Of a stretch of DNA of 64,000 nt, positions 1 to 64,000 are shown piece by piece. The first letter of the stretch is position 1. Every line of letters begins with the position of its first letter. This stretch comes from Chloropicon primus (lineage: Eukaryota): contig CP060772.1 in assembly GCA_023205875.1 (NCBI GenBank), forward strand, positions 310,001 to 374,000, read 5' to 3'. The notes under the pieces were generated by a model that was not told the origin of the DNA, made no database searches, and saw only the letters and a program-made list of their open reading frames with translations. The translations under genes and the position numbers were made by a program.

Positions 1-1470
1 AGGAGCTCGACCTGCTGTACGAATTCGTCCTGCTGCTTGACCTCATCTGGTACGCACCCCTTCCGCCCCCGGCTTTGAGGGTCTTCGGACGGTGCTTCAT
101 GTCCTTGCACCTCTCGATGTGCCTCTCCGCAGCCGTCTCGTTGAACGTCCTGCCGCAGTGCGGGCAAGGGATCAATCCGTCGTCCACCGGCGTGGAGGAG
201 GAGGACGAGCCTCCGAATCCCCCGTAGCTGCTGCTGCCGTCATTCACCCCCCTTGCCGCCATCATGGCCGCCCTGAACTGCTCGCTCTGGACTTTCCACT
301 TTGGCTTGGAACCCCCAACGGGCCTGTCCTGGCCGAACTTTCCTCCCCTGGACCCCTGGACCTTCTTCTTCCTCGAGTTGTAACGCCCGTAACTCCCACC
401 GCCGGAGGAGGAGGACCCCAAGCCGTCGTCCACCTTCTCCATCCCGGACATTCTAGCATCCTGGCTCGAGAACTTTGGCCTCTTGGACTTGAACACCTTT
501 TGGCATATCTTCATGTGCTTCTCCAGGGCCTTGGGGTTGAAGGTACGGTCGCACGTCGGGCACCGGCTCAGCACCGCAGTGGACTCCTCGCTCGCTCCGC
601 TGCTGAACGTATCCACCTCGGAAACGTTGGAGAAGTCGTACTTGAGTGGCTTGCCGCCGGTGCAGGATACAACTGCACCTTCTGTGGAGACTTGCTGCGA
701 TGCGTCGAAGCCGCGTTCGGACCCGCCGCGTGGTGACCGTAGCTGCCGTGATGGTGGCCTTGACCGCAGGAATGGCCGTGACTTTGGTGTGACACCACAG
801 GTTCTGACACCGTCCTCTTCAAGACGGTCCTCCTCTGCTCGTTCCTGTACCCGGACGTCGTCGTCCTCTCCCTCGAAGTGGTGAGCCTCGTCCGCAGGTT
901 CTGGCCCGATGGCAAAGAAGACGAGTAACCATTGGCGTTGGTGGCCAGAACAGCGCTCGATCCAAACCTTTGCTGCATCCTCTCCCTGCTGCTTCCCCTC
1001 GATCCAAGCCTCGCTTTCAGGTTCGCCAAGCTGCTCGCGAGCTGGCCGCGCCCAAGGGACTGGCTCCTCTGCAAGGAACCGTTCGAGGACTGGCTCCTGA
1101 GTATAGCATTCTTGTTCTTCTGCTGGCTGCCAAAGGTGTTTCCAATGTAAGTCGAAGCCTTTCCATTGATGTTCTCGATATCGTTGCTGCGCACGGCTGC
1201 CGAGTACTGTCCAGCGTTGTACGCCGCACCCTCCGAGGGGTTCTCCTTCCTCCTTAAGGACAAGGAGGACATGTTGGAAGTGGTCACCGGAAGATTAGCC
1301 CTCTGCACGGCTTGCTCCGTCTGATCGAGGTTGTACTCCACGTTGTGCAGCCACTTGTCCACCTGAGACACGTTGTCGTACCCAACGCCGACCAAAGCCG
1401 TGGCCTTGTTGCCCCCAGCACCAAAGTTATCATATACCCCAGTATTGTTCAAGGAACTGTAAGGGGACAT
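1..1470 (-). CDS. C2HC zinc-finger protein (ZC2HC1/zf-C2HC_2 family), 3'-partial; frame discontinuity near 617-678
   Basis: ATG at 1470 opens ORF 568..1482. A second frame, open to the window edge, encodes two C2HC fingers: LSRCPTCDRTFNPKALEKHMKIC (~505-570) and LIPCPHCGRTFNETAAERHIERC (~105-175). Confidence 0.75.
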
Positions 1471-2356
1471 GGTGACGGCCACAAAATCCTAATCCAATCC
1501 TTCAGTCACCTCAACGCCTCTCTCTGTCTCTGTCTCTGTCTCTGTGTGTCAACGAAGACGAAGACGACTCAATTATCAATTGATCTGTCTGTTGTCTCAA
1601 CGGCCTCTAAAGGTACGAGCAAGTCTCTCCCCCAAGGGAAGGGAAACTCAAGACGAATCCAATGGTGTCGAATCCCAATGAAAAATGATGTCGAGTGATC
1701 AGCTCAAACACGCGCCTCCCGTTTTTGCTCTGCCCCCTTTGCTTTCCCTCTCCCTGCCCTTTGGCTGGATGGACGGGTTGGTGATCTAAACCACTGGGTT
1801 TGGAGTTTCGAGCAACTTGCAGTGAATGAAACGACGCGAGACTTGGCACGGATCCAAGTTGCGAGTATCCCGATCGAATGACACCGCCCTTGGCAAAAAT
1901 GAATCGGTATGGGACCTACTGGGACCAACCAATGTTACGCCTCTCCTCGCTCCTCAATGGACCTCGATGGACCTCGATGGGCTCAAGGAAATTCGCTCCT
2001 TTTGGTCTCGAAACCGCGTGATGCGACGATAACACGGGATTTCTACACGAAACGACGTTCCCCCCCGAAATGACTTTTCGGTGTATTCGCTACGTGACGT
2101 ACCACAGCAGTGGACGAGTCCTGTAGTATTCTCAAGCTGGGGTTGGCTTTCGTGGTCCGATGTGGAACGTCGTACAAGGAATGCGTCGTCTTTGGGTTTT
2201 TCGCGACGGATTAACAAGGGTTTCGTACAGGGAAATGTGCGGGATATTTTGGAGTCGTTGAGGGCGAACGGAAACCGGAGGCCAGAGCCGAGGAGAGCAC
2301 AGCACAGCACAGCACAGCACAGTGTTTGACGAGGACGAGGATGATCGTGATGATGA

Positions 2357-2418
2357 TCTTGGAACATCACTCTTGGAGCATCACTCTTGGAGCATCACTC
2401 TTGGAGCATCACTCTTGG
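2357..2418. repeat. 14-bp tandem minisatellite (TCTTGGAGCATCAC) x~4.4
   Basis: Direct reading; units are head-to-tail with no spacers. Confidence 0.95.
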
Positions 2419-2805
2419 CGCTTGCAGCTTCGTTTCTTTCTTCGTTCCCTCCCGCTCCGTTGTCCTCTTACGTTGTCCTCTCGCTCGACAATACTTGCTG
2501 CTCATCGGCTTTGCTTCGGCTCACCATGGATGTTTGGGAAAGGAGCTGCCATGGTAAAGTATCGTCTAAGGATGCAATGGCAAGCAGCAAGTGGCTTTAA
2601 AGGTTGGACAAGAACAACGAGCTGTACTCGCTCTCTCCTCCCCGCCTTTCCATGAGGAAGCCCCTTCCCTCCGTCGAACAACTCTCGCCTCGAATTGTTT
2701 CACGGGGCAAGTGAGGTAGCCATGGAATGTCCGAGAGGTGCGCTACCACCCTTCGTCCCTCCCGCGCCCTTGATCCGTCGTCCTCTCATCATGAAACGCC
2801 CCTTC

Positions 2806-2836
<31 letters not shown>

Positions 2837-3009
2837 CAGCATCAGCATCATTCGCATCAAGGCGGCGGCCGAGAGAGGGAGGGAGGGGCAGTGAGGTGAG
2901 TTTGATCAAAACATTGACGACGAGGTCGAAGAGGGACGAGGAGGGGGGGAGTTCATTTCAAAAGATCGCGTCTTTGTCTTTCGATAGACTCTACTCTTGA
3001 AAGAATGGC

Positions 3010-3230
3010 GGACATGAAAGTCCTTTTCTTTCCGTTTTGGAGACCATACATGATAATTGATGATCCTCGGCCGGTGATTATACCATGTTCAATATCACTC
3101 TACCAACGCTGAGCCAAAAGCTTTGAGGAATGAAAACATGTTACGGATCTATATGAGGCCTTGCGATGATCATCATGACAAAGTATCCGACGAACGGCGG
3201 TGGGGCACTACTTTCTTTGGAGTCATTGAC
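3010..3230 (+). ncRNA. Candidate intronic box C/D snoRNA cluster
   Basis: TGATGA at 3058-3063 and CTGA at 3109-3112, preceded by ATCACTCTACCAAC (antisense to the conserved 18S GUUGGUGGAGUGAU, one G-U pair). GTTACGGATCTAT at 3140-3152 is antisense to the conserved 25S AUAGAUCCGUAAC and is followed by ATGA and CGATGA. All lie inside a putative GTGAGT(2896)...CAG(3273/3276) intron. Confidence 0.5.
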
Positions 3231-3453
3231 AGCCCTCTTCCCTTCCTAGTTTTTGCCTTGTCTCTCCTCTCAGCAGGTCGTCAGTCGACGCCGCGCCTCT
3301 TGCGTTGGAATCGCCATCATTCGAAGCCAGTAACCGGCGGAGGGCAGCGCCAATGGATGGATGAGCGGGCCCAAGCTGCGATCCGGCATCGATTTGTACA
3401 AAGTAAATGAATCCATTTGTAGAATAAATATCATGATAGGGTCTTTGGATTGA

Positions 3454-4539
3454 TCAAGTGCAGCTCGAGCACGTGCAACGGAAGCCGTAGTCCCGCAGGA
3501 GGTCTTGCCTCTCCTCTGTCTCGAGCTCGAGCTGCTCTGCGTCGAGGTAAGAGCAAGTGATTTCCTCCCCCTCCTCGATGTCGCGAAGAGCGTAGGCGTA
3601 GACCTTGGAGCAAGGCGAGTAGTCTCCCTCCTCACCCTCCTCCTCGTCGGCTTCGTAAAACATGGAGACGTTCGGTTCACAGCTGTGGTTCATCATGCTG
3701 TGCAGGGGGTAGAACCCGGTTCCCTCCAATTCCCCGTTGTGCAAGAAGATCTCAAGATTGTTCAGCTCAAACATGCCAACCAGGGAGCCGTACACGTCCA
3801 GGCTGAACAAGCTGCCCTCCTCGCGTTCGCTCACGTTTCCAATTCGACTCTTCAGAGCAGCACGAAGCAGAGCGAAGGAATCCCCTGCCAGCTCTTTCAG
3901 CTGGGACCTGAACTCGTCCTCGTCCTCCACGTCGTGGGGAAGGGCCACCTGAGACCACCAAGGAGCTTTCCACCCGCACCGTATCGCATCCAAGAAAGAA
4001 GCGGCAGATGACTCCGCCGAGTCCGACCCCGCCCCGCTTCCTGTTTTGCTGCTTCCCTCCCCCTTGTCCTTGAGCAACGAAGCGACAATCATCGCGTAAA
4101 ACTGCGTGCGTGCGTGAACGAGGAGAAGAGGGGCGCGTCGTCAGCTCTCTGAACTTCTCATCATTTCTATCGAGACGTCGAAACCCGTAAGTCACCTTAC
4201 CCTTGCAGCGAGTCTGAAAATGTCGTTGGTGCTGTCGGCGTGGTCGTTGAACTCCCTCATGTAGTGCCTCCCGGGATCGTCTCCTTCGCGATCCCCTCCC
4301 GCGAGAGGGCCGCAGCACAGCAAGTGATGGTAGTGCCGCCACGCAACCGTTTCGCAGCTCGTGCAGCAGTAGCACTCGCTGCAACCGCCTCGGCAACGGA
4401 CGACAGCGCTTCCCGAGCCCACCCGTGAGCTCGATGATGACCCCGACACCCTGCCCCCAGCCGTGCCAAGAAACGCATCCCTGTCCCCCAAGGAACCTGC
4501 ACCGCGCGAGCGAGAGCGACGACGCCACGGGAACAAGTT

Positions 4540-4571
<32 letters not shown>

Positions 4572-4889
4572 AGCTGGTGCTAAAGAAGATTCTTCGATCC
4601 TGAAGACCAGCGACGACTCACCTAATCGCTTCATGCATCGGTCGCATGCCCAAGACGCTTCCTTGCTCGCAGAGTGCTGCATACTTATCACAGGCTCGTC
4701 CTCGAAAGCAACATAACCTTGCTCAATGATACTCCTCGCGAAGACGCCTTTCCCTTTCCCGTCACCAGCATTCGACCTCACCTCCACATGCTCCCTCTCC
4801 AGACCCTCGAGGTGACGCCTGACAAATTCACCGTCCTCCTTCACCCCTCCATACTCCTCTATCCCTCCCCTCTCCTCCTCTGTAGCCAT
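3454..4889 (-). CDS. SET + MYND domain lysine methyltransferase (SMYD5/ATXR2-like), 3 exons
   Basis: Exons 4889-4622, 4496-4201 and 4101-3454 join in frame via GT-AG introns. Motifs: KGKGVFA, CDRC...CSECYCCTSC..AW..YH..LC, SMMNHSCEPN, GEEITCSY, YGFRCTCSSC. Confidence 0.9.
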
Positions 4890-5000
4890 CTGCCACACTG
4901 CCTCCTTCCTCTCTCAAAGCAAACCTGCGAGCGTCAATTCGTTCGAAACCAGACAAGCGACCACCCAATCGAATTACCGCGAGTCCATTCTTCGTTTGGC

Positions 5001-5162
5001 ACCTTCCCCTTCCCCTCTCGTCGCTCTCCTCGCCGCCACCGTCCTCGATAAGGTGAGCCACTCGGATGGTTTCTCCTTCACTTTCTGTCCTCTTCGTCGA
5101 TCCCTCGACCACTCCGAGCGTCGATTTGGCCAACCAAGGGCTCTTTGGAAAGCTCTCGCGAC
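5001..5162 (+). repeat. Dispersed ~160-bp promoter-region repeat, family A, copy 1
   Basis: Near-identical inverted copy at 16439-16600; degenerate partial copy at ~32895-32965. Confidence 0.9.
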
Positions 5163-5612
5163 GATTTTTTGTCTGACGTCGTCGACGCGAGTAATCGTCC
5201 ACAAAATAATCTCGCTAAGCCCTCTGCTTCACCCCTTGGCCGCCCTCTCTGTCTCACTGGCTGCTGCTCATCCCAAAGACAAATGTGAGCGGCGGAGAGG
5301 CCTGCTGATCCCAAGGACAAGTCAGGTGAGTTGAGCGCAATATGGAGGACGAGGACGGATGTAATGACGTCAAGAAACAGCTTGGAGGAATTTCATGTCT
5401 CGATATCTTTCCATAGAGCCGTCGCACGAAACAAATGGCGTCGTATTGAGCTTGAAACCTGAACATGATGATCATCTCGCTTCCTGTTTACTCCACTGGA
5501 TTCCAGGTTGGTGCGTTTGATGGCACAGGCGAGAGGGAGGCGAAGCAAGGGGCAGAGGAGTTACGCATCTCGTAGCATCACGTCGTGATCTTTCGAATGA
5601 TACCTCTCTTGA
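5134..5612. promoter_or_regulatory. GAAAG-N13-CTTTC dyad motif array in a divergent promoter (centres ~5159, 5400, 5583)
   Basis: GGGCTCTTTGGAAAG at 5138, CTTTCCATAGAGCC at 5407 and CTTTCGAATGATACC at 5590. The same motif recurs in most intergenic regions. Confidence 0.6.
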
Positions 5613-5970
5613 AGCGGTTGACTTCATTTTGAGGAAGCTGGAGACTGACGAGCGACTTCCCTCTGGGTGTTTGACAGAGGTCAACAAGGCAGGGGACTGA
5701 GGGGCACTGGCGGTGAGGAGGGCAAAGAGTCGGAGGCGTTGACCCATTTCAGGATTGGGACGCATCCTCATCAATCCCGAATCGGTCTTCTCTCTTTGCC
5801 ATCCCTTGGGTTTCATGAAGGTCCTCCTCGGTGACCGAGAACGGAGTGAAGCAAGAACAGGGAAGGAGGGCCTGCGGTGTGTGGGGGCGGCAGGTGTGGT
5901 CTGAGCCCAGGCCAAGCGTCGTGAGAACGTGATTGGTTTCCGCTGATCCAACACGAGAGCTTGGAGAAGG

Positions 5971-8370
5971 ATGCTGCCAACAACAACAACAACGAGCAAT
6001 GGGAATGGGCACCACTACCACAAGGGCAGCTATGGCAGCGTGAACCAGTTCTCCAAGATCATGTGGAGCTTGAAAAAGTTCTTCAGGCATGTCAAAGCGA
6101 GGCTCTCGAAAGAGAGCAAGATCAAGCTGATCGTCTACGCCATCTTCTTGCTGGTCAACGTGGCGTGGCTCGGCTCCACATTGATGGGCCTCGGGAGCGA
6201 AAGCGGTTACGACACGTCGCCGGGTGTGGCGAGGTCCGGGAGGAAGGGTAACGTCTGGGGGACAGCCGAGGGGAAGTCTCGGCACGGTCAGGGAGGTCAG
6301 AGAGGGAGGGGGGATGGGCAAGATCGCAACAGATCCGACCGCTCGGCGTCCAAGAGGAATGTGGATGACCTGGTTGAGTCGAAGGAGCACTGGCCCGGCG
6401 GGGACTTGGGTGGCATCGCCGTGAACGAGAACGTCATCCGTGCGAGAACGGGGGAGCAGATCAGCCTAGCGGCCAAGGTGGTGCACATCAACACGAGGAA
6501 GGATGCGGGAAGCGACTTGGTGATCGAGGGGGGGTCCATCCGCTTCAGCAGCGTCGGCAAGGAATTGCGCAGCATTCTGTGCACGCAGGAGAGGAGGGGC
6601 ACGATCGTGTACCTCTCCGGAACCGGGCCAGATGCAGACCAGATGGTCGCCTGCTTGAGAGCCAGCACGGGCACTTTCGAATGGAAGGCCCTGGCGGGAA
6701 GCGGATCGGACGTGAATGCCGTGATGGCGGGCTCGGCGCAATCGTCGTCGGGCTCGGAAGCCGACTTGCCCGTGTCCGTGCAGGGAGGGATCTCGGGCAT
6801 CTCAAGGAGCTTTGATGTGGGGGCGAAGAACGCCATTAGTGAGGGGCAGGCTGTGAGTTTCGTGGGGGGGAAGTTGTACCCCGGAGCGGCTCTGCACCTC
6901 AGCGAACCTCTGGAATTCGGGAAGGAGGACCTGCTCACGTCCCAAGGCATCAGCGGCGCGAGAAAGAAGATTGGACTGTACCCCTTGAGCTCCAAGCGCT
7001 TCTTGCTGTCGTACTGTAACAGCGTAGGAAGCGTTTACTTGCAGCTGGGAAAGTTTTCTGGCCAGGAGGGGGTCACGGAGAGCGTGGGAGCAATCTTGAA
7101 CAAGGCCAAGGTCGTGTTCTCCAAGGGTGGCAAGGTGGACGAGATCGAGATCTTGGTGCTTGGGGAAGACCGGTTCATCATCGTTTACACAGAGTACCAG
7201 TCGGGTGGCAGGCTCATGGCGGTGGCGGGGGAGGTGCTGTCCAACGACGTGGTCTCCTTTGGCGTCCCTCTGGAAGTGGATCCCAAGGGAGCGAGGCACC
7301 TCTCCATTGCCCCGATGGGGTCGAACCACATCGCGGTCCTCTTCACCAGAATGAAGCACCACGGGGATGCCAAGAAGGGAGGCTGCCTGGTGGTCTTGGA
7401 GCACAGCCCAAAGTTCAAGCACCTGGACTTGAGCATGCCGCAGGGGAAGTGCGTGACCAACATCGGAAGCGTGATTGACGCCACGCAGATCGTTAACCCG
7501 TCGAACAACCCCCAGATGAGCATCGTGAAGGACACGAGGCTCGTGGTGGCCTACAGGGATATGGTCTCGAGGAACACGGTCGTGAGGCACGTGGTCGTCC
7601 ACGACCTGAGCAGCGCGGATGCTTCCAAGAAGTCGATCGAGGCCGGGGGGGGGCAAGAGGATCTCAAGTTCTCGGGCACCGTGGGTGACGCCCTTGTCGT
7701 GCACGACTACGCGGTGAGACTGACGGACATCAAGCTGAGCCCGATCTCCAATTCGCATGTGATGGTCACCTACGCGGACAAGAAAAACGCTGGGCTGATT
7801 CTACTGGACGTGAGCTCGGCCCAGCCCTCTGTTGCCCTCGATCCCATGATCTTTTCCAACATGATGGTCCACTCCCTTGGGGTCCACGTCCAGGACCACC
7901 GCACCTTCCTGGTCTCCTACGGCGTGACCGAGCCCGTGAAGCTCGTCCGTATGATCAAAGTGGACATCAACATGAACCAAGGCGCAGGGGAGATGCACAT
8001 GCAAGAGTCCAGCCTGATGTCCAGCATCCTGACGCACTCGCAGATCCTGTCCATCGACGCGGACAACTTTCTGTTTGGATTTCTCCTGGGGTCCCAGGAG
8101 GAGGGGGGGGAGGTCCCGGGAACCGGTGGAATCCTCGCTGGATCCTTCGGACACGTCATCGGTGTGGCGGGAAGCAATGCTGCTCCCGGGAGCAAGGCCC
8201 CCGTCGTGCTGTCCGGCGTTTCGGCCCACCACAAGGGGCTTCACCCAGGCCAGTGCTACTACGCGTCTTCCTCGGGGATGCCTACGATCTCGAGAACAAC
8301 CACGCCGATCGGACTCTCCGTCTCGGACACGGAGATCCTCCTCTTTGCCCCGGGCTGCAGGACTGATTAG
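5971..8370 (+). CDS. 799-aa type II membrane protein with phage structural-protein-like motifs and a probable beta-propeller
   Basis: Long intronless ORF with coding-type codon bias. One N-terminal TM (LIVYAIFLLVNVAWLGSTLM), repeated short beta-strand units (RFIIVY...VAGEVLSNDVVSFGVP) and a C-terminal GLHPGQCYYASSSG...IGLSVSDTEILL. Confidence 0.8.
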   Translation: MLPTTTTTSNGNGHHYHKGSYGSVNQFSKIMWSLKKFFRHVKARLSKESKIKLIVYAIFLLVNVAWLGSTLMGLGSESGYDTSPGVARSGRKGNVWGTAEGKSRHGQGGQRGRGDGQDRNRSDRSASKRNVDDLVESKEHWPGGDLGGIAVNENVIRARTGEQISLAAKVVHINTRKDAGSDLVIEGGSIRFSSVGKELRSILCTQERRGTIVYLSGTGPDADQMVACLRASTGTFEWKALAGSGSDVNAVMAGSAQSSSGSEADLPVSVQGGISGISRSFDVGAKNAISEGQAVSFVGGKLYPGAALHLSEPLEFGKEDLLTSQGISGARKKIGLYPLSSKRFLLSYCNSVGSVYLQLGKFSGQEGVTESVGAILNKAKVVFSKGGKVDEIEILVLGEDRFIIVYTEYQSGGRLMAVAGEVLSNDVVSFGVPLEVDPKGARHLSIAPMGSNHIAVLFTRMKHHGDAKKGGCLVVLEHSPKFKHLDLSMPQGKCVTNIGSVIDATQIVNPSNNPQMSIVKDTRLVVAYRDMVSRNTVVRHVVVHDLSSADASKKSIEAGGGQEDLKFSGTVGDALVVHDYAVRLTDIKLSPISNSHVMVTYADKKNAGLILLDVSSAQPSVALDPMIFSNMMVHSLGVHVQDHRTFLVSYGVTEPVKLVRMIKVDINMNQGAGEMHMQESSLMSSILTHSQILSIDADNFLFGFLLGSQEEGGEVPGTGGILAGSFGHVIGVAGSNAAPGSKAPVVLSGVSAHHKGLHPGQCYYASSSGMPTISRTTTPIGLSVSDTEILLFAPGCRTD

Positions 8371-8505
8371 GCGCATTCTTATCTGTAACAGCACTCCCCT
8401 CTCAAAGGGGCGCTGGCTTTGTAAATCAAAATCAACCGAAAGCAGCAGAGTGACAGTTGACACCAACTTTTGTTATTACAAGCAAGGAAGCGACAGGCGA
8501 AGGCT

Positions 8506-9756
8506 TCACCACTGCTCACCCACATCCAGATCAACTTTCTTCCTTCCTCGCTTGCCTCTCTGGGCCCTGGGCAGAAACCTCGAAGGGGAGAAGGGTCTCA
8601 AATCGATGCTCGATGTTTGGCCGTCGAGGATGAGCTCCGCCATCAGCAGCCCGCACACCGGCGCCCAGCAGATGCCCCAACAGTTGTGACCCGAGCTCAA
8701 GAAAGCGTTGCAGCATCCGTCAATCTTTCCCATGAAAGGCAGGGCATCGGGAGGGCAAGGCCTCATGCAAGCTCCGACATGCTCCGGCGCTTCTTTCAGA
8801 AGGGAGCTCAGTTTCCCTGCGGATTCAGTGGCAGCAGCAACCCTGGACATGTCCGCCCTCACGCTGGAGGGAGTTCCGCAATCCCCGCCCTCGGCAAGCC
8901 GGTTCCTGTCTTCCACGTAGTCGCTCCCGCCGATGCCACACGCATACAAATCGCCATTGGACCGAGGGTAAAGCTCAAGGTGGGTCCCATTTTGCTCCTG
9001 GGAGCAAAACAACGCCGCTGGCTCTCGAACGACAGCTTCCCTTTTCCCACCCGAGTTCCGCCAGATCACGTGAGTGCTCTTAATCCCCGTGATCGGCCAG
9101 GACTCGTCCGGAAGCCCAAACCACGGCGCCACGAGTGTGGACCAAACCCCCATCGCGACCAAGACGTCCGTGCAACGAATGAGCTCCTCGCCCTTTCCGT
9201 CCGCGAGCTCGACCCTGACCGCCTCGGCCTTGAGATCCTCCCCGACCTCGGAAAACTTGATGCCCTTGGCGCGCCCAAGGACGACCTCGCAGCCCTTCTC
9301 CTGAGCAGCCTCCGCGAGCTTGGTCGTGATCTCCAGCGGAGTCACCTGCGCCGTGTTGCTGTCCAGCAGCTTCGCTTGAGCGATGTCGCCGTCGAGCCAA
9401 CTCCGCATGCCCAGCCCCTTCTGGCCCCTGCCACTCGCAACACTCAAAGTGTCGATCTCCCTGAACGTCTCCAGGCCGAGCTCCTCCGCCAGCTCCTTGT
9501 GCATCCGGAAGGACTCCGTGTGGAGTGCACTCGTGGGACCATCACCCCAATCCCTTGCCAGGAATCCTCCAGCCTTTCCAGATGCTGCAGACCCAATACC
9601 CTCGAGCTCAACAATGGTGCAACCACAACCTCTCTTGGCCAACTGGTACGCCGCGGAGGTTCCTTGGATCCCTCCACCCAATATCACAACATGCCTCTGC
9701 CTCGGCACTCCCTCTCCAGCCTTGGACATCACGACCACCGCCTTCGTGGACCTCAT
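8506..9756 (-). CDS. FAD-dependent oxidoreductase (DAO/glycine oxidase family, TDA3-like)
   Basis: VVILGGGIQG dinucleotide-binding motif, ASGKAGGFLA, ACMRPCPPDALPFMG, GHNCWGICWAP. First ATG is at 9756; the frame is open further upstream. Confidence 0.9.
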   Translation of the reverse strand: MRSTKAVVVMSKAGEGVPRQRHVVILGGGIQGTSAAYQLAKRGCGCTIVELEGIGSAASGKAGGFLARDWGDGPTSALHTESFRMHKELAEELGLETFREIDTLSVASGRGQKGLGMRSWLDGDIAQAKLLDSNTAQVTPLEITTKLAEAAQEKGCEVVLGRAKGIKFSEVGEDLKAEAVRVELADGKGEELIRCTDVLVAMGVWSTLVAPWFGLPDESWPITGIKSTHVIWRNSGGKREAVVREPAALFCSQEQNGTHLELYPRSNGDLYACGIGGSDYVEDRNRLAEGGDCGTPSSVRADMSRVAAATESAGKLSSLLKEAPEHVGACMRPCPPDALPFMGKIDGCCNAFLSSGHNCWGICWAPVCGLLMAELILDGQTSSIDLRPFSPSRFLPRAQRGKRGRKKVDLDVGEQW

Positions 9757-10441
9757 ATCCTCCTCCTCCTCCTCCTCAGTGACACCAACGCAAACAGGAC
9801 AAGCAGATGCTGATGATGAAGCCGGTGATGAAGCTGGTGGTGAGAGTGTTTGTGCTGCTGCTTCCTTCCAAGTCCTCGTGTAAGTCTGCAACCAGAACGA
9901 TGTGTTTGTTCCCAGGTCAAGTCAAGTCAGAACTCGTTGGAAACAGGAGGAGATGTTGAAGATGATGGCGGTCGGTGGCGATGTTTGCCCCTGCTGCTTC
10001 CTCTAGGTTCCCTCCTCGTCCTCGTTGTCTGTTCAACTCTGACATCCAAAAAAAGAGGTGGACAATGAGAATGAGAATTACGTTTCAGGTTGCTTCATCC
10101 TCCACACGACGCCATTTCTTTCAAGAGAGCAGTCAAACGAAAGAAGAAAGGACGAAGAATTGTATTATGCCAAGGTCCCTACACACCTGTGGACGCCACC
10201 CACCGTGTTCCCTCCACACAAGTTCTGCTCCTTTCGTTCCCGCGAAAAATTGTTAAAAAAAAAAAAGATTTTTCCTCCTTTTTTTTTGGCGGGAGATCCA
10301 ACGAAACCACAAACAAACGGAAGACGAACGCAAACCAAGGAAGGAGGAGGAGGAGGAGGTTTCAACAGCATTCGGTTCAGCATCTCCTTTCCCCTCCGAC
10401 GACAGACGACTCGGCATCCTCTTCGCCGATCGTGTCGCGCG

Positions 10442-10443
<2 letters not shown>

Positions 10444-10503
<60 letters not shown>
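10444..10503. repeat. (CT)n microsatellite
   Basis: About 29 CT units. Similar GA/CT tracts occur at ~2806, 4540, 16328, 20445 and 31459. Confidence 0.95.
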
Positions 10504-10507
<4 letters not shown>

Positions 10508-10553
10508 CTCATCGGATGGATCGGATTGATTGGATTGGATTGGATTGATCGCC

Positions 10554-11105
10554 ATGGAGGACAGTGACGGTGCGACGTGTTCCGACACGATAGAGGAGGA
10601 TCCGGTGGACGACTCGGGCGTTACGAGTTCGAAACGTTCGGTGGACAAGAAGTTCGTGGAAGCTTGTGACAAGTTGAGGCAAGGGATGCCGTTCCTGAAC
10701 TTGTGTGAAGAGGACACGGCGTTGTCGATCGCGGAGTTGAACTACCACTTGGTGGACAGCCGATGGCAGAGGAAAGAGATGCAGGATGAGACGAATCTGT
10801 CGGTTATACAGGGGTTCATCGTAACGGTCGCCAGGGAATACGACATGAGTGCGTTTGGTAGGTTCGACCACTTGTGCGATTTCATCGGGGCACAGGGTCT
10901 GCAGAGGGATGGCGTGCAGATCCTCGTCAAGTTCCAGGGAGGAGAACACCTCCTCCGTGGTGGAGGAGAGGCAGACAGTGAGGATTCCGAAAGTGACAAT
11001 CCTGGAACCGAAGCGGACACCGTTGTCCGAACCGAAACCCACAGTACACGGAGTCGCAGGTTAAGAAACTCGCGGAGATCTGCCCGCCGAACGAGAACGC
11101 GGTGA
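10554..11105 (+). CDS. Hypothetical orphan protein; the same frame resumes after a single TGA and runs to 11411
   Basis: ATG in GCCATGG context and protein-like composition. ORF 11118..11411 is in the same frame. Confidence 0.5.
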   Translation: MEDSDGATCSDTIEEDPVDDSGVTSSKRSVDKKFVEACDKLRQGMPFLNLCEEDTALSIAELNYHLVDSRWQRKEMQDETNLSVIQGFIVTVAREYDMSAFGRFDHLCDFIGAQGLQRDGVQILVKFQGGEHLLRGGGEADSEDSESDNPGTEADTVVRTETHSTRSRRLRNSRRSARRTRTR

Positions 11106-11518
11106 AGAAACTTCCTTTTGCTCCGCTACCGGCGGGACAACAACGGAGCGGCTCCAAAGAAGTGGGATGTGAGACAGAAAGGGGGACGAAAGAAGAAGAA
11201 GCCTCCCAGAACACCCTTCAACGCTGCAAAGGCAAGGCCGCCTGCAGGTCTACCTGCGGAAGAGCCATCCACTGTGCAAGACACCGAGAAGGCAAAAGTA
11301 GCGGTGGAGAGGGAATGCCCACCGCATTCATCTGCGCTGCCCACCGGTGATGCCCCGAAGCCCGGCGAGGGACTCACGGAGAATAATCCAAGCCAACTAC
11401 CGACGAACTAGCGGCTGCGCATAACGGAACCGGCACCCATGGTGGGACTCCGCAAGGAAATCGTTGACCTGTACCTCCTTTGTAATCTACACGGCACAAG
11501 GAAGGACTCTTGCTTGCT

Positions 11519-11875
11519 CTACCCTAAACTCTCCTTCCTCACTCTTCCTGCTTGACCTTGACGATGGAGGGCCGTCTTGCTTCGTGTTCTCTTCTTCGAC
11601 GAGCGACGAGGAGCAGCTTTGCAGAGCCCGACCTCTTCGAGGTACTCTCTCTTCACAACACATTGTTCCTTGTCGCTCAGCATAAGAGATGCGTCCGCAA
11701 AGATGATCCTCAACGCCTCGTTGTAGTCCTCGATCTCTCTCTTCTTCTCCGGCGACTTGCTGTCATAACGCTGGGCCTCCTGCACTGCGCTGGCGTACTC
11801 CTCCTCCGTCATCAGGCCGGACTCGAGAGCCTCTCTCCAATCCAAAGCATAGGGAGAAGGAGAATTCATCTTCAT
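11519..11875 (-). CDS. Hypothetical 118-aa protein
   Basis: AACATG start, helical charged sequence, GC3-rich codons; no family recognised. Confidence 0.55.
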   Translation of the reverse strand: MKMNSPSPYALDWREALESGLMTEEEYASAVQEAQRYDSKSPEKKREIEDYNEALRIIFADASLMLSDKEQCVVKREYLEEVGLCKAAPRRSSKKRTRSKTALHRQGQAGRVRKESLG

Positions 11876-11959
11876 GTTGTTGTTGGTGGTGGTCCCTTGT
11901 CATCATCACTACCGTCAGCGACCCTCGTCGCCGCGATCATCGCTGCCGTCGACCTGATC

Positions 11960-12808
11960 CCCATCACCATCACCATCACCATCACCATCAGTCTGGATGA
12001 TCATTCTGGTCTCCGCCTCCCAGGCTGGTGTGTGAGAGAGAGAGAGATACTGAGTTGAGTCTGTATTCACTTACCCCTCTCTCCCTCCCTCCATCGCCAT
12101 CCCCATCCCCATCCCCATCCCCATCACCATCACCATCACCATCACCATCACCATCAGTCTGGATGATCATTCTGGTCTCCGCCTCCCAGGCTGGTGGTTG
12201 AGAGAGAGAGAGATACTGAGTTGAGTCTGTATTCACTTACCCCTCTCTCCCTCCCTCCATCGCCATCCCCATCCCCATCCCCATCCCCATCACCATCACC
12301 ATCACCATCACCATCACCATCAGTCTGGATGATCATTCTGGTCTCCGCCTCCCAGGCTGGTGTAGAGAGAGAGAGAGAGATACTGAGTTGAGTCTGTATT
12401 CACTTACCCCTCTCTCCCTCCCTCCATCGCCATCACTCCCTCCACCATCACCATCACCATCACCATCCCCATCACCATCAGTCTGGATGATCATTCTGGT
12501 CTCCGCCTCCCAGGCTGGTGTGAGAGAGAGAGAGAGATACTGAGTTGAGTCTGTATTCACTTACCCCTCTCTCCCTCCCTCCATCGCCATCACTCCCTCC
12601 ACCATCACCATCACCATCACCATCCCCATCACCATCAGTCTGGATGATCATTCTGGTCTCCGCCTCCCAGGCTGGTGTGAGAGAGAGAGAGAGATACTGA
12701 GTTGAGTCTGTATTCACTTACCCCTCTCTCCCTCCCTCCATCACCATCACTCCCTCCACCATCACCATCCCCATCACCATCCCCATCCCCATCACCATCA
12801 CCATCACC
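11960..12808 (-). repeat. Tandem array of five 157-166-bp units, each with (CATCAC/CATCCC)n, (GA)n and a canonical ~50-nt intron on the minus strand
   Basis: GTCTGGATGATCATTC at 11991, 12157, 12323, 12481 and 12638. The minus strand reads GGG|GTAAGTGAATACAGACTCAACTCAGTATC(TC)n...CCAG|CCTGGG in every unit. Confidence 0.9.
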
Positions 12809-13214
12809 TAATGTGCTCCAGATCTCCCGGTCGTCGGGCGGCTGCTGGGAACACGGCGAAGCGAAGGCGGAGAACGCAGCAAGCGGCGACGTCGAGGACG
12901 AGCGGAGGAGGGAGCGAAAGGCGGAGGGGAGGGACCACACGATTTAGCATCTCTTGATCTTTCCAAAGACCTCTCACTTGCACGAGGAAGCGCGAGAGTT
13001 TCGTTGCCATTCACGAAAAGATCCATCCTCCGGAAAAAGTTTGTCGAAAAACAAAACGAGTGACTTTTGGATCGAATTACGGGCGGAAGAGGGAGAGGAA
13101 GAGAGCGAGCGTCACACCATTGGAGAGAGAATCTCACGCTTGTTTGATTCGTAGGTCACTTGACGCTATTTTCGTGACGCATCGATCATTTTGTTTGAGT
13201 TCATTCCCATCAGC

Positions 13215-15431
13215 ATGGAGGCGGCTCTGCATGAATGGAGGCACCAGTTGAGTGAGCAAGTGGCCAAGGAAGCGGATGGTAATGACGAGCAGCTTCGTGA
13301 CGACAAGTCAAGATTCTCATCCTTGTCCTCGACCCGGAGGCAAAGGAACAAATCTCGGAAACCATCGACTTCCTCGGTGGTGCTGGACAAGAGCCTAGAG
13401 GCTTGGACGTCCCTCGTTTGTGCAAAGTTGTTGCTCGAGGAGGAGGAGGAGGTGATGGCGGCATGTGGATCGGTGCTGGAGGCCACGATGGATGAGAACG
13501 TGAGAGGACTGGGCTTGAACTTGAGCAAGCACTTTTCGAAAGTGATGATGCAGAGGGGTGAGGTTGGGAACGGGTTGAGTCGGAGGGCACGAGCTCACGT
13601 TCACGCGAGTTTGATGGAGGTGTTGCTCGCGACGAATCCAAGGAAGGATGCGGAGACTTGCACACGATTCTGCGATGACGTTGGCAAGGGTCTCGAGACT
13701 TACCTGAAGCATTCTTATTTCGGGGACAGCACTGGCGCCGTTGTCGAGGGGAGGGCGTTGGAGTTGCTGGAGGCCAGAACATGGTCGCTCGTGCCGCAGC
13801 TGAAGGAGAACTTGCTGGGCACCTCGAAGACGAGAGGGGTGGAGGGCAAGAGGTGCTTCGGGGAGAGAATGTCGAGGCTTTGCGACGAGATCCAGACCGA
13901 ATTGAAGCAGAACTCGGACCTGAATCACTTGCCTCTCGACGAGGTGAAACGGGTGGTGCACAAGTGCAACATCCTTTGCAGATACGTTTCCAAGCTCCTG
14001 ATGACCAAGTTCAGCTTCGTTCCAACAGTGAGCGTCCAAATGATTGCGGCAGCGATGGATTCCTACTTTTTGTTTTGCCGGAAGATATTGTCGTCGCCCT
14101 CCGCCACCAAGGGGAGCGAGTTGGTCGACACGTGCAGACAGGCAGCTCGGGGGTTGTCCAGTCTCTTGAGCTTGCAGAGAGTCTTGGTCGAGACGACTTC
14201 GGGTTCCATTTTGATTTGGGTGGAGCCTTTCGTGAAGCAACTGAACGTGGTCTCAAAGCTGGCGCTGTCGAGACACCTGATGCTCGTAGAGACGGAATTC
14301 GTGAGGGGTGAAGTCAGCTTGATACGGGAAACCATGCTGACCATGATGACGTGGCTCAAGGCCTACAAGGCGGCCTTTGCCCTCAAGCTGAAGCCCCAGG
14401 TCCTTGCCGTCCCCTTTGTTGTTCTCATTCACCTTTGCAAGAAGCTCGAGTCCAGGCGGAGGGGAAAAATCAGCGGCGAACGGTGGATCGAAGAAAAGTG
14501 GAGAAGTGACTGGCTCGCAGGATTATCCAAAACCAGTTTTGAGTTCCTTTCCGTTGTCTGCCAGTGCACCTCCCTCCTGTGGCCGACCCAAGAGATGCAA
14601 GCGATGATTGGAATGTCCTTGATCGACACCTGCAGCGACCTCGTGGCGACCACGAGGCTGCTCTTGCAGGAAGACAAAGTGGGGGGCACGACGACGACGA
14701 TAATGCGTGGACTCCAGAGGACCGATCTCGACGAAATGGAATCCCTTTGCGTCAGCGGATTGAATGCCCTGACGCAAATGAGCCAGTGCTCGAGCTCGCC
14801 CACGTTCGCCTCTCTGAGAGAGAGAACGATTTCTGTGGCGCGGGAAGCGTGCAGGTTTTCGAACTCGCACCACCTGGGAGCCTTGGCTCTGGCCTCTGAC
14901 ACGACTTTGCAGGGACTGCGTTGCGTGCTGAGGCCCAAGGTCCTGCGCAAGTGGGACATCATCGGGGAAGAGGATAGGGAAACGGATCGAGGAAGGTTCT
15001 TGCTGCTGACGACGGGAACGATTCCTGACTTGTTCGAGGAATTGTTCGACCAGCATGCAAAGGCGAGAGCCACGACGGCAACCAAGACTGAGAACGGCGA
15101 CGCCGCCCAACAGCATCCGCCGAAAGAGGCGGCTGCGGGATCGGCCAAGGGCTCGATTCCGGAGGCAAAGAAGGTCGCCGCAGCCAGGGGGCAGACGAGT
15201 CTGAAACCCATCCCCCCCGCGCCGGCGGCGAGCAAGAGAGAGAGGGAAGGGCGCCCCCCTACCAAGAGTCAGGAAAGGGATCAGGTGAAGGTGCGAGCTT
15301 TGGAATCCCCAGAAGAGCCGCGGAAGCCTTTGATGCCGCCCACCAAAACATCGATGTCCAACTACGAGGACCTTCTCTCGGTCAGCGAGGGGGATTCCCT
15401 TTCCCTGGACTCTGGCATGGGAGACGATTGA
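13215..15431 (+). CDS. 738-aa alpha-helical protein with Pro/charged tail and acidic C-terminus (possibly RIX1/PELP1-like)
   Basis: Long intronless ORF with a Leu-rich helical body and low-complexity tail. The family guess rests only on architecture. Confidence 0.75.
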   Translation: MEAALHEWRHQLSEQVAKEADGNDEQLRDDKSRFSSLSSTRRQRNKSRKPSTSSVVLDKSLEAWTSLVCAKLLLEEEEEVMAACGSVLEATMDENVRGLGLNLSKHFSKVMMQRGEVGNGLSRRARAHVHASLMEVLLATNPRKDAETCTRFCDDVGKGLETYLKHSYFGDSTGAVVEGRALELLEARTWSLVPQLKENLLGTSKTRGVEGKRCFGERMSRLCDEIQTELKQNSDLNHLPLDEVKRVVHKCNILCRYVSKLLMTKFSFVPTVSVQMIAAAMDSYFLFCRKILSSPSATKGSELVDTCRQAARGLSSLLSLQRVLVETTSGSILIWVEPFVKQLNVVSKLALSRHLMLVETEFVRGEVSLIRETMLTMMTWLKAYKAAFALKLKPQVLAVPFVVLIHLCKKLESRRRGKISGERWIEEKWRSDWLAGLSKTSFEFLSVVCQCTSLLWPTQEMQAMIGMSLIDTCSDLVATTRLLLQEDKVGGTTTTIMRGLQRTDLDEMESLCVSGLNALTQMSQCSSSPTFASLRERTISVAREACRFSNSHHLGALALASDTTLQGLRCVLRPKVLRKWDIIGEEDRETDRGRFLLLTTGTIPDLFEELFDQHAKARATTATKTENGDAAQQHPPKEAAAGSAKGSIPEAKKVAAARGQTSLKPIPPAPAASKREREGRPPTKSQERDQVKVRALESPEEPRKPLMPPTKTSMSNYEDLLSVSEGDSLSLDSGMGDD

Positions 15432-15475
15432 TGACTCCATAAAGCTAAAATACTCCTGATACACGATTCATTCTG

Positions 15476-15960
15476 TCAGAGATCCGAGAGCGAGTTCCGC
15501 CAATTATTGTCCTGCTCCTCGTCGTCGTAGTCCTCGTCCTCGTCCTCGCGAGTGTCTCCCCTCTGCTCCTTCTGCCCCTCGAGAAGCCCTTCCCACTGCA
15601 GTCCCTCCTCCAGGGAGAGCGTCTGCTTCTGCCCCGCTGGTCCCACGCACTGGTACTCCACATGGTCAACCTCCTTGTAGTAAGGACCCAGCACAACCAT
15701 CCTCCTCAACTCACAGGACTTCTCACAGTCCCCTGAGTCCCACTGACAAGCCTCAGTGAAGCACTCCTTGTCACAGTGGCTGTCACCGATGAAAGCTTTC
15801 TTGCATCCTGGAGCACATTCACCGGGAAGGAGCTCCCGCCCGCCATCTCCCTCTCCCGCCTCTGCCACCTCTTCCACTTGGCCAAGGCAGGACAGGGACA
15901 GAGTGGTGGTGAGGAGGAGGAGGACACAGAGGAAGGATGATGATGGAGCTGATGCCGCCA
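15476..15960 (-). CDS. Small secreted protein with an LNR (Lin12/Notch) repeat; start codon unresolved
   Basis: ECAPGCKKAFIGDSHCDKECFTEACQWDSGDC is an LNR pattern. The in-frame upstream segment FLCVLLLLTTTLSLSCLG is signal-like. No in-frame ATG; a short upstream exon (ATG at ~16097) is possible. Confidence 0.7.
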
Positions 15961-16325
15961 GCTTGACCCTTCCAATTGTTCCAGTTTCACACCAATCGAA
16001 ATATCTTGTGATACAATTATAATCTATTGCGCTCCCTGTTCAAGCTGACTCCACCTCAACCCCTGATACCCTTCAAACTACCTTTCCTTCCTGCCATCCA
16101 ACAAACCAGAGGGAAAAGATCACCTTTCAGTCTCTCCCGTCCTCAACAGAGCGCCAAATGGGACAAGCGACGGCTCTATGGAAAGCTCACGACATGTTGC
16201 TTCCGCAAGTTGGTTTCCTTTCCGCATCCTCTCGTCGTCACCGTCGCTAAACGTACCTTGAAGTTGAAGTCCCCTCTGATGACTCACTCAATCCTGTCCT
16301 TGGGATCGAGAGCACTCTGAAATCA

Positions 16326-16367
<42 letters not shown>

Positions 16368-16438
16368 ACGGGTTCATCGATTGCTTGTGAACGAAGGCTG
16401 ACTCTTATCGAGATAAAGAGTGCGTCAAGCAAACGACT

Positions 16439-16600
16439 GTCTCGAGATCTTTCCAAAGAGCCCTTGGTTGGCCAAATCGACGCTCGGAGTGGTCGAGGGA
16501 TCGACGAAGAGGACAGAAAGTGAAAGAGAAACCACCCGAGTGGCCCACCTTATCGAGGACGGTGGCGGCGAGGACAGCGACGAGAGGGGAAGGGGAGGGT
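16439..16600 (-). repeat. Dispersed promoter-region repeat, family A, copy 2
   Basis: Reverse complement of 5001-5162 with few mismatches. Confidence 0.9.
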
Positions 16601-16737
16601 ACGGGACGAAGCGTTGACTCGTTATCTTTGTCCAACCTTGGTGCAAGGGGGGAACAGGGAGAAAGGGAGGGAGAGATAGAGAGAAGGGAATCCATCCAAG
16701 CATCCATCCAAGCATCCAGGTTCATCCAGGTGGTTGG

Positions 16738-17478
16738 ATGATTCTTGTTACTTTTGACGTGGATGGGACTCTCATCGAGAGTGAAGGGTTGCACGCAAAT
16801 AAGCTTCACAAGGAAGCATTCAGCTTTGGGTTCAAGTCTGTTTTTGGATTGGAGACCAGCATCGATGAAGGGGTAAAGCACCATGGCATGACTGATCCAC
16901 TGATCATCCAAGCGGTTTTGGAGCACCACAAGTTGAAGGTGACACAAGACACGATGAAGCAAGTGCAGGATTCCATGGTCACGCATGCTTTGGGTGCGGC
17001 CAAGGAGGCGGACACCGGGTTGAGGGCATTGGAAGGGACGCAGGAGCTCCTTGACAAGTTGAATTCCGCCGGCATGATCGTCGCTCTCACGACAGGAAAC
17101 CTTGAACCCATCGCTTGGTTGAAGATGGATGCCCTGGGACTGAAGCCTTCCTTCAGCGTTCCCCTCGTGGGCGGCTTTGGTTCGGACTACTGGGGGGGAG
17201 ACATCTCAAAAGGCGGAGAGGACCGAGCGCAGCTGCTTCGGATAGCGAGGAAGAGGGCGGGAGACGTGGCCGCTCACTTTCACTTCGGTGACTCTCCATA
17301 CGACATCAGTGCCGCGGAACTCGCTGGCGCCACGCCTATCGGAGTCACCACCGGCGTGTTCTCGGAGAAGGAGCTGCGGGACGCTTCCAAAGATCCGGAA
17401 TCACTCTTGGTCCTCGAGTCCTTACGCGACGCGGACGCCATCCTAGACTTTGTGGCCTCCAAATCAAAGAACGAGTAA
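16738..17478 (+). CDS. HAD-superfamily hydrolase
   Basis: Motif I FDVDGTL, motif II TTGN, motif IV FGDSPYDI. Confidence 0.92.
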   Translation: MILVTFDVDGTLIESEGLHANKLHKEAFSFGFKSVFGLETSIDEGVKHHGMTDPLIIQAVLEHHKLKVTQDTMKQVQDSMVTHALGAAKEADTGLRALEGTQELLDKLNSAGMIVALTTGNLEPIAWLKMDALGLKPSFSVPLVGGFGSDYWGGDISKGGEDRAQLLRIARKRAGDVAAHFHFGDSPYDISAAELAGATPIGVTTGVFSEKELRDASKDPESLLVLESLRDADAILDFVASKSKNE

Positions 17479-17508
17479 TTGTTGTACAAAAAGGAAGAAG
17501 CCTTCTTC

Positions 17509-18531
17509 TTACTTGAGGCCCAAGGCATCTCTTTTGGCAAACACTTTTTTCACGAAGACTGAAGCCTCGTCGTCCAAGAAGGACTTGAGCTCGTCCACCA
17601 AAGCTGCTTCCGTCTCGTCCGTTGCGAGCTTTTCCATGATGAACTTGCAGAGACTCGGCTCTTCTTCGCCCAAGAGGTTCTTCGTCTCCTGCAGAATCCA
17701 CGCTTCGAGCTCGTCCGTTCCAGCCTTCGCGGTCTCCTCGGTTTCAGGATCCTCCTCGAAGATGTTCTTCTTCTTCACGCTGACGTTCATGACGTTCACT
17801 TTTACCTTCCCCTCGAGCTTCACGGGAGCAACGCCATCATCTTCTGCCTCCTGCCGCACTGGAGGCGATGGTCCCCTGCCCTCGCGATCCCCTTCCCTCT
17901 TGGCATCCCCCCTTTCCTCCCCCTCCCCCTCCTCTGCCCTCCTCTTCCTGCCCCTCCGCCTCTCGTCCTCGTGCGCCGACCCTCTCCTCCTCCGGTCATC
18001 CCTTGACGCCCTCGCATCATCCCTCCTCCTCTCCTCCAAGAACCTCTCGATCGCTGCCCTGGTCGCCATGAACTCCACCTTGGACCCCTGGCTCTCCTCC
18101 CCCTCCTCCGGCTCCTCCGTGGAGGCCAACTTGGCACTGAGAGTCTCCAGGTACTGCGCCGTTGCTTGGTTGGGCTTCACCACCAGCGGACGCTCCCCTC
18201 CCACTAGAAGAAGCAGAACACATAATGTCGTTAGTTCAATGTCTCACCTCAACCAACCGGGAGGCAACTCACCATCCAGGCCATGGAGGACCTCCAAAGC
18301 ACTCAAGCAACTCACGCCGTGCTGATACTCGCAGAACCCGTAGTGCTTCGCCCTCTCAGTCTCCCAGTCCGCCGCCCGGAGCCAAGACTTGACCTTGCCA
18401 CAGGCATCGAGGATGAAGTCCACATCACGCTCGCTCCATCCTGAAGGGATCTCACCCACGAACACAGTCGTGCTCCTCGGAAGACCCAAGCGGACCTCCA
18501 CATCCAATGCCTTGGCTACTGGACAAGCCAT
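17509..18531 (-). CDS. RBM25: RRM + PWI domain splicing factor (RBM25/Snu71-like), 2 exons
   Basis: Exons 18531-18258 and 18203-17509 (54-nt intron with CTAAC branch). RRM TVFVG...CGKVKSW...YGFCEY; C-terminal PWI-like LEAWI...LLGEEEPSL...FLDDEASVFVKK. Confidence 0.8.
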
Positions 18532-18947
18532 GATGTTGATCTCAAGGTTAGGTCCTCTCTAATGAGCAAATCAGAGCCAAACGAAGAAAGCGACGGCTCT
18601 TTCGAAAGATCAAGAGATGAACTTTCTGGTGACGATCCGTCCTTCTGTCCCTTTCTCCTCCTGCTCGCGATACCTCCCCTCCTTTGCTCCCCTCCCTCCT
18701 CCTCCCACGATGTAGATCAATTCTTTCGTTACTTTTCTAAATCTCCACCAAATGGACCGATCTCGGGCTCTACGGAAAGATCACGATACTCTCTTCCCTC
18801 TGTTCCCCTTCCCTTCCCCTCCTTCTCCCCTTGTGCTCGCGATACCTCCCCTCCTTTGCTCCCCTCCCTCCTCCTCAGCAGAAGCCCAGAAGCGTAGTGG
18901 TGACGGCGCCACAGAACGGAGGAGGAGAAGGCGAAGAGGGCGAGAGG

Positions 18948-19929
18948 ATGGCAAAAGGCGAGGAGAGACACGGAGCATGGTCCATCGGGTGCTTCGTAAC
19001 GCTCGAGACGACGTTAGAGTCCGACCCTCTTGTTCAAGGACAAGTGTTCTGTTACGATGACAGAACAAAAGTTCTCGTTCTTTTGGAAGGGAACAAGAAT
19101 TCGTTCTCTTTAGGGGAGAAGGAAGGGTACGACTTGAGGATGTTGAGCGTTAACTTCGTGAAGAGAGTCGTAACGGCCGAGCACCTTCAGGACAATAGCA
19201 AGAAACAAATGAACAAGCCATTGCCTTACGTCTGCACGAAGAGAACGGAACAAAGGTGAGTCCATGAAATCCACATGAAATCCCCTTTCCTGCCGTCAAC
19301 GATGCATGCTTCAGCGGAGGAAGAGAGAGAAAGGGATGAGATCAGTGTGTGCATCAGGAAGAGAGTCTTCCTCTCTCTCTGTCTTTGCTCTGGTTCCTTC
19401 TGCCTCCTCTTTCCACTTCAACAGAAGAGGCAGAGAGAGAGAGAGAGGTGATGATGATGATGATAAAGAGGAGGAAGAGTGGAGTTCAGGTGGCCTCACC
19501 TCCCCGTGTGATGATGGGCCAAGAGTCTTTCTCCTTTCCCATTGGGAACTCGCTCCCGAGGTGGTGAACTGCTCGATCGGCGTTGGACGGACTGGAGTGA
19601 CTGACTGTTTTTTTGTGCGTGTGTGTGTGTGCGTGTGTGTGTATCCAATTGCTGCCTTTGCTGTTGCTGCGATGGTTGCTCTTCCAAGGGAGGCCAAGGC
19701 TCTGCAGGAGGCGAAGAAGCGTGCCGATCAGATTGGCGTCGGTGTCACAAGGGAAGCCCAGAGAATTTTCGACAGCGTCAACAAAACTCTTCCTTGCGAG
19801 TGGAAAGGCAAAGACATCGTCGTCATCGGTGAGGTCACGATTGTGGCTCCTTACGGCGTCGAGAACTGCAGTGTCGTGGCTGGCGCAGAGAAAACTTTGC
19901 AGCAGGTGGTCAAGGTGCTGAGCTCCTAA
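18948..19929 (+). CDS. LSM12: LSM12-like protein (Lsm + anticodon-binding domain), 2 exons
   Basis: Exons 18948-19255 and 19689-19929 join in frame. Motifs VQGQVFCYD and IGVGVTREAQRIFDSVNKTLPCEWKGKDIVV..EVTIVAPY. Confidence 0.88.
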
Positions 19930-20474
19930 CTTTGTATTCTACTTTTGGCTTTTTGAAGAGCAAGGACCACGGGCGAGTCCGACCGACCGTACGCACCTGC
20001 AGTGCCTTCCCTCCTCGTCCCCGTTGCCAATCATCACGGCTCCCGCTCCGCTCGTGCACTCTCCTCCTCCTCACCAGTGCATCAGCATCATTCCTCCCAA
20101 GTGAGGGCATTTCAGAAAGAGCAAAAGATAGCAAGACGATCTGTTGGCGTCCTTTCTTCTCATCACCCTGCCTCCCGTCCTCCTCGTCTTCCAACCAACC
20201 AACTCCTTGCCACCTTCATCCACTCACTCATCCAAGAGCTCGGCCGTTATAATTCAAACTGGAAAACGCCAGAACTTCGTAACGGGCGGGCAACGCAACA
20301 GAGAGACAGAGAGACGAGGACGAGGAAGGGGAGGAGGAAGGGGAGGAGGAAAGGGAAGCTCCCGGTGCACCGCGTCGTGGCTTCTCTTCTCTTCCGGAGC
20401 AAGCTTCTCGTTAGAGAGTCAGAGTGTTCGCGAACGAGAGAACGAGAGAGAGAGAGAGAGAGAGAGAGACGGGG

Positions 20475-21149
20475 ATGGTGAGGATGGAGGTGGACGACGG
20501 GACGAGGAAGCGGGCGATGATTTTGGCCAAGGGGTCCTGGCTCGATGGTCTCCTGAAAGCGAAAGGGTACTACCTGCAGGGCAGAGGGAAAACGAAAGCG
20601 GCGAAGAGACTCTTTCCGCCGAGGAGATCGGCATCCCAAGCGCAAGCGTCCCAAGCGCAAGCCCCACCGCGGACTTCAAGGATTCTTCAAGACATCTCCA
20701 ACACGAGGCTGGCGTCGTCCAACAACAACAACGAGAGCGGGGGCAACCGTCCATCGGACCGCCACACGATGCAGGTGGTGAGGAGAACGAGGTCGCCGTG
20801 GTCGTGCGGCTCCAAGGGCAGCAGCATGGGCTCGAGCGAGCCCCTCAGGGTGAAAGTGAAGCGGGCGGACATGGCACCGGACGCCGTAGCCCTCGCCGTT
20901 CAGGTGGCAACCGATGCGATACAGTTGTCGGGCGTGGACAACCACAGGGATATCGCCAAGACTCTCAAGGAAGAATTTGATCGTGAGCTGAGCCCCGCGT
21001 GGCAGTGCATTGTTGGGCAGCGCTTCGGAAGCTTCATCACGCACGCCGAGGGCACCTTCGTGTACTTCATCGTGGGCGACTTGGCGATTCTTCTCTTTCG
21101 AACGATTCCAGCGAGCTGCACAGAGGCAGACTCGTCGTGCGAGAGATAG
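20475..21149 (+). CDS. Dynein light chain type 1 (LC8 family) with long N-terminal extension
   Basis: DIAKTLKEEFDRELSPAWQCIVGQRFGSFITH...FVYF...AILLF. Confidence 0.92.
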   Translation: MVRMEVDDGTRKRAMILAKGSWLDGLLKAKGYYLQGRGKTKAAKRLFPPRRSASQAQASQAQAPPRTSRILQDISNTRLASSNNNNESGGNRPSDRHTMQVVRRTRSPWSCGSKGSSMGSSEPLRVKVKRADMAPDAVALAVQVATDAIQLSGVDNHRDIAKTLKEEFDRELSPAWQCIVGQRFGSFITHAEGTFVYFIVGDLAILLFRTIPASCTEADSSCER

Positions 21150-21222
21150 ACAGGTAGACAGACAAAGAATGTTATGATGATTCCCGACGACGACGGGGAG
21201 CTTACAGCGGTTACATATATAG

Positions 21223-22140
21223 CTACAATTCGGACTTGGCCTTTCCCTTCTTCTTCTTCTTCTTCTTCTTGGGAGCTTGCGCCTTGGGAGAAGGCGACGA
21301 GAACGGGTCCACAGTTTTGCCTGGAGCACTCGAAAGGAACGACGACGACGACGGAAGAATCAGTTAACAAAGTCAAAGTCGGTGCAGAATCAGTGGAAGC
21401 CACTCCCTCCCAGCACATTGCCATGAAAGGCAATGCAAAAGTCCTCGTGGTGGACTCACCTGCTGGCCTCGCCCTCTCCTCGTCCTCATCCCAGACGTAA
21501 ATCGTCTTGTCCATCTCAAAGTGCTTGACGTCTTCGTGCTTGAGAAAGAGCTCCAAGTATTCGCCAACGTCATTCGAGTACTTGACTGAGAGGAACAATC
21601 TGTCCTCGTTGACAGCAAAGACGGATTCCTCGTAGCCACCCAGCCTGAGCCAAGACCTGAACTTGTGGGCCAGCTTCTGCTGGTCCTTCTCCTCCCTCAC
21701 CGCCTTTGGCTTCAGTTGGACAAACACCAACTGCGGGCTCGCGGCGTCTATCCTGTTCTGCTCATCGAGCTCCTCGCCCCATGCCAACCAATCCTCATCC
21801 TCTTCGGTATCCTGCCGAGTCAAACCAATCAAGAAAGAGGAGAGAGAGAGAGAGAGAGCACAAGTGAAGCAGAGCACACAGTAGCGTCAGCAAAGTTCTG
21901 GCAGAAGTGTCTTCCACCCAGAGCCCGCCCCTCTCGCACGAAGAGCACCCAAGAAAACCTGGATGCCAACTCCACCGAGCTTCAGAAGGATGCAAGCGAA
22001 GTGTTACTTACGACAACATCCCTGAGATCGTGTCCTACTGTTGTCTGTCCTTCCACTGGTCTTGTCACTTGTGCCAGGAACAGGCACAAGCCCAGCACGA
22101 GCACGAGCGTCGCCGAGGCGTGCCAGGAGTGCCCTCGCAT
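21223..22140 (-). CDS. MESD: MESD-like ER chaperone, 3 exons, 192 aa
   Basis: Exons 22140-22012, 21811-21460 and 21320-21223 join in frame. Signal peptide (MRGHSW...LVLVLGLCLFLA), EDEDWLAWG, PQLVFVQL..., VFAVNEDRLFL, and a C-terminal poly-K plus KSEL stop (ER-retention-like). Confidence 0.75.
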
Positions 22141-22263
22141 CTCCTTCCTTCAAGCAGGGCAGCCGAGATCTTCCGTTGGGCTTCAATCATCGAGAGGGAA
22201 AGGAAGGTGAGACGCAAACACGTCAGTGGCTTGCCTCTTGGCGAAGCAAACGAGGAGCTTGTC

Positions 22264-22530
22264 CTTCGTGACAAAGTGGACTACCCAAGTGAGGTCCTGG
22301 GCTCCTCACAGTGGAACCAGTGGGCCATTTCCTTCGAGTAAACACTCTAATGAAAGCTGATGAGAAGGAGATTCTGATTGTTTCTCTTCTCTCTTGCTTT
22401 GGCCCTCTCTTCCGTGCGTAATCAGGGGAGGAACTCCTTCGTGACAAAATGGACAACCATGCGAGGTCCAGGGCTCCTCACAATGGAAACAGTGGACCAT
22501 TTCCTTCGAGTGAACACTCTGATGAAAGAG
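22264..22530. repeat. Diverged local duplication, ~93-bp core with 173-bp period
   Basis: CTTCGTGACAAA.TGGAC...CCATTTCCTTCGAGT.AACACTCT.ATGAAAG at 22264 and 22437. Confidence 0.9.
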
Positions 22531-22701
22531 GAAGAGAAGCTGGTTCCAGTAGTGCCCTCCGTTGTTGCTTTACTCCCCTCCATCGGTAGCAATCTTCCTT
22601 CAACTTACCTCTGGTGCGCCACCTCCTTGAAATGCTTTGGTCCACAAGATGAAAATGAAAACCAAAAAACACAGAACACAGAAAACACAAGAAAATTCAT
22701 C

Positions 22702-22907
22702 GAAAGTCACAAGAGGAGGTGAGTTTGAGCGCGAAAGAGAAGCAAAGGTGGAGACTTGGAGCAAAAGATCCGGTCGTGGATGGAAGCTTGACCTCAAGAG
22801 CTTTCCATAGACCCCTCACTTGGCGAAGATGACGCTCGGGGGAAGATTTGACAACTGAAACCAGCTCGTTTTCTCCTATTCTGCAGTGAAGACAGGTGAG
22901 TTTGGAG
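22702..22907 (+). repeat. Dispersed ~205-bp repeat, family C, copy 1 (GT-AG intron + micro-exon-like cassette)
   Basis: Near-identical inverted copy at 52437-52640. Confidence 0.9.
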
Positions 22908-23368
22908 GCGGAGGGAAGTTCGAGGTTGGCACCCCGAGTCGTGGAGCTGGCACAGATGAAAGCATCACGTCATGATCTTTCCGTGGAGCATTCGCACGAA
23001 TGATTTGGTCCAGTGGTGAAGTTGTGAGAGACTGAAACGAGGCCTCTTTACTTTGGCTCTTGGGTCTCTGGCAAGGTTTCATACTTTTCCAGGGAGGAGG
23101 AGAGGAGGAGGAGGAGGCACAAGCGGTTTCCAGGGTTTGGAGACTGGTAGGGTACCTCTCCCACTTGGTTGCCTCACTCCCACTTGCTCTTCCTTCAGCT
23201 GGGGTGAACTTGGTCCTTGGCTAAAGCACAGCTGTACCTTGGAGTCAAGGAGGAAGGGGCAGAGGTGGTGGTGGTGGCCGTTGTCTGCCAAAGGTTCCGC
23301 CTTTGTTACCTTCTTGGGACTTGGTCCAGCGTAACGGGCTCGAGAGTAACGGCTGTGACGGTGGCAGG

Positions 23369-25001
23369 ATGGACTTCGATGCGGATGACTTGAAGAAGAA
23401 GTATGGCAAGTACCTCCCAGCTGGAGCAAGCGCAGGGAAGCTTCAGCGGAAGGTTAGGAAGGTTGTGCACCGGGTGGAGAAGCGCTTGAAGGAAGTGAAG
23501 TTCAGCTTCGCTCACTTGATCTTCATCTTGGGTTTGTTGTTCATGACGGGGAACATCGCGCTTTCCTTTCGCTCTCATCACAACAACAAGCACCACGGTC
23601 CCACTCCTCAGGCGGGGCACCTCAGCGAAGCGGCCAGGAGCAGCAGCGGGCAATCGTCCGTCCTCGCGGCAGTTGCGGGGAAGATCGACTTGGCGAGGGC
23701 ATCCACGACGGCGCAGTCGAGAAAGATGGCATCATTCGGGAAGCTCCCCATGCCCGGCGGCTTCAGCGACAGGGTAGAGGACCTCATCAAAAAGTAAGTC
23801 CGCAATCATTCATTGCCCCCGTCTTCTCTTCCCCTCCGCATGCATGCATGTGCCGGGGATTGAACCGAACCTGACTGACTCTCCCTCTCTCTCCCGTTGG
23901 CCTCGTTGCAGGACCAAGTGCAGCACAAACTTTTTCCTGGCGTGGACAACGCCGGCGGAGTCGTTCACGCTCCGTTACCGGCGGACGGTGGAGAGCACCT
24001 TGAGGTTCCATCCTGACTCTTGTGTCATCGTCATCTCCCCCACTTTGCCCCTGGATTACTTCCAAGTGTTCTGGGACCTGGGGTACAACATCATCGTGGA
24101 GAGGCCTGAGACCGAGGAGCTGATCCAAGGGACGCCCGCGGAGCACTGGTGGTCCAACATCGAAAAGTGGAGGACCGGGCCGTTCTTCTTCAGTCACCAC
24201 ACGGAGATCCTTCGCCTGGCCACGTTGTGGCATTACGGCGGGGTTTACTTAGACACCGATGTGATCATCATGAAGCCCCTCAAGCCTGACTTGCACAACT
24301 GCTTGGGAACGGAGCTCGCGGGCAAGTACGGGGAGTCCAAGGTCCTCAACGGAGCCATCTTGGTGTTCGAGAAAGGCTCCAGGTTCATCTGGGAGGCCAT
24401 GCATGAGTTCAACTCCACCTACCGCATCGATTCTTGGGGCTGGAACGGCCCCGAGCTCGTGACCCGAGTGTCTCGAAGGTTTCAGCACCACCAGGCCCAA
24501 GAGAAGAAGGAAAGGATCGAGCTGAAGCAGCTCAAGAGGAGGTCCAGGGGAAGGACAAAGGGTGGCAAGCATTCCAAGACCTTCCAAGAGAGTGGCCAGC
24601 TCTACATGGAGAAGATGCAGACTTCAGCGAGCAACGAGATGGCGGCCAAGGATCTCACCGTCCTTCCCACCGACGCATTCTATCCCATTCACTGGGCGGT
24701 GGTCAAGAAGTATTTCACGCTGGAGGACATGCAGGACCAGTACAAAGTCTGGAACCGGATCGAGAAGAACACCTACCTCTTCCACTACTGGAACAAAGTG
24801 ACCAAGGACTTGGTCCCTGAGCCCGGCAGTCTGATGTACAAAGTCCTGAACAACTACTGCTTGCTGTGCAACGAGAGCGCGACGGATGACGGGCTCCCGC
24901 TCCGCCCCGCTTACGCCGAGGAGGAGGAGGACAACAGCATTGAAGTCCAAGATCCCGACGCCACCGAGGAGGAGGAAGAAGACACCACCGAGGAGAAGTA
25001 A
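23369..25001 (+). CDS. Alpha-1,4-glycosyltransferase (GT32/Gb3 synthase-like), 2 exons
   Basis: Exons 23369-23793 and 23912-25001. N-terminal TM; LRLATLWHYGGVYLDTD (DXD), WGWNGPELVTRV, FYPIHW, HYWNK. Confidence 0.92.
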
Positions 25002-25020
25002 TGGAGTCACACAAATGCAT

Positions 25021-25370
25021 TCCAACTTGCGCTCGACGACAGACACGACAGGAGAAGGAAGAGGAAGAGGACACCAACACTGAGCGAGTGAGCGTCGTCC
25101 TCCATCGATCAAGAGAAAGAAGCAGAGAATGTGGTGGTGGTGGTGGTGATGATGGACAAGCACGAGTCTTGCTTCCATCTTCCAACTTGCGCTCGACGAC
25201 AGACACGACAGAAGAAGGAAGAGGAAGAGGACACCAACACTGAGCGAGTGAGCGTCGTCCTCCATCGATCAAGAGAAAGAAGGAGAGATGAAAGAGAGAG
25301 AGAGAGAGAGAGAGAGAGACAATGTTGTGTTGGTGGTGGTGATGGACAAGCATGAGTCTTGCTTCCATCA
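25021..25370. repeat. Tandem duplication with 160-bp period (~2.2 units) downstream of the GT32 stop
   Basis: TCCAACTTGCGCTCGACGACAGACACGACA at 25021 and 25181. Confidence 0.92.
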
Positions 25371-25724
25371 GGACGAGGAGGAGAGCGTCCTCTCGATGTA
25401 ACAGAAAACTTTTTTCCATTTTCCTCCAAATTGATTTCATTTCAATTTTCATTTTTTTCCCGGGAAGGCGGCTGACGAAAACCCAAAGGTGAGGAACGAC
25501 GAGGATGACGACGACGACGACGACCGAGAGGGCAAACCACTCGAGGAGGGAGGAGGTTCAACGCAACCGTTACGTTTTCCTCTTTCCATCGACCCCTCCC
25601 TCGAAAGAAACGGACCAGGGATGAGAATGCAAAAAGACTGATGAGTTGGATTGATTGATTTTTTTTTTCATCCTGCTGCTGATGGTTGATGGATGGTGAG
25701 CAGAGGGAGAAGAAACTTTTGAAG

Positions 25725-27231
25725 ATGGCAGCTTCCTTCGTCGAGTCGGCTCAATCGATTGGCTCGGACTTCACGATTCATAACCTTCCTCTAGGCGTCG
25801 GTCTCGTGGATGCCAAGCCAAAGGTTTTGACTCGAATAGGAGATGAAGTCCTCAACCTGTGTGCGTGCTCGGAGCATGGATTGCTGAATGGTTCGGTCCT
25901 TTCATCAGAGATTGGAAGGAAAGCAATCGAGTCGACATCCTTGAATGCTTTGGGTGGTCTTGGTCCCACGGCATGGACCGAATTGAGGCAGACGGTGACC
26001 AGGCTGGTGTCCGCCCACGAGGGCGTCCTGAGGTGAGTGACGGAGTGACGGTGTCTGTGGGTTGTGTCTGTGGGTTGCCGTGATGGGTTTGGAATGGATG
26101 GAAGGAGCTGACCGATCGGAATGTCTTCCTGCTTGATGGTTGGATAGGGATGATGTGAAATTGAGGGAGGAGGTGCTGCTCAAGGCAAAAGAGGTGTCCA
26201 TGCTGAGGCCGATGAACATTGGGGACTACACGGACTTTTACGCTTCCAAGGAGCACGCTTCGAATGTCGGGACGATGTTTGGAAGGGACCCGCCCCTGAA
26301 CCAGAACTGGATCAACATTCCGATCGGGTATCATGGCAGGGCGTCTTCGGTGGTTGTGTCAGGGACGCCTGTGCGAAGACCCAGAGGACTCGTGATGCCT
26401 AAAGGAACGACGGAGCCGGTCTACAGCAAGTGCAACGTCCTCGACTACGAGCTCGAGATGGGATTTTTCGTGGGCCAGGGCAACGACCTGGGCTGGTAAG
26501 TCTTTCTTTGATCCTTCCGCTATTTGTTGTCCAACGCCGCGGTGCGTTCCGTAGTTCTGACCTTTGCCCATTGCTTGTTCCTCTCTCGCAGTCCCATTTC
26601 TTGTGATGACGCCAGGAAGCACATCATGGGCATGGTCCTCGTGAACGACTGGAGCGCCAGGGACATCCAAAAGTTCGAGTACGTGCCCCTGGGACCCTTC
26701 ACTGCGAAGAATTTCGCAACTTCGGTATCTCCCTGGGTCGTGACCTTGGATGCTCTGGAGCCGTTTAGCGAGGAAGCGGAGGAGCAGACTCTGGCCCAAG
26801 TCAGCAGCTACCTGTCCCACTCGTCTGGGAGGAAGCGAACGTCTTATTGCATTGATTTAGAGGTGTCGCTGTCTACTTCGGCCCACCCGGAGGTCGAGAC
26901 GGTGACCACCAAGTCCAACTTCAGGCACCTTTATTGGACGATCGATCAAATGCTGGCCCACCACACCGTCACCGGGTGCAATGCCATGACCGGAGACCTG
27001 ATAGCGACGGGGACAATCACGGGCAGCCGGGAGGATCCGATGAGCTACGGCTCACTCCTCGAGAAGAGCTGGGGCGGGACCAAAACATTCAAACTGAGTA
27101 CGGGGGAGGAAAGGAAATACTTGCTCGATGGCGACAAGGTGACTATGAGGGGCCGATGCGAGAAGGACGGAGTCCGCATTGGCTTTGGAGTCTGCGAGGG
27201 CACGGTCCTCCCCTGCAAGGAGGAGCAGTAA
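25725..27231 (+). CDS. FAH: Fumarylacetoacetase, 3 exons
   Basis: Exons 25725-26032, 26148-26495 and 26592-27231. Motifs DFTIHNLPLG, GDYTDFYASKEHASNVG, YHGRASS, LDYELE, NDWSARDIQ. Confidence 0.97.
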
Positions 27232-28012
27232 ACTCGCTACTAACTTAATTCACTTTTTTTTCAAGTCTGTCCCACCGCATTCCACTCGACGACGGCGGCG
27301 CTCATTCTATTGCTCCTGACGGCCCAATACAGGCATCTCTCCACATCCCAAGGGCAAGGTGGATCCTCTTGCTCGCTCCCCTCGTCACCGCCATCCTTCG
27401 AGCGTTACGCTCCCTCTTCCTAACGCTAACGCTTCGCTTCCTCACCCGAGCGTCACATCCTTCAAGAGAGGCTTCTTTCGAAAGATCAAGACACAGAGCT
27501 TCCCTCTGTTGCTTCTCCCTTCGCTACCTTCCTCGTCCTCGTCCTCTGCTTCCCTCTCTCTCTCCCTCTCTCCGCCTCTCTCTCGCTCTGCTCCGCTCTG
27601 CTCTCCCTCCAAAGAATCCTCACCACTGCATCGTTTCCTTCGAGCGAGGGCTCGTTCGAAAGAGCAAGACCAGACGTTTCGACTTGCTTCCCTTTCCTCC
27701 TCTCCTCTCCTCCGCCGCGCGCTCCACTCCTCACCTTCTCTCTCGCAACCGCGCGCTCCTCGCCTCAGGCCAGTGGCGGCTGCAGACTGGCGACGGCTGG
27801 AGTAACGAAGAGGTGAGTGTTCGAGGAGGCCTCACGGTCGGCGAGAGCAAAAGCAGAGGGGGTGTGACACACCAATGGATGCGTTTCGTTCTCATCTTTC
27901 GAATGAGTGGTCGCATGAAGGGATTGCGTTTCGGATGAACTGACTCGATTCCATTTTGTTTGGGATGGACAAGCAGGAGCAGGAGCAGGCCAAGGAGTAA
28001 GAGCAGGAGAGG

Positions 28013-30886
28013 ATGGTGACGAAGAGGAAGAGGAATGAGGCGAAGCGGATGGGTCGTTTGTATTCTTCAGGTGGCGGAGGCGGAGGCAGCAGAGGAGGAG
28101 GAGGAGGAGGGAAGTACAACCCCTTCGAGTACAAGCACGCTTCCAGTCGGTTTGATGTGTTAGGGAAGACCAAGGGCAAGAGGGTGCAGACGAAGCAAGG
28201 TGACGGCAAGGAGTTCAGAAGGACGCAGAGGACGAATGTGATGAGCAAGCATGACGAAGGGATCCGCCGGAGGGAGAAGAGCTTGCTTGTGGAGTATCAG
28301 CAGAGACATAGCGCGAATACTTTCATGGATAGGAGGTTTGGGGAGAAGGACGAGAGTTTGAACGAGGAGGACAGGGCTATCTTGAGGTTCCAGAGGGAGA
28401 GGGTGAGGCAAGCGAAGCGGAACCGTTACGCTTTGGATGACGGGGAAGGTGACTCGGAGGAGGATGGGTATGGGTATGGATTGGGGGAGGGGGAGGACCT
28501 GACGCACGGCGGTCGGAAGCTGGATGACTTTGATGACAAGGAGCTTGGGGGCGAGCTGGACTCGGACGACGGGGGTGACTTTGGGTTCGTGGCCAAAGGG
28601 AGTTACTCCACCGACAAGGAGTTCGAGAACATGATGACCGAGTTCCAGTTTGGGAATGGTGGGAAGGAGGTGGACGGCGGCGAGGCCGGGTCGGATGAGG
28701 AGGGAGAGAGGGAGAGGAAGAAGACGAAGAAGGAGATTATGCAGGAGCTCATCGCGAAAAGCAAGTACTTCAAGGGCCTGAAGGCGAAGGAGAAGGATGA
28801 GGTCGAGACCTTGAGGAACAAGCTCGACAACGAGTTCAAGGAGATCATGCAGGACCAGGACACCGTGGCCAAGATGTCGAGACTGAGAATGCTGAAGAAG
28901 GAGCAGAGCTTGAAACAGAAGAGCGAGAGGAAGACGGAGGCCGATGCGGGGTACGACAAGATCACCGAGGACCTCATCTTCGAGTTCAGGCAGTCGGGCG
29001 CCCAGGCCCAGCCCACGAGGGAGGAGATCGCCAGGAAGGCGAAGCAGAGGCTGGAGGAGCTGGAGAAGGAGAGGCAGCAGATGATTGAAGGCAAGGAGGA
29101 GCTCGAGGACGAGGACCCGGACAAGGTGAAGGGTTTCCGAGGGAGGAGGATGAGGCAGAAGCTCCTGGAAGAGGAAGGCGGCGCCGGGTCCACGGCATCA
29201 TTCAATGAGAGGCTCCGCAAGAAGAACAGCGCCTTGGAGGAGACTGGCGATGACCTGGGGGACGACTTCGTGCTCTCCGATGACGACCAGGGGGACTACG
29301 ACGACGACGACTCGGGTGATGGCAGCGAGTCGAGCTACTACTCGGAATCAGAGGAGAGCAAGGAAGACGAGGAGGGGGTCGTGGAGGGGATCGAGGAGGA
29401 CGAGGAGGAGCCTTCGAAGAAGAAGAAGGCGGACAAGGACGTAGAGGCAGAGAGGGAGAGCCTCAAGGTAACGGGGGAGGAGGCGTACCTGAGAAGGGCG
29501 AATCTGGGAGCCAAGCCCAAGGAGAGCGACCAGCACAAGGCCTCAAGCAGCCACAGAACAGTGAATGAGCTTGATTCCTCCATCCCTTACGTCATCGGCA
29601 TTCCCAAGACGTACGAGGAGTTCGACCAGCTCATGGAAGGTCGAACGCCATCGCAGCAGGCTGAGATTTTGCAAAGGATCAGAATCTCAAACCCAGTTTC
29701 GATGGGTCCAGACAACAGGAAGAAGGTGCAAGCCTTCTATGGCATCTTGCTCCAGTTCTTCGTGAACCAGTGCAAGGCGTGCCCTCTGCCGAGGGAGTTG
29801 CTGAACGTGGTTGTGCCCGAGATCCACACCGTGACGAGCGAGGTCCCCCTTTACGCCTCCACGGTGGCGAGGGCGAGACTCAGCCAGATGCACAAGCGCC
29901 TGCTGAGAGGCATGTGGCCGACCAAACACATGTTGGGAACCCTGGAGCTCTTCAACCACCTCTTCGACCCTCTGCAGCCGAGCCACCCCGTCCTGACGCC
30001 CATGCTGCTGGTCATGTCCAAGTGGCTTCTCTTCACGCCGACCCGCAGCGGGGTGGATGTGGCCAAGGGCCTGTACTTGGTGAAGATCCTGAAGAGGTAC
30101 GCCGAGCAGTCCACCGTGCTGGTCCCCGAGTGCATCAAGTTCTTGCACTCCATCGCAAAGCAAGTCAAGGTGGATTCAACCGAGCCGGGCCTCCTCGTTT
30201 TCCCGAAGAAGACCAAGGCCATCGGAAAGGCCTTGAAGACGAGCAAGATGGCCGTGGAAGACGTTCTCGACGCGGATGTCTCCTCGGATGACGTCAAGAG
30301 GTTTGAGACGGCACCTTTCAAGGTCTGCGCCCTCAACTTTGCCTACAAGACGACTGTAGACCTGTGCGACATGCACAAGAAGCTGCCCTCGGCGCCTGAG
30401 CTGTTTGAGCCCCTGGCACAGACCCTGAGATCCGTGGCTGATGACTTTGGCAAGTCGTCTTACGCGAGCGAGGCCAAAAAGTTGGGTGAGATGGCCACGA
30501 CCCTGGAGGAGATCATCCTCGAGTGCAAGATGAGCAGGCCTTCCTTGGGCAACGCTTTCAAGGAAGATGTGAAGCAAGTGAAGCAGTTCAATCCAAGGTT
30601 CGAAGAGGACTACGTCGCGGGAAAGGACTACGACATCGACAGGGACAGGTCGGAGAGAAAGAGGCTCCGAAGGGAATTGAAGCGGGAACGCAGAGGAGCG
30701 ATGAGGGAGCTGAGAAAGGACAACAAGTTCTTGGCCACGGTGAAGAACAAGGAAACGGATGCGCAGAAGGAGGAGCTCCAGAAGAAGTACAACAAGCAAT
30801 TCCATTTCCTGGAACAGCAGCAGTCGGACTTCCGCAGCGGCGGCCAGAAGGGGACGAATTTCAAGAAGCTGATGAAGAGGAACTAG
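28013..30886 (+). CDS. NOP14: Nucleolar protein 14
   Basis: NPFE...RFDVLG, NTFMDRRFGE, LTHGG, KTKKEIMQELIAKSK, FNPRFEE, RGAMRELRKDNKFL. Confidence 0.95.
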   Translation: MVTKRKRNEAKRMGRLYSSGGGGGGSRGGGGGGKYNPFEYKHASSRFDVLGKTKGKRVQTKQGDGKEFRRTQRTNVMSKHDEGIRRREKSLLVEYQQRHSANTFMDRRFGEKDESLNEEDRAILRFQRERVRQAKRNRYALDDGEGDSEEDGYGYGLGEGEDLTHGGRKLDDFDDKELGGELDSDDGGDFGFVAKGSYSTDKEFENMMTEFQFGNGGKEVDGGEAGSDEEGERERKKTKKEIMQELIAKSKYFKGLKAKEKDEVETLRNKLDNEFKEIMQDQDTVAKMSRLRMLKKEQSLKQKSERKTEADAGYDKITEDLIFEFRQSGAQAQPTREEIARKAKQRLEELEKERQQMIEGKEELEDEDPDKVKGFRGRRMRQKLLEEEGGAGSTASFNERLRKKNSALEETGDDLGDDFVLSDDDQGDYDDDDSGDGSESSYYSESEESKEDEEGVVEGIEEDEEEPSKKKKADKDVEAERESLKVTGEEAYLRRANLGAKPKESDQHKASSSHRTVNELDSSIPYVIGIPKTYEEFDQLMEGRTPSQQAEILQRIRISNPVSMGPDNRKKVQAFYGILLQFFVNQCKACPLPRELLNVVVPEIHTVTSEVPLYASTVARARLSQMHKRLLRGMWPTKHMLGTLELFNHLFDPLQPSHPVLTPMLLVMSKWLLFTPTRSGVDVAKGLYLVKILKRYAEQSTVLVPECIKFLHSIAKQVKVDSTEPGLLVFPKKTKAIGKALKTSKMAVEDVLDADVSSDDVKRFETAPFKVCALNFAYKTTVDLCDMHKKLPSAPELFEPLAQTLRSVADDFGKSSYASEAKKLGEMATTLEEIILECKMSRPSLGNAFKEDVKQVKQFNPRFEEDYVAGKDYDIDRDRSERKRLRRELKRERRGAMRELRKDNKFLATVKNKETDAQKEELQKKYNKQFHFLEQQQSDFRSGGQKGTNFKKLMKRN

Positions 30887-30954
30887 AGGCAAAGGTAAAG
30901 AAAAGAGTGGGACTCCGGTATTGTTTTACAAGCAACTATTTTATCTACACGCAA

Positions 30955-31441
30955 TCACGTATCTGTCTTGCCTTTCTTCAGGCCCAGGGCGCTCTTCCCG
31001 ACCTCGTACGCGACAAAGCGTATGCTGTTCTGTGGTATCACCTTGAGAATGTTAGCGGCCCAGCCGCGGTAAAACCCCCTGTACCCCTCGCTCCTCCAGA
31101 TGGTCCTGAACGCGTCCACCTGGCTCTTGTACGTGCTTCCCTTCATCTGCATCCTTCGCCGGATCGTGTCGAGGGGGTAGCAGCAAGTTGCAGCAAAGCA
31201 ACCGGTGATACCGCCGAGCACCAAGTTTGTGATTGGACTCTCCGCCTTGCTCCTCCCGTTCCCGTAAAACTGCTCCTTCACCAGGTCGTACGTCGCGAAG
31301 TTCAACGCAGCGTATGGTGCGATGCCCACCAGAGTCGGCCCAAGCCCCTTGTAAAGTGCGGCGTACCCCTCCTTGCGCACAACCGTTACCATCGCGTTGC
31401 CGAGGCCGGTGTACGGGTGCTGTCGTCAAGAGAGCCGCACA

Positions 31442-31506
<65 letters not shown>

Positions 31507-32123
31507 AAGCACGGGCAAGAGCCAACGAGCGAGTGAGTTTTACGGGACGGGCAGGCAGCGCGGGACTCTGGAATTCCTCACCTTGGGCATAGCGAGCCTG
31601 AGTCTGACCGTGTCGAGGGGGTGGGTCACCGCGGTGGCCGTCATCCCGGCAAATGCGCCAGCGATCAGCCGGGTGGAGACGCTGAGCGTGCCACCTTCCC
31701 CGGACAGGAGCCTCTTGTAGAGATCATTCGCCATGAGCTGGCAAGCAGAGTAGGGAAACACTCGCACGACGTTGGTGAAGTTTCCCTTCCAGAAGGCCAG
31801 GACGCCCTCCTCCGTGTAAATCTTCCTCAAGCTTTGGTACACGCCCGTGTAAGCCGTCGAGGTCATCCCGGAGGAAGCCATGGCCTTGGATATGCAACGC
31901 AGGGACCGAGCGAGCCAGCACGACGACGACGACGACGACAAGGCGTTAGTCAGCCCTTCTCCGTTTCGAAAAGGATGTGGCCGGTCCTCACCTGGACTTG
32001 AAAGAGGAGCTTAATTCGGTCCAAGGGAGCCGAGGCCGTACGAGCGGATGCACCTGCAATCCCCCCGGCCAAGAACATCTTCAACGGAACGTAAGCCCCT
32101 CCTCCCTTCTCCTCCTTTGCCAT
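30955..32123 (-). CDS. Mitochondrial-carrier-family protein (TAAC/EAAC-like adenine nucleotide carrier), 3 exons
   Basis: Exons 32123-31992, 31884-31582 and 31419-30955. Three PxDxxK/R motifs (PLDRIK, PLDTVR, PLDTIRRRMQ) and FWKGNFTNVVRVFPYSA. Confidence 0.92.
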
Positions 32124-33243
32124 CCTCTCCTTCCTAAACCTTCCTCAACCGCGCCAGCAATGAAACTTGCCGATGCCAAGGGAACGAATCGCCGACGGAG
32201 CGATGTCCTGGGATCAAAACCGAGCAGGAGAAGAGGACGAACCGCCGCGTGGGAACCTTCCCAAACACGAAAACGCTTCCACTTTCCAATGGGAACAACA
32301 ACTTCAAGCAGATCAAAATCACGTCAAATGGAACACTTCAAGTCGAACCGGAGTACCAAATCTTTCCAGCGACCACTCAATCGAAAGATGAGGAGACGTA
32401 GATTCTATCCGTGACGCTCTTCGCCGCTCCAGGACTCGACACCGTTCCCTAACGCATCCTCAAAGTCACTCAAACCCGTTGCTGAGAGCAATCCGATCAA
32501 ACATTTGTCAGTCTACCATCTTCACCAGGGCACCATTCTTTTCCATGGAGAGGTCTACGGAAAGATCTCGAGGTAACGGTTCCGCTCGTACCCGTAACGC
32601 ACGCTTCACACTTCAATCCTCGATGGTATTTCCCGCCCCAACCTTCGTGTCTGCCAATCGTTCTTCGCGGGAGAAAAACTTTGAATAGAATAGAGCTCTC
32701 TCTCTCTAGGGAAAAAGCAGTAAGACTCAAGGGGCGACACGAAGAGGGCTTCGGAGGACGGAGGAGAGCGATAGAGGAGGCGAGGAACACATCATTCCAA
32801 AGGTCTTGTCGAGAGCTTTCCAACGATACCTTACTTGACCCATTTGGTGCCCGGAGTGATCGATTAGACTCGAGTGTTTGAGAATTTGAACCAGAAAACA
32901 CCCGAGAGCTACACCTTGTCGAGGACGGTGACGGCGAGGACGGTAACGAGAGTGGGGGAGGAAGGTGTAGAACGAAGCTTTGACTCGAGGTCTTTCGATT
33001 GGTGGGTCGCACGCTTGGTTTGGTTACCGGAGTGTCGATTAAGGTCCGGTTCTTCGGAGCGAGAAGAGCAGAGGGTGGCCAAGGTGTGAAGCAGGGAGGG
33101 CAGAGAGGTGTGAGGTCGTGAGGGTTCTCGGTGGCAGTGGGGGAAAGAGGTTGGCGGGAGGTGGTTTGGATTGATTGAGTCGTTCACTGGACGGCGGGTG
33201 GGTCGTGTTTCCTTTTTGTTGGAGGGAGAGGGAGGGAGGTGGT

Positions 33244-35616
33244 ATGGTAGAAGAGGAAGCGGCTGCGGTGTTAACGCCCGAGGCGGAGAGGGTTTTGGGT
33301 ACCAGCAGCAAGGATGCTGACTTCGATGATACCCCCGTGAAGACGCGTGGTCACGAACTCACATTCGAGGAGCTCATCGAGCAGCAGCTGAAGCTGGAAG
33401 AGGAGAGGCGTGGTGAGGCGTCGTCGACGACGGTGGCGACGGGGAGGCCCAAGTTTAAGTTCCTCAGGAAAGGGGAAAGGGAGGGGAGGAGGGGAGGGTC
33501 GGCCCAGGGCGAAGGTGGCGCGAAGAGGAAGACTTTGGGTCCAAGGAAGCAGCGCGGCTCGGGTTCCAGAAAGGCGGTGGGCGCCGCGAGAGTGCCGGAA
33601 GAGAAGCCAGCGGCCGCGGTGGAAGTCGACGAGGCGGGTCGACACGACGACGGGTACGGCCAGCCGTCCAGCAAGAAGTCCCCAAGCCCCGTGAAGATCG
33701 AGGCGCATGCTTTGAGCCCCTCCCAGACCAAGTACGTGGAGCAATTTTACGAAGACTACCTGGACGATGACGAGGAGGAGGAGGAGGAGGTCGGGTTCGA
33801 GGAGGTCTCGTCCGGCCGCGCCCAGTCGCCCGATGGGTCGGAGACGGAGTTCAGGGAGGCGCACACCTTCAAGGAGGTCTTCGGCCAGCAGCTGGAGCGC
33901 CTGGACAGGGAGCTCGCCGAGGGAAGCGTGTCTTACGAGTCGGAGGAGGAATACGACTCGCTCGACGACGAGGAGGGCCAGTCCCCTGTCGAGGTCGGGA
34001 TGAGGGGGCACCTGAGCGCCGAGAGAAGGGCGAATTGGGAGAAGAAGACGGTCCAGGAGGAGCTTGAGCTTCGAGAATTCGAGCAGCTGGAGAGGCAGAT
34101 CCAGGAGGAGCTCGAGGGCGCCGCTTCGGGGGCGACTGCCGACGAGGGCGGGGTACAGGAGGACGACCACCTGTACCAGGACATGTCGAGGCACCTTGAC
34201 CTTTCCGTGGGCGGAGGGAGCGGCCTCCACGCCGGGGATTCGGGGATGCCCACCATGCTCCAGCAGGCCAGCTTCAGCGGGAAGTCCTTCAGCGAGACCA
34301 TGAAAGGCATCAGCCTGGAGACGCAGTTCGATGACACGACCAAGTGGGAGGAGGAGGAGGACGACGAGGCGGTGGACGTGGAGGTGGTCCCCCAGATGCG
34401 CGATGAGGACGGGGCCGCGGGTGTCGGGAGCTACGCAGAGCAGCACGCGAGGGCCTTGCACGGGAGGGGCGCCGATAACGGGGCCAACGGGGCCAACGGG
34501 GCCAAGGACAGAAAGGCCAAGGCGAGGAAGGTTGGGGCGGGCAAGGGAGGCAGGAGCTCGGCTCCGAGGAAGGCGGAGCCGTCCTCGAGCAATGGCGACG
34601 GCCACGGGGACCAGGATCGGCCCATGAGCGCCCGGGAGGAGAAGCACATTAAGCTTCTGGACGAGGAGATCAAAAAAGTCGTTGAGGAGAGGAAGAAGTT
34701 CAAGAGGATGCAGACGGATTACAAGAAGAGGGTCTCGAGCTTGGAGCAGGCGGAGCAGGAGTTCGACAGAAGGCGCGAGGCCGAGATCGAGAACATCCAG
34801 GTCATGAAGGAGAAGGCCGAGAAGAAGATCAAGCGGGACAAGAGGGTCCTCGACCAGCAGTCCAGGACCCTGCTCTCCAAGCTTCCCAGCAAGAAGGACC
34901 GGGAGGAGATCCAGCAGCTGGAGGAGCAGCTGGAGAAGGAGAAGGCCGCACACAAGCGGAAGGAGAGGACGCACAAGATGAACGAGGACAGGTTGAGGCG
35001 CCAGGTGGCGGAGCTCACCAAGAGGAACGAGGAGCTCAAGGACGAGATCCGCAGGCTGGAGAAGAGGCAGCTGGAGGCCTTCGAGAAGAGGTTGGAGAGG
35101 GACCATGCCAAGGCGGAGAGGGGCGTTACCCACAACCGCCACCAGTCCGCCGCTGCGGCAGTGCAGCCCCTGTCCGAGAAAGAGAACCGGGAGCAGCGGC
35201 AGCCGAGGAAGAAGCCGGCCCAGCAGTCTGGGGGCGCCAACAGCAACAGCAGCAAGAAGGGGCCGAGCAAGGTGACTTACCCCAACGGGACCCAGAAGCA
35301 CGTGTACCTCAACGGGGACACCGTGATCCACTTCAACAACGGCGATGTGAAGAAGTCCACCAAGGGCACGACGGAGTACTACTACGCGGAGGTGGACACG
35401 TGGCACAGCACCCACGACAACGGCATCGAGGTGTTCCACTTCCCGTCGGGTCAGATCGAGGCCCACTTCCCCAACGGGGCCAAGGAGGTCCTGTTCCCGG
35501 ACGGCATCGCTCACAGGCTCACGGATCCGGACGGCGAGGAGCACCAGCTCATCGACCCGAAGGACCTTTGCGAGGTCTTCTCCAAGCCCAAGCCTCAGCT
35601 CACAGTGGTCTCATGA
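33244..35616 (+). CDS. CENPJ: Centriole protein CENPJ/CPAP/SAS-4 (Tcp10_C domain)
   Basis: TFEELIEQQL N-terminal motif, KFKFLRKGE, long coiled coil, and C-terminal G-box repeats YPNGT...FNNGDVKK...YYYAE..TWHST..NG.EVFHFPSGQIE. Confidence 0.9.
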   Translation: MVEEEAAAVLTPEAERVLGTSSKDADFDDTPVKTRGHELTFEELIEQQLKLEEERRGEASSTTVATGRPKFKFLRKGEREGRRGGSAQGEGGAKRKTLGPRKQRGSGSRKAVGAARVPEEKPAAAVEVDEAGRHDDGYGQPSSKKSPSPVKIEAHALSPSQTKYVEQFYEDYLDDDEEEEEEVGFEEVSSGRAQSPDGSETEFREAHTFKEVFGQQLERLDRELAEGSVSYESEEEYDSLDDEEGQSPVEVGMRGHLSAERRANWEKKTVQEELELREFEQLERQIQEELEGAASGATADEGGVQEDDHLYQDMSRHLDLSVGGGSGLHAGDSGMPTMLQQASFSGKSFSETMKGISLETQFDDTTKWEEEEDDEAVDVEVVPQMRDEDGAAGVGSYAEQHARALHGRGADNGANGANGAKDRKAKARKVGAGKGGRSSAPRKAEPSSSNGDGHGDQDRPMSAREEKHIKLLDEEIKKVVEERKKFKRMQTDYKKRVSSLEQAEQEFDRRREAEIENIQVMKEKAEKKIKRDKRVLDQQSRTLLSKLPSKKDREEIQQLEEQLEKEKAAHKRKERTHKMNEDRLRRQVAELTKRNEELKDEIRRLEKRQLEAFEKRLERDHAKAERGVTHNRHQSAAAAVQPLSEKENREQRQPRKKPAQQSGGANSNSSKKGPSKVTYPNGTQKHVYLNGDTVIHFNNGDVKKSTKGTTEYYYAEVDTWHSTHDNGIEVFHFPSGQIEAHFPNGAKEVLFPDGIAHRLTDPDGEEHQLIDPKDLCEVFSKPKPQLTVVS

Positions 35617-35821
35617 TCCATTGGCGATCGACGACGACTTACGACGACTTACGACGACGACTTTTTGCAGCATCCATAAGTAATGATGTATTCCATTTCA
35701 CGATTCATATAGGCAAGTGGAAACAATGCGGGAGAGGGAGAGTGCAAGAGATCCACAGCAAGCAAGCAAGCGCTGGCAATAATCCGATCCACCATCACCA
35801 TCACCAGGATTATTCCATTCC

Positions 35822-36170
35822 TCACCGATCCATGATGTGATCCCTGTCACCATTCCTCCCAAGTGAGGGCTCTTCGGAAAGAGCAAGAGACAACGCATCC
35901 ATCCATCCATGACCCCTCTCCCCCTCCCTCCCCGTCCCTCCACCATCACCCCCCTCCTTCCACCCCATCATCATCATCATCACCTCTCTGTCTGTCTCCT
36001 TGCCATGATCCCTGTCACCATTCCTCCCAAGTGAGGGCTCTTCGGAAAGAGCAAGAGACAATACATCCATCCATCCGTGATCCCTCCTCCCCCTCTCTCC
36101 CTGTCTCTCCACCATCACCCCCTCCTTCCACCCCATCATCACCATCACCTTCACCTTCACCTTCACCAGC
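35822..36170. repeat. Dispersed + tandem repeat, family B (two ~168-bp units)
   Basis: GATCCCTGTCACCATTCCTCCCAAGTGAGGGCTCTT.GGAAAGAGCAAGAGACAA twice. The same unit occurs twice at 55540-55860 and degenerate at ~20085-20130. Confidence 0.92.
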
Positions 36171-36478
36171 AGCTCAAGATTTGGCCGTTCGACGAGACGA
36201 GACGAATTTCACGTCAAAATCTGGGAAATAAAAGCGTCGACGCGTCGGTGGATCGGGTCGGTGACGAGACTCCCTCGTGGTGGCGGAAGTCGGCGACGAG
36301 GACGGAGGCGGGAGGTGCGGAGGACCGCGAAAACCGACGGAACATCTCGCGAGCTTTCTGTCGAACCCTCACTCGACGGAATACGCCGACGACGACGGGA
36401 ATTCTTGGTCAAACCCTCGCTTGTGTGTGGCCGTTACGAGGACAAGGGGTTCGTAACCGATCGGAGCGGAAACCCACG

Positions 36479-39400
36479 ATGGCGGGGGGAAAGCGAAGGG
36501 AGCTTCCGCGACGAGGTTTTCGTTTCTCTTTCACTTTCGCGCTTCTTGCTGTTGCCGCTTGCCTTGGCCTGTGCGTCGTCGGCGCGCAGAACGGTTCTGG
36601 CCTCGATGCCTCGCTGCGTGGCGTGGAGGCCAAGCCCGTGGCGTTCTTCCCGCTCAAGGGCGGCAACTTGGACTCCACTTACCCGAGTACCGAGTTCAAG
36701 GGCACCGTGGTCGGCGGAGCGGGCGCCGAGGGAGTCCAGTGGGCCTCCCGAGCCAACGGCGGCGACCCGTTCCCGGAGGCGCTGGAGTGCTTGGACCACG
36801 CCAAGGGCCTGGTGCAGCTGGACAGCGTGCCGTACGGGACCAAGGGAGACTTCTCGGTCAACCTTTGGATGAAGCAGAAGCCTCCGAAGCTGTTGTTCGA
36901 CGACGATGAGGACGGGGACGAGGACGGTCCCTCGGGCTCCGTCTCGAACAGGATGCAAATGCCTCGCTTCGAGTACATCTTCTCCCACGCGGAGAAGGGC
37001 TTGGAGGGCGACCAGGGCGGTTTCTTCCCGTGGAGCCCGAACCAGATCCACGTCTTCATGCCGAGCGTGGCCATGCCGGCCCACGGCATCGTCAGGGCGG
37101 TGGTGAAAGATTCCACGGACGAGTACGAGGGAACGATGAGCCAGACGTACTTGGATTCGGACGGAAGGTTCATGGACAACAACCCGAGGAACATGCCGGG
37201 CCACGTGGACCTCGAGGACGAAGCCTGGCACATGATCACGCTCACCTCGGAGGGCGGGGGGAGGAAGGGCTACCGGATGTACGTCGACGGCGTCCTGGCC
37301 GGGGAGGCGCCGCCCTCGATACTCTTGCAGCAGCTGGAGAGCGGCCTCTCCGGGATCCCTGGCGTCCAGGTGGATGGCGGAGAGCCCTTGAACTTGAGCG
37401 GAAAGATTCACCTGTGCGGCAGAGTGGACCAGGACGAGGACAGGCACTTTGGTGGAAATTTGGCCGACCTCTCCTTGTGGGACCAGGTGCTCACCGCGGA
37501 CCAGGTGGCCAAGATGTACGAGGCCATCATGGGGAGGGACAAGCTCGAGCAGAGGTGCAAGGAGGCCGGGAAATCCGAGATGGTGACCCTCGACAAGATC
37601 GACGTCTGCCCCTTCCTCTCGCCGAGCACTCCGGCTTCCTCCTCGGCGACGTTGAGCGACGTGCTCAAGGACATCTCCGGCAGCGGCGGGGACGCCGCTG
37701 CCTCGGCTGGCTGGGGCTGCTATGACATGAAGATCCACCAGTGCAAGTGCAACTCCGCGGTCACCAAGGAGGACTGCGAGGCGAACCAGAACATTTACAC
37801 CAAGGACTGTAACTGCCCTGCGAGTGGAAGCGCCCCCCCACCATCGAACAGGGTCGGAGAGGTGAAGGTCACGTTCCCAAGCAGCAGCAGCAGCCAAGAG
37901 ACTTGCTCTGTGCTCCAGGTGCCGAGTTCATGCGGCCGCGATTCCGTTTGCCTTCCCTACACGATCTTCAAGGACCTTTACGGGCAGAAGGTCCCTGTGG
38001 GAGTGAGCCCCGACACGGAAGGGAAGTGCGTCAAAGTTCCTGTCGGAGGTTTGTATCCGCCGGACGCCTCTGTCAGCATTCCCCTGCCAGTGGCCTTCTT
38101 CCCTCTGACTGGAGGAAACTTGGAGTCCTGGCCGGTGGACAAGTACAAGGGGGAGGGGTCTGGAGTGGACTGGGTTCCTGACGCCAGGTTTGAGAACTCC
38201 CTCAAGTGCAGCGAGAAGGAGGGCAGTTACGTGAAACTCCCTAACGTCAAGTACGGAGAGGACGGCCAATTCGCAGTGAACTTCTGGATGAAGAAGGACA
38301 CGAGCGAGCCCCAGGACAATGGATTCGAGTACATCTTCTCCAATGGACAGACCCAGGGCGGGTTCAATCCCTTCGGGCCAAACAACCTTCATGTTTACCT
38401 TCCAGAAGTCGCTCACCCGGCGCACGGCGTCGCGAGGGTCATCCTGAAGGATTCTGCCTCGGACTACAAGGGCCTGCTCTCCCACACTTTCTTTGACTCT
38501 GACGGGAAGTTCATGGACAACAACCCCAGAAACACCGTGGGCCACGTGAATCTTGAGGACGGAGACTGGCACATGTTCACGGTCACAACCAAGGCCAACG
38601 GGGAGCCCGGCTACCAAATCTTTGTAGACGCCACCCTCGGAGGCTCCTTCCCTACCCCAGAGATCCAAGACTTTGTGGACACGAACCAAGGTACCGGGGT
38701 CTCTCCCATCATTCATGTGGACGGCAGTGCCCCCATGAACATCGATGGTGACATTTACTTGTGCGGAAGGGCGGACCTCTCCGCGGACAGGCACTTTGAT
38801 GGGCAGCTCGCACATGTCGAGATCTTCGACAAGAGCCTGAGCCCAGAAATGGTGACCGCCCTGTTCACGGCTGTCGAAGGAGATTCTGTGTTGTTGGAGA
38901 CTCTTTCTGATCTCGCCAACTCCATCAGGGCGCTGCAGCCGAACACCACGGAGGGCAGGCCGCAGTACCTGCAGACCCTGACGTCCGAGGAAATCATCAA
39001 TGCTCTGAGAGCGGCGGGGACCGGAAACAAGGACCTGGCAAGGGACAACGAAGCCATCATCAGCAAGATCAAGGACGGGGAATTGTATTGCTCCATCGAT
39101 GTGAAGCAGTCTGGAATTGTTACTCCGTTTGGGTGCGAGGAGGAGGGGCTCGTCTGCGCGGCCTTGCACGACGATCAAATCAAGTCTGCGAATGCGAACG
39201 GGCTGTGCGTGCCCACCCCAGAGGGAGGCATTTACATTCCAAGTCCAAACAAGGATGTCCCGGTGCCGGAGGCTTACTTTCCTTTGACGGGTGGCTCTGT
39301 CAAGTCCTGGCCGGATGAGAGGTACGGGGGAGTCGCCAAAGGGGTCACTTGGGTGGACGACGAGTTCTTCGGCAGCGTCTTGCAGTGTGAGGAGGACAAC

Positions 39401-41746
39401 CTGGATTACGTCGAGCTGGACAACGTGCCTTACGGAAAGGATGGGCAGTGGGCCATCAACTTCTGGATGGCTCACAACGGCAGCAAGGGCGACACCTTTG
39501 AGTTCTTGTTCTCTCACGGCAACGTGGATGGCCAGAATGCTGCTTGGCAGCCCAACGAGGTCCAAATTTACTTGCCAGAGATCGCCCATCCTGCGCATGG
39601 CGTGGTGAGAACGATTGTCAAGGACTCCACGGACACCTTCCAGGGCCCAATGTCGCAAACCTTCTTGGACTCTGACGGCGGATTCATGAACAACATGCCT
39701 CGTAACGTCCCAGGTCACACGGAGCTTGACGACGGGAAGTGGCACATGATCACGCTCACCACGCAGGGAGAGGGCGACAAGGGGTACTCGGTGTTCGTGG
39801 ACGGAATCTTGGGGGGCACCTCGCCACCTGCGTTTGTGAACGAGATCGACACAGAAATCGCAGTGGATGGGGGAGACCCGCTCTTGCCCACGGGAAAGAT
39901 GTACCTGTGCGGAAGGAACGACTTGAACAGGGAGCGCCACTTTGGTGGAAGGCTCGCGCACTTCAGCTTCTTCGACGAGTCTCTTGGCCCGGCCCAAATC
40001 ATGGACATGTACGTGGCCGGGGCGGGGGAGGCTGCGGCTATTCAGAGAACGATGCAACTGATCGTGAGCCAGATCCCTCAGGGTCAGACCACCGACTCGA
40101 GCGATCCGCTGAGAACTCTCAACAGGGCCCAGATCGGCGAGGCTTGCTACGTGAGGAGCGGGGAGTACAATATTCAGCAGAGGATATACGAGAGCACTTT
40201 GAAGAACAAGATGTGTGTCGATGGCGCAGTTTGCGCCCCAAAGGCCAACTCGCCCGTTCAGGTCACCGCCCCGGACAGAAATGCTGGTAACATCGATTAC
40301 GCCCAAGCGCTGCACGGTCAGTGCGTGGAAGTGCCTGATTCGGAGTTGCTCCCCGAGCTCGATTCCCACGACGGCGCCATGTTCTTTCCCAATCCTTTGA
40401 TGAATGTGCCGACCCCAGCTGCTTTCTTCCCGCTCACGGCGGGAAGGACGGACTCCTGGCCGAGCGGGCTCTACGAAGGAACGAACAGAGGAGCCACTTG
40501 GGTCAAAGATCCTACCTTTGGCAGCGTCTTGTCCTGTGACGCGGAAGATAACGCTTTCCTGACCCTGGCACCTGTGCCTTACGCCGAAAAGGGTAGCTTT
40601 GCACTGAACTTCTGGTTCAGAAACAACGATTCGACGGGAAACACTTTCGAGTACATCTACTCGCACTCCGCGGACGATGACATGGCGTTCAACCCGTTCT
40701 ATCCGAATCAGGTTCATGTTTACTTGCCTGAGGTGAGCCATCCTGCGCACGGAGTCATCAGGACCATCGTGAAGGACAGCCAGGACCTTTACCAGGGATC
40801 AAAGTCGGAGACGTTCTTGGACTCGGATGGCTTGGTCAATGACAACGAGGCGAGAGACTCGCCCGGGCACATCGATGTGAACGACGATGCTTGGCACATG
40901 ATCACCCTCACCACGAGAGCTGACGGTGGTAAGGGCTACGCCATATTTGTTGACGGGGTCCTGGGAGGCGCGAACTTTTTGCCCACGACCCGAGAGGAGC
41001 AGATGATCGGCAAGCCCTTCAATGTCGACGGTGGTGAGCCCGTGATGCTGGACGGGCATATCTTTTTGTGCGGGAGGAATGACATGAACCCCCAGAGGCA
41101 CTTTAAGGGAATGCTGACTCACTTGTCCTTGTTCGACACGGCCCTGACCCCCGCTGAAATCGCCGCTCTCTTCGTGAGCGTGAAGGGGGAGAAAGCCTTC
41201 GAGGACAGGTTGATCGAGATCGCGACCGCCCAGGAACCAAAGCTTGTGGAGACCATCCCGGGCCCAGGTTCTCCTTTGCCACCCAATGATGTGATCCGGG
41301 GCATCCCCGAGGACGACGGTCCACTTGTCCTCAGGACGCCATCCACGAACAGGGAGGGGGAGGAGCAGGCAAAGACAAGCACGCTCCAGAACACCATAAG
41401 CAAGCTGAAGAATCTCTTGAACGAGAAAGTCGCCGAGACCACGCACGATCCCAAGAAGTCTGCAACGGCTGCCGGCGTCATTGGGCTCTTCGTGGGCTTG
41501 CTCGTCATGGGCATCGTGGGGGGACTTGCTTTCTTGATATACAAGAGGAGGAACAGGAGACCCCACGGCCCGGGCATGGTCTCCCTCCCCACCATCTCCA
41601 GAAACGCCAGCACCGTTGCCGCGAACCCGGACACGTGCATGAGTCCCGACGAGTCGACAAGCAACCCCGTCTCCGAAAGGTTTCACAGTGCCCAGATCAA
41701 GATGGAGCACAACAAGCTCTCCAAGTACAACCAGATGGAGGACTGA
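36479..41746 (+). CDS. ~1755-aa type I membrane protein with four LamG/concanavalin-A-like domains
   Basis: Signal peptide (FTFALLAVAACLGLCVVGA), four repeats containing FS/AVN(L/F)W...WHM(I/F)T.T...Y..(Y/F)VD(G/A)...LCGR...RHF.G.L, Cys-rich linkers, and TM GVIGLFVGLLVMGIVGGLAFLIY followed by KRR. Confidence 0.9.
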   Translation: MAGGKRRELPRRGFRFSFTFALLAVAACLGLCVVGAQNGSGLDASLRGVEAKPVAFFPLKGGNLDSTYPSTEFKGTVVGGAGAEGVQWASRANGGDPFPEALECLDHAKGLVQLDSVPYGTKGDFSVNLWMKQKPPKLLFDDDEDGDEDGPSGSVSNRMQMPRFEYIFSHAEKGLEGDQGGFFPWSPNQIHVFMPSVAMPAHGIVRAVVKDSTDEYEGTMSQTYLDSDGRFMDNNPRNMPGHVDLEDEAWHMITLTSEGGGRKGYRMYVDGVLAGEAPPSILLQQLESGLSGIPGVQVDGGEPLNLSGKIHLCGRVDQDEDRHFGGNLADLSLWDQVLTADQVAKMYEAIMGRDKLEQRCKEAGKSEMVTLDKIDVCPFLSPSTPASSSATLSDVLKDISGSGGDAAASAGWGCYDMKIHQCKCNSAVTKEDCEANQNIYTKDCNCPASGSAPPPSNRVGEVKVTFPSSSSSQETCSVLQVPSSCGRDSVCLPYTIFKDLYGQKVPVGVSPDTEGKCVKVPVGGLYPPDASVSIPLPVAFFPLTGGNLESWPVDKYKGEGSGVDWVPDARFENSLKCSEKEGSYVKLPNVKYGEDGQFAVNFWMKKDTSEPQDNGFEYIFSNGQTQGGFNPFGPNNLHVYLPEVAHPAHGVARVILKDSASDYKGLLSHTFFDSDGKFMDNNPRNTVGHVNLEDGDWHMFTVTTKANGEPGYQIFVDATLGGSFPTPEIQDFVDTNQGTGVSPIIHVDGSAPMNIDGDIYLCGRADLSADRHFDGQLAHVEIFDKSLSPEMVTALFTAVEGDSVLLETLSDLANSIRALQPNTTEGRPQYLQTLTSEEIINALRAAGTGNKDLARDNEAIISKIKDGELYCSIDVKQSGIVTPFGCEEEGLVCAALHDDQIKSANANGLCVPTPEGGIYIPSPNKDVPVPEAYFPLTGGSVKSWPDERYGGVAKGVTWVDDEFFGSVLQCEEDNLDYVELDNVPYGKDGQWAINFWMAHNGSKGDTFEFLFSHGNVDGQNAAWQPNEVQIYLPEIAHPAHGVVRTIVKDSTDTFQGPMSQTFLDSDGGFMNNMPRNVPGHTELDDGKWHMITLTTQGEGDKGYSVFVDGILGGTSPPAFVNEIDTEIAVDGGDPLLPTGKMYLCGRNDLNRERHFGGRLAHFSFFDESLGPAQIMDMYVAGAGEAAAIQRTMQLIVSQIPQGQTTDSSDPLRTLNRAQIGEACYVRSGEYNIQQRIYESTLKNKMCVDGAVCAPKANSPVQVTAPDRNAGNIDYAQALHGQCVEVPDSELLPELDSHDGAMFFPNPLMNVPTPAAFFPLTAGRTDSWPSGLYEGTNRGATWVKDPTFGSVLSCDAEDNAFLTLAPVPYAEKGSFALNFWFRNNDSTGNTFEYIYSHSADDDMAFNPFYPNQVHVYLPEVSHPAHGVIRTIVKDSQDLYQGSKSETFLDSDGLVNDNEARDSPGHIDVNDDAWHMITLTTRADGGKGYAIFVDGVLGGANFLPTTREEQMIGKPFNVDGGEPVMLDGHIFLCGRNDMNPQRHFKGMLTHLSLFDTALTPAEIAALFVSVKGEKAFEDRLIEIATAQEPKLVETIPGPGSPLPPNDVIRGIPEDDGPLVLRTPSTNREGEEQAKTSTLQNTISKLKNLLNEKVAETTHDPKKSATAAGVIGLFVGLLVMGIVGGLAFLIYKRRNRRPHGPGMVSLPTISRNASTVAANPDTCMSPDESTSNPVSERFHSAQIKMEHNKLSKYNQMED

Positions 41747-41917
41747 AAGCATTGAGAACGAACGTTTTGCTTGCACCTTTCACAAAACCATAAAACACAA
41801 ACCACTTTTTTTTTCTTAACAACTTTTTTACGTTCAATATTCAATCCTTGCCAAGGTGGCATCTTGGAGAGAGGCCAGAAGGAGAGAGAGAGGGAGGGAG
41901 TTGCCAAGGAGGTGAAG

Positions 41918-44900
41918 ATGGAGAGCCCCAATGTTGTTGGTGTTGGAGGAGGGTTTGACGATGAGGTGCACACCGCTGCCATTGATTCGCTCCTCTCTCT
42001 CGTCTCACGGGCTCATGCATTAAACGCCGAGCTTTTGCGTTTGAGCCGCCGGGTGTCTCCACTCGTGTTCAACTCAAGTTTTCATACAAAGTACAAAGAA
42101 GTTTTGTTCGACTTCGATTACCTCAAAGCTCCAGAGCATCATGAGGACAAGATCGAGAGGTCTGCGGATCTCCTTGAGCTCAGTGATGGTCTCAAAGAGG
42201 AGTACCTCACCGTCTTCAAACGATACTTCACTTTGTTTGAGCACTTGGTCCAATACCACGAAGACTTGAGTCAGATTACCCAAGACTTGCAGAAGGGTGC
42301 ATACATCCAGAGCACGATAGATGGCCTGCTACAGGACAGAGAAGGGAAGCAGCTGATTCTGGAAGCATTCTCGATGCTTGGGGTGATGCTCCTTCTGTTG
42401 GATAAGGAGATACCTGCCAAGCAGAGGCAGATAGTGATAGTGAGCACTTACAGGTATGTGGGAACGGCAGACATACCCAACTTTGAGGCCATCTGTTCCC
42501 TTTGTGCGAACACTGCTTACCAGGGTCAGGGTCAGGGACAAGCATTCGGGGTGCAGAAGATGCCGAAAGGATATCCAGCAAGTCTCTTCGCCCGGATGCC
42601 GATCCCAAAGGAGTTTGTGTCCAAGATAGTGATGCGTCTGTTGAGTGAGGACTTTTATAACCAGCTGGTATACTTTTCTTTGGAGGGGAACCATCGCTCC
42701 AGGGCTCTGGCACACCAAGCTGCGATGCTTTTCGTGCTCCTGTTCTTCAGGGAAGATATCTTGGAGCAAGAGTTCTCGGTGATGAGAGAATTGTTTGACA
42801 AGCACTTTGCAGACAACTGGGTGGTTTGTGTCTACCCAACGCTTTACTTGGACGTCACGACGGCTTGGTATGACTACAAGGCAGCTCAGAAAGCAATGCA
42901 CAGCGTCATCACGCCAGAGAGAGCAAGGGAGGTGACCAACAGGCACTTCCAAGCCTTTGCGAGGGGGGCCAAGGACGTCGAGGACGTCCTGCACGACGGC
43001 GTGCTCAACGCGAAGAAGATCATGGATCTCAAAAGCACGGATAGGGGAGGGGAGGATGGAAAGTACTTGGAGCAGCACGCCAAGAGGATTACCAAGGTCG
43101 TGCAGTCGTGCAACGTGTCGATGAGGTGGCTCCTCTTGAACGTGTTCACGGAGCATAGCCACTCCAAGGTCGTGCGAGCCTGCGTCGGTGGCATCGCGGA
43201 CGCCGCGAGGGACATCGTAAAGGTTCTGCTGGCGCTGGTTGTGGTGGAGAACGAACTGATGCAGGTGGTGAGGGACCTCGTCTCGACCAAGAAGGAGAGG
43301 TGGGAGCGGACTCAGGAGGACATCATTCTGCTTCTCAGCGATTTGGGCGCGTTCTATTCCGGAACGCAGGTCCTGTCCAGGAGGGAGGAGGTGAAGGACG
43401 AGGGGTTGCAAAAGTACTTTGAGCAGATGGCAAAGCACGTCAAGAAGCTTGACATGTCCAAGCCAACGTCCTGCGGCAGGAAGATTCAGCAAATCACGCA
43501 AGCCCTCAAGGATGTCGAAGACTTCCACCAGCTCCAAGTCTCCTTGCAGACCAAGGAGTACCTGCACCGGGTGAGGAGGATGCTTGTCAAGATGACTCAC
43601 ATTGCCAGCGTGAGCGACCACGATGTCAGAACGTGCGAGGTTGCCGCAGATTGCTCCCATGCCTTCCAGCTCTTCGACCATCTCATCCCTCATCTGCACA
43701 GGAGGATCGCGCACGACTCTGTCGGCAACGTGAGGGACTCCAACTCTGCTTTGAGCTTGAAGTTCCTCTTCATCAAGCTTCGATCGGTTCTGGACTGGCC
43801 TTTGCTGAGGATCAGCGAAGCGGAGTCTCCAGACCTCCAGAGCGTTTCTGAGTTTTGGTCCGGGGAGCTCATCAAGTTCGTCACGCGGGTCACGGAGTGC
43901 ATCCCTTACTCGATGTTCGTCAAGCTGGACGACATCTTTGTGCTGCAGACTCACAAACTGAGGGAGCTGCCCACCAAGCTGGAGAGAACCCAGCTGAGGA
44001 ACTACGTCTTTGCCCAGGACAGGCAAAGTTTGGCGAGGGTAACGTACTCGATCGCGATGCTTACGGAGGGAATGATGAAGATCGAGACGACCCAGCTCGG
44101 GGTGGAGGTGGTGGAGCCCTCCGTCCTGTTGGAGAAAGGAGTTCGGAAGCAGCTTGTGAGGAGGATGACCCAATGCCTGCAGAGGGAGCTCACGGAATTC
44201 GAGGCAAAGGCATCGGCCGGGAAGTCTTCCGTGACATCGATCTTCTCGTCCTCCTCCTCGTCCCTCAGCAACAGGTCAAAGGTCTTCGAGGACAGCTTGG
44301 TCAGCACCAGGAGGAACTTGAACGGCATCCGTAGGAGCTTGGAGTACATCCAGGACTACATGCAGGTCCACGGCCTGGCGATCTGGCAGGAGGAGCTCTG
44401 CAAGCTGACAAAGATCATCGTCGACAAGGAGCTCAAGCTGCGGAGCGCGAGGACGCGGTACCAGGACTCGAGGACAAACATCGTGGGGTTGAGCAAGTTC
44501 AAACAGCTTGGGAGCGATGACTCGGAGGATTACTTGCTTCAGGCCATCGAACGGGAACTTGATTCCTCGGGCCAGAGAAGCGCCAAGCAGACTTTCTTGG
44601 GATCTGTGTACGATGAGTTGGTGCTGCTGACGAACCCTTACGAGAGCATCTACTCGTTCTCTCTCTGCGGTTGGTTCCACAGCTCCACGGGAAAGGAAGA
44701 GATCGGCTTGAACAGCTTCGAGTTGATCCGAGGCGCGGTTGCCGTGTCGGGCATGCACGGTTTGGACAAGATCGTCCAGCTCGAGATCTACAACGCCGTG
44801 AGGGACACGAGCGTGTTTCTGAACAAACTCCTGCAGCACTCCCTGCGTGACGACGTGACCCACCTTCGGGAGCTCATGCTGAACAGAAAGGATGCCAGGT

Positions 44901-45655
44901 GGAGAGCGGGGATCGAGAAGATTGTCCTTTCCCTCTCCAAGTCGCACTTGCTGAAGCCGATGTACCGCAAGAACTTGCCGGTCATCGGCCAAGGCCAAGT
45001 CCTGAGGCGTCACATCGCCATCGAGCTAAACTCCAACGCCAAGCTGGAGAGCGCCACCTACGTGAGATCCTTGCAGTGCCTGAACAGGTCCTTGATCCGG
45101 CTGGAGAGGAAGGGAAACCGGGAGGCGGATCAAGGTCAGAGCGTCTTGGAGAGCAAACTCTTGGAGAAGGTGGGCCAGCACTTGGAGTACACCGGCCAGC
45201 ACAACCCTTTCCACAAGGTCTACCACACCTTTGTGGAGGCCAAGGAGGACGACAGCATCGCAATCACTCTGTTGATTCTGTCGTGCCTCTTCGCCAGTGA
45301 CTACGTGTACCAGAAGCAGGCGAACAGCAGCGGAAACTCCATCGTCCCCGTGAAGAAGAACAAGCACACACCCGATTTTGTTGTCACGACCGTGGGCTTG
45401 ATGACCATTCTTCAGCAGCTCGCCCTCTCGACGAGGATCGAGTACCTCGAGCTGCTCCAGCAGTATTACAGGGCCAAGCTGAAGCAAGCTTGTGACTCGG
45501 AGCAGCTCGCAGCGGGAACGAAGATCGGGAACGAGGTACTGGTCCTCAACCGGTTCATTAGGCTACTGATTCAGCTTTTGGGCATCGAGGGGTATGCTCT
45601 GCCAAAGCTTCTGGAGGACGCCACGGTGGACATCGACATCGAGCTGGTCGCTTGA
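41918..45655 (+). CDS. WASHC5: Strumpellin (WASH complex subunit 5)
   Basis: LLSLVSRAHALNAELLRLS, YKEVLFDFDYLK, GAYIQST, GKQL..EA...GVMLL, HRSRALAHQAAML, DKHFADNWVV, LEYIQDY...GLAIWQEE. Confidence 0.93.
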   Translation: MESPNVVGVGGGFDDEVHTAAIDSLLSLVSRAHALNAELLRLSRRVSPLVFNSSFHTKYKEVLFDFDYLKAPEHHEDKIERSADLLELSDGLKEEYLTVFKRYFTLFEHLVQYHEDLSQITQDLQKGAYIQSTIDGLLQDREGKQLILEAFSMLGVMLLLLDKEIPAKQRQIVIVSTYRYVGTADIPNFEAICSLCANTAYQGQGQGQAFGVQKMPKGYPASLFARMPIPKEFVSKIVMRLLSEDFYNQLVYFSLEGNHRSRALAHQAAMLFVLLFFREDILEQEFSVMRELFDKHFADNWVVCVYPTLYLDVTTAWYDYKAAQKAMHSVITPERAREVTNRHFQAFARGAKDVEDVLHDGVLNAKKIMDLKSTDRGGEDGKYLEQHAKRITKVVQSCNVSMRWLLLNVFTEHSHSKVVRACVGGIADAARDIVKVLLALVVVENELMQVVRDLVSTKKERWERTQEDIILLLSDLGAFYSGTQVLSRREEVKDEGLQKYFEQMAKHVKKLDMSKPTSCGRKIQQITQALKDVEDFHQLQVSLQTKEYLHRVRRMLVKMTHIASVSDHDVRTCEVAADCSHAFQLFDHLIPHLHRRIAHDSVGNVRDSNSALSLKFLFIKLRSVLDWPLLRISEAESPDLQSVSEFWSGELIKFVTRVTECIPYSMFVKLDDIFVLQTHKLRELPTKLERTQLRNYVFAQDRQSLARVTYSIAMLTEGMMKIETTQLGVEVVEPSVLLEKGVRKQLVRRMTQCLQRELTEFEAKASAGKSSVTSIFSSSSSSLSNRSKVFEDSLVSTRRNLNGIRRSLEYIQDYMQVHGLAIWQEELCKLTKIIVDKELKLRSARTRYQDSRTNIVGLSKFKQLGSDDSEDYLLQAIERELDSSGQRSAKQTFLGSVYDELVLLTNPYESIYSFSLCGWFHSSTGKEEIGLNSFELIRGAVAVSGMHGLDKIVQLEIYNAVRDTSVFLNKLLQHSLRDDVTHLRELMLNRKDARWRAGIEKIVLSLSKSHLLKPMYRKNLPVIGQGQVLRRHIAIELNSNAKLESATYVRSLQCLNRSLIRLERKGNREADQGQSVLESKLLEKVGQHLEYTGQHNPFHKVYHTFVEAKEDDSIAITLLILSCLFASDYVYQKQANSSGNSIVPVKKNKHTPDFVVTTVGLMTILQQLALSTRIEYLELLQQYYRAKLKQACDSEQLAAGTKIGNEVLVLNRFIRLLIQLLGIEGYALPKLLEDATVDIDIELVA

Positions 45656-45749
45656 GGAGGAGAAGGAGGAGGAAGAAGAAAAATTCTTTGCTCTTTGTGT
45701 ATTTTATATAGAACACGATACAAAGGGTTGTTTTCGCATCGCAATCAAA

Positions 45750-46679
45750 TCAGTACTTGAGCCTCGCCACCCTCTTGAAAGACAAGTGCTGATCGGCGTA
45801 ATCGGCCTCGATCTCGTCCAGAACCGATTCGAGGTGTCCCTTCCCTATCACCCCGACGACCTCGGTGCAGTTCGTCACGGCCTTGGACCTCTTGAGAGTC
45901 CACGCCATGTACCGGTCCCTCTCCTTGAAGAGCGGCTCGACCAGGCCAGGAAACGTCTCAGTGACCTGCTCGAAGACGAGGTCGAGGTTCAGTTCGGACT
46001 CCATGGTCGAGATTTGCGTCGCGACTTCCCTGCTCACTTGGTCCTGGTTGACAAGCGTGCTGGCCAGCACCAAGGCTAGCTTCAGCCGCTCCTCCATCGT
46101 CAAGTTGACCCAGCACCGCTTCAGCGTGATGTCGATCGGTCGATCCCCAAGCACGACCTCGGCGTCCACGTCTCTCGCGCTCTTCACGGCCTGCCGAAAC
46201 TCCACGCCGGGAACCACGTTGAGCTCCCGGCCGATGCGATCCGCTTGGGACGAGAGCACCTTCCTCAGAATCCATTTGGTCGTCCTTTCCACCCAAGTTT
46301 CTGTCTCCAAGCTCGAGCGCGAAGGGGGAGACGCCAAGGCGCCGCTCGCGCTTCTGTCCTCGGGCCCCTCCCCTTGCCCAAGGGGCGCCAAATTCAACGC
46401 TCCAGAACGCTTCTTACAGAGCTCCACCACAACGGCCTGCGGCCTCACCGCCTCGATCACCTCCCTCACGTCTGCCGCCGATGCCTCCGACACGTGGCAC
46501 GTCCCGAGGACAAATATTGTTTCAGGCTCCCGCGGCTCCCCTTGTCCCTTCCAGAACCTCCTCTCCCTCCTCCTCTCATCGTACTCGGCCGGCTTCCGAC
46601 TCACGCGAAGCACGCCTCTTCTGACCAGTGGAGCCAGCCTCGGATACTTCCTCTCCACAAACTTGAGAGAATTATCCAT
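45750..46679 (-). CDS. TraB/PrgY family protein (TrabD-like)
   Basis: IFVLGTCHVS..SA..V...I....PQAVVVELC..R, PGVEFR.A, LGDRPIDITLKR, ERDRYMA, VVGVIGKGHL. Confidence 0.92.
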   Translation of the reverse strand: MDNSLKFVERKYPRLAPLVRRGVLRVSRKPAEYDERRRERRFWKGQGEPREPETIFVLGTCHVSEASAADVREVIEAVRPQAVVVELCKKRSGALNLAPLGQGEGPEDRSASGALASPPSRSSLETETWVERTTKWILRKVLSSQADRIGRELNVVPGVEFRQAVKSARDVDAEVVLGDRPIDITLKRCWVNLTMEERLKLALVLASTLVNQDQVSREVATQISTMESELNLDLVFEQVTETFPGLVEPLFKERDRYMAWTLKRSKAVTNCTEVVGVIGKGHLESVLDEIEADYADQHLSFKRVARLKY

Positions 46680-47037
46680 TCAGATGAAGACCCGAGCACC
46701 TTTGACTCCCCTCGTCCTAATGCAGAGCCATGGCGAGCGTCTTCCACCCTCTGCTTCACCCTCTGCCTCTCCTACCTGGTGACCAGCACAGACAAAAACC
46801 AACGCCAAAAAGTCAGTCATTCCTTCCTAGCAACTTCACCAAAGCTTCGTTTCGGCCGTGCGGGTGCGCTTTCGAACGCTAGCGAGATGCGTTTTCGAAT
46901 GACCCGTCGTTCTCTTCCTCTTCTCCTCACCTCGTTCCCTCCTTGTCACGAGAAAACCATCATCCGAGGCAAAAACGTTTGACAAAAGTCAGTCCATGAA
47001 GCACAGAAACTTCACCAGGGCACCAAACTCGTCATGG

Positions 47038-47516
47038 GAGGCATCGTTGGAAAGATCTCGAGAAGATCTTTCCATGGATACCTCACTCGCCTCCATCGCG
47101 CCTCACCTTGACCCCCTTGTCCCCCCTTTCGCGTCCCGATGGCCTCTCTCCTCCTCTCCTCTCTGCGCACCACGAGTTCCTCGGCAAAACGCCGCCTTCT
47201 GCGCGGAGGAGGAGCTCGAAGAGAGCTCGAACTTTGACAGAGTCCAGAGGACGCATCCGTGCGTGAAACGAGTCGACGAGTGGATCAATCGAAAGAGATC
47301 AAGAAGATCTTTCCATCGATACCTCACTCGACCCAAACCTCGCTCCATCACGTTCTAAAGCTTTGGTTTGATCCGACCGTGATTGACGAATTGGTTCCGA
47401 CGAGCAACACAACTGTTCCGAATCGTAACGCACGCGTTCTGTCGTTACACGAGTCGCCGTGAGGATCGTTCGAAAGAGCGTCTCGCGATCTTTCCATTGA
47501 TACCGTACTCGACCCC
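47038..47516. promoter_or_regulatory. Three complete GAAAG-N13-CTTTC dyad motifs (centres 47061, 47302, 47483) in the TraB/NAA15 divergent promoter
   Basis: GAAAG ATCTCGAGAAGAT CTTTC; GAAAG AGATCAAGAAGAT CTTTC; GAAAG AGCGTCTCGCGAT CTTTC. Each is followed by CA..GATACC(1-2 nt).ACTCG. Confidence 0.7.
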
Positions 47517-47558
47517 ATTGTGTTCTCATCGCGTCCTCAAGTTTGAGTTTGATTGAAG

Positions 47559-50450
47559 ATGAGCAAGGGAAAGAAAGTTGGAGGCACCAAGTTGTCTCCC
47601 GAGGAGAAGAGGCAGCTTCCGAGCAAAGAGCAGAGCTTGTTCCGACAGATCGTGAAGTTTTACGAGACGAAGCAGTACAAGAAAGGTTTGAAAGCAGCGG
47701 AACAGATCCTGAAGAAGCATCCAGAGCATGGAGAGACCTTATCGATGAAGGGATTGACTTTGAACTGTCTGGAGAGGAAGGAGGAAGCGTACGAGTTCGT
47801 GAAGAAAGGTTTGAGGAATGACTTGAGTTCCCACGTGTGCTGGCACGTGTTCGGTTTGCTCTACAGGAGTGATCACGATTACAAGGAAGCGATCAAGTGT
47901 TACCTGAATGCTTTGAGGTTGGATAAGGAGAACATTCAGATACTGAGGGACTTGTCTTTGCTCCAGATCCAGATGAGAGACTTGAATGGTTTCGTGCAGA
48001 CCAGGAGGCAGCTGCTTACGCTGAGGCCAGCGCAGAGGACCAACTGGATAGCATTCGCGGTGTCACATCACTTGGTGCGTAACTATGACATGTGCCTGCA
48101 TGTGATCGATGCGTACGAGAAGACAACGACGCAGGACACGGCCAAGGCCCAGGACCAGAAGAAGGACAGGGGGAACGACTCTTCGTCTTCTTCTTCGAAC
48201 AATAACAGCAGCGGGAGCGGCAGCTCGAGCCCGGACGAGCAGTTCGAGACGAGCGAGATGGTCCTGTACAAGGCGAGGGTAATGGAGGAGAGCAAGCAGT
48301 TCGACAAGGCGATTGGCTTGATACTGAGCGAGGACAACAAGTTGCTCGACAAGCTGGGGGCCAAGGAGGCCTTGGGCAGGATGTACCTTGGCAGCGGCCA
48401 GCTCGACAAGGCGGAGGCGCTCTACAGGGAGCTGATCGACAGGAACCCGGAGAACACAAGGTATCACGACGGGCTCTTCAACGCCATGGAGCTGCTCGGA
48501 GTCGACAAGGGGTTCGAGGAGGACGTCCTGCCCCTCCAAGTGAGGCAGAAGATGATACGCGAGTACGAGGCCTTGAAAGAGAAGCACCCAAAGTGCATAG
48601 CTTTTGTTCGGAGGATCATCGATTTGCACTCGTGCGAGGACGACCCGAAGGGGGAGAACTTTGCCAACGCGGTGGACGTCTACGCCCGCCCCTGGCTGAA
48701 GAAGGGCGTCCCCTCTCTCTTCCAGTCTCTCAAGGCGCTTTACAAGAACGACAAGAACGTGGATCTGATTGGCAACTTGTTTGAGAGCTACGAGAAGTCT
48801 CTCCGCGGCGAGGAGAAGCTCCCCAAGGAGGAGGACAAGCAGGCCCCAGACGTGTTGGTTTGGGTCCTGGCCTTCCTCGCGCAACATTACGACTACGTCG
48901 GGCAGATCCAGAAGGCGTTGGAAAAGGTTGACAGCGCCATCTCTCACACGCCGACAGTCATCGAGCTCTACACGATCAAGTCAAAGATCATGAAGCATGC
49001 TGGGCACTTGGACAGCGCCGCCCTGCTTTCGGACCACGCCAGGCAGCTTGATCTTGCGGACAGGTACTTGAATTGCCACACCGTGAAGTACATGCTTCGG
49101 GCCGGCCAGATTAATGAGGCGAACAGCCTCGCCGTGCTCTTCACCAAGGACAACGTGTCCTCGAATTCGAAAGACGAGGACAAGAAGAAGAAGGAGAAGA
49201 CTGATCCGCTGGAGAGCTTGAAGAACCTGCACGAGATGCAGTGCATGTGGTACGAGTATGAGATCGGGAGGGCTTACCTGAAGCTGGCGCACTCGGACAA
49301 TGGCTTCGAGAACACGGGAAGGGCTCTGCACAAGTTCAATTACATCCTCAAGCACTTTGACGACATGCAAGAGGATCAATTCGACTTCCACAGCTACTGC
49401 TTGAGGAAGATGACCCTGAGGAGCTACCTGGACATGCTCAAGTTCGAGGACAAGATTTACGCGCATCCCTTCTACTCCAAGGGAGCGTGGGGGGCCATCA
49501 GGTGCTACCTGCAGCTCCACGACGACCCTCCCTCGGAGCGGAAGCAGAAGGAGCAGGAGCAGGAGGAGCTCATGCTCGCCAAGATGACTCCCAACGAGAG
49601 GAAGAAGTACAAAGCAAAGCAGAGGAAGCTGGCGAAACAGAAGCAGCAGCAGAGTGAGGCGGAGTCCGCTGCCGACGCAAAGGAGGGAGGAAAGGGCAAC
49701 AAGGACACGAGGCCCTTCTTGGTGAAGGAGGAAGAAGAGTCCCAGAAGCTGCTGTACACAGAGAAGCCCCTCGAGGAGGCCCACAAGCTCTTGCAGAAAC
49801 TGCAAGAGTACCAGAAGGATGACCCCCAGGTCGACACTCAGCTGCTTTTGTTTGAGTGGGCGATGCGCAGCAATAAATTATTGATGGCCCTGCAAGCCGT
49901 GAGAAGGGCGTTGAAGATCGACAGGAAGCATCCAGAGGCACACAAAGCCTTCGTCAGGCTCGTGCTGGAGAATCAGAAGGAGGGGGACTGCAAGAAGAAG
50001 CTGCACCCCGTCGTAGACAAGGTGATGACGAATTACATCACTGAGATCATAGGGAGCGCCTCCACGCTGGAAGAATACACGAAGAACTACATTGAAGTGG
50101 TAGGGTCTACGTCAATGTTGCACGGCTTGGCAGGTGTAGAGGCCATGTGCCTGGTGAAACCAAGGGAAAACGCAGAGGAGCTACTGAAGAAGAACCTCAT
50201 TGGCAAATCTTGGTTCGGAGCGAGCTACCTCAGCGGCAGAGTGACTACGCACGAGAGCTGCGAAGCTGTTCACAAGTGCCTCCAGAGGGAAGACAAGTTC
50301 CGAGTCCTTGAGCAGGAGTGGAAGCAAAATTGCGCGAAGCACTTCCCGTACTCGGCTTACTTTGAGGGCTCGCGGGTTGCTGAACTGGCGGAAAACCCAA
50401 GCAGCGTTCTCAAGGTCCAAAGCGCTCTTGACAGCCTTGCAATCCAGTAG
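47559..50450 (+). CDS. NAA15: N-alpha-acetyltransferase 15 (NatA auxiliary subunit)
   Basis: LPSKEQSLFRQIVKFYETKQYKKGLKAAEQILKKHPEHGETLSMKGL, SHVCWHVFGL, DLADRYLN, EDQFDFHSYCLRKMTLRSY. Confidence 0.97.
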   Translation: MSKGKKVGGTKLSPEEKRQLPSKEQSLFRQIVKFYETKQYKKGLKAAEQILKKHPEHGETLSMKGLTLNCLERKEEAYEFVKKGLRNDLSSHVCWHVFGLLYRSDHDYKEAIKCYLNALRLDKENIQILRDLSLLQIQMRDLNGFVQTRRQLLTLRPAQRTNWIAFAVSHHLVRNYDMCLHVIDAYEKTTTQDTAKAQDQKKDRGNDSSSSSSNNNSSGSGSSSPDEQFETSEMVLYKARVMEESKQFDKAIGLILSEDNKLLDKLGAKEALGRMYLGSGQLDKAEALYRELIDRNPENTRYHDGLFNAMELLGVDKGFEEDVLPLQVRQKMIREYEALKEKHPKCIAFVRRIIDLHSCEDDPKGENFANAVDVYARPWLKKGVPSLFQSLKALYKNDKNVDLIGNLFESYEKSLRGEEKLPKEEDKQAPDVLVWVLAFLAQHYDYVGQIQKALEKVDSAISHTPTVIELYTIKSKIMKHAGHLDSAALLSDHARQLDLADRYLNCHTVKYMLRAGQINEANSLAVLFTKDNVSSNSKDEDKKKKEKTDPLESLKNLHEMQCMWYEYEIGRAYLKLAHSDNGFENTGRALHKFNYILKHFDDMQEDQFDFHSYCLRKMTLRSYLDMLKFEDKIYAHPFYSKGAWGAIRCYLQLHDDPPSERKQKEQEQEELMLAKMTPNERKKYKAKQRKLAKQKQQQSEAESAADAKEGGKGNKDTRPFLVKEEEESQKLLYTEKPLEEAHKLLQKLQEYQKDDPQVDTQLLLFEWAMRSNKLLMALQAVRRALKIDRKHPEAHKAFVRLVLENQKEGDCKKKLHPVVDKVMTNYITEIIGSASTLEEYTKNYIEVVGSTSMLHGLAGVEAMCLVKPRENAEELLKKNLIGKSWFGASYLSGRVTTHESCEAVHKCLQREDKFRVLEQEWKQNCAKHFPYSAYFEGSRVAELAENPSSVLKVQSALDSLAIQ

Positions 50451-50535
50451 CCCGTATTACAATAAAGGAAGAACATTTTATTTAGGGAATACAAGAGTCT
50501 TAATAACTGATTTGACTCTTTTTTGTCGTTGTTGG

Positions 50536-51935
50536 TCAACTTGTGGCCTTCTCCTGGTCCTGGACCTTCTCCTGCGCCCTCTGCCTGTCTTGCAACTTTC
50601 TTCTGAACTTGGCCATGTTGGCCATCCTCTCCGCGGCGAGGGCATCCAAGATGTCCTTGGTGATGTCGTCCAAATCGTACGTGTGCTGCCAGTTCCAGTC
50701 CCTCCTGGCGTAGCTATCGTCCACACTGTTGGGCCAAGTCAGCGCGATCTCCTCTCTGTAATCAGGCTCGTACTGGACCTGGATCTCTGGAATGAACTTC
50801 CGGATCGATTCGTACACCTCCCTTGGGGTGGCACTGAAAGCCGTTACGTTGTAGACCCTCCTCGTCAAGCTCTCACTCGGCGCGACAAGCAACTCGATGG
50901 CTGATCTCAGACAGTCCTCCATGTGCATGAATGGTAGCTCGATGTCCTCTGACAGGAAGCTCGTGCACTGGTTGTACTTGAGCGCTTCGCTGTACATGTC
51001 CATCACGTAGTCGGTCGTACCGCCCCCGGGAGCGCTTGCGCTGATGATTCCAGGGAAGCGCAGGGACCTAAAGTCAATGCCGTAACGCTCGTGATAATAG
51101 TTGCCCAAGCACTCCAAGTGAAGCTTGGATATGCCGTACATGGTCGTCGGAGAACACACCACGTCGTCGGGAGTCATGTCCTGTGGCGTGGAGGGTCCGA
51201 ACACCGCAATGCTGCTGGGGGCAAAGACGCTGGCAACGGTGGGAGCCTCCTTCGCTGTGCCGGCTCCGGACGCCGAGAACGCCTTGTTCTGCTTGATCTC
51301 TCGAGCGCACTCCAAGATGTTCAAGGACCCCTGCACGTTGACATCGTGCGCTGCAGCAGCAAGTGACGGACAACGACGACCACGATGGCGGACGGGCGGG
51401 TCACAAACAGAGAGGGAGAAAGAGAGAAGGAAAAAAGTCTTCGTCAGTCGCTGCATGATGTCTCGGACGGAAAAGATTCCGTCCCCCGCAACGGAAGGGG
51501 TCTTCCATTGGTTCTTTTGATGCCAAGCTTGGCGCGAGGCCGCCCAAAGGTGGGGCCGGTCGTTGTCTTACCTTTCATGGGGAGCTTCTCTCCCACCGCT
51601 GACAACATGGTGGCAAGATGAACGATTCTGTTGACCTTGAAGGACTTGACGGCGTCTTTCAAGGCTCCCCTGTCACACACGTCCAGCTCGATGGTCTGCA
51701 AGTTGTCGTAGTCGTACCTCTCCTCGTTGAGCTTGCTCGCCGTGGGCTTGGCGACGTCACTAGCAATGACGTTTTCCTCTCCGAAGAGCTGCCTCAGTAT
51801 CGGCATGAAGTCCCTTCCGATCTGACCGAAAGCTCCCGTCACCAAAACCATGTCCTTCTCCTGGGAGCCCAAGTTCTTGGCATACTGCTGCCTCAGACCC
51901 TGGACCCATCGGTAACCGGTCTGCGCGCCGCTCAT
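50536..51935 (-). CDS. TDH: L-threonine 3-dehydrogenase (SDR-type), 2 exons
   Basis: Exons 51935-51572 and 51350-50536. LVTGAFGQIG, IVHLATMLSAVGE, PSSIAVFGP, PTTMYGISK, DFRSLRFPGIIS, PGGGTTDY. Confidence 0.95.
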
Positions 51936-52436
51936 ACTGCTTCAACAACGTCCTTCCTCAACCCCCTTGACAGAGACACGATCAACCGATGACACAAGCA
52001 AGCAACAACGGGCTTCCTGCTTCAAGCACGGGGAAGGAGAGGAAACACAAACAAACAGAAACGAGAGATGCTTTTGGTTTCAGTTCCTCCATTCAAGTCA
52101 TGCAAGTCAGGACTCTTTCCAATGCATTGAAGCGTGACGTTCCCGAGTTGAGGTGTGGCATGTAGGTACTCTTTCGAAAGCTTGTGACATGATGCTTGCA
52201 TCTAGCACTCCCCTTCACCGCTTTCCCCTCCTCTGATCCTCCTGGATCCGTCCAAACTTACTTATGGCAATGGCATCAACACAAACGCGACAAGAGAAAA
52301 CCACGAATAAGTCGGTCAAATCTTCACCAGGACGCCATTCGTTTCGAGACCGATATCTTTCGAAAGCTTACGGCCAGGCGCGTTCGTTCATGCCCAACAC
52401 ACTCTACCTATGCCTCCACTTCTGACACCCCAAAGT

Positions 52437-52640
52437 CTCCAAACTCACCTGTTTCACTGCATCAAAGAGAAAACAAGCAGGTTTCAGTTGTCAAATCTTC
52501 CCCCGAGCGTCATCTTCGCCAAGTGAGGGGTCTATGGAAAGCTCTTGAGGTCAAGCTTCCATCCACGACCGGATCTTTTGCTCCAAGTCTCCACCTTTGC
52601 TTCTCTTTCGCGCTCAAACTCACCTCCTCCTGTGACTTTC
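52437..52640 (-). repeat. Dispersed repeat, family C, copy 2
   Basis: Reverse complement of 22702-22907. Confidence 0.9.
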
Positions 52641-52844
52641 TGAATCTTTTCCTGAGGCCACGCAATAGTCAGGACGTCTAAAGAGATTCTCGACGAACCC
52701 GAGGATGGATGACTCATCATCACCCTCTTTCCCTTTTTGCCTCCCGCGATCCTGGAAACCTGAACCTAAAAACCTAAACCCTAAAACCTTGGGGCTCCGG
52801 AAGAAAAACTTGTCCTTGGGATCAGAACCCCACAAGGGAATGAT

Positions 52845-53350
52845 CCTCTCCTCTCCTCTTCCTCTTCTTCGTGGATGTTGATGTTGATGTTGGTGTTGAT
52901 GAGAAGAGCGTCCTCGCTTCTCCACTCTCTCCACGTCCTCTGGATCCATCCAGATGATCCCTCCCCTTTCCTCTTCTTCGAGGATGTTGATGTTGGTGTT
53001 GGTGTTGATGAGAAGAGCGTCCTCGCTGCTCCACTCTCTCCACGTCCTCTGGATCCATCCAGATGATCCTTCTCCTCTTTCCTCTTCTTCGTTGATGTTG
53101 ATGTTGGTGTTGGTGTTGATGAGAAGAGCGTCCTCGCTTCTCCACTCTCTCCACGTCCTCTGGATCCATCCAGATCATCCTCTCCTCTCCCCTCCTTGGA
53201 AGGAGGCTCTCCTCTTTCCTCTTCTTCGTGGATGTTGATGTTGATGTTGGTGTTGATGAGAAGAGCGTCCTCGCTGCTCCACTCTCTCCTCCTCCTCTCC
53301 ATCCAGATGATCCTCTCCTTGATGTTTGTTCCTGATGTTGATGTTGATGA
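52845..53350. repeat. Tandem repeat, ~4 units of 109-137 bp with (GATGTT/GGTGTT)n
   Basis: GAGAAGAGCGTCCTCGCT at 52901, 53010, 53121 and 53258. Confidence 0.9.
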
Positions 53351-53736
53351 GCTGATGCTCCTCCTCTGCTCCTTCTCCTCCTCTCTCCTCTCCTCCTCCT
53401 TCTCCTGATCCTCTTCCGCGCTGGGAGGAAGCTACCAAGCGATAGGACTCTTCGTGATGTTGAGTCCTGGATCTTCTCCTCCCCCTGGAGGCTGCAAGCT
53501 CGGAAAACTCACTCACTCTTCTTACTTGTCACTCAAAAGATGTCAGGAGACTTGACGGGCGTACCGTACCCGTGAAGGTAACTCATTGACTTGCTCCTCT
53601 TGGGGATCTTCTTCAACGTCCTTTTGAAGTGGAAGGCACGAGAGCATCGCAAAGAAGACAAAGAAGAAAAGTTTGCCGAGTCAGGGTTCAAGAATCACGA
53701 CAATCATCCGCGCCGCTGAGCAGAGCAGAGGTCGTC

Positions 53737-54179
53737 CTACCAGTCTCCGTCATCCGTGACGCTGAAGTTCATGGGGTAACCATTCGTCAAGGGATCCATC
53801 TGCGCCGGCTTGCTCGACCCTTCCCTAGGCTTCGAAGCCGTAAGGGCGATGGTCTGATCGGCCCACTCTTCCGTGAGCGTCGTTGGCACTGCGGGCAGCA
53901 GAACACGAGAAGACAGGAAAGCAAGTCAGTTGAATCCGGCAACCGAAACGAGAAACCAGGACGCTTGGCATCTCACCATCTCCTCCCAAGACCTTCATGT
54001 TCCTGATGGCGTGGAACACGACGCCGGCTAAGAGAGAGCAGAGGAAAGAGAGATCATGTGAAGAAAGTCAACGAGCGTCCGTTCAGGAAAGCAGGAGACG
54101 GAAAGAAACCAGACGCACATCCCACGAATGAAGCCACGAGCATTGGCATGATCTCCTTGGCACCGAGCATGTACGCCAT
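53737..54179 (-). CDS. COX4: Plant-type cytochrome c oxidase subunit 4 (DUF1138/OZI1-like), 3 exons, 87 aa
   Basis: Exons 54179-54119, 54027-53977 and 53888-53737 give MAYMLGAKEIMPMLVASFVGSGVVFHAIRNMKVLGGDVPTTLTEEWADQTIALTASKPREGSSKPAQMDPLTNGYPMNF...; this matches the DUF1138 pattern K.FGG..P.T...EW......WPR....P..MNP. Confidence 0.72.
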
Positions 54180-54849
54180 GACGATTGGATGAATGGATTG
54201 GATTGATAGCAAAACCCTAAAAAGCAAAATCGAGGCAAGATTGTCAGTTAGCCTCCCTCTCTTCCTCACGAGAACGCCATTCGGTTCGAGCGAGGAGTCA
54301 TTCGAAAGAGGAGGACAAGACGCTTCCACCAGTCCCTCCCTCTTCCATACTCTTCCACCTTTCCATCGCTCACATCGCCATCAAACTTGCATCTCACCTC
54401 GCCTCCTCCTCGATAACGCTTCGTCCTCCTCGATAACGCTTCGTTTGGATAAGCGAGTGACTGACAAGGAAGGAAGGTGTCTGGGCTTTGGAAGGTCAAG
54501 GAGAGCGAAGGAGAGCGAAGGGAAGAGAGAGGGAAGGATCATTGGAAAGTACGTCTCACTGGCTTTCCAAAGACACCTCGATCGCTTCGTTTGGCCCTCG
54601 GAGTGATCAGAAGGAGTTGCTTGAAGTTGTTCCTCGAAGCCTTTTGGAGCGAAAGGGAGGGAGGGAGGGAGAGAGAGGGTGGGTGGGAGGGTACTGGGCG
54701 GCGCTTGGGAGGGCATACGACCTTCACTTCTCCGAATCACACACGCAGCGAGGAAAGGGGAGCGTGAGCGGCGAGTTCGAGGAGAGGAAAGGTCTCTGGC
54801 GCATCACAAGAGACGCGACGAACTCGGGCGTTAATCTTCCCAAGAGTAT

Positions 54850-55446
54850 ATGTTGTTGCAGAGCAGAGCACGAGGCGCGTTGGCTTGGCGTCCTCGCGAT
54901 GGAGGGAAGCGATGCGTGGTCGGCAGGACACGGCGTGGCCTCGGTAGGACGGTGCGAGCGTCGGAGGTGGACGAGGTGGAACCGAGTGAGGTGAACCCCA
55001 ACGTTTTGTTCAAGCAGCAGTACAAGTTCTTGGACGTGAGGGAGGAAAGAGCATACGAGGAGGAGCACCTGACCAAGCCAGCGCAGTGTAGCAAGAACCT
55101 GCCCCTTCCGGAGGACGTGGAGTTGCTGCCACAGGCTGCGGAGGCGGAGCGGTTGAGCAAAGGGACGGCGTGGCTCGTTGCGGACGAGGACGGGACGAGG
55201 GCGGTGGAGGCGGCACGTGCCTTGAAGGACGCTGGTTGGGAGACTGCTGCTGTCGTGGGCGGGTACAGGGGGTGGAGGGAGGTGTGGACGACGTCGGGGA
55301 GGAGGGTCCCCCCCAAGGGCCGGTGGGTTGCCACCGGCAAGGAGGCGCTTAAGAGCGGGCTGAACGTTGGGGGGGCCGCTTTGTCGTACGAGGAGCGCCT
55401 CAACGTCGAGGACCTCTCGAAGAAAGAATACAAGGAATTCGAGTAA
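54850..55446 (+). CDS. Rhodanese-like domain protein, probably plastid-targeted
   Basis: Arg/Ala-rich transit-like N-terminus; FLDVREERAYEEEH...SKNLP...GTRAVEAARALKDAGW....VVGGYRGW. Confidence 0.82.
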   Translation: MLLQSRARGALAWRPRDGGKRCVVGRTRRGLGRTVRASEVDEVEPSEVNPNVLFKQQYKFLDVREERAYEEEHLTKPAQCSKNLPLPEDVELLPQAAEAERLSKGTAWLVADEDGTRAVEAARALKDAGWETAAVVGGYRGWREVWTTSGRRVPPKGRWVATGKEALKSGLNVGGAALSYEERLNVEDLSKKEYKEFE

Positions 55447-55539
55447 TGGGACGTTTGCTTTCGGGGGCTCAGACGGACCACTACCAAGTGGCGGTGGAGG
55501 CCACCACTCCTCCTCTTTCGCCCGGGCGAGGAGCATTCA

Positions 55540-55860
55540 TCATCACCATCACCTCTCTCTCTGTGTGTCTCCTTGCCATGATCCCTGTCACCATTCCTCC
55601 CAAGTGAGGGCTCTTTGGAAAGAGCAAGAGACAAGGCATCCATCCATCCATGACCCCTCCTCTCCCTCTCCCCCTCCCTCCCATCACCCCCTCCTTCCAC
55701 CCCATCATCATCACCATCACCTCTCTGTGTGTCTCCTTGCCATGATCCCTGTCACCATTCCTCCCAAGTGAGGGCTCTTTGGAAAGAGCAAGAGACAAGG
55801 CATCCATCCATCCATGACCCCTCCTCTCCCTCTCCCCCTCCCTCCCATCACCCCCTCCTC
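55540..55860. repeat. Repeat family B (two ~164-bp units)
   Basis: Same unit as 35822-36170. Confidence 0.92.
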
Positions 55861-55956
55861 CCTCCTCCCTCCTCCCTCTTCCCTCTGACAAAATCCACGT
55901 CATCCGAGAGAGAGAGAGAGAAGCGTCATATCGTCCTCGTCCTCGTCGCCATCGCC

Positions 55957-57476
55957 ATGGCTTTCGTCTTGGGATCCCTTCGCGGCATCCTCACAAGGAG
56001 ACCGAACACATCGAGCCAGGCTCACTGGATCAAAAAATGTTTCGCGACTCAAGCGCCGACCGACCAAGAACTCGACGAATTCAGAGAACAGGTAAGAGGA
56101 ATGCATGCACAGAAAAAAATTAACGCTAGAGTTCACCCATTTCCCATTTCCCATTCCTTTCTGACTCTTTTGTCCTCGCCTCGTTCTATGTAACGCCTGG
56201 TGGTTTCGTAACGGACGAAAGGTGAAGGAGTTTGCTCAGAATGAGGTTGCCCCTCACGCTGTTGCGGTGGATGAAGCGAATGACTTTGGAAAGTATGCGA
56301 GAGGTGAACCAGACTTGTGGAAGAAATTGGGTGACTTTGGTCTGCATGGCTTGACCGTGCCGGAGGACAAGGGAGGGTAAGGGGGGTTGACATGTCTTGC
56401 ATCATGCTGATGGATTTCATTCTGACATTCATTCCATTCATTCATTCTTCATGACTTTACCTTACCTTGCTGCTCGTTCATCCCATTCCTTCCTCAGGTT
56501 GGGTTTGGGATACGCGTATCACTGCGTGGCTATGGAGGAGCTCTCGAGAGCTAGCGGTGCGATAGCATTGAGTTATGGAGCGCACAGCAACTTGTGCATC
56601 AACCAATTGACGAGGCATGCGACAAAGGAGCAGGCAGACAAGTACCTCCCTCCGTTGATATCGGGAGACCATATCGGAGCTCTGGCTATGAGTGAGCCTG
56701 GCTCGGGAAGCGACGTCGTCAGCATGACTTGCCAAGCCAAGGAGAACTCTAATGGAGACTTTGTGCTGAATGGCAACAAGATGTGGTGCACGAACGGCAC
56801 GATCGCGGATACGCTTGTGGTTTACGCGAAGACTGACATGGAACTCAAGTCAAGAGGCATCACGGCGTTCGTGATCGAGAAGGGAATGAAAGGGTTCTCC
56901 ACGGCCCAGAAGCTGGACAAGCTTGGCATGAGAGGCAGCGACACGTGCGAACTCGTGTTCGAGGACTGCGTCGTGCCCAGGGAGAATGTCTTGGGCGAGG
57001 TGAACAAAGGAGTCTACGTGCTCATGAGTGGCTTGGACTTGGAGCGTATGGTGCTCTCCGCGGGGCCCATTGGGCTCATGCAGAACGTCCTCGACGTCGT
57101 CATGCCTTACGTGCACGAGAGGAAGCAATTTGGGCAGAAGATCGGGGAGTTCCAGCTCGTTCAGGCCAAGATAGCTGACATGTACACCAAGATGGTCTCC
57201 GCAAGAGCCCTTACTTTCGCCACCGCGAGGAAAGCGGACCGGAACATGATCGACAGGAGGTTCGCCAAGGACTGCGCCAGCTGCATCCTTTACGCGGCCG
57301 AGAGTGCCACCCAAGTCGCTCTGGACGGCATTCAGATTCTCGGAGGGAACGGCTACATCAACGAGTATCCCACCGGAAGGCTCTTGAGGGACGCAAAGTT
57401 GTACGAGATCGGCGCCGGGACGAGCGAGATCCGAAGGCTGATTATCGGAAGGGACCTGTTCTCGGAGTACGAGTAA
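55957..57476 (+). CDS. IVD: Isovaleryl-CoA dehydrogenase, mitochondrial, 3 exons
   Basis: Exons 55957-56091, 56222-56376 and 56498-57476. [73 protein letters not shown]. Confidence 0.97.
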
Positions 57477-57557
57477 GCAAGAGCCCGAGACTCATGTCGA
57501 AAAGGTTTTGTGACCCTTTGATAGAGAAAAAGTCATACATTTTTATCCCGAAACGCC

Positions 57558-60182
57558 CTAGTGCACAAGCCCAACGCCTCCAAGTCTTCCCGTTTGCTGG
57601 TTCCGCAGTACGACCGTCGAGCCCTTTGGCATCCACTCCGCCCAGTGAAGGAACTTGAGGTCCACGAGCAACGGCAAGCTGTAGAAATGAATCTCCTCCT
57701 GCTTCAGAGATACGATGTCTTCCAGCGCCTGGTACACTTGAGCCGAAACGCCAGACTCCCCCAGATCACTCAGGGCTCTGCAAGATGCGATGGCAGCGGC
57801 TTGCCTGATGCTCCCGCAGTGGACCACAACGGTGCTCCCTTTCAGAACTTTGGACAAGAATGTGATATCATCGATGACCGAGAGGTCGCTGGATTCCCCG
57901 CAAAAAGAGTCCTTCACCAGCTTCATAACGGCCCTGAAGCTTCTGGCGGCGGAGGGGGTAAGCCCCCTGAGCAGGACGGTGCCCTTCTTCGTGGGCGGGG
58001 AGCCTCCACTGGACGGGGAGAAAGAATGAGAGTGAGGAGGAGAACCAGCCTTCTCGGCGGAAGCCTTGCAAGGAATGTTGATGCTCGAGGATTCCTCCGG
58101 CTTGCCGCTTCCTGGTGCTTTGCCACTGCCACCGAGATCGTGCAGGTCCAATCGGGCCCTCTCAGATGACTCCCACCGGAAGCCCCGCTTCTCCCCCTCG
58201 TGGTGCTTGAAGTCCAAGGCCAGCGTGCCCGTTTGCCCCACGGCGAGTTTGTTCACCGGAACTTGGGATCTCTCGATGCTCTTGACTCGCACGGGGGAGA
58301 AGCTGCCGTCCTCCATCGGACCAAGCAGCAGCTGATAGCCCACCTTGATCTTGCCGCTGAGAACAGTACCGAACAGCACGTGTCCAACAGCCGGGACCTC
58401 GAAGGTCTTGTAAACTTGAAAATGCAGCAGCTGCATCTGCTGCTGCTGTTGCAAGGCCTCACTCGGTTGAGATTGCTGGGCATGGTTGCCTGCGAGAGAA
58501 TCAGAGAATTCAGGGGCAGGCGACTTTGTGTTGCTGTTCCTCCTTCTCCAGTCTCTCGGCCTGAGCTTCTTCAGGAATGCGTGGAGCAAGGTCATGCCAT
58601 CGCCGCTCACGCAGCTCACGCCGAGCACGGGGACAATGGCATCCGCAGCTGCGCCACCGCACTCTCCACTGCTTGCGGGCTGCTTTCCTAGCCTCTTTCC
58701 CAACTCTCTGGCCTGCTCAATGGTTTGCACCAACTCGGTACAACTGTTCTCACCAAGCAATGCTTTCACCTCCTTGTACACGTGCAAGGACTCCAAGCTC
58801 TTGGCATCCTCCTCACCTTCCAGGGACGAGGATGGCGTCAGGTCAATCTTGGTCATCACAACAAAGATGGGAGCGCCGAGCACTCTGGCCAATGCAGCGT
58901 GCTCCCTTGTCATTTCAGAAACCCCTTCCTGGGCAGACACGATTAGCATCACGAAATCAGGGACCAAGCACGTCAAGCCGTAGCAGGTTGTCTTGAGGTA
59001 CCTCTCGTGGCCGGAGAGGTCAAACAGCCGCAGCATCTTCCCCGCTTCCCTCGACATCTCCACGGGGGAAAGGGGCCAGCAAACGCTGTCGGTTTGGTAA
59101 TTCAGGCAAAGGCCGTTCTTCCCGTAGGCCAAGACCTCGTGAGCGATGCTGCTGGTCCTCCCGCTCTCCACCTCGTGCCTGTGGGTGAACACCCTCGACC
59201 GCGCCTGTCCCATCCCATTGCAAAGCAGCGGCTTCCTGTGCTCCCCGTGCGTCAGCACACTCATCAGTGTGCTCTTTCCCGCATCGTGGGCCCCGCACAT
59301 GGCCACTCGCAGCTCCGTGTAACTATACGCGTGCTGCTTCGGAATCAGTCTTACGTGGACCGAGGCGTACTTCCCTTCGTAACCCTCGAGAAGCGTTACC
59401 TTCATCGTGAAGAGCTCCCCGCCTAGGAAGGGATCCAGGCTAAAGTCCTGGCCCGCAGCGTGCCTCTCGATGAGCCCGTCCAAAAAATCAAAGGAACCCT
59501 CCCCAAAAGGCCGAGGCTTGGCGCCGCCGCTGCCCGCTAGAATCGCACACATCGAGATGAGCGTCCCCAGCGTCTCCTTGAGCTCCCTTTGAACGAGGCC
59601 TCTGCAGAAACCGTCGTCCTGCACTCCAAGGTAATACACGCAAGTTCCCCTCTCGTCCCCGCTGGACTCGGAGAACCGGAACTTCATCTGTGTCACGAGA
59701 TGCTCCAACCGATTGCACGAGACCTTCACCAGCTTCAGCTTGTATTCCACGTTCCCTTCAGGGTTCTCCCTCCCCAACCAAAGCTTCGGACCCGACCGAC
59801 GACGCTCTCCCCGTCCTCTCCCGCTCCCCGACGTCGTCGAGACCGATACTCCACCGCAAGAGCAGACGCTCTCGCCACCCCTCCCAGCTCCCCCCTCCTC
59901 CTGATCCCTCCTCGTGGAGGACGACGGTCCCACCCCATGGCTCCCACACTGCCTCGCCCTCCCCTCCCTCTTCTTCCTCTCCCTCTCCCTGCACTTATCC
60001 AGTTTGCTCTCCCTCCTTTCCACCTCCTCGTCCAAGTTCACCGTAAAAGCAAACGTCCTCCGTGATCCTGTGCCACCCAGACCTTCACCAAGTGAATCTC
60101 CGCCGCCCTGGCCCTCCTCTGCCGCCCCTTTGCCCTCCTCCTCCTCCACTCCCCTCTCCAGGCTCGCACCTTGTCCACCCAT
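57558..60182 (-). CDS. GTP-binding protein 1/2-like translational GTPase
   Basis: EGNVEYKLKL N-domain, G1 GAHDAGKST, HRHEVESGRTSSI, DLSGHERYLKTT, TKID and EF-Tu-like domains II/III. Start is either 60182 (MGGQGAS) or 60362. Confidence 0.92.
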   Translation of the reverse strand: MGGQGASLERGVEEEEGKGAAEEGQGGGDSLGEGLGGTGSRRTFAFTVNLDEEVERRESKLDKCRERERKKREGRARQCGSHGVGPSSSTRRDQEEGGAGRGGESVCSCGGVSVSTTSGSGRGRGERRRSGPKLWLGRENPEGNVEYKLKLVKVSCNRLEHLVTQMKFRFSESSGDERGTCVYYLGVQDDGFCRGLVQRELKETLGTLISMCAILAGSGGAKPRPFGEGSFDFLDGLIERHAAGQDFSLDPFLGGELFTMKVTLLEGYEGKYASVHVRLIPKQHAYSYTELRVAMCGAHDAGKSTLMSVLTHGEHRKPLLCNGMGQARSRVFTHRHEVESGRTSSIAHEVLAYGKNGLCLNYQTDSVCWPLSPVEMSREAGKMLRLFDLSGHERYLKTTCYGLTCLVPDFVMLIVSAQEGVSEMTREHAALARVLGAPIFVVMTKIDLTPSSSLEGEEDAKSLESLHVYKEVKALLGENSCTELVQTIEQARELGKRLGKQPASSGECGGAAADAIVPVLGVSCVSGDGMTLLHAFLKKLRPRDWRRRNSNTKSPAPEFSDSLAGNHAQQSQPSEALQQQQQMQLLHFQVYKTFEVPAVGHVLFGTVLSGKIKVGYQLLLGPMEDGSFSPVRVKSIERSQVPVNKLAVGQTGTLALDFKHHEGEKRGFRWESSERARLDLHDLGGSGKAPGSGKPEESSSINIPCKASAEKAGSPPHSHSFSPSSGGSPPTKKGTVLLRGLTPSAARSFRAVMKLVKDSFCGESSDLSVIDDITFLSKVLKGSTVVVHCGSIRQAAAIASCRALSDLGESGVSAQVYQALEDIVSLKQEEIHFYSLPLLVDLKFLHWAEWMPKGSTVVLRNQQTGRLGGVGLVH

Positions 60183-60412
60183 GAAAACACACAAACACAA
60201 GTCAGAAACCTTTGCAAAGAGCGTTACTCGTAACGTCCGACGGCACTTTCGAAAGAGGAGAGCATGAAGATTCGTGACAACTGACTTCCTCCCCCCTCGG
60301 GTCGATAACACGAGGACAGTGTCCTGCTCACCTAGACGGATGCCATCAATGACGCCAGCCATCTTAGCCTTCTCCCTTGGCTTTTCGTCCTCAGAGCGTC
60401 ATTCTTTTCATG

Positions 60413-60695
60413 CGAGGGCTCGTTGGAAAGCTCGCGACAAGATCTTTCCCGTGGTTCTTCTCCCTTCGCTTCCCTCGTCCTCCCTCGCCGCTCAGCTCTG
60501 CGAACGCGCCGCTCCTCAAGAGACGTCGTCCTCTGGCGAGAGAGAGAGAGAGAGCAAAGGGACTGACTGGAGGAGGAGGAGGAGGAGGAGACGAAGGAGA
60601 ATATTGTGAACGATTGGAAGATATTTAGAAAACTTGGAAGCATTCGTTCGAAAGATCGTCTCGAGATCTTTCCAGTGATACCTTACTCGACCCCT
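60413..60695. promoter_or_regulatory. Two complete GAAAG-N13-CTTTC dyad motifs (centres 60437, 60661) in the GTPBP/PIG-T divergent promoter
   Basis: GAAAG CTCGCGACAAGAT CTTTC and GAAAG ATCGTCTCGAGAT CTTTC CAGTGATACCTTACTCG. Confidence 0.7.
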
Positions 60696-60736
60696 TGGGT
60701 GGTCTGTGGAAGGATTGAGACGTGAAAAGCATCCAG

Positions 60737-62065
60737 ATGGCAACAAAGTTGTTTGCTGATGGTGATGCCATTGTGTTGACGGTGACGACGGCAGAGATGG
60801 CAATGGCGAGTGGAGGACCGTTGGGAGCGTTTCTCGGGAAGGTCATGACATCGTCCCGGGGCGGAAGGGGCGGTGGAATGGAGGAGGCGGAAGCATCTTC
60901 AAGGAAGAGTGTCGGACAGCAGAGGTTCAGGTATGTGACGAGTGTCAAGGGAGGGACGCTTGTGGAGCACACGAGTGGCGAGGGGTCGAGGGAATGGAGT
61001 GGGAAGCTGCTGGAGATGTTCAAGCGATGGTTTCCTTGGTCTCTGTCGAGGGACGTGATCGAGTATGCTTCGGAGGGCGAGGGCGAGGGAGGCGAGGGCG
61101 CGACGACGGCATACCGGAGTCACGAGACCGGCGTCACCAGGGAGGGTCTGAAGCAGTTGGCAAGGCTGATGGGGAAGAGCGAAGGTCAAGGGATCAAGTA
61201 TGGCAACCAAGTTGAGAGTTGCTCGGGTTTTGAGGTCGCGGTCACGATGTTTGGCGACGGCAGCGCACGCATCGAGGCCGGGATTACCTGGAGGGAAGAC
61301 GGGGACGGGGGCGGAAGTGCGGTGGTTTCCATGCCAGGGATGAAGGCGAGGGTGAGCCGGAGGTTGTTTGGCCTCCCCACCTCTTTGTCTGTTGTGGAGG
61401 AGCACGACTTCGACTTGGCATCGACGCGGCAGTCTGAAGAGCCAAACATTTGCGTCGAGTCCTACCTGCCCTCGTACCTTTCTCCTCTCCTCAGCTCCTC
61501 CAAGGTGCAGGTCGGGAACGCGGGGGCGCGCCCTCTCCTGGATGTTGCGGGGGTCGACATTGCTCTCAGTCCCGGCAAGGGTTCGAGCTTGCTTGAGGTT
61601 TGCCTGAACCCTTCCGGGTGGGACAAGGGCTACGTCGACGGCGGCCAAGCACCGCCCTCGGCGAAACTTCTCCTCAGCTACCGCAAGAGCTTTCCGTCCG
61701 TCTTCAGCCTGCCTGCGGATCGAAGCGCCGGGCTCTACTTTCCTTCGAGTTACGTCTACTTGGAGGGGCACAGAAGCCTTGGACAGTTCACGGATTCGCT
61801 GCGAGTCCAGTTTCCTCTGCCCGACGCCTCGATGCCGTACAACGCCTGCATCATCACTTGCACGGTCTTCGCCTTGTGCGTGGGGGTCACTCTCAAGAAC
61901 TTGGGCTACGTGATCAAGCCAGCCAAGGGAGAGGCGGAGGGGAAGAGGAAGGCGCAGAAGCGTTTGAAGCTCCTGGTTAACCTGGTTGTCCTGGTGGCTC
62001 TGGTCGTGGTTGTCCTGGTGGCAGACAGCGAAACGAGGCTCTACATCCAATCACTGGTGGCGTGA
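60737..62065 (+). CDS. PIGT: GPI transamidase subunit PIG-T/Gpi16-like
   Basis: LPADRSAGLYFPS and FTDSLRVQFPLPDASMPYNACIITCTVFAL (Gpi16 C-terminal signature), followed by TM segments. Confidence 0.75.
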   Translation: MATKLFADGDAIVLTVTTAEMAMASGGPLGAFLGKVMTSSRGGRGGGMEEAEASSRKSVGQQRFRYVTSVKGGTLVEHTSGEGSREWSGKLLEMFKRWFPWSLSRDVIEYASEGEGEGGEGATTAYRSHETGVTREGLKQLARLMGKSEGQGIKYGNQVESCSGFEVAVTMFGDGSARIEAGITWREDGDGGGSAVVSMPGMKARVSRRLFGLPTSLSVVEEHDFDLASTRQSEEPNICVESYLPSYLSPLLSSSKVQVGNAGARPLLDVAGVDIALSPGKGSSLLEVCLNPSGWDKGYVDGGQAPPSAKLLLSYRKSFPSVFSLPADRSAGLYFPSSYVYLEGHRSLGQFTDSLRVQFPLPDASMPYNACIITCTVFALCVGVTLKNLGYVIKPAKGEAEGKRKAQKRLKLLVNLVVLVALVVVVLVADSETRLYIQSLVA

Positions 62066-62195
62066 CAGCGAAGAGACGGGGAGAGGAGAGGGGTTTTCTC
62101 ACAATGACATATGACATGTCATCCACAATTATACTTACAACAAAAAACGATACACCTCGATATATATATATATATATCTTGTAGCTTACAAAGTC

Positions 62196-63956
62196 CTACT
62201 CTTCCTCGTCGATCTCATTCATCTTTCCAAGACCGAAGAGGCTCATGCTGGCGAGACCCGATGTGGCAGCAACGGAGAGGGTCCTGACCTTTCCCACGGC
62301 CGTCTTTCCATCCTTGGACCGCCGACCGCCGCCACTGAAGTTGAAGGCACTTGACCTACCGCCCGCGGGCCTCTTGTTCAAGATGGACACCCTCTTGCGC
62401 GTCCTGGACTCGGACGACCTCGATGGGTCCACTGTCTGGCTCCGCTTCGGTCTCGTTGGAAGCTCGTCTGGCAAGCTCGCATCACCCTCTTCCATCGCAG
62501 CCAGAGGATTCGCGACATCTGTTGTCAAGCTCTTCTTCTGTTGGGTGACTGCCGGCGATGGCGTTGTCTCCATCCCCGCGTCCGAGAGCGAGCCGGCGTA
62601 CAGTATGATGGACGCCCTTCCCACCGAGGAAGTTCTTCTCATGAGACGCTTCTCGGACTCGGATGTCAAGCCAATGCGCATGGAGTCATCCTCGTCGATT
62701 CTCTCGTCCTCGGTCACGCCACAAACCTCGAGGTCCTCCATGTAAACGTCGTCCTCGTGCCACATGAGGAGACCCATACCGAAGAGCATGACGACCATGC
62801 CGGAGCAAAAGATTCCTATCTGTTGGTTCGACAGGCCATTGAACTCCTGGAAGAACATGCCTCCGTTGCAGATGGCAAAGATGGTCCAGAAGGACTGCAT
62901 GACGGGCACGATGACCAGGGCATCGAACTCCCTCAGGCCGACGTTGATCTGCTTGTCCCAAAAGATGCCTGTCACGATCATGCCAATGATGAACACGTAG
63001 GTCAGCACCCGGTCGAACTGCTGCTCTCCATCGATGGAGAGCCTGATCTGAAGCATCGTGATCTTCGCGAACGTTACGACTTGGGTACCGATGACAGCGG
63101 AATACGCCGCGAAACACAGCGGTCGGAGCGTCTCCACCCTGATGTTGCCTATCCTCGTGAAGACCAAGTCTCCCTTGTCCCTGTTCTTGATGGGAGACAT
63201 ATCCGTCCCGCTGTAATACGTCTCCAGGTTGGACCCCTTCCTGCTCTGCTTCCGGTCATTGCCCTTCTCCTTCTCCTTCCTCATGTTCTCCTCCGTGTCC
63301 AGCTTGAACGCGTAAAAGTCTCCCGTGTAAGTCATGTAGGCCAAGACGCCCAGCACCACCAGAACTCCCAGGTAGGTCAAGTAACTTCGGTCCTGCATGA
63401 GGTCGATGAGCTCGTCGACGGTGTACGTCTTGTTTCCCGAGCCGCTGCTGTTGGCAACGATGCAGATGACGACGCCGGTAATGATGGAGATCGTCCCGAG
63501 GACGTCGTTCAAGCCCAACCTCTCGTGCAGCACAAAGTAACAGAAGATGAGGTTGCTGACGAACTGCACGGAGGACAAGGACGCGAGTACGCTCTGCTTT
63601 CCGAATCCCAGTGAGATGAAGTTCACCACGTTACTCGCCTTGAAGATGATGAACCCGATCTGCCACGACCTCCACTTGTATATCGGAGCTATGCTCGTGC
63701 GCTTCTTGGCAACCTTGCCACCCTTTCCCGTCTCCCCCGCTTTGGCCACGTGGCCAGGCACCTCACTGATCGGATTCAGGACGAAAGTGCTCCTCGAGTT
63801 CTTGTGCCCGTTCATCCCTCCCCCGTCGACCTCCCTCAAGGCCTCCTCCTCCTGTTCTACCATGTTCTGCCGCCTGTTGAACGCCAGCTTGATAATATTG
63901 GTCCCCAAGTTGATACCAACGTTTGCCATGGTGCACATGCATATTCCCAGCAACAT
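62196..63956 (-). CDS. NIPA-family magnesium transporter-like membrane protein
   Basis: NLGTNIIK, WQIGFIIF..SNVVNFISLGFGKQSVLASLSSVQFVSNLIF...LHE, GLREFDALVIVPV, GGMFFQEF; multiple TMs. The start may lie further upstream. Confidence 0.88.
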   Translation of the reverse strand: MLLGICMCTMANVGINLGTNIIKLAFNRRQNMVEQEEEALREVDGGGMNGHKNSRSTFVLNPISEVPGHVAKAGETGKGGKVAKKRTSIAPIYKWRSWQIGFIIFKASNVVNFISLGFGKQSVLASLSSVQFVSNLIFCYFVLHERLGLNDVLGTISIITGVVICIVANSSGSGNKTYTVDELIDLMQDRSYLTYLGVLVVLGVLAYMTYTGDFYAFKLDTEENMRKEKEKGNDRKQSRKGSNLETYYSGTDMSPIKNRDKGDLVFTRIGNIRVETLRPLCFAAYSAVIGTQVVTFAKITMLQIRLSIDGEQQFDRVLTYVFIIGMIVTGIFWDKQINVGLREFDALVIVPVMQSFWTIFAICNGGMFFQEFNGLSNQQIGIFCSGMVVMLFGMGLLMWHEDDVYMEDLEVCGVTEDERIDEDDSMRIGLTSESEKRLMRRTSSVGRASIILYAGSLSDAGMETTPSPAVTQQKKSLTTDVANPLAAMEEGDASLPDELPTRPKRSQTVDPSRSSESRTRKRVSILNKRPAGGRSSAFNFSGGGRRSKDGKTAVGKVRTLSVAATSGLASMSLFGLGKMNEIDEEE

Positions 63957-64000
63957 GGTGGCCCTTCTTATTGATAACAATTCTATATGGATTGCTCTGG

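Follow-up and report, generated by a model that had tools for sequence, protein, structure and literature searches.

In the window analysed here, promoters of Chloropicon primus carry a directional DNA module of about nucleosome width. The window covers 64,000 nt of contig CP060772.1 (positions 310,001 to 374,000). The preferred reading, to which we give a probability of roughly 0.7, is that these modules are DNA-encoded positioning units for the -2, -1, +1 and +2 nucleosomes and were spread by nucleosome-length duplication; occupancy is deduced from the sequence. A single copy probably sets the place of one nucleosome, whose dyad would lie at the motif centre or one helical turn from it.

The motif was first described as an inverted repeat, GAAAG-N13-CTTTC. 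All 28 centres listed in the first-pass annotation have GAAAG in the claimed register on one strand, and the motif is real. Eight exact matches to the full pattern occur in the window, while other spacers of 8-19 nt give 0-1 each; the exact match centred at 20605 lies in coding sequence and falls below the motif score. An oriented matrix with a threshold of 15 bits finds 44 matches at 40 centres, compared with 0.03 per Markov-shuffled window, and retraining adds centre 4982, giving 41 strong sites. When one half of the window trains the matrix and the other half is scanned, 21 and 20 centres are regained. Even when the matrix is blind to the GAAAG and CTTTC positions, exact GAAAG is present in 40 of 46 cross-validated matches and CTTTC in 9 of 46. 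The 13-nt spacer stands and the symmetry does not: GAAAG is exact in 39 of the 41 sites, CTTTC in 7 and both in the same number (7/41). The element has a single strong arm about 55 bp long, and its informative positions run from about -66 to +69 around the centre. Mean pairwise identity over 820 pairs is 54% in the core, and near random in the flanks (28% versus 26% shuffled, and 35% versus 31% shuffled). A palindromic site with two conserved half-sites in a short footprint does not describe these data, and the earlier alternative of a dimeric factor is weakened because only one half-site is conserved and the information extends far past a usual footprint. The heat-shock element was also rejected, since by eye its nGAAnnTTCn spacing misfits the consensus.

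The sites face outward from a gap, with back-to-back pairs 220-291 bp apart and same-strand steps of 164-186 bp (Table 1). All 15 same-strand neighbours fall at 164-186 bp (null mean 0.78, maximum 6 in 20,000 placements), 8 of 9 back-to-back pairs fall at 220-260 bp (null 0.66), and head-to-head pairs are absent from the window (null 6.99). The distance ranges used for these statistics were adopted from the first-pass values, and the 15 steps include four tandem duplicates and two copies of other pairs. Every spacing reported earlier is correct. The six divergent promoters proposed to hold pairs do so, and the list extends to a seventh, 22535/22794, and to the tandem-gene pairs 27669/27889 and 36056/36347. 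The short phased distances are also right, but those of 171, 172, 168 and 164 bp come from local tandem duplication and are therefore not independent measurements. Purine skew flips near -120, and the purine-rich strand switches at the midpoint of the gap. No compositional wave of 177 bp is visible beyond about +350 bp, and CG in coding DNA follows a weak period of 184 bp that shows no phase-lock to the motif (Rayleigh p >0.08). Under the preferred reading, inner modules about 240 bp apart would leave an open gap of about 95 bp from which transcription starts both ways, and outer modules about 177 bp further out would hold the next nucleosomes.

Table 1. Motif sites in the window, from the matrix scan unless stated otherwise. 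A plus sign marks a site whose conserved arm is on the + strand, facing left; each site spans its centre ±73 bp.
Span	Strand	Context	Centres	Spacing (bp)	Remarks
2663..3044	.		2736+ (weak), 2971-	235	back to back
4909..5656	.	divergent promoter, SET gene / 5971 gene	4982+, 5159+, 5400-, 5583-	177, 241, 183	predicted donors at -74 and -72 of the two - sites
9878..10223	.	upstream of FAD oxidoreductase gene	9951+ (weak), 10150+		
12879..13207	.		12952-, 13134- (weak)	182	start codon 13215
15936..16692	.	divergent promoter, LNR gene / HAD gene	16009+ (weak), 16192+, 16442-, 16619- (weak)	183, 250, 177	
18542..18859	.	between PWI and LSM12 genes	18615+, 18786+	171	partly tandem duplicate
20053..20199	.	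upstream of 20475 gene	20126+		points away from 20475 gene
22290..23043	.	divergent promoter	22363+, 22535+, 22794-, 22970-	172, 259, 176	predicted tandem 5'-UTR introns separated by micro-exon
25502..25648	.	upstream of fumarylacetoacetate hydrolase gene	25575-		
27418..27962	.	tandem-gene promoter of Nop14	27491+, 27669+, 27889-	178, 220	27491+/27669+ face 3' end of gene upstream of Nop14
32321..33058	.	divergent promoter, mitochondrial carrier / CPAP	32394+, 32571+, 32809-, 32985-	177, 238, 176	
35815..36420	.	upstream of laminin-G protein gene (start 36479)	35888+, 36056+, 36347-	168 (35888/36056)	168-bp tandem duplicate
46812..47556	.	divergent promoter, TraB / NAA15	46885+, 47061+, 47302-, 47483-	176, 241, 181	NAA15 start codon 76 bp beyond last centre (47483)
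52114..52621	.	upstream of epimerase/dehydrogenase gene	52187+, 52373+, 52548+	186, 175	predicted donors at -74/-75 at each
54242..54629	.	divergent promoter	54315+, 54556-	241	
55556..55866	.	upstream of acyl-CoA dehydrogenase gene, facing away	55629+, 55793+	164	tandem duplicate
60189..60734	.	divergent promoter, GTPase / Gpi16	60262+, 60437+, 60661-	175, 224	start codons 75 and 76 bp beyond inner centres
60170..60331	-	GTPase gene first intron, 162 nt	60262 (inside)		basis: annotated protein P0158

Placement follows gene starts. In the window, motif sites are present in 17 of the 18 intervals with a gene start and in none of the 10 convergent intervals, a control weakened by the shortness of the latter (30-414 bp). 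Start-to-stop spans make up 74.7% of the window, and 40 of the 41 sites lie outside them; the remaining one is in a first intron. No strong site lies in a coding exon of the window (0/41), and no strong copy was found in its internal introns. The claim that the motif avoids coding exons stands, although it is not purely intergenic: the annotation puts one site inside a first intron, and some further sites fall in predicted 5'-UTR introns. Confirmed start codons are at a minimum of 75-76 bp from a motif centre. The arrangement has exceptions: 7 of 28 gene starts lack a strong site that faces them, the strumpellin promoter has no site at all, and 8 of 41 sites point to a neighbour's 3' end instead of a gene start. 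The gene map behind these counts was drawn by hand; later look-ups shifted the TraB start to 46679 and showed that the 10554 gene ends at 11105, and the changed stretches contain no sites.

Around the motif centre, a WW/SS rhythm of 10.2 bp extends from about -90 to +85, and its phase agrees with a dyad placed on that centre. The best WW period over -73 to +73 is 10.3 bp, with SS in antiphase. After de-duplication, which leaves 32 sites, 16 of the 17 sliding windows centred from -80 to +80 have a significant amplitude (the exception is 0), and it drops to the null level in windows at +90 to +140 and at -120, so the rhythm is confined to one nucleosome length. It is positive in the flanks outside the matrix in 26 of 32 sites per side (p = 1.5e-4 and 7e-5), and is found in 11 of 13 sites absent from the first-pass list (p = 8e-4). 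The translational dyad is not fixed, because offsets of -9 (0.128) and +11 (0.119) score nearly as well as the best offset, +1 (0.131). The A-run of GAAAG is offset from the WW phase by half a helical turn, and GAAAG would therefore point away from the histones. Its likely reader is not the histones but another protein, which could be a remodeler, a linker histone or a transcription factor.

Histone-DNA contacts need no near-invariant pentamer, and the persistence of GAAAG when masked in the search also favours a different reading, that the motif binds a sequence-specific protein or protein complex, which replaces a nucleosome or sits in the linker, the phasing of nucleosomes being secondary. 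Position -12 is G in 13 of 19 inner sites and in 2 of 11 outer ones (Fisher p = 0.02), and HIM-17 on MITE-derived promoters, as outlined in 10.1101/2022.01.21.477252, is a precedent. We regard this reading as unlikely. Steps of 177 bp imply a linker of 30 bp, too short for the 55-bp informative arm, the rhythm has its centre at the motif and is gone by about ±90, where a linker model expects nucleosome centres, and the second half-site is exact in so few sites.

Splice signals fall at the predicted nucleosome edge. Of 36 independent sites, 7 have GTRAG at -76 to -72 when read on the outward strand, against 0.68 expected, and none has it on the opposite strand. This clustering has p = 4e-6, or about 1e-4 after correction for 34 windows; the other 29 sites have no donor there. 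The branch-like YTRAC is present at +52 to +70 in 9 of 36 sites. Predicted motif-bearing introns, such as 22719-22885, are 161-215 nt long, and one of them (162 nt) agrees with public annotation: the GTPase first intron was predicted from the sequence and then matched by the annotated protein, with its motif centre 69 nt past the donor and 92 nt ahead of the acceptor. Many modules are predicted first introns, with the donor at the nucleosome entry edge and the branch point and acceptor at the exit side, and a donor at -75 would place a first exon in the gap. The rhythm, these edge donors, the start-codon distance and a genome-wide indel peak near 180 bp, described below, give partial support to the earlier proposal that the motif marks nucleosome dyads.

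Several promoter segments are recent copies of one another: 16423-16621 is a 90% copy of 4980-5178, 22692-22907 a 95% copy of 52437-52648, and the 55629/55793 segment a 91% copy of 35838-36132. Among 73 published heterozygous indels of at least 100 bp, 25 measure 162-193 bp (5.2 expected, p = 4e-10) and 7 measure 336-389 bp (2.6 expected, p = 0.018). The 7-base core is present on either strand in 9 of those 25 (about 1 expected by hand arithmetic; one of the nine is doubtful by eye) and missing from 16. The motif is at the start, middle or end of the polymorphic units. A locus-tag search of Supplementary Data 2 (PMC6731263) gave no match. The likely routes of module spread are duplication of a single nucleosome repeat and copying between promoters.

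The motif is absent from the orthologous C. roscoffensis-like locus (L001; best score -3.7), so the genus does not require it there, as judged from this one congener locus. L001 is the only locus close to Chloropicon among the 80 metagenome loci (846 kb) of an NAA15-based search, none of which scores above 9.5; the same search of viral contigs found no locus. A 41-bit pattern that matches 10 sites of the window has no match in metagenome or viral contigs, and a shorter pattern also has none in viral contigs; its one match in prokaryote genomes (L081) is taken as chance.

The near-identical copies at distant promoters, the donors at a fixed offset of -72 to -76, the intron-like units and the motif's absence from the congener locus could also be read as neutral MITE or introner relics, inserted in linkers of 5' regions, with the spacing a by-product of element length; introners favour linkers in the account given in PMC9860276. 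This is highly unlikely. Neutral decay would not yield the contrast between a conserved core and near-random flanks, breakpoints vary between copy families, no fixed ends, terminal (inverted) repeats or target duplications were seen by eye, the motif has no constant place in the polymorphic units, and no strong copy lies in internal introns or convergent intervals of the window. The varying breakpoints and the core-flank contrast likewise speak against all copies being decayed ends of one transposon. A foldback element is rejected because back-to-back partners resemble each other no more than random pairs (core 0.57 versus 0.54, flanks 0.27-0.31). A transposon origin with later selection is compatible with nucleosome-positioning modules too.

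An RNA-level element of 5' leaders or first introns (a hairpin or splicing signal) has a very low probability: the copies do point away from the gap, and many are inside predicted introns, but complementarity within the sequences does not exceed column-permuted controls on either axis (p = 0.77-0.86), which also removes hairpin or cruciform selection, searches for Rfam RNA or tRNA identity gave no match (Rfam at gathering score), the sites that face a neighbour's 3' end do not fit, and a 10.2-bp rhythm is a property of the double helix.

The encoding of exact nucleosome positions by genomes is a long-running question, and known natural signals are weak and statistical. For yeast promoters, translational positions are reported as not sequence-encoded, as outlined in 10.64898/2025.12.12.693854. 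A wider form of the preferred reading is tentative, and we hold it with considerable doubt: at almost every C. primus promoter a base-specific module, a natural 601-like sequence with an outward GAAAG handle for a dedicated reader and often a nucleosome-long first intron, would write the exact -2, -1, +1 and +2 positions, and duplications of nucleosome length would have carried it through the genome after the lineage parted from C. roscoffensis. The alga is in culture and its 17-Mb genome is fully sequenced; an alignable module of nucleosome width at most of its promoters would let dyads, start sites and splice sites be predicted to the base pair, and would link chromatin units both with intron boundaries and with how long segregating indels are. 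The modules may also offer natural positioning sequences and a promoter grammar for engineering the alga.

Widom 601 and satellite positioning sequences have a strong and a weak arm around a single-bp pseudo-dyad and flexible helical-repeat steps. By this description, the C. primus module shares these features. However, 601 is a single laboratory-selected sequence, whereas the modules are a natural, dispersed, promoter-wide family. Like the introners of Micromonas and Aureococcus as described in PMC9860276, the units are intron-like, have ends predicted in linker DNA and are gained or lost whole. Introners form near-identical families throughout genes in that description, while the C. primus units have diverged flanks (28-35% identity, a few recent copies excepted) and lie in 5' regions, with only 1 of 41 inside a start-to-stop span. 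The HIM-17-bound CERP2/CELE2 promoters, as presented in 10.1101/2022.01.21.477252, are similar in having a motif at many promoters, divergent and tandem, beside a 10-bp periodic tract, and are lineage-restricted, to which absence at one congener locus is likened here. Their motif pairs are 10-30 bp apart, with thousands of non-promoter copies and transposon ends, in contrast to the 177- and 240-bp spacings of C. primus, where no fixed ends were seen and the window has no non-promoter copy (0/41 in coding exons or convergent intervals). Also close are the WW-periodic +1/-1 nucleosomes at germline and ubiquitous promoters of C. elegans, also found in fly, zebrafish and yeast, where transcription starts shortly before the +1 edge, as far as PMC7706728 outlines them. 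The shared features are a 10-bp WW period with antiphase SS and nucleosomes, here inferred, beside an open, often bidirectional centre. Unlike that statistical signal, the C. primus units are base-specific and alignable, carry an invariant GAAAG, repeat as a second or third unit, and have splice donors at their edge.

The motif is real, far beyond chance. The 28 centres of the first-pass annotation and every spacing between them are correct on re-check, and so is the 13-nt spacer: exact GAAAG-N13-CTTTC occurs eight times in the window, while other spacers occur zero or one time each. The proposed inverted symmetry stands as a pseudo-symmetry about one base, the centre from which motif positions are counted, but the element is directional when sites are aligned by their stronger half, with a consensus of roughly CCAWW-n5-CRAGYGAGG-n2-TC-n-WTS-GAAAG-MTCWCGASA-n6-TTCS. 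With a threshold of 15 bits, a matrix scan returns 40 centres (0.03 in a shuffled window), and 41 once the matrix is retrained (strong sites); either half of the window predicts sites in the other. With GAAAG masked in the search, it is still present in 40/46 cross-validated matches (CTTTC in 9/46), so the way sites were selected does not explain its invariance. Weak opposite-strand matches 39 bp from eight sites come from a second pseudo-symmetry axis, at −19.5 (motif positions −39..0).

The gene map contains 29 genes, drawn from ORFs, Pfam matches and inspection. Exact protein look-up confirms 10/10 proposed proteins in one set and 4/6 in a second, where one unconfirmed protein is an alternative start and the other, the 571–1470 protein, is without record as drawn. 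Between the 5971 gene and Nop14, public accession numbers advance by 13, matching the map. One window protein is attributed to Chloropicon primus in its source records, and near-identical members of the protein clusters bear locus tags of chromosome 19. Strong sites lie outside start-to-stop spans (74.7% of the window) in 40 of 41 cases, and the remaining site is in a first intron. Sites are present in 10/10 divergent, 7/8 tandem and 0/10 convergent intervals, the last a control made up of short intervals. The strong arm, which carries the conserved GAAAG, is directed away from the central promoter gap. All 15 same-strand neighbours are spaced 164–186 bp; after removal of four tandem duplicates, 11 spacings of 175–186 bp remain (median 177). 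The partners in back-to-back pairs lie 241, 250, 259, 220, 238, 291, 241, 241 and 224 bp apart, and head-to-head pairs number 0 versus a null of 6.99. The null counts for same-strand (0.78) and back-to-back (0.66) spacing are somewhat generous because the test windows were taken from the first-pass values. Eight sites face the 3' end of a neighbouring gene, so the arrangement has the gap as its axis of symmetry and does not depend on there being a coding gene on both sides. Gene starts without a strong facing site number 7/28.

Coordinates of features in the window (window-relative)
Position	Feature	Details
571–1470; 1471–2530	ORF and upstream region	ATG then GTGAG near 2528 may be an upstream exon, separated from the 571–1470 ORF by a long intron
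11938–12806	Tandem array	~5 copies of a 157–167-bp unit; every copy has a donor-like GTAAGT on the minus strand; nucleosome-length exon-intron repeat without motif
15476–16100	LNR gene, minus strand	Public 96-aa model omits an LNR domain and a signal-peptide-like stretch present in the ORF and relatives, and is probably mis-annotated
22692–22907 / 52437–52648	Recent module copies	95% identity
35838–36132 / 55629+55793 region	Recent module copies	91% identity
16423–16621 / 4980–5178	Recent module copies	90% identity
22886–22894, 52450–52457, ~5507–5510	Predicted micro-exons	4–9 nt, between successive motif-bearing 5'-UTR introns
25020–25369 and 52840–53349	Motif-free tandem duplications	160 bp and 109–137 bp; a published 219-bp heterozygous deletion matches the 52840–53349 repeat by eye
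41747–41917	Strumpellin promoter region	171 bp, T-runs, without motif; sole exception among 18
52757–52792	Interstitial telomere-like run	Short CCTAAA(AA) run between two genes; unit given in PMC6731263
60170–60331	GTPase first intron	Predicted, and matched by annotation; centre 60262 inside

The modules have a helical rhythm. In 35 aligned sites, WW (A/T) steps peak near −76, −66, −54, −35, −27, −14, −6, +5, +13, +57 and +68, with a best period of 10.3 bp and SS (G/C) steps in antiphase. Over 32 de-duplicated sites, the WW-minus-SS signal at 10.2 bp has a larger amplitude than jittered controls for window centres between −80 and +80 other than 0, and is at null level from +90 outward and at −120. 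The rhythm continues in the expected phase in flanks outside the matrix (26/32 sites on each side), and 13 sites new to the list are concordant. A generic 147-bp rotational score places the top dyad offset at +1, with −9 and +11 nearly equal. WW steps fall half a turn from the nucleosome dyad. The invariant AAA at −10..−8 is outside the WW phase expected for a dyad at the centre. A factor site rather than a nucleosome centre is an alternative that, set beside the rhythm of both flanks, we consider unlikely. WW/SS rhythms mark nucleosome rotational settings in the consulted sections of 10.64898/2025.12.12.693854 and PMC7706728. We favour, with a probability of about 0.7, promoter modules that constitute an unusually explicit, DNA-encoded nucleosome architecture. 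The motif with its polarity and spacing, the rhythm, the clustering of donors, one intron and the unit-length duplications are established. Every module would wrap one nucleosome, and inner modules would border an open gap of ~95 bp where transcription may start bidirectionally. The exposed GAAAG would be recognised by a protein, and duplication by one repeat length would keep phasing and so be tolerated. A period near 184 bp is seen for CG dinucleotides in 11 long coding stretches totalling 28,176 nt (z 4.4 versus synonymous-codon shuffles); 2/300 shuffles reach it, and among the 16 dinucleotides compared TT scores equally, at 140 bp. The resemblance of this CG period to CG methylation in linkers, known from Mamiellales (PMC5082852, in part), is suggestive only.

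Splice signals were counted in 36 independent sites (46 strong and weak minus 10 duplicate copies). GTRAG starts at −76..−72 on the outward strand in 7/36 versus 0.68 expected, and in none on the inward strand; branch-like YTRAC is found at +52..+70 in 9/36. Under a simple intron rule, 12 of 16 donor-bearing sites give predicted introns of 161–215 nt (one with a 146-nt alternative) and four give none. The one intron checked, 60170–60331 with centre 60262 inside it, is the exact segment missing from annotated GTPase P0158. An RNA element would suit these signals, but tested pairing around positions −39..0 shows no excess, and we regard it as improbable. Under the nucleosome reading, the nearest confirmed start codons past a centre, at 75 bp (GTPase), 76 bp (NAA15) and 76 bp (Gpi16, a transcriptome model), fall at a predicted nucleosome edge; for the remaining ones, the distance to the closest strong site that faces them is 124–394 bp. 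The purine-rich strand switches ~120 bp upstream of the inner centres, which is compatible with, but no proof of, transcription starts in the gap.

A few modules have recent copies at distant promoters, with breakpoints that differ among copies; apart from these, cores are 54% identical on average and flanks near random. Copying to distant promoters might suggest neutral transposon relics, a very doubtful account beside such breakpoints and flanks. Supplementary Data 8 of PMC6731263 (sequences considered up to 400 characters) contains 73 heterozygous indels of at least 100 bp. Of these, 25 span 162–193 bp (median 180), where a power-law baseline predicts 5.2 (p 4e-10), and seven span 336–389 bp (p 0.018). 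The 7-base core, on either strand, is in 9/25 indels of 162–193 bp; 16/25 are without it, and the length rule therefore extends beyond the motif. More core-bearing indels are 153, 199, 274, 354, 361 and 386 bp long, the last two with two copies each. Core-bearing indels are located on chromosomes 5, 6, 7, 9, 11, 13, 14, 18 and 19; the motif is therefore genome-wide and still gained and lost in nucleosome-length steps. The 7-mer is also matched in six rows with shorter indels and in a 2.7-kb row, by eye without the longer motif. Two heterozygous insertions of ~2.7 kb (chromosomes 3 and 6) in the same data have an identical start, which suggests an active mobile element.

In a C. roscoffensis-like metagenomic locus orthologous to the TraB/NAA15 region, NAA15 is by eye nearly identical to a named Chloropicon protein and gene order is kept; neither of the two orthologous promoter regions of this one locus has the motif (full matrix −3.7, core 1.3 versus 21–33 in the window). 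No matrix score exceeds 9.5 in the other 79 eukaryotic loci. The literature searched gave no description of the motif; other supplements of PMC6731263, those of PMC12301720 and subscription papers could mention the repeat. The main texts of these two genome papers on Chloropicon never use 'promoter', and 'motif' appears in them 0 times and once, respectively. Compared with MITE promoters (10.1101/2022.01.21.477252) and introners (PMC9860276), as characterized in the sections consulted, the C. primus module lacks the fixed ends and, within the window, the many non-promoter copies of the former, and the near-identity and spread through coding sequence of the latter. C. primus promoters would work like the WW-periodic +1/−1 promoters of worms, flies and fish, as far as the consulted part of PMC7706728 describes them, but the C. 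primus module differs in being base-specific and repeated.
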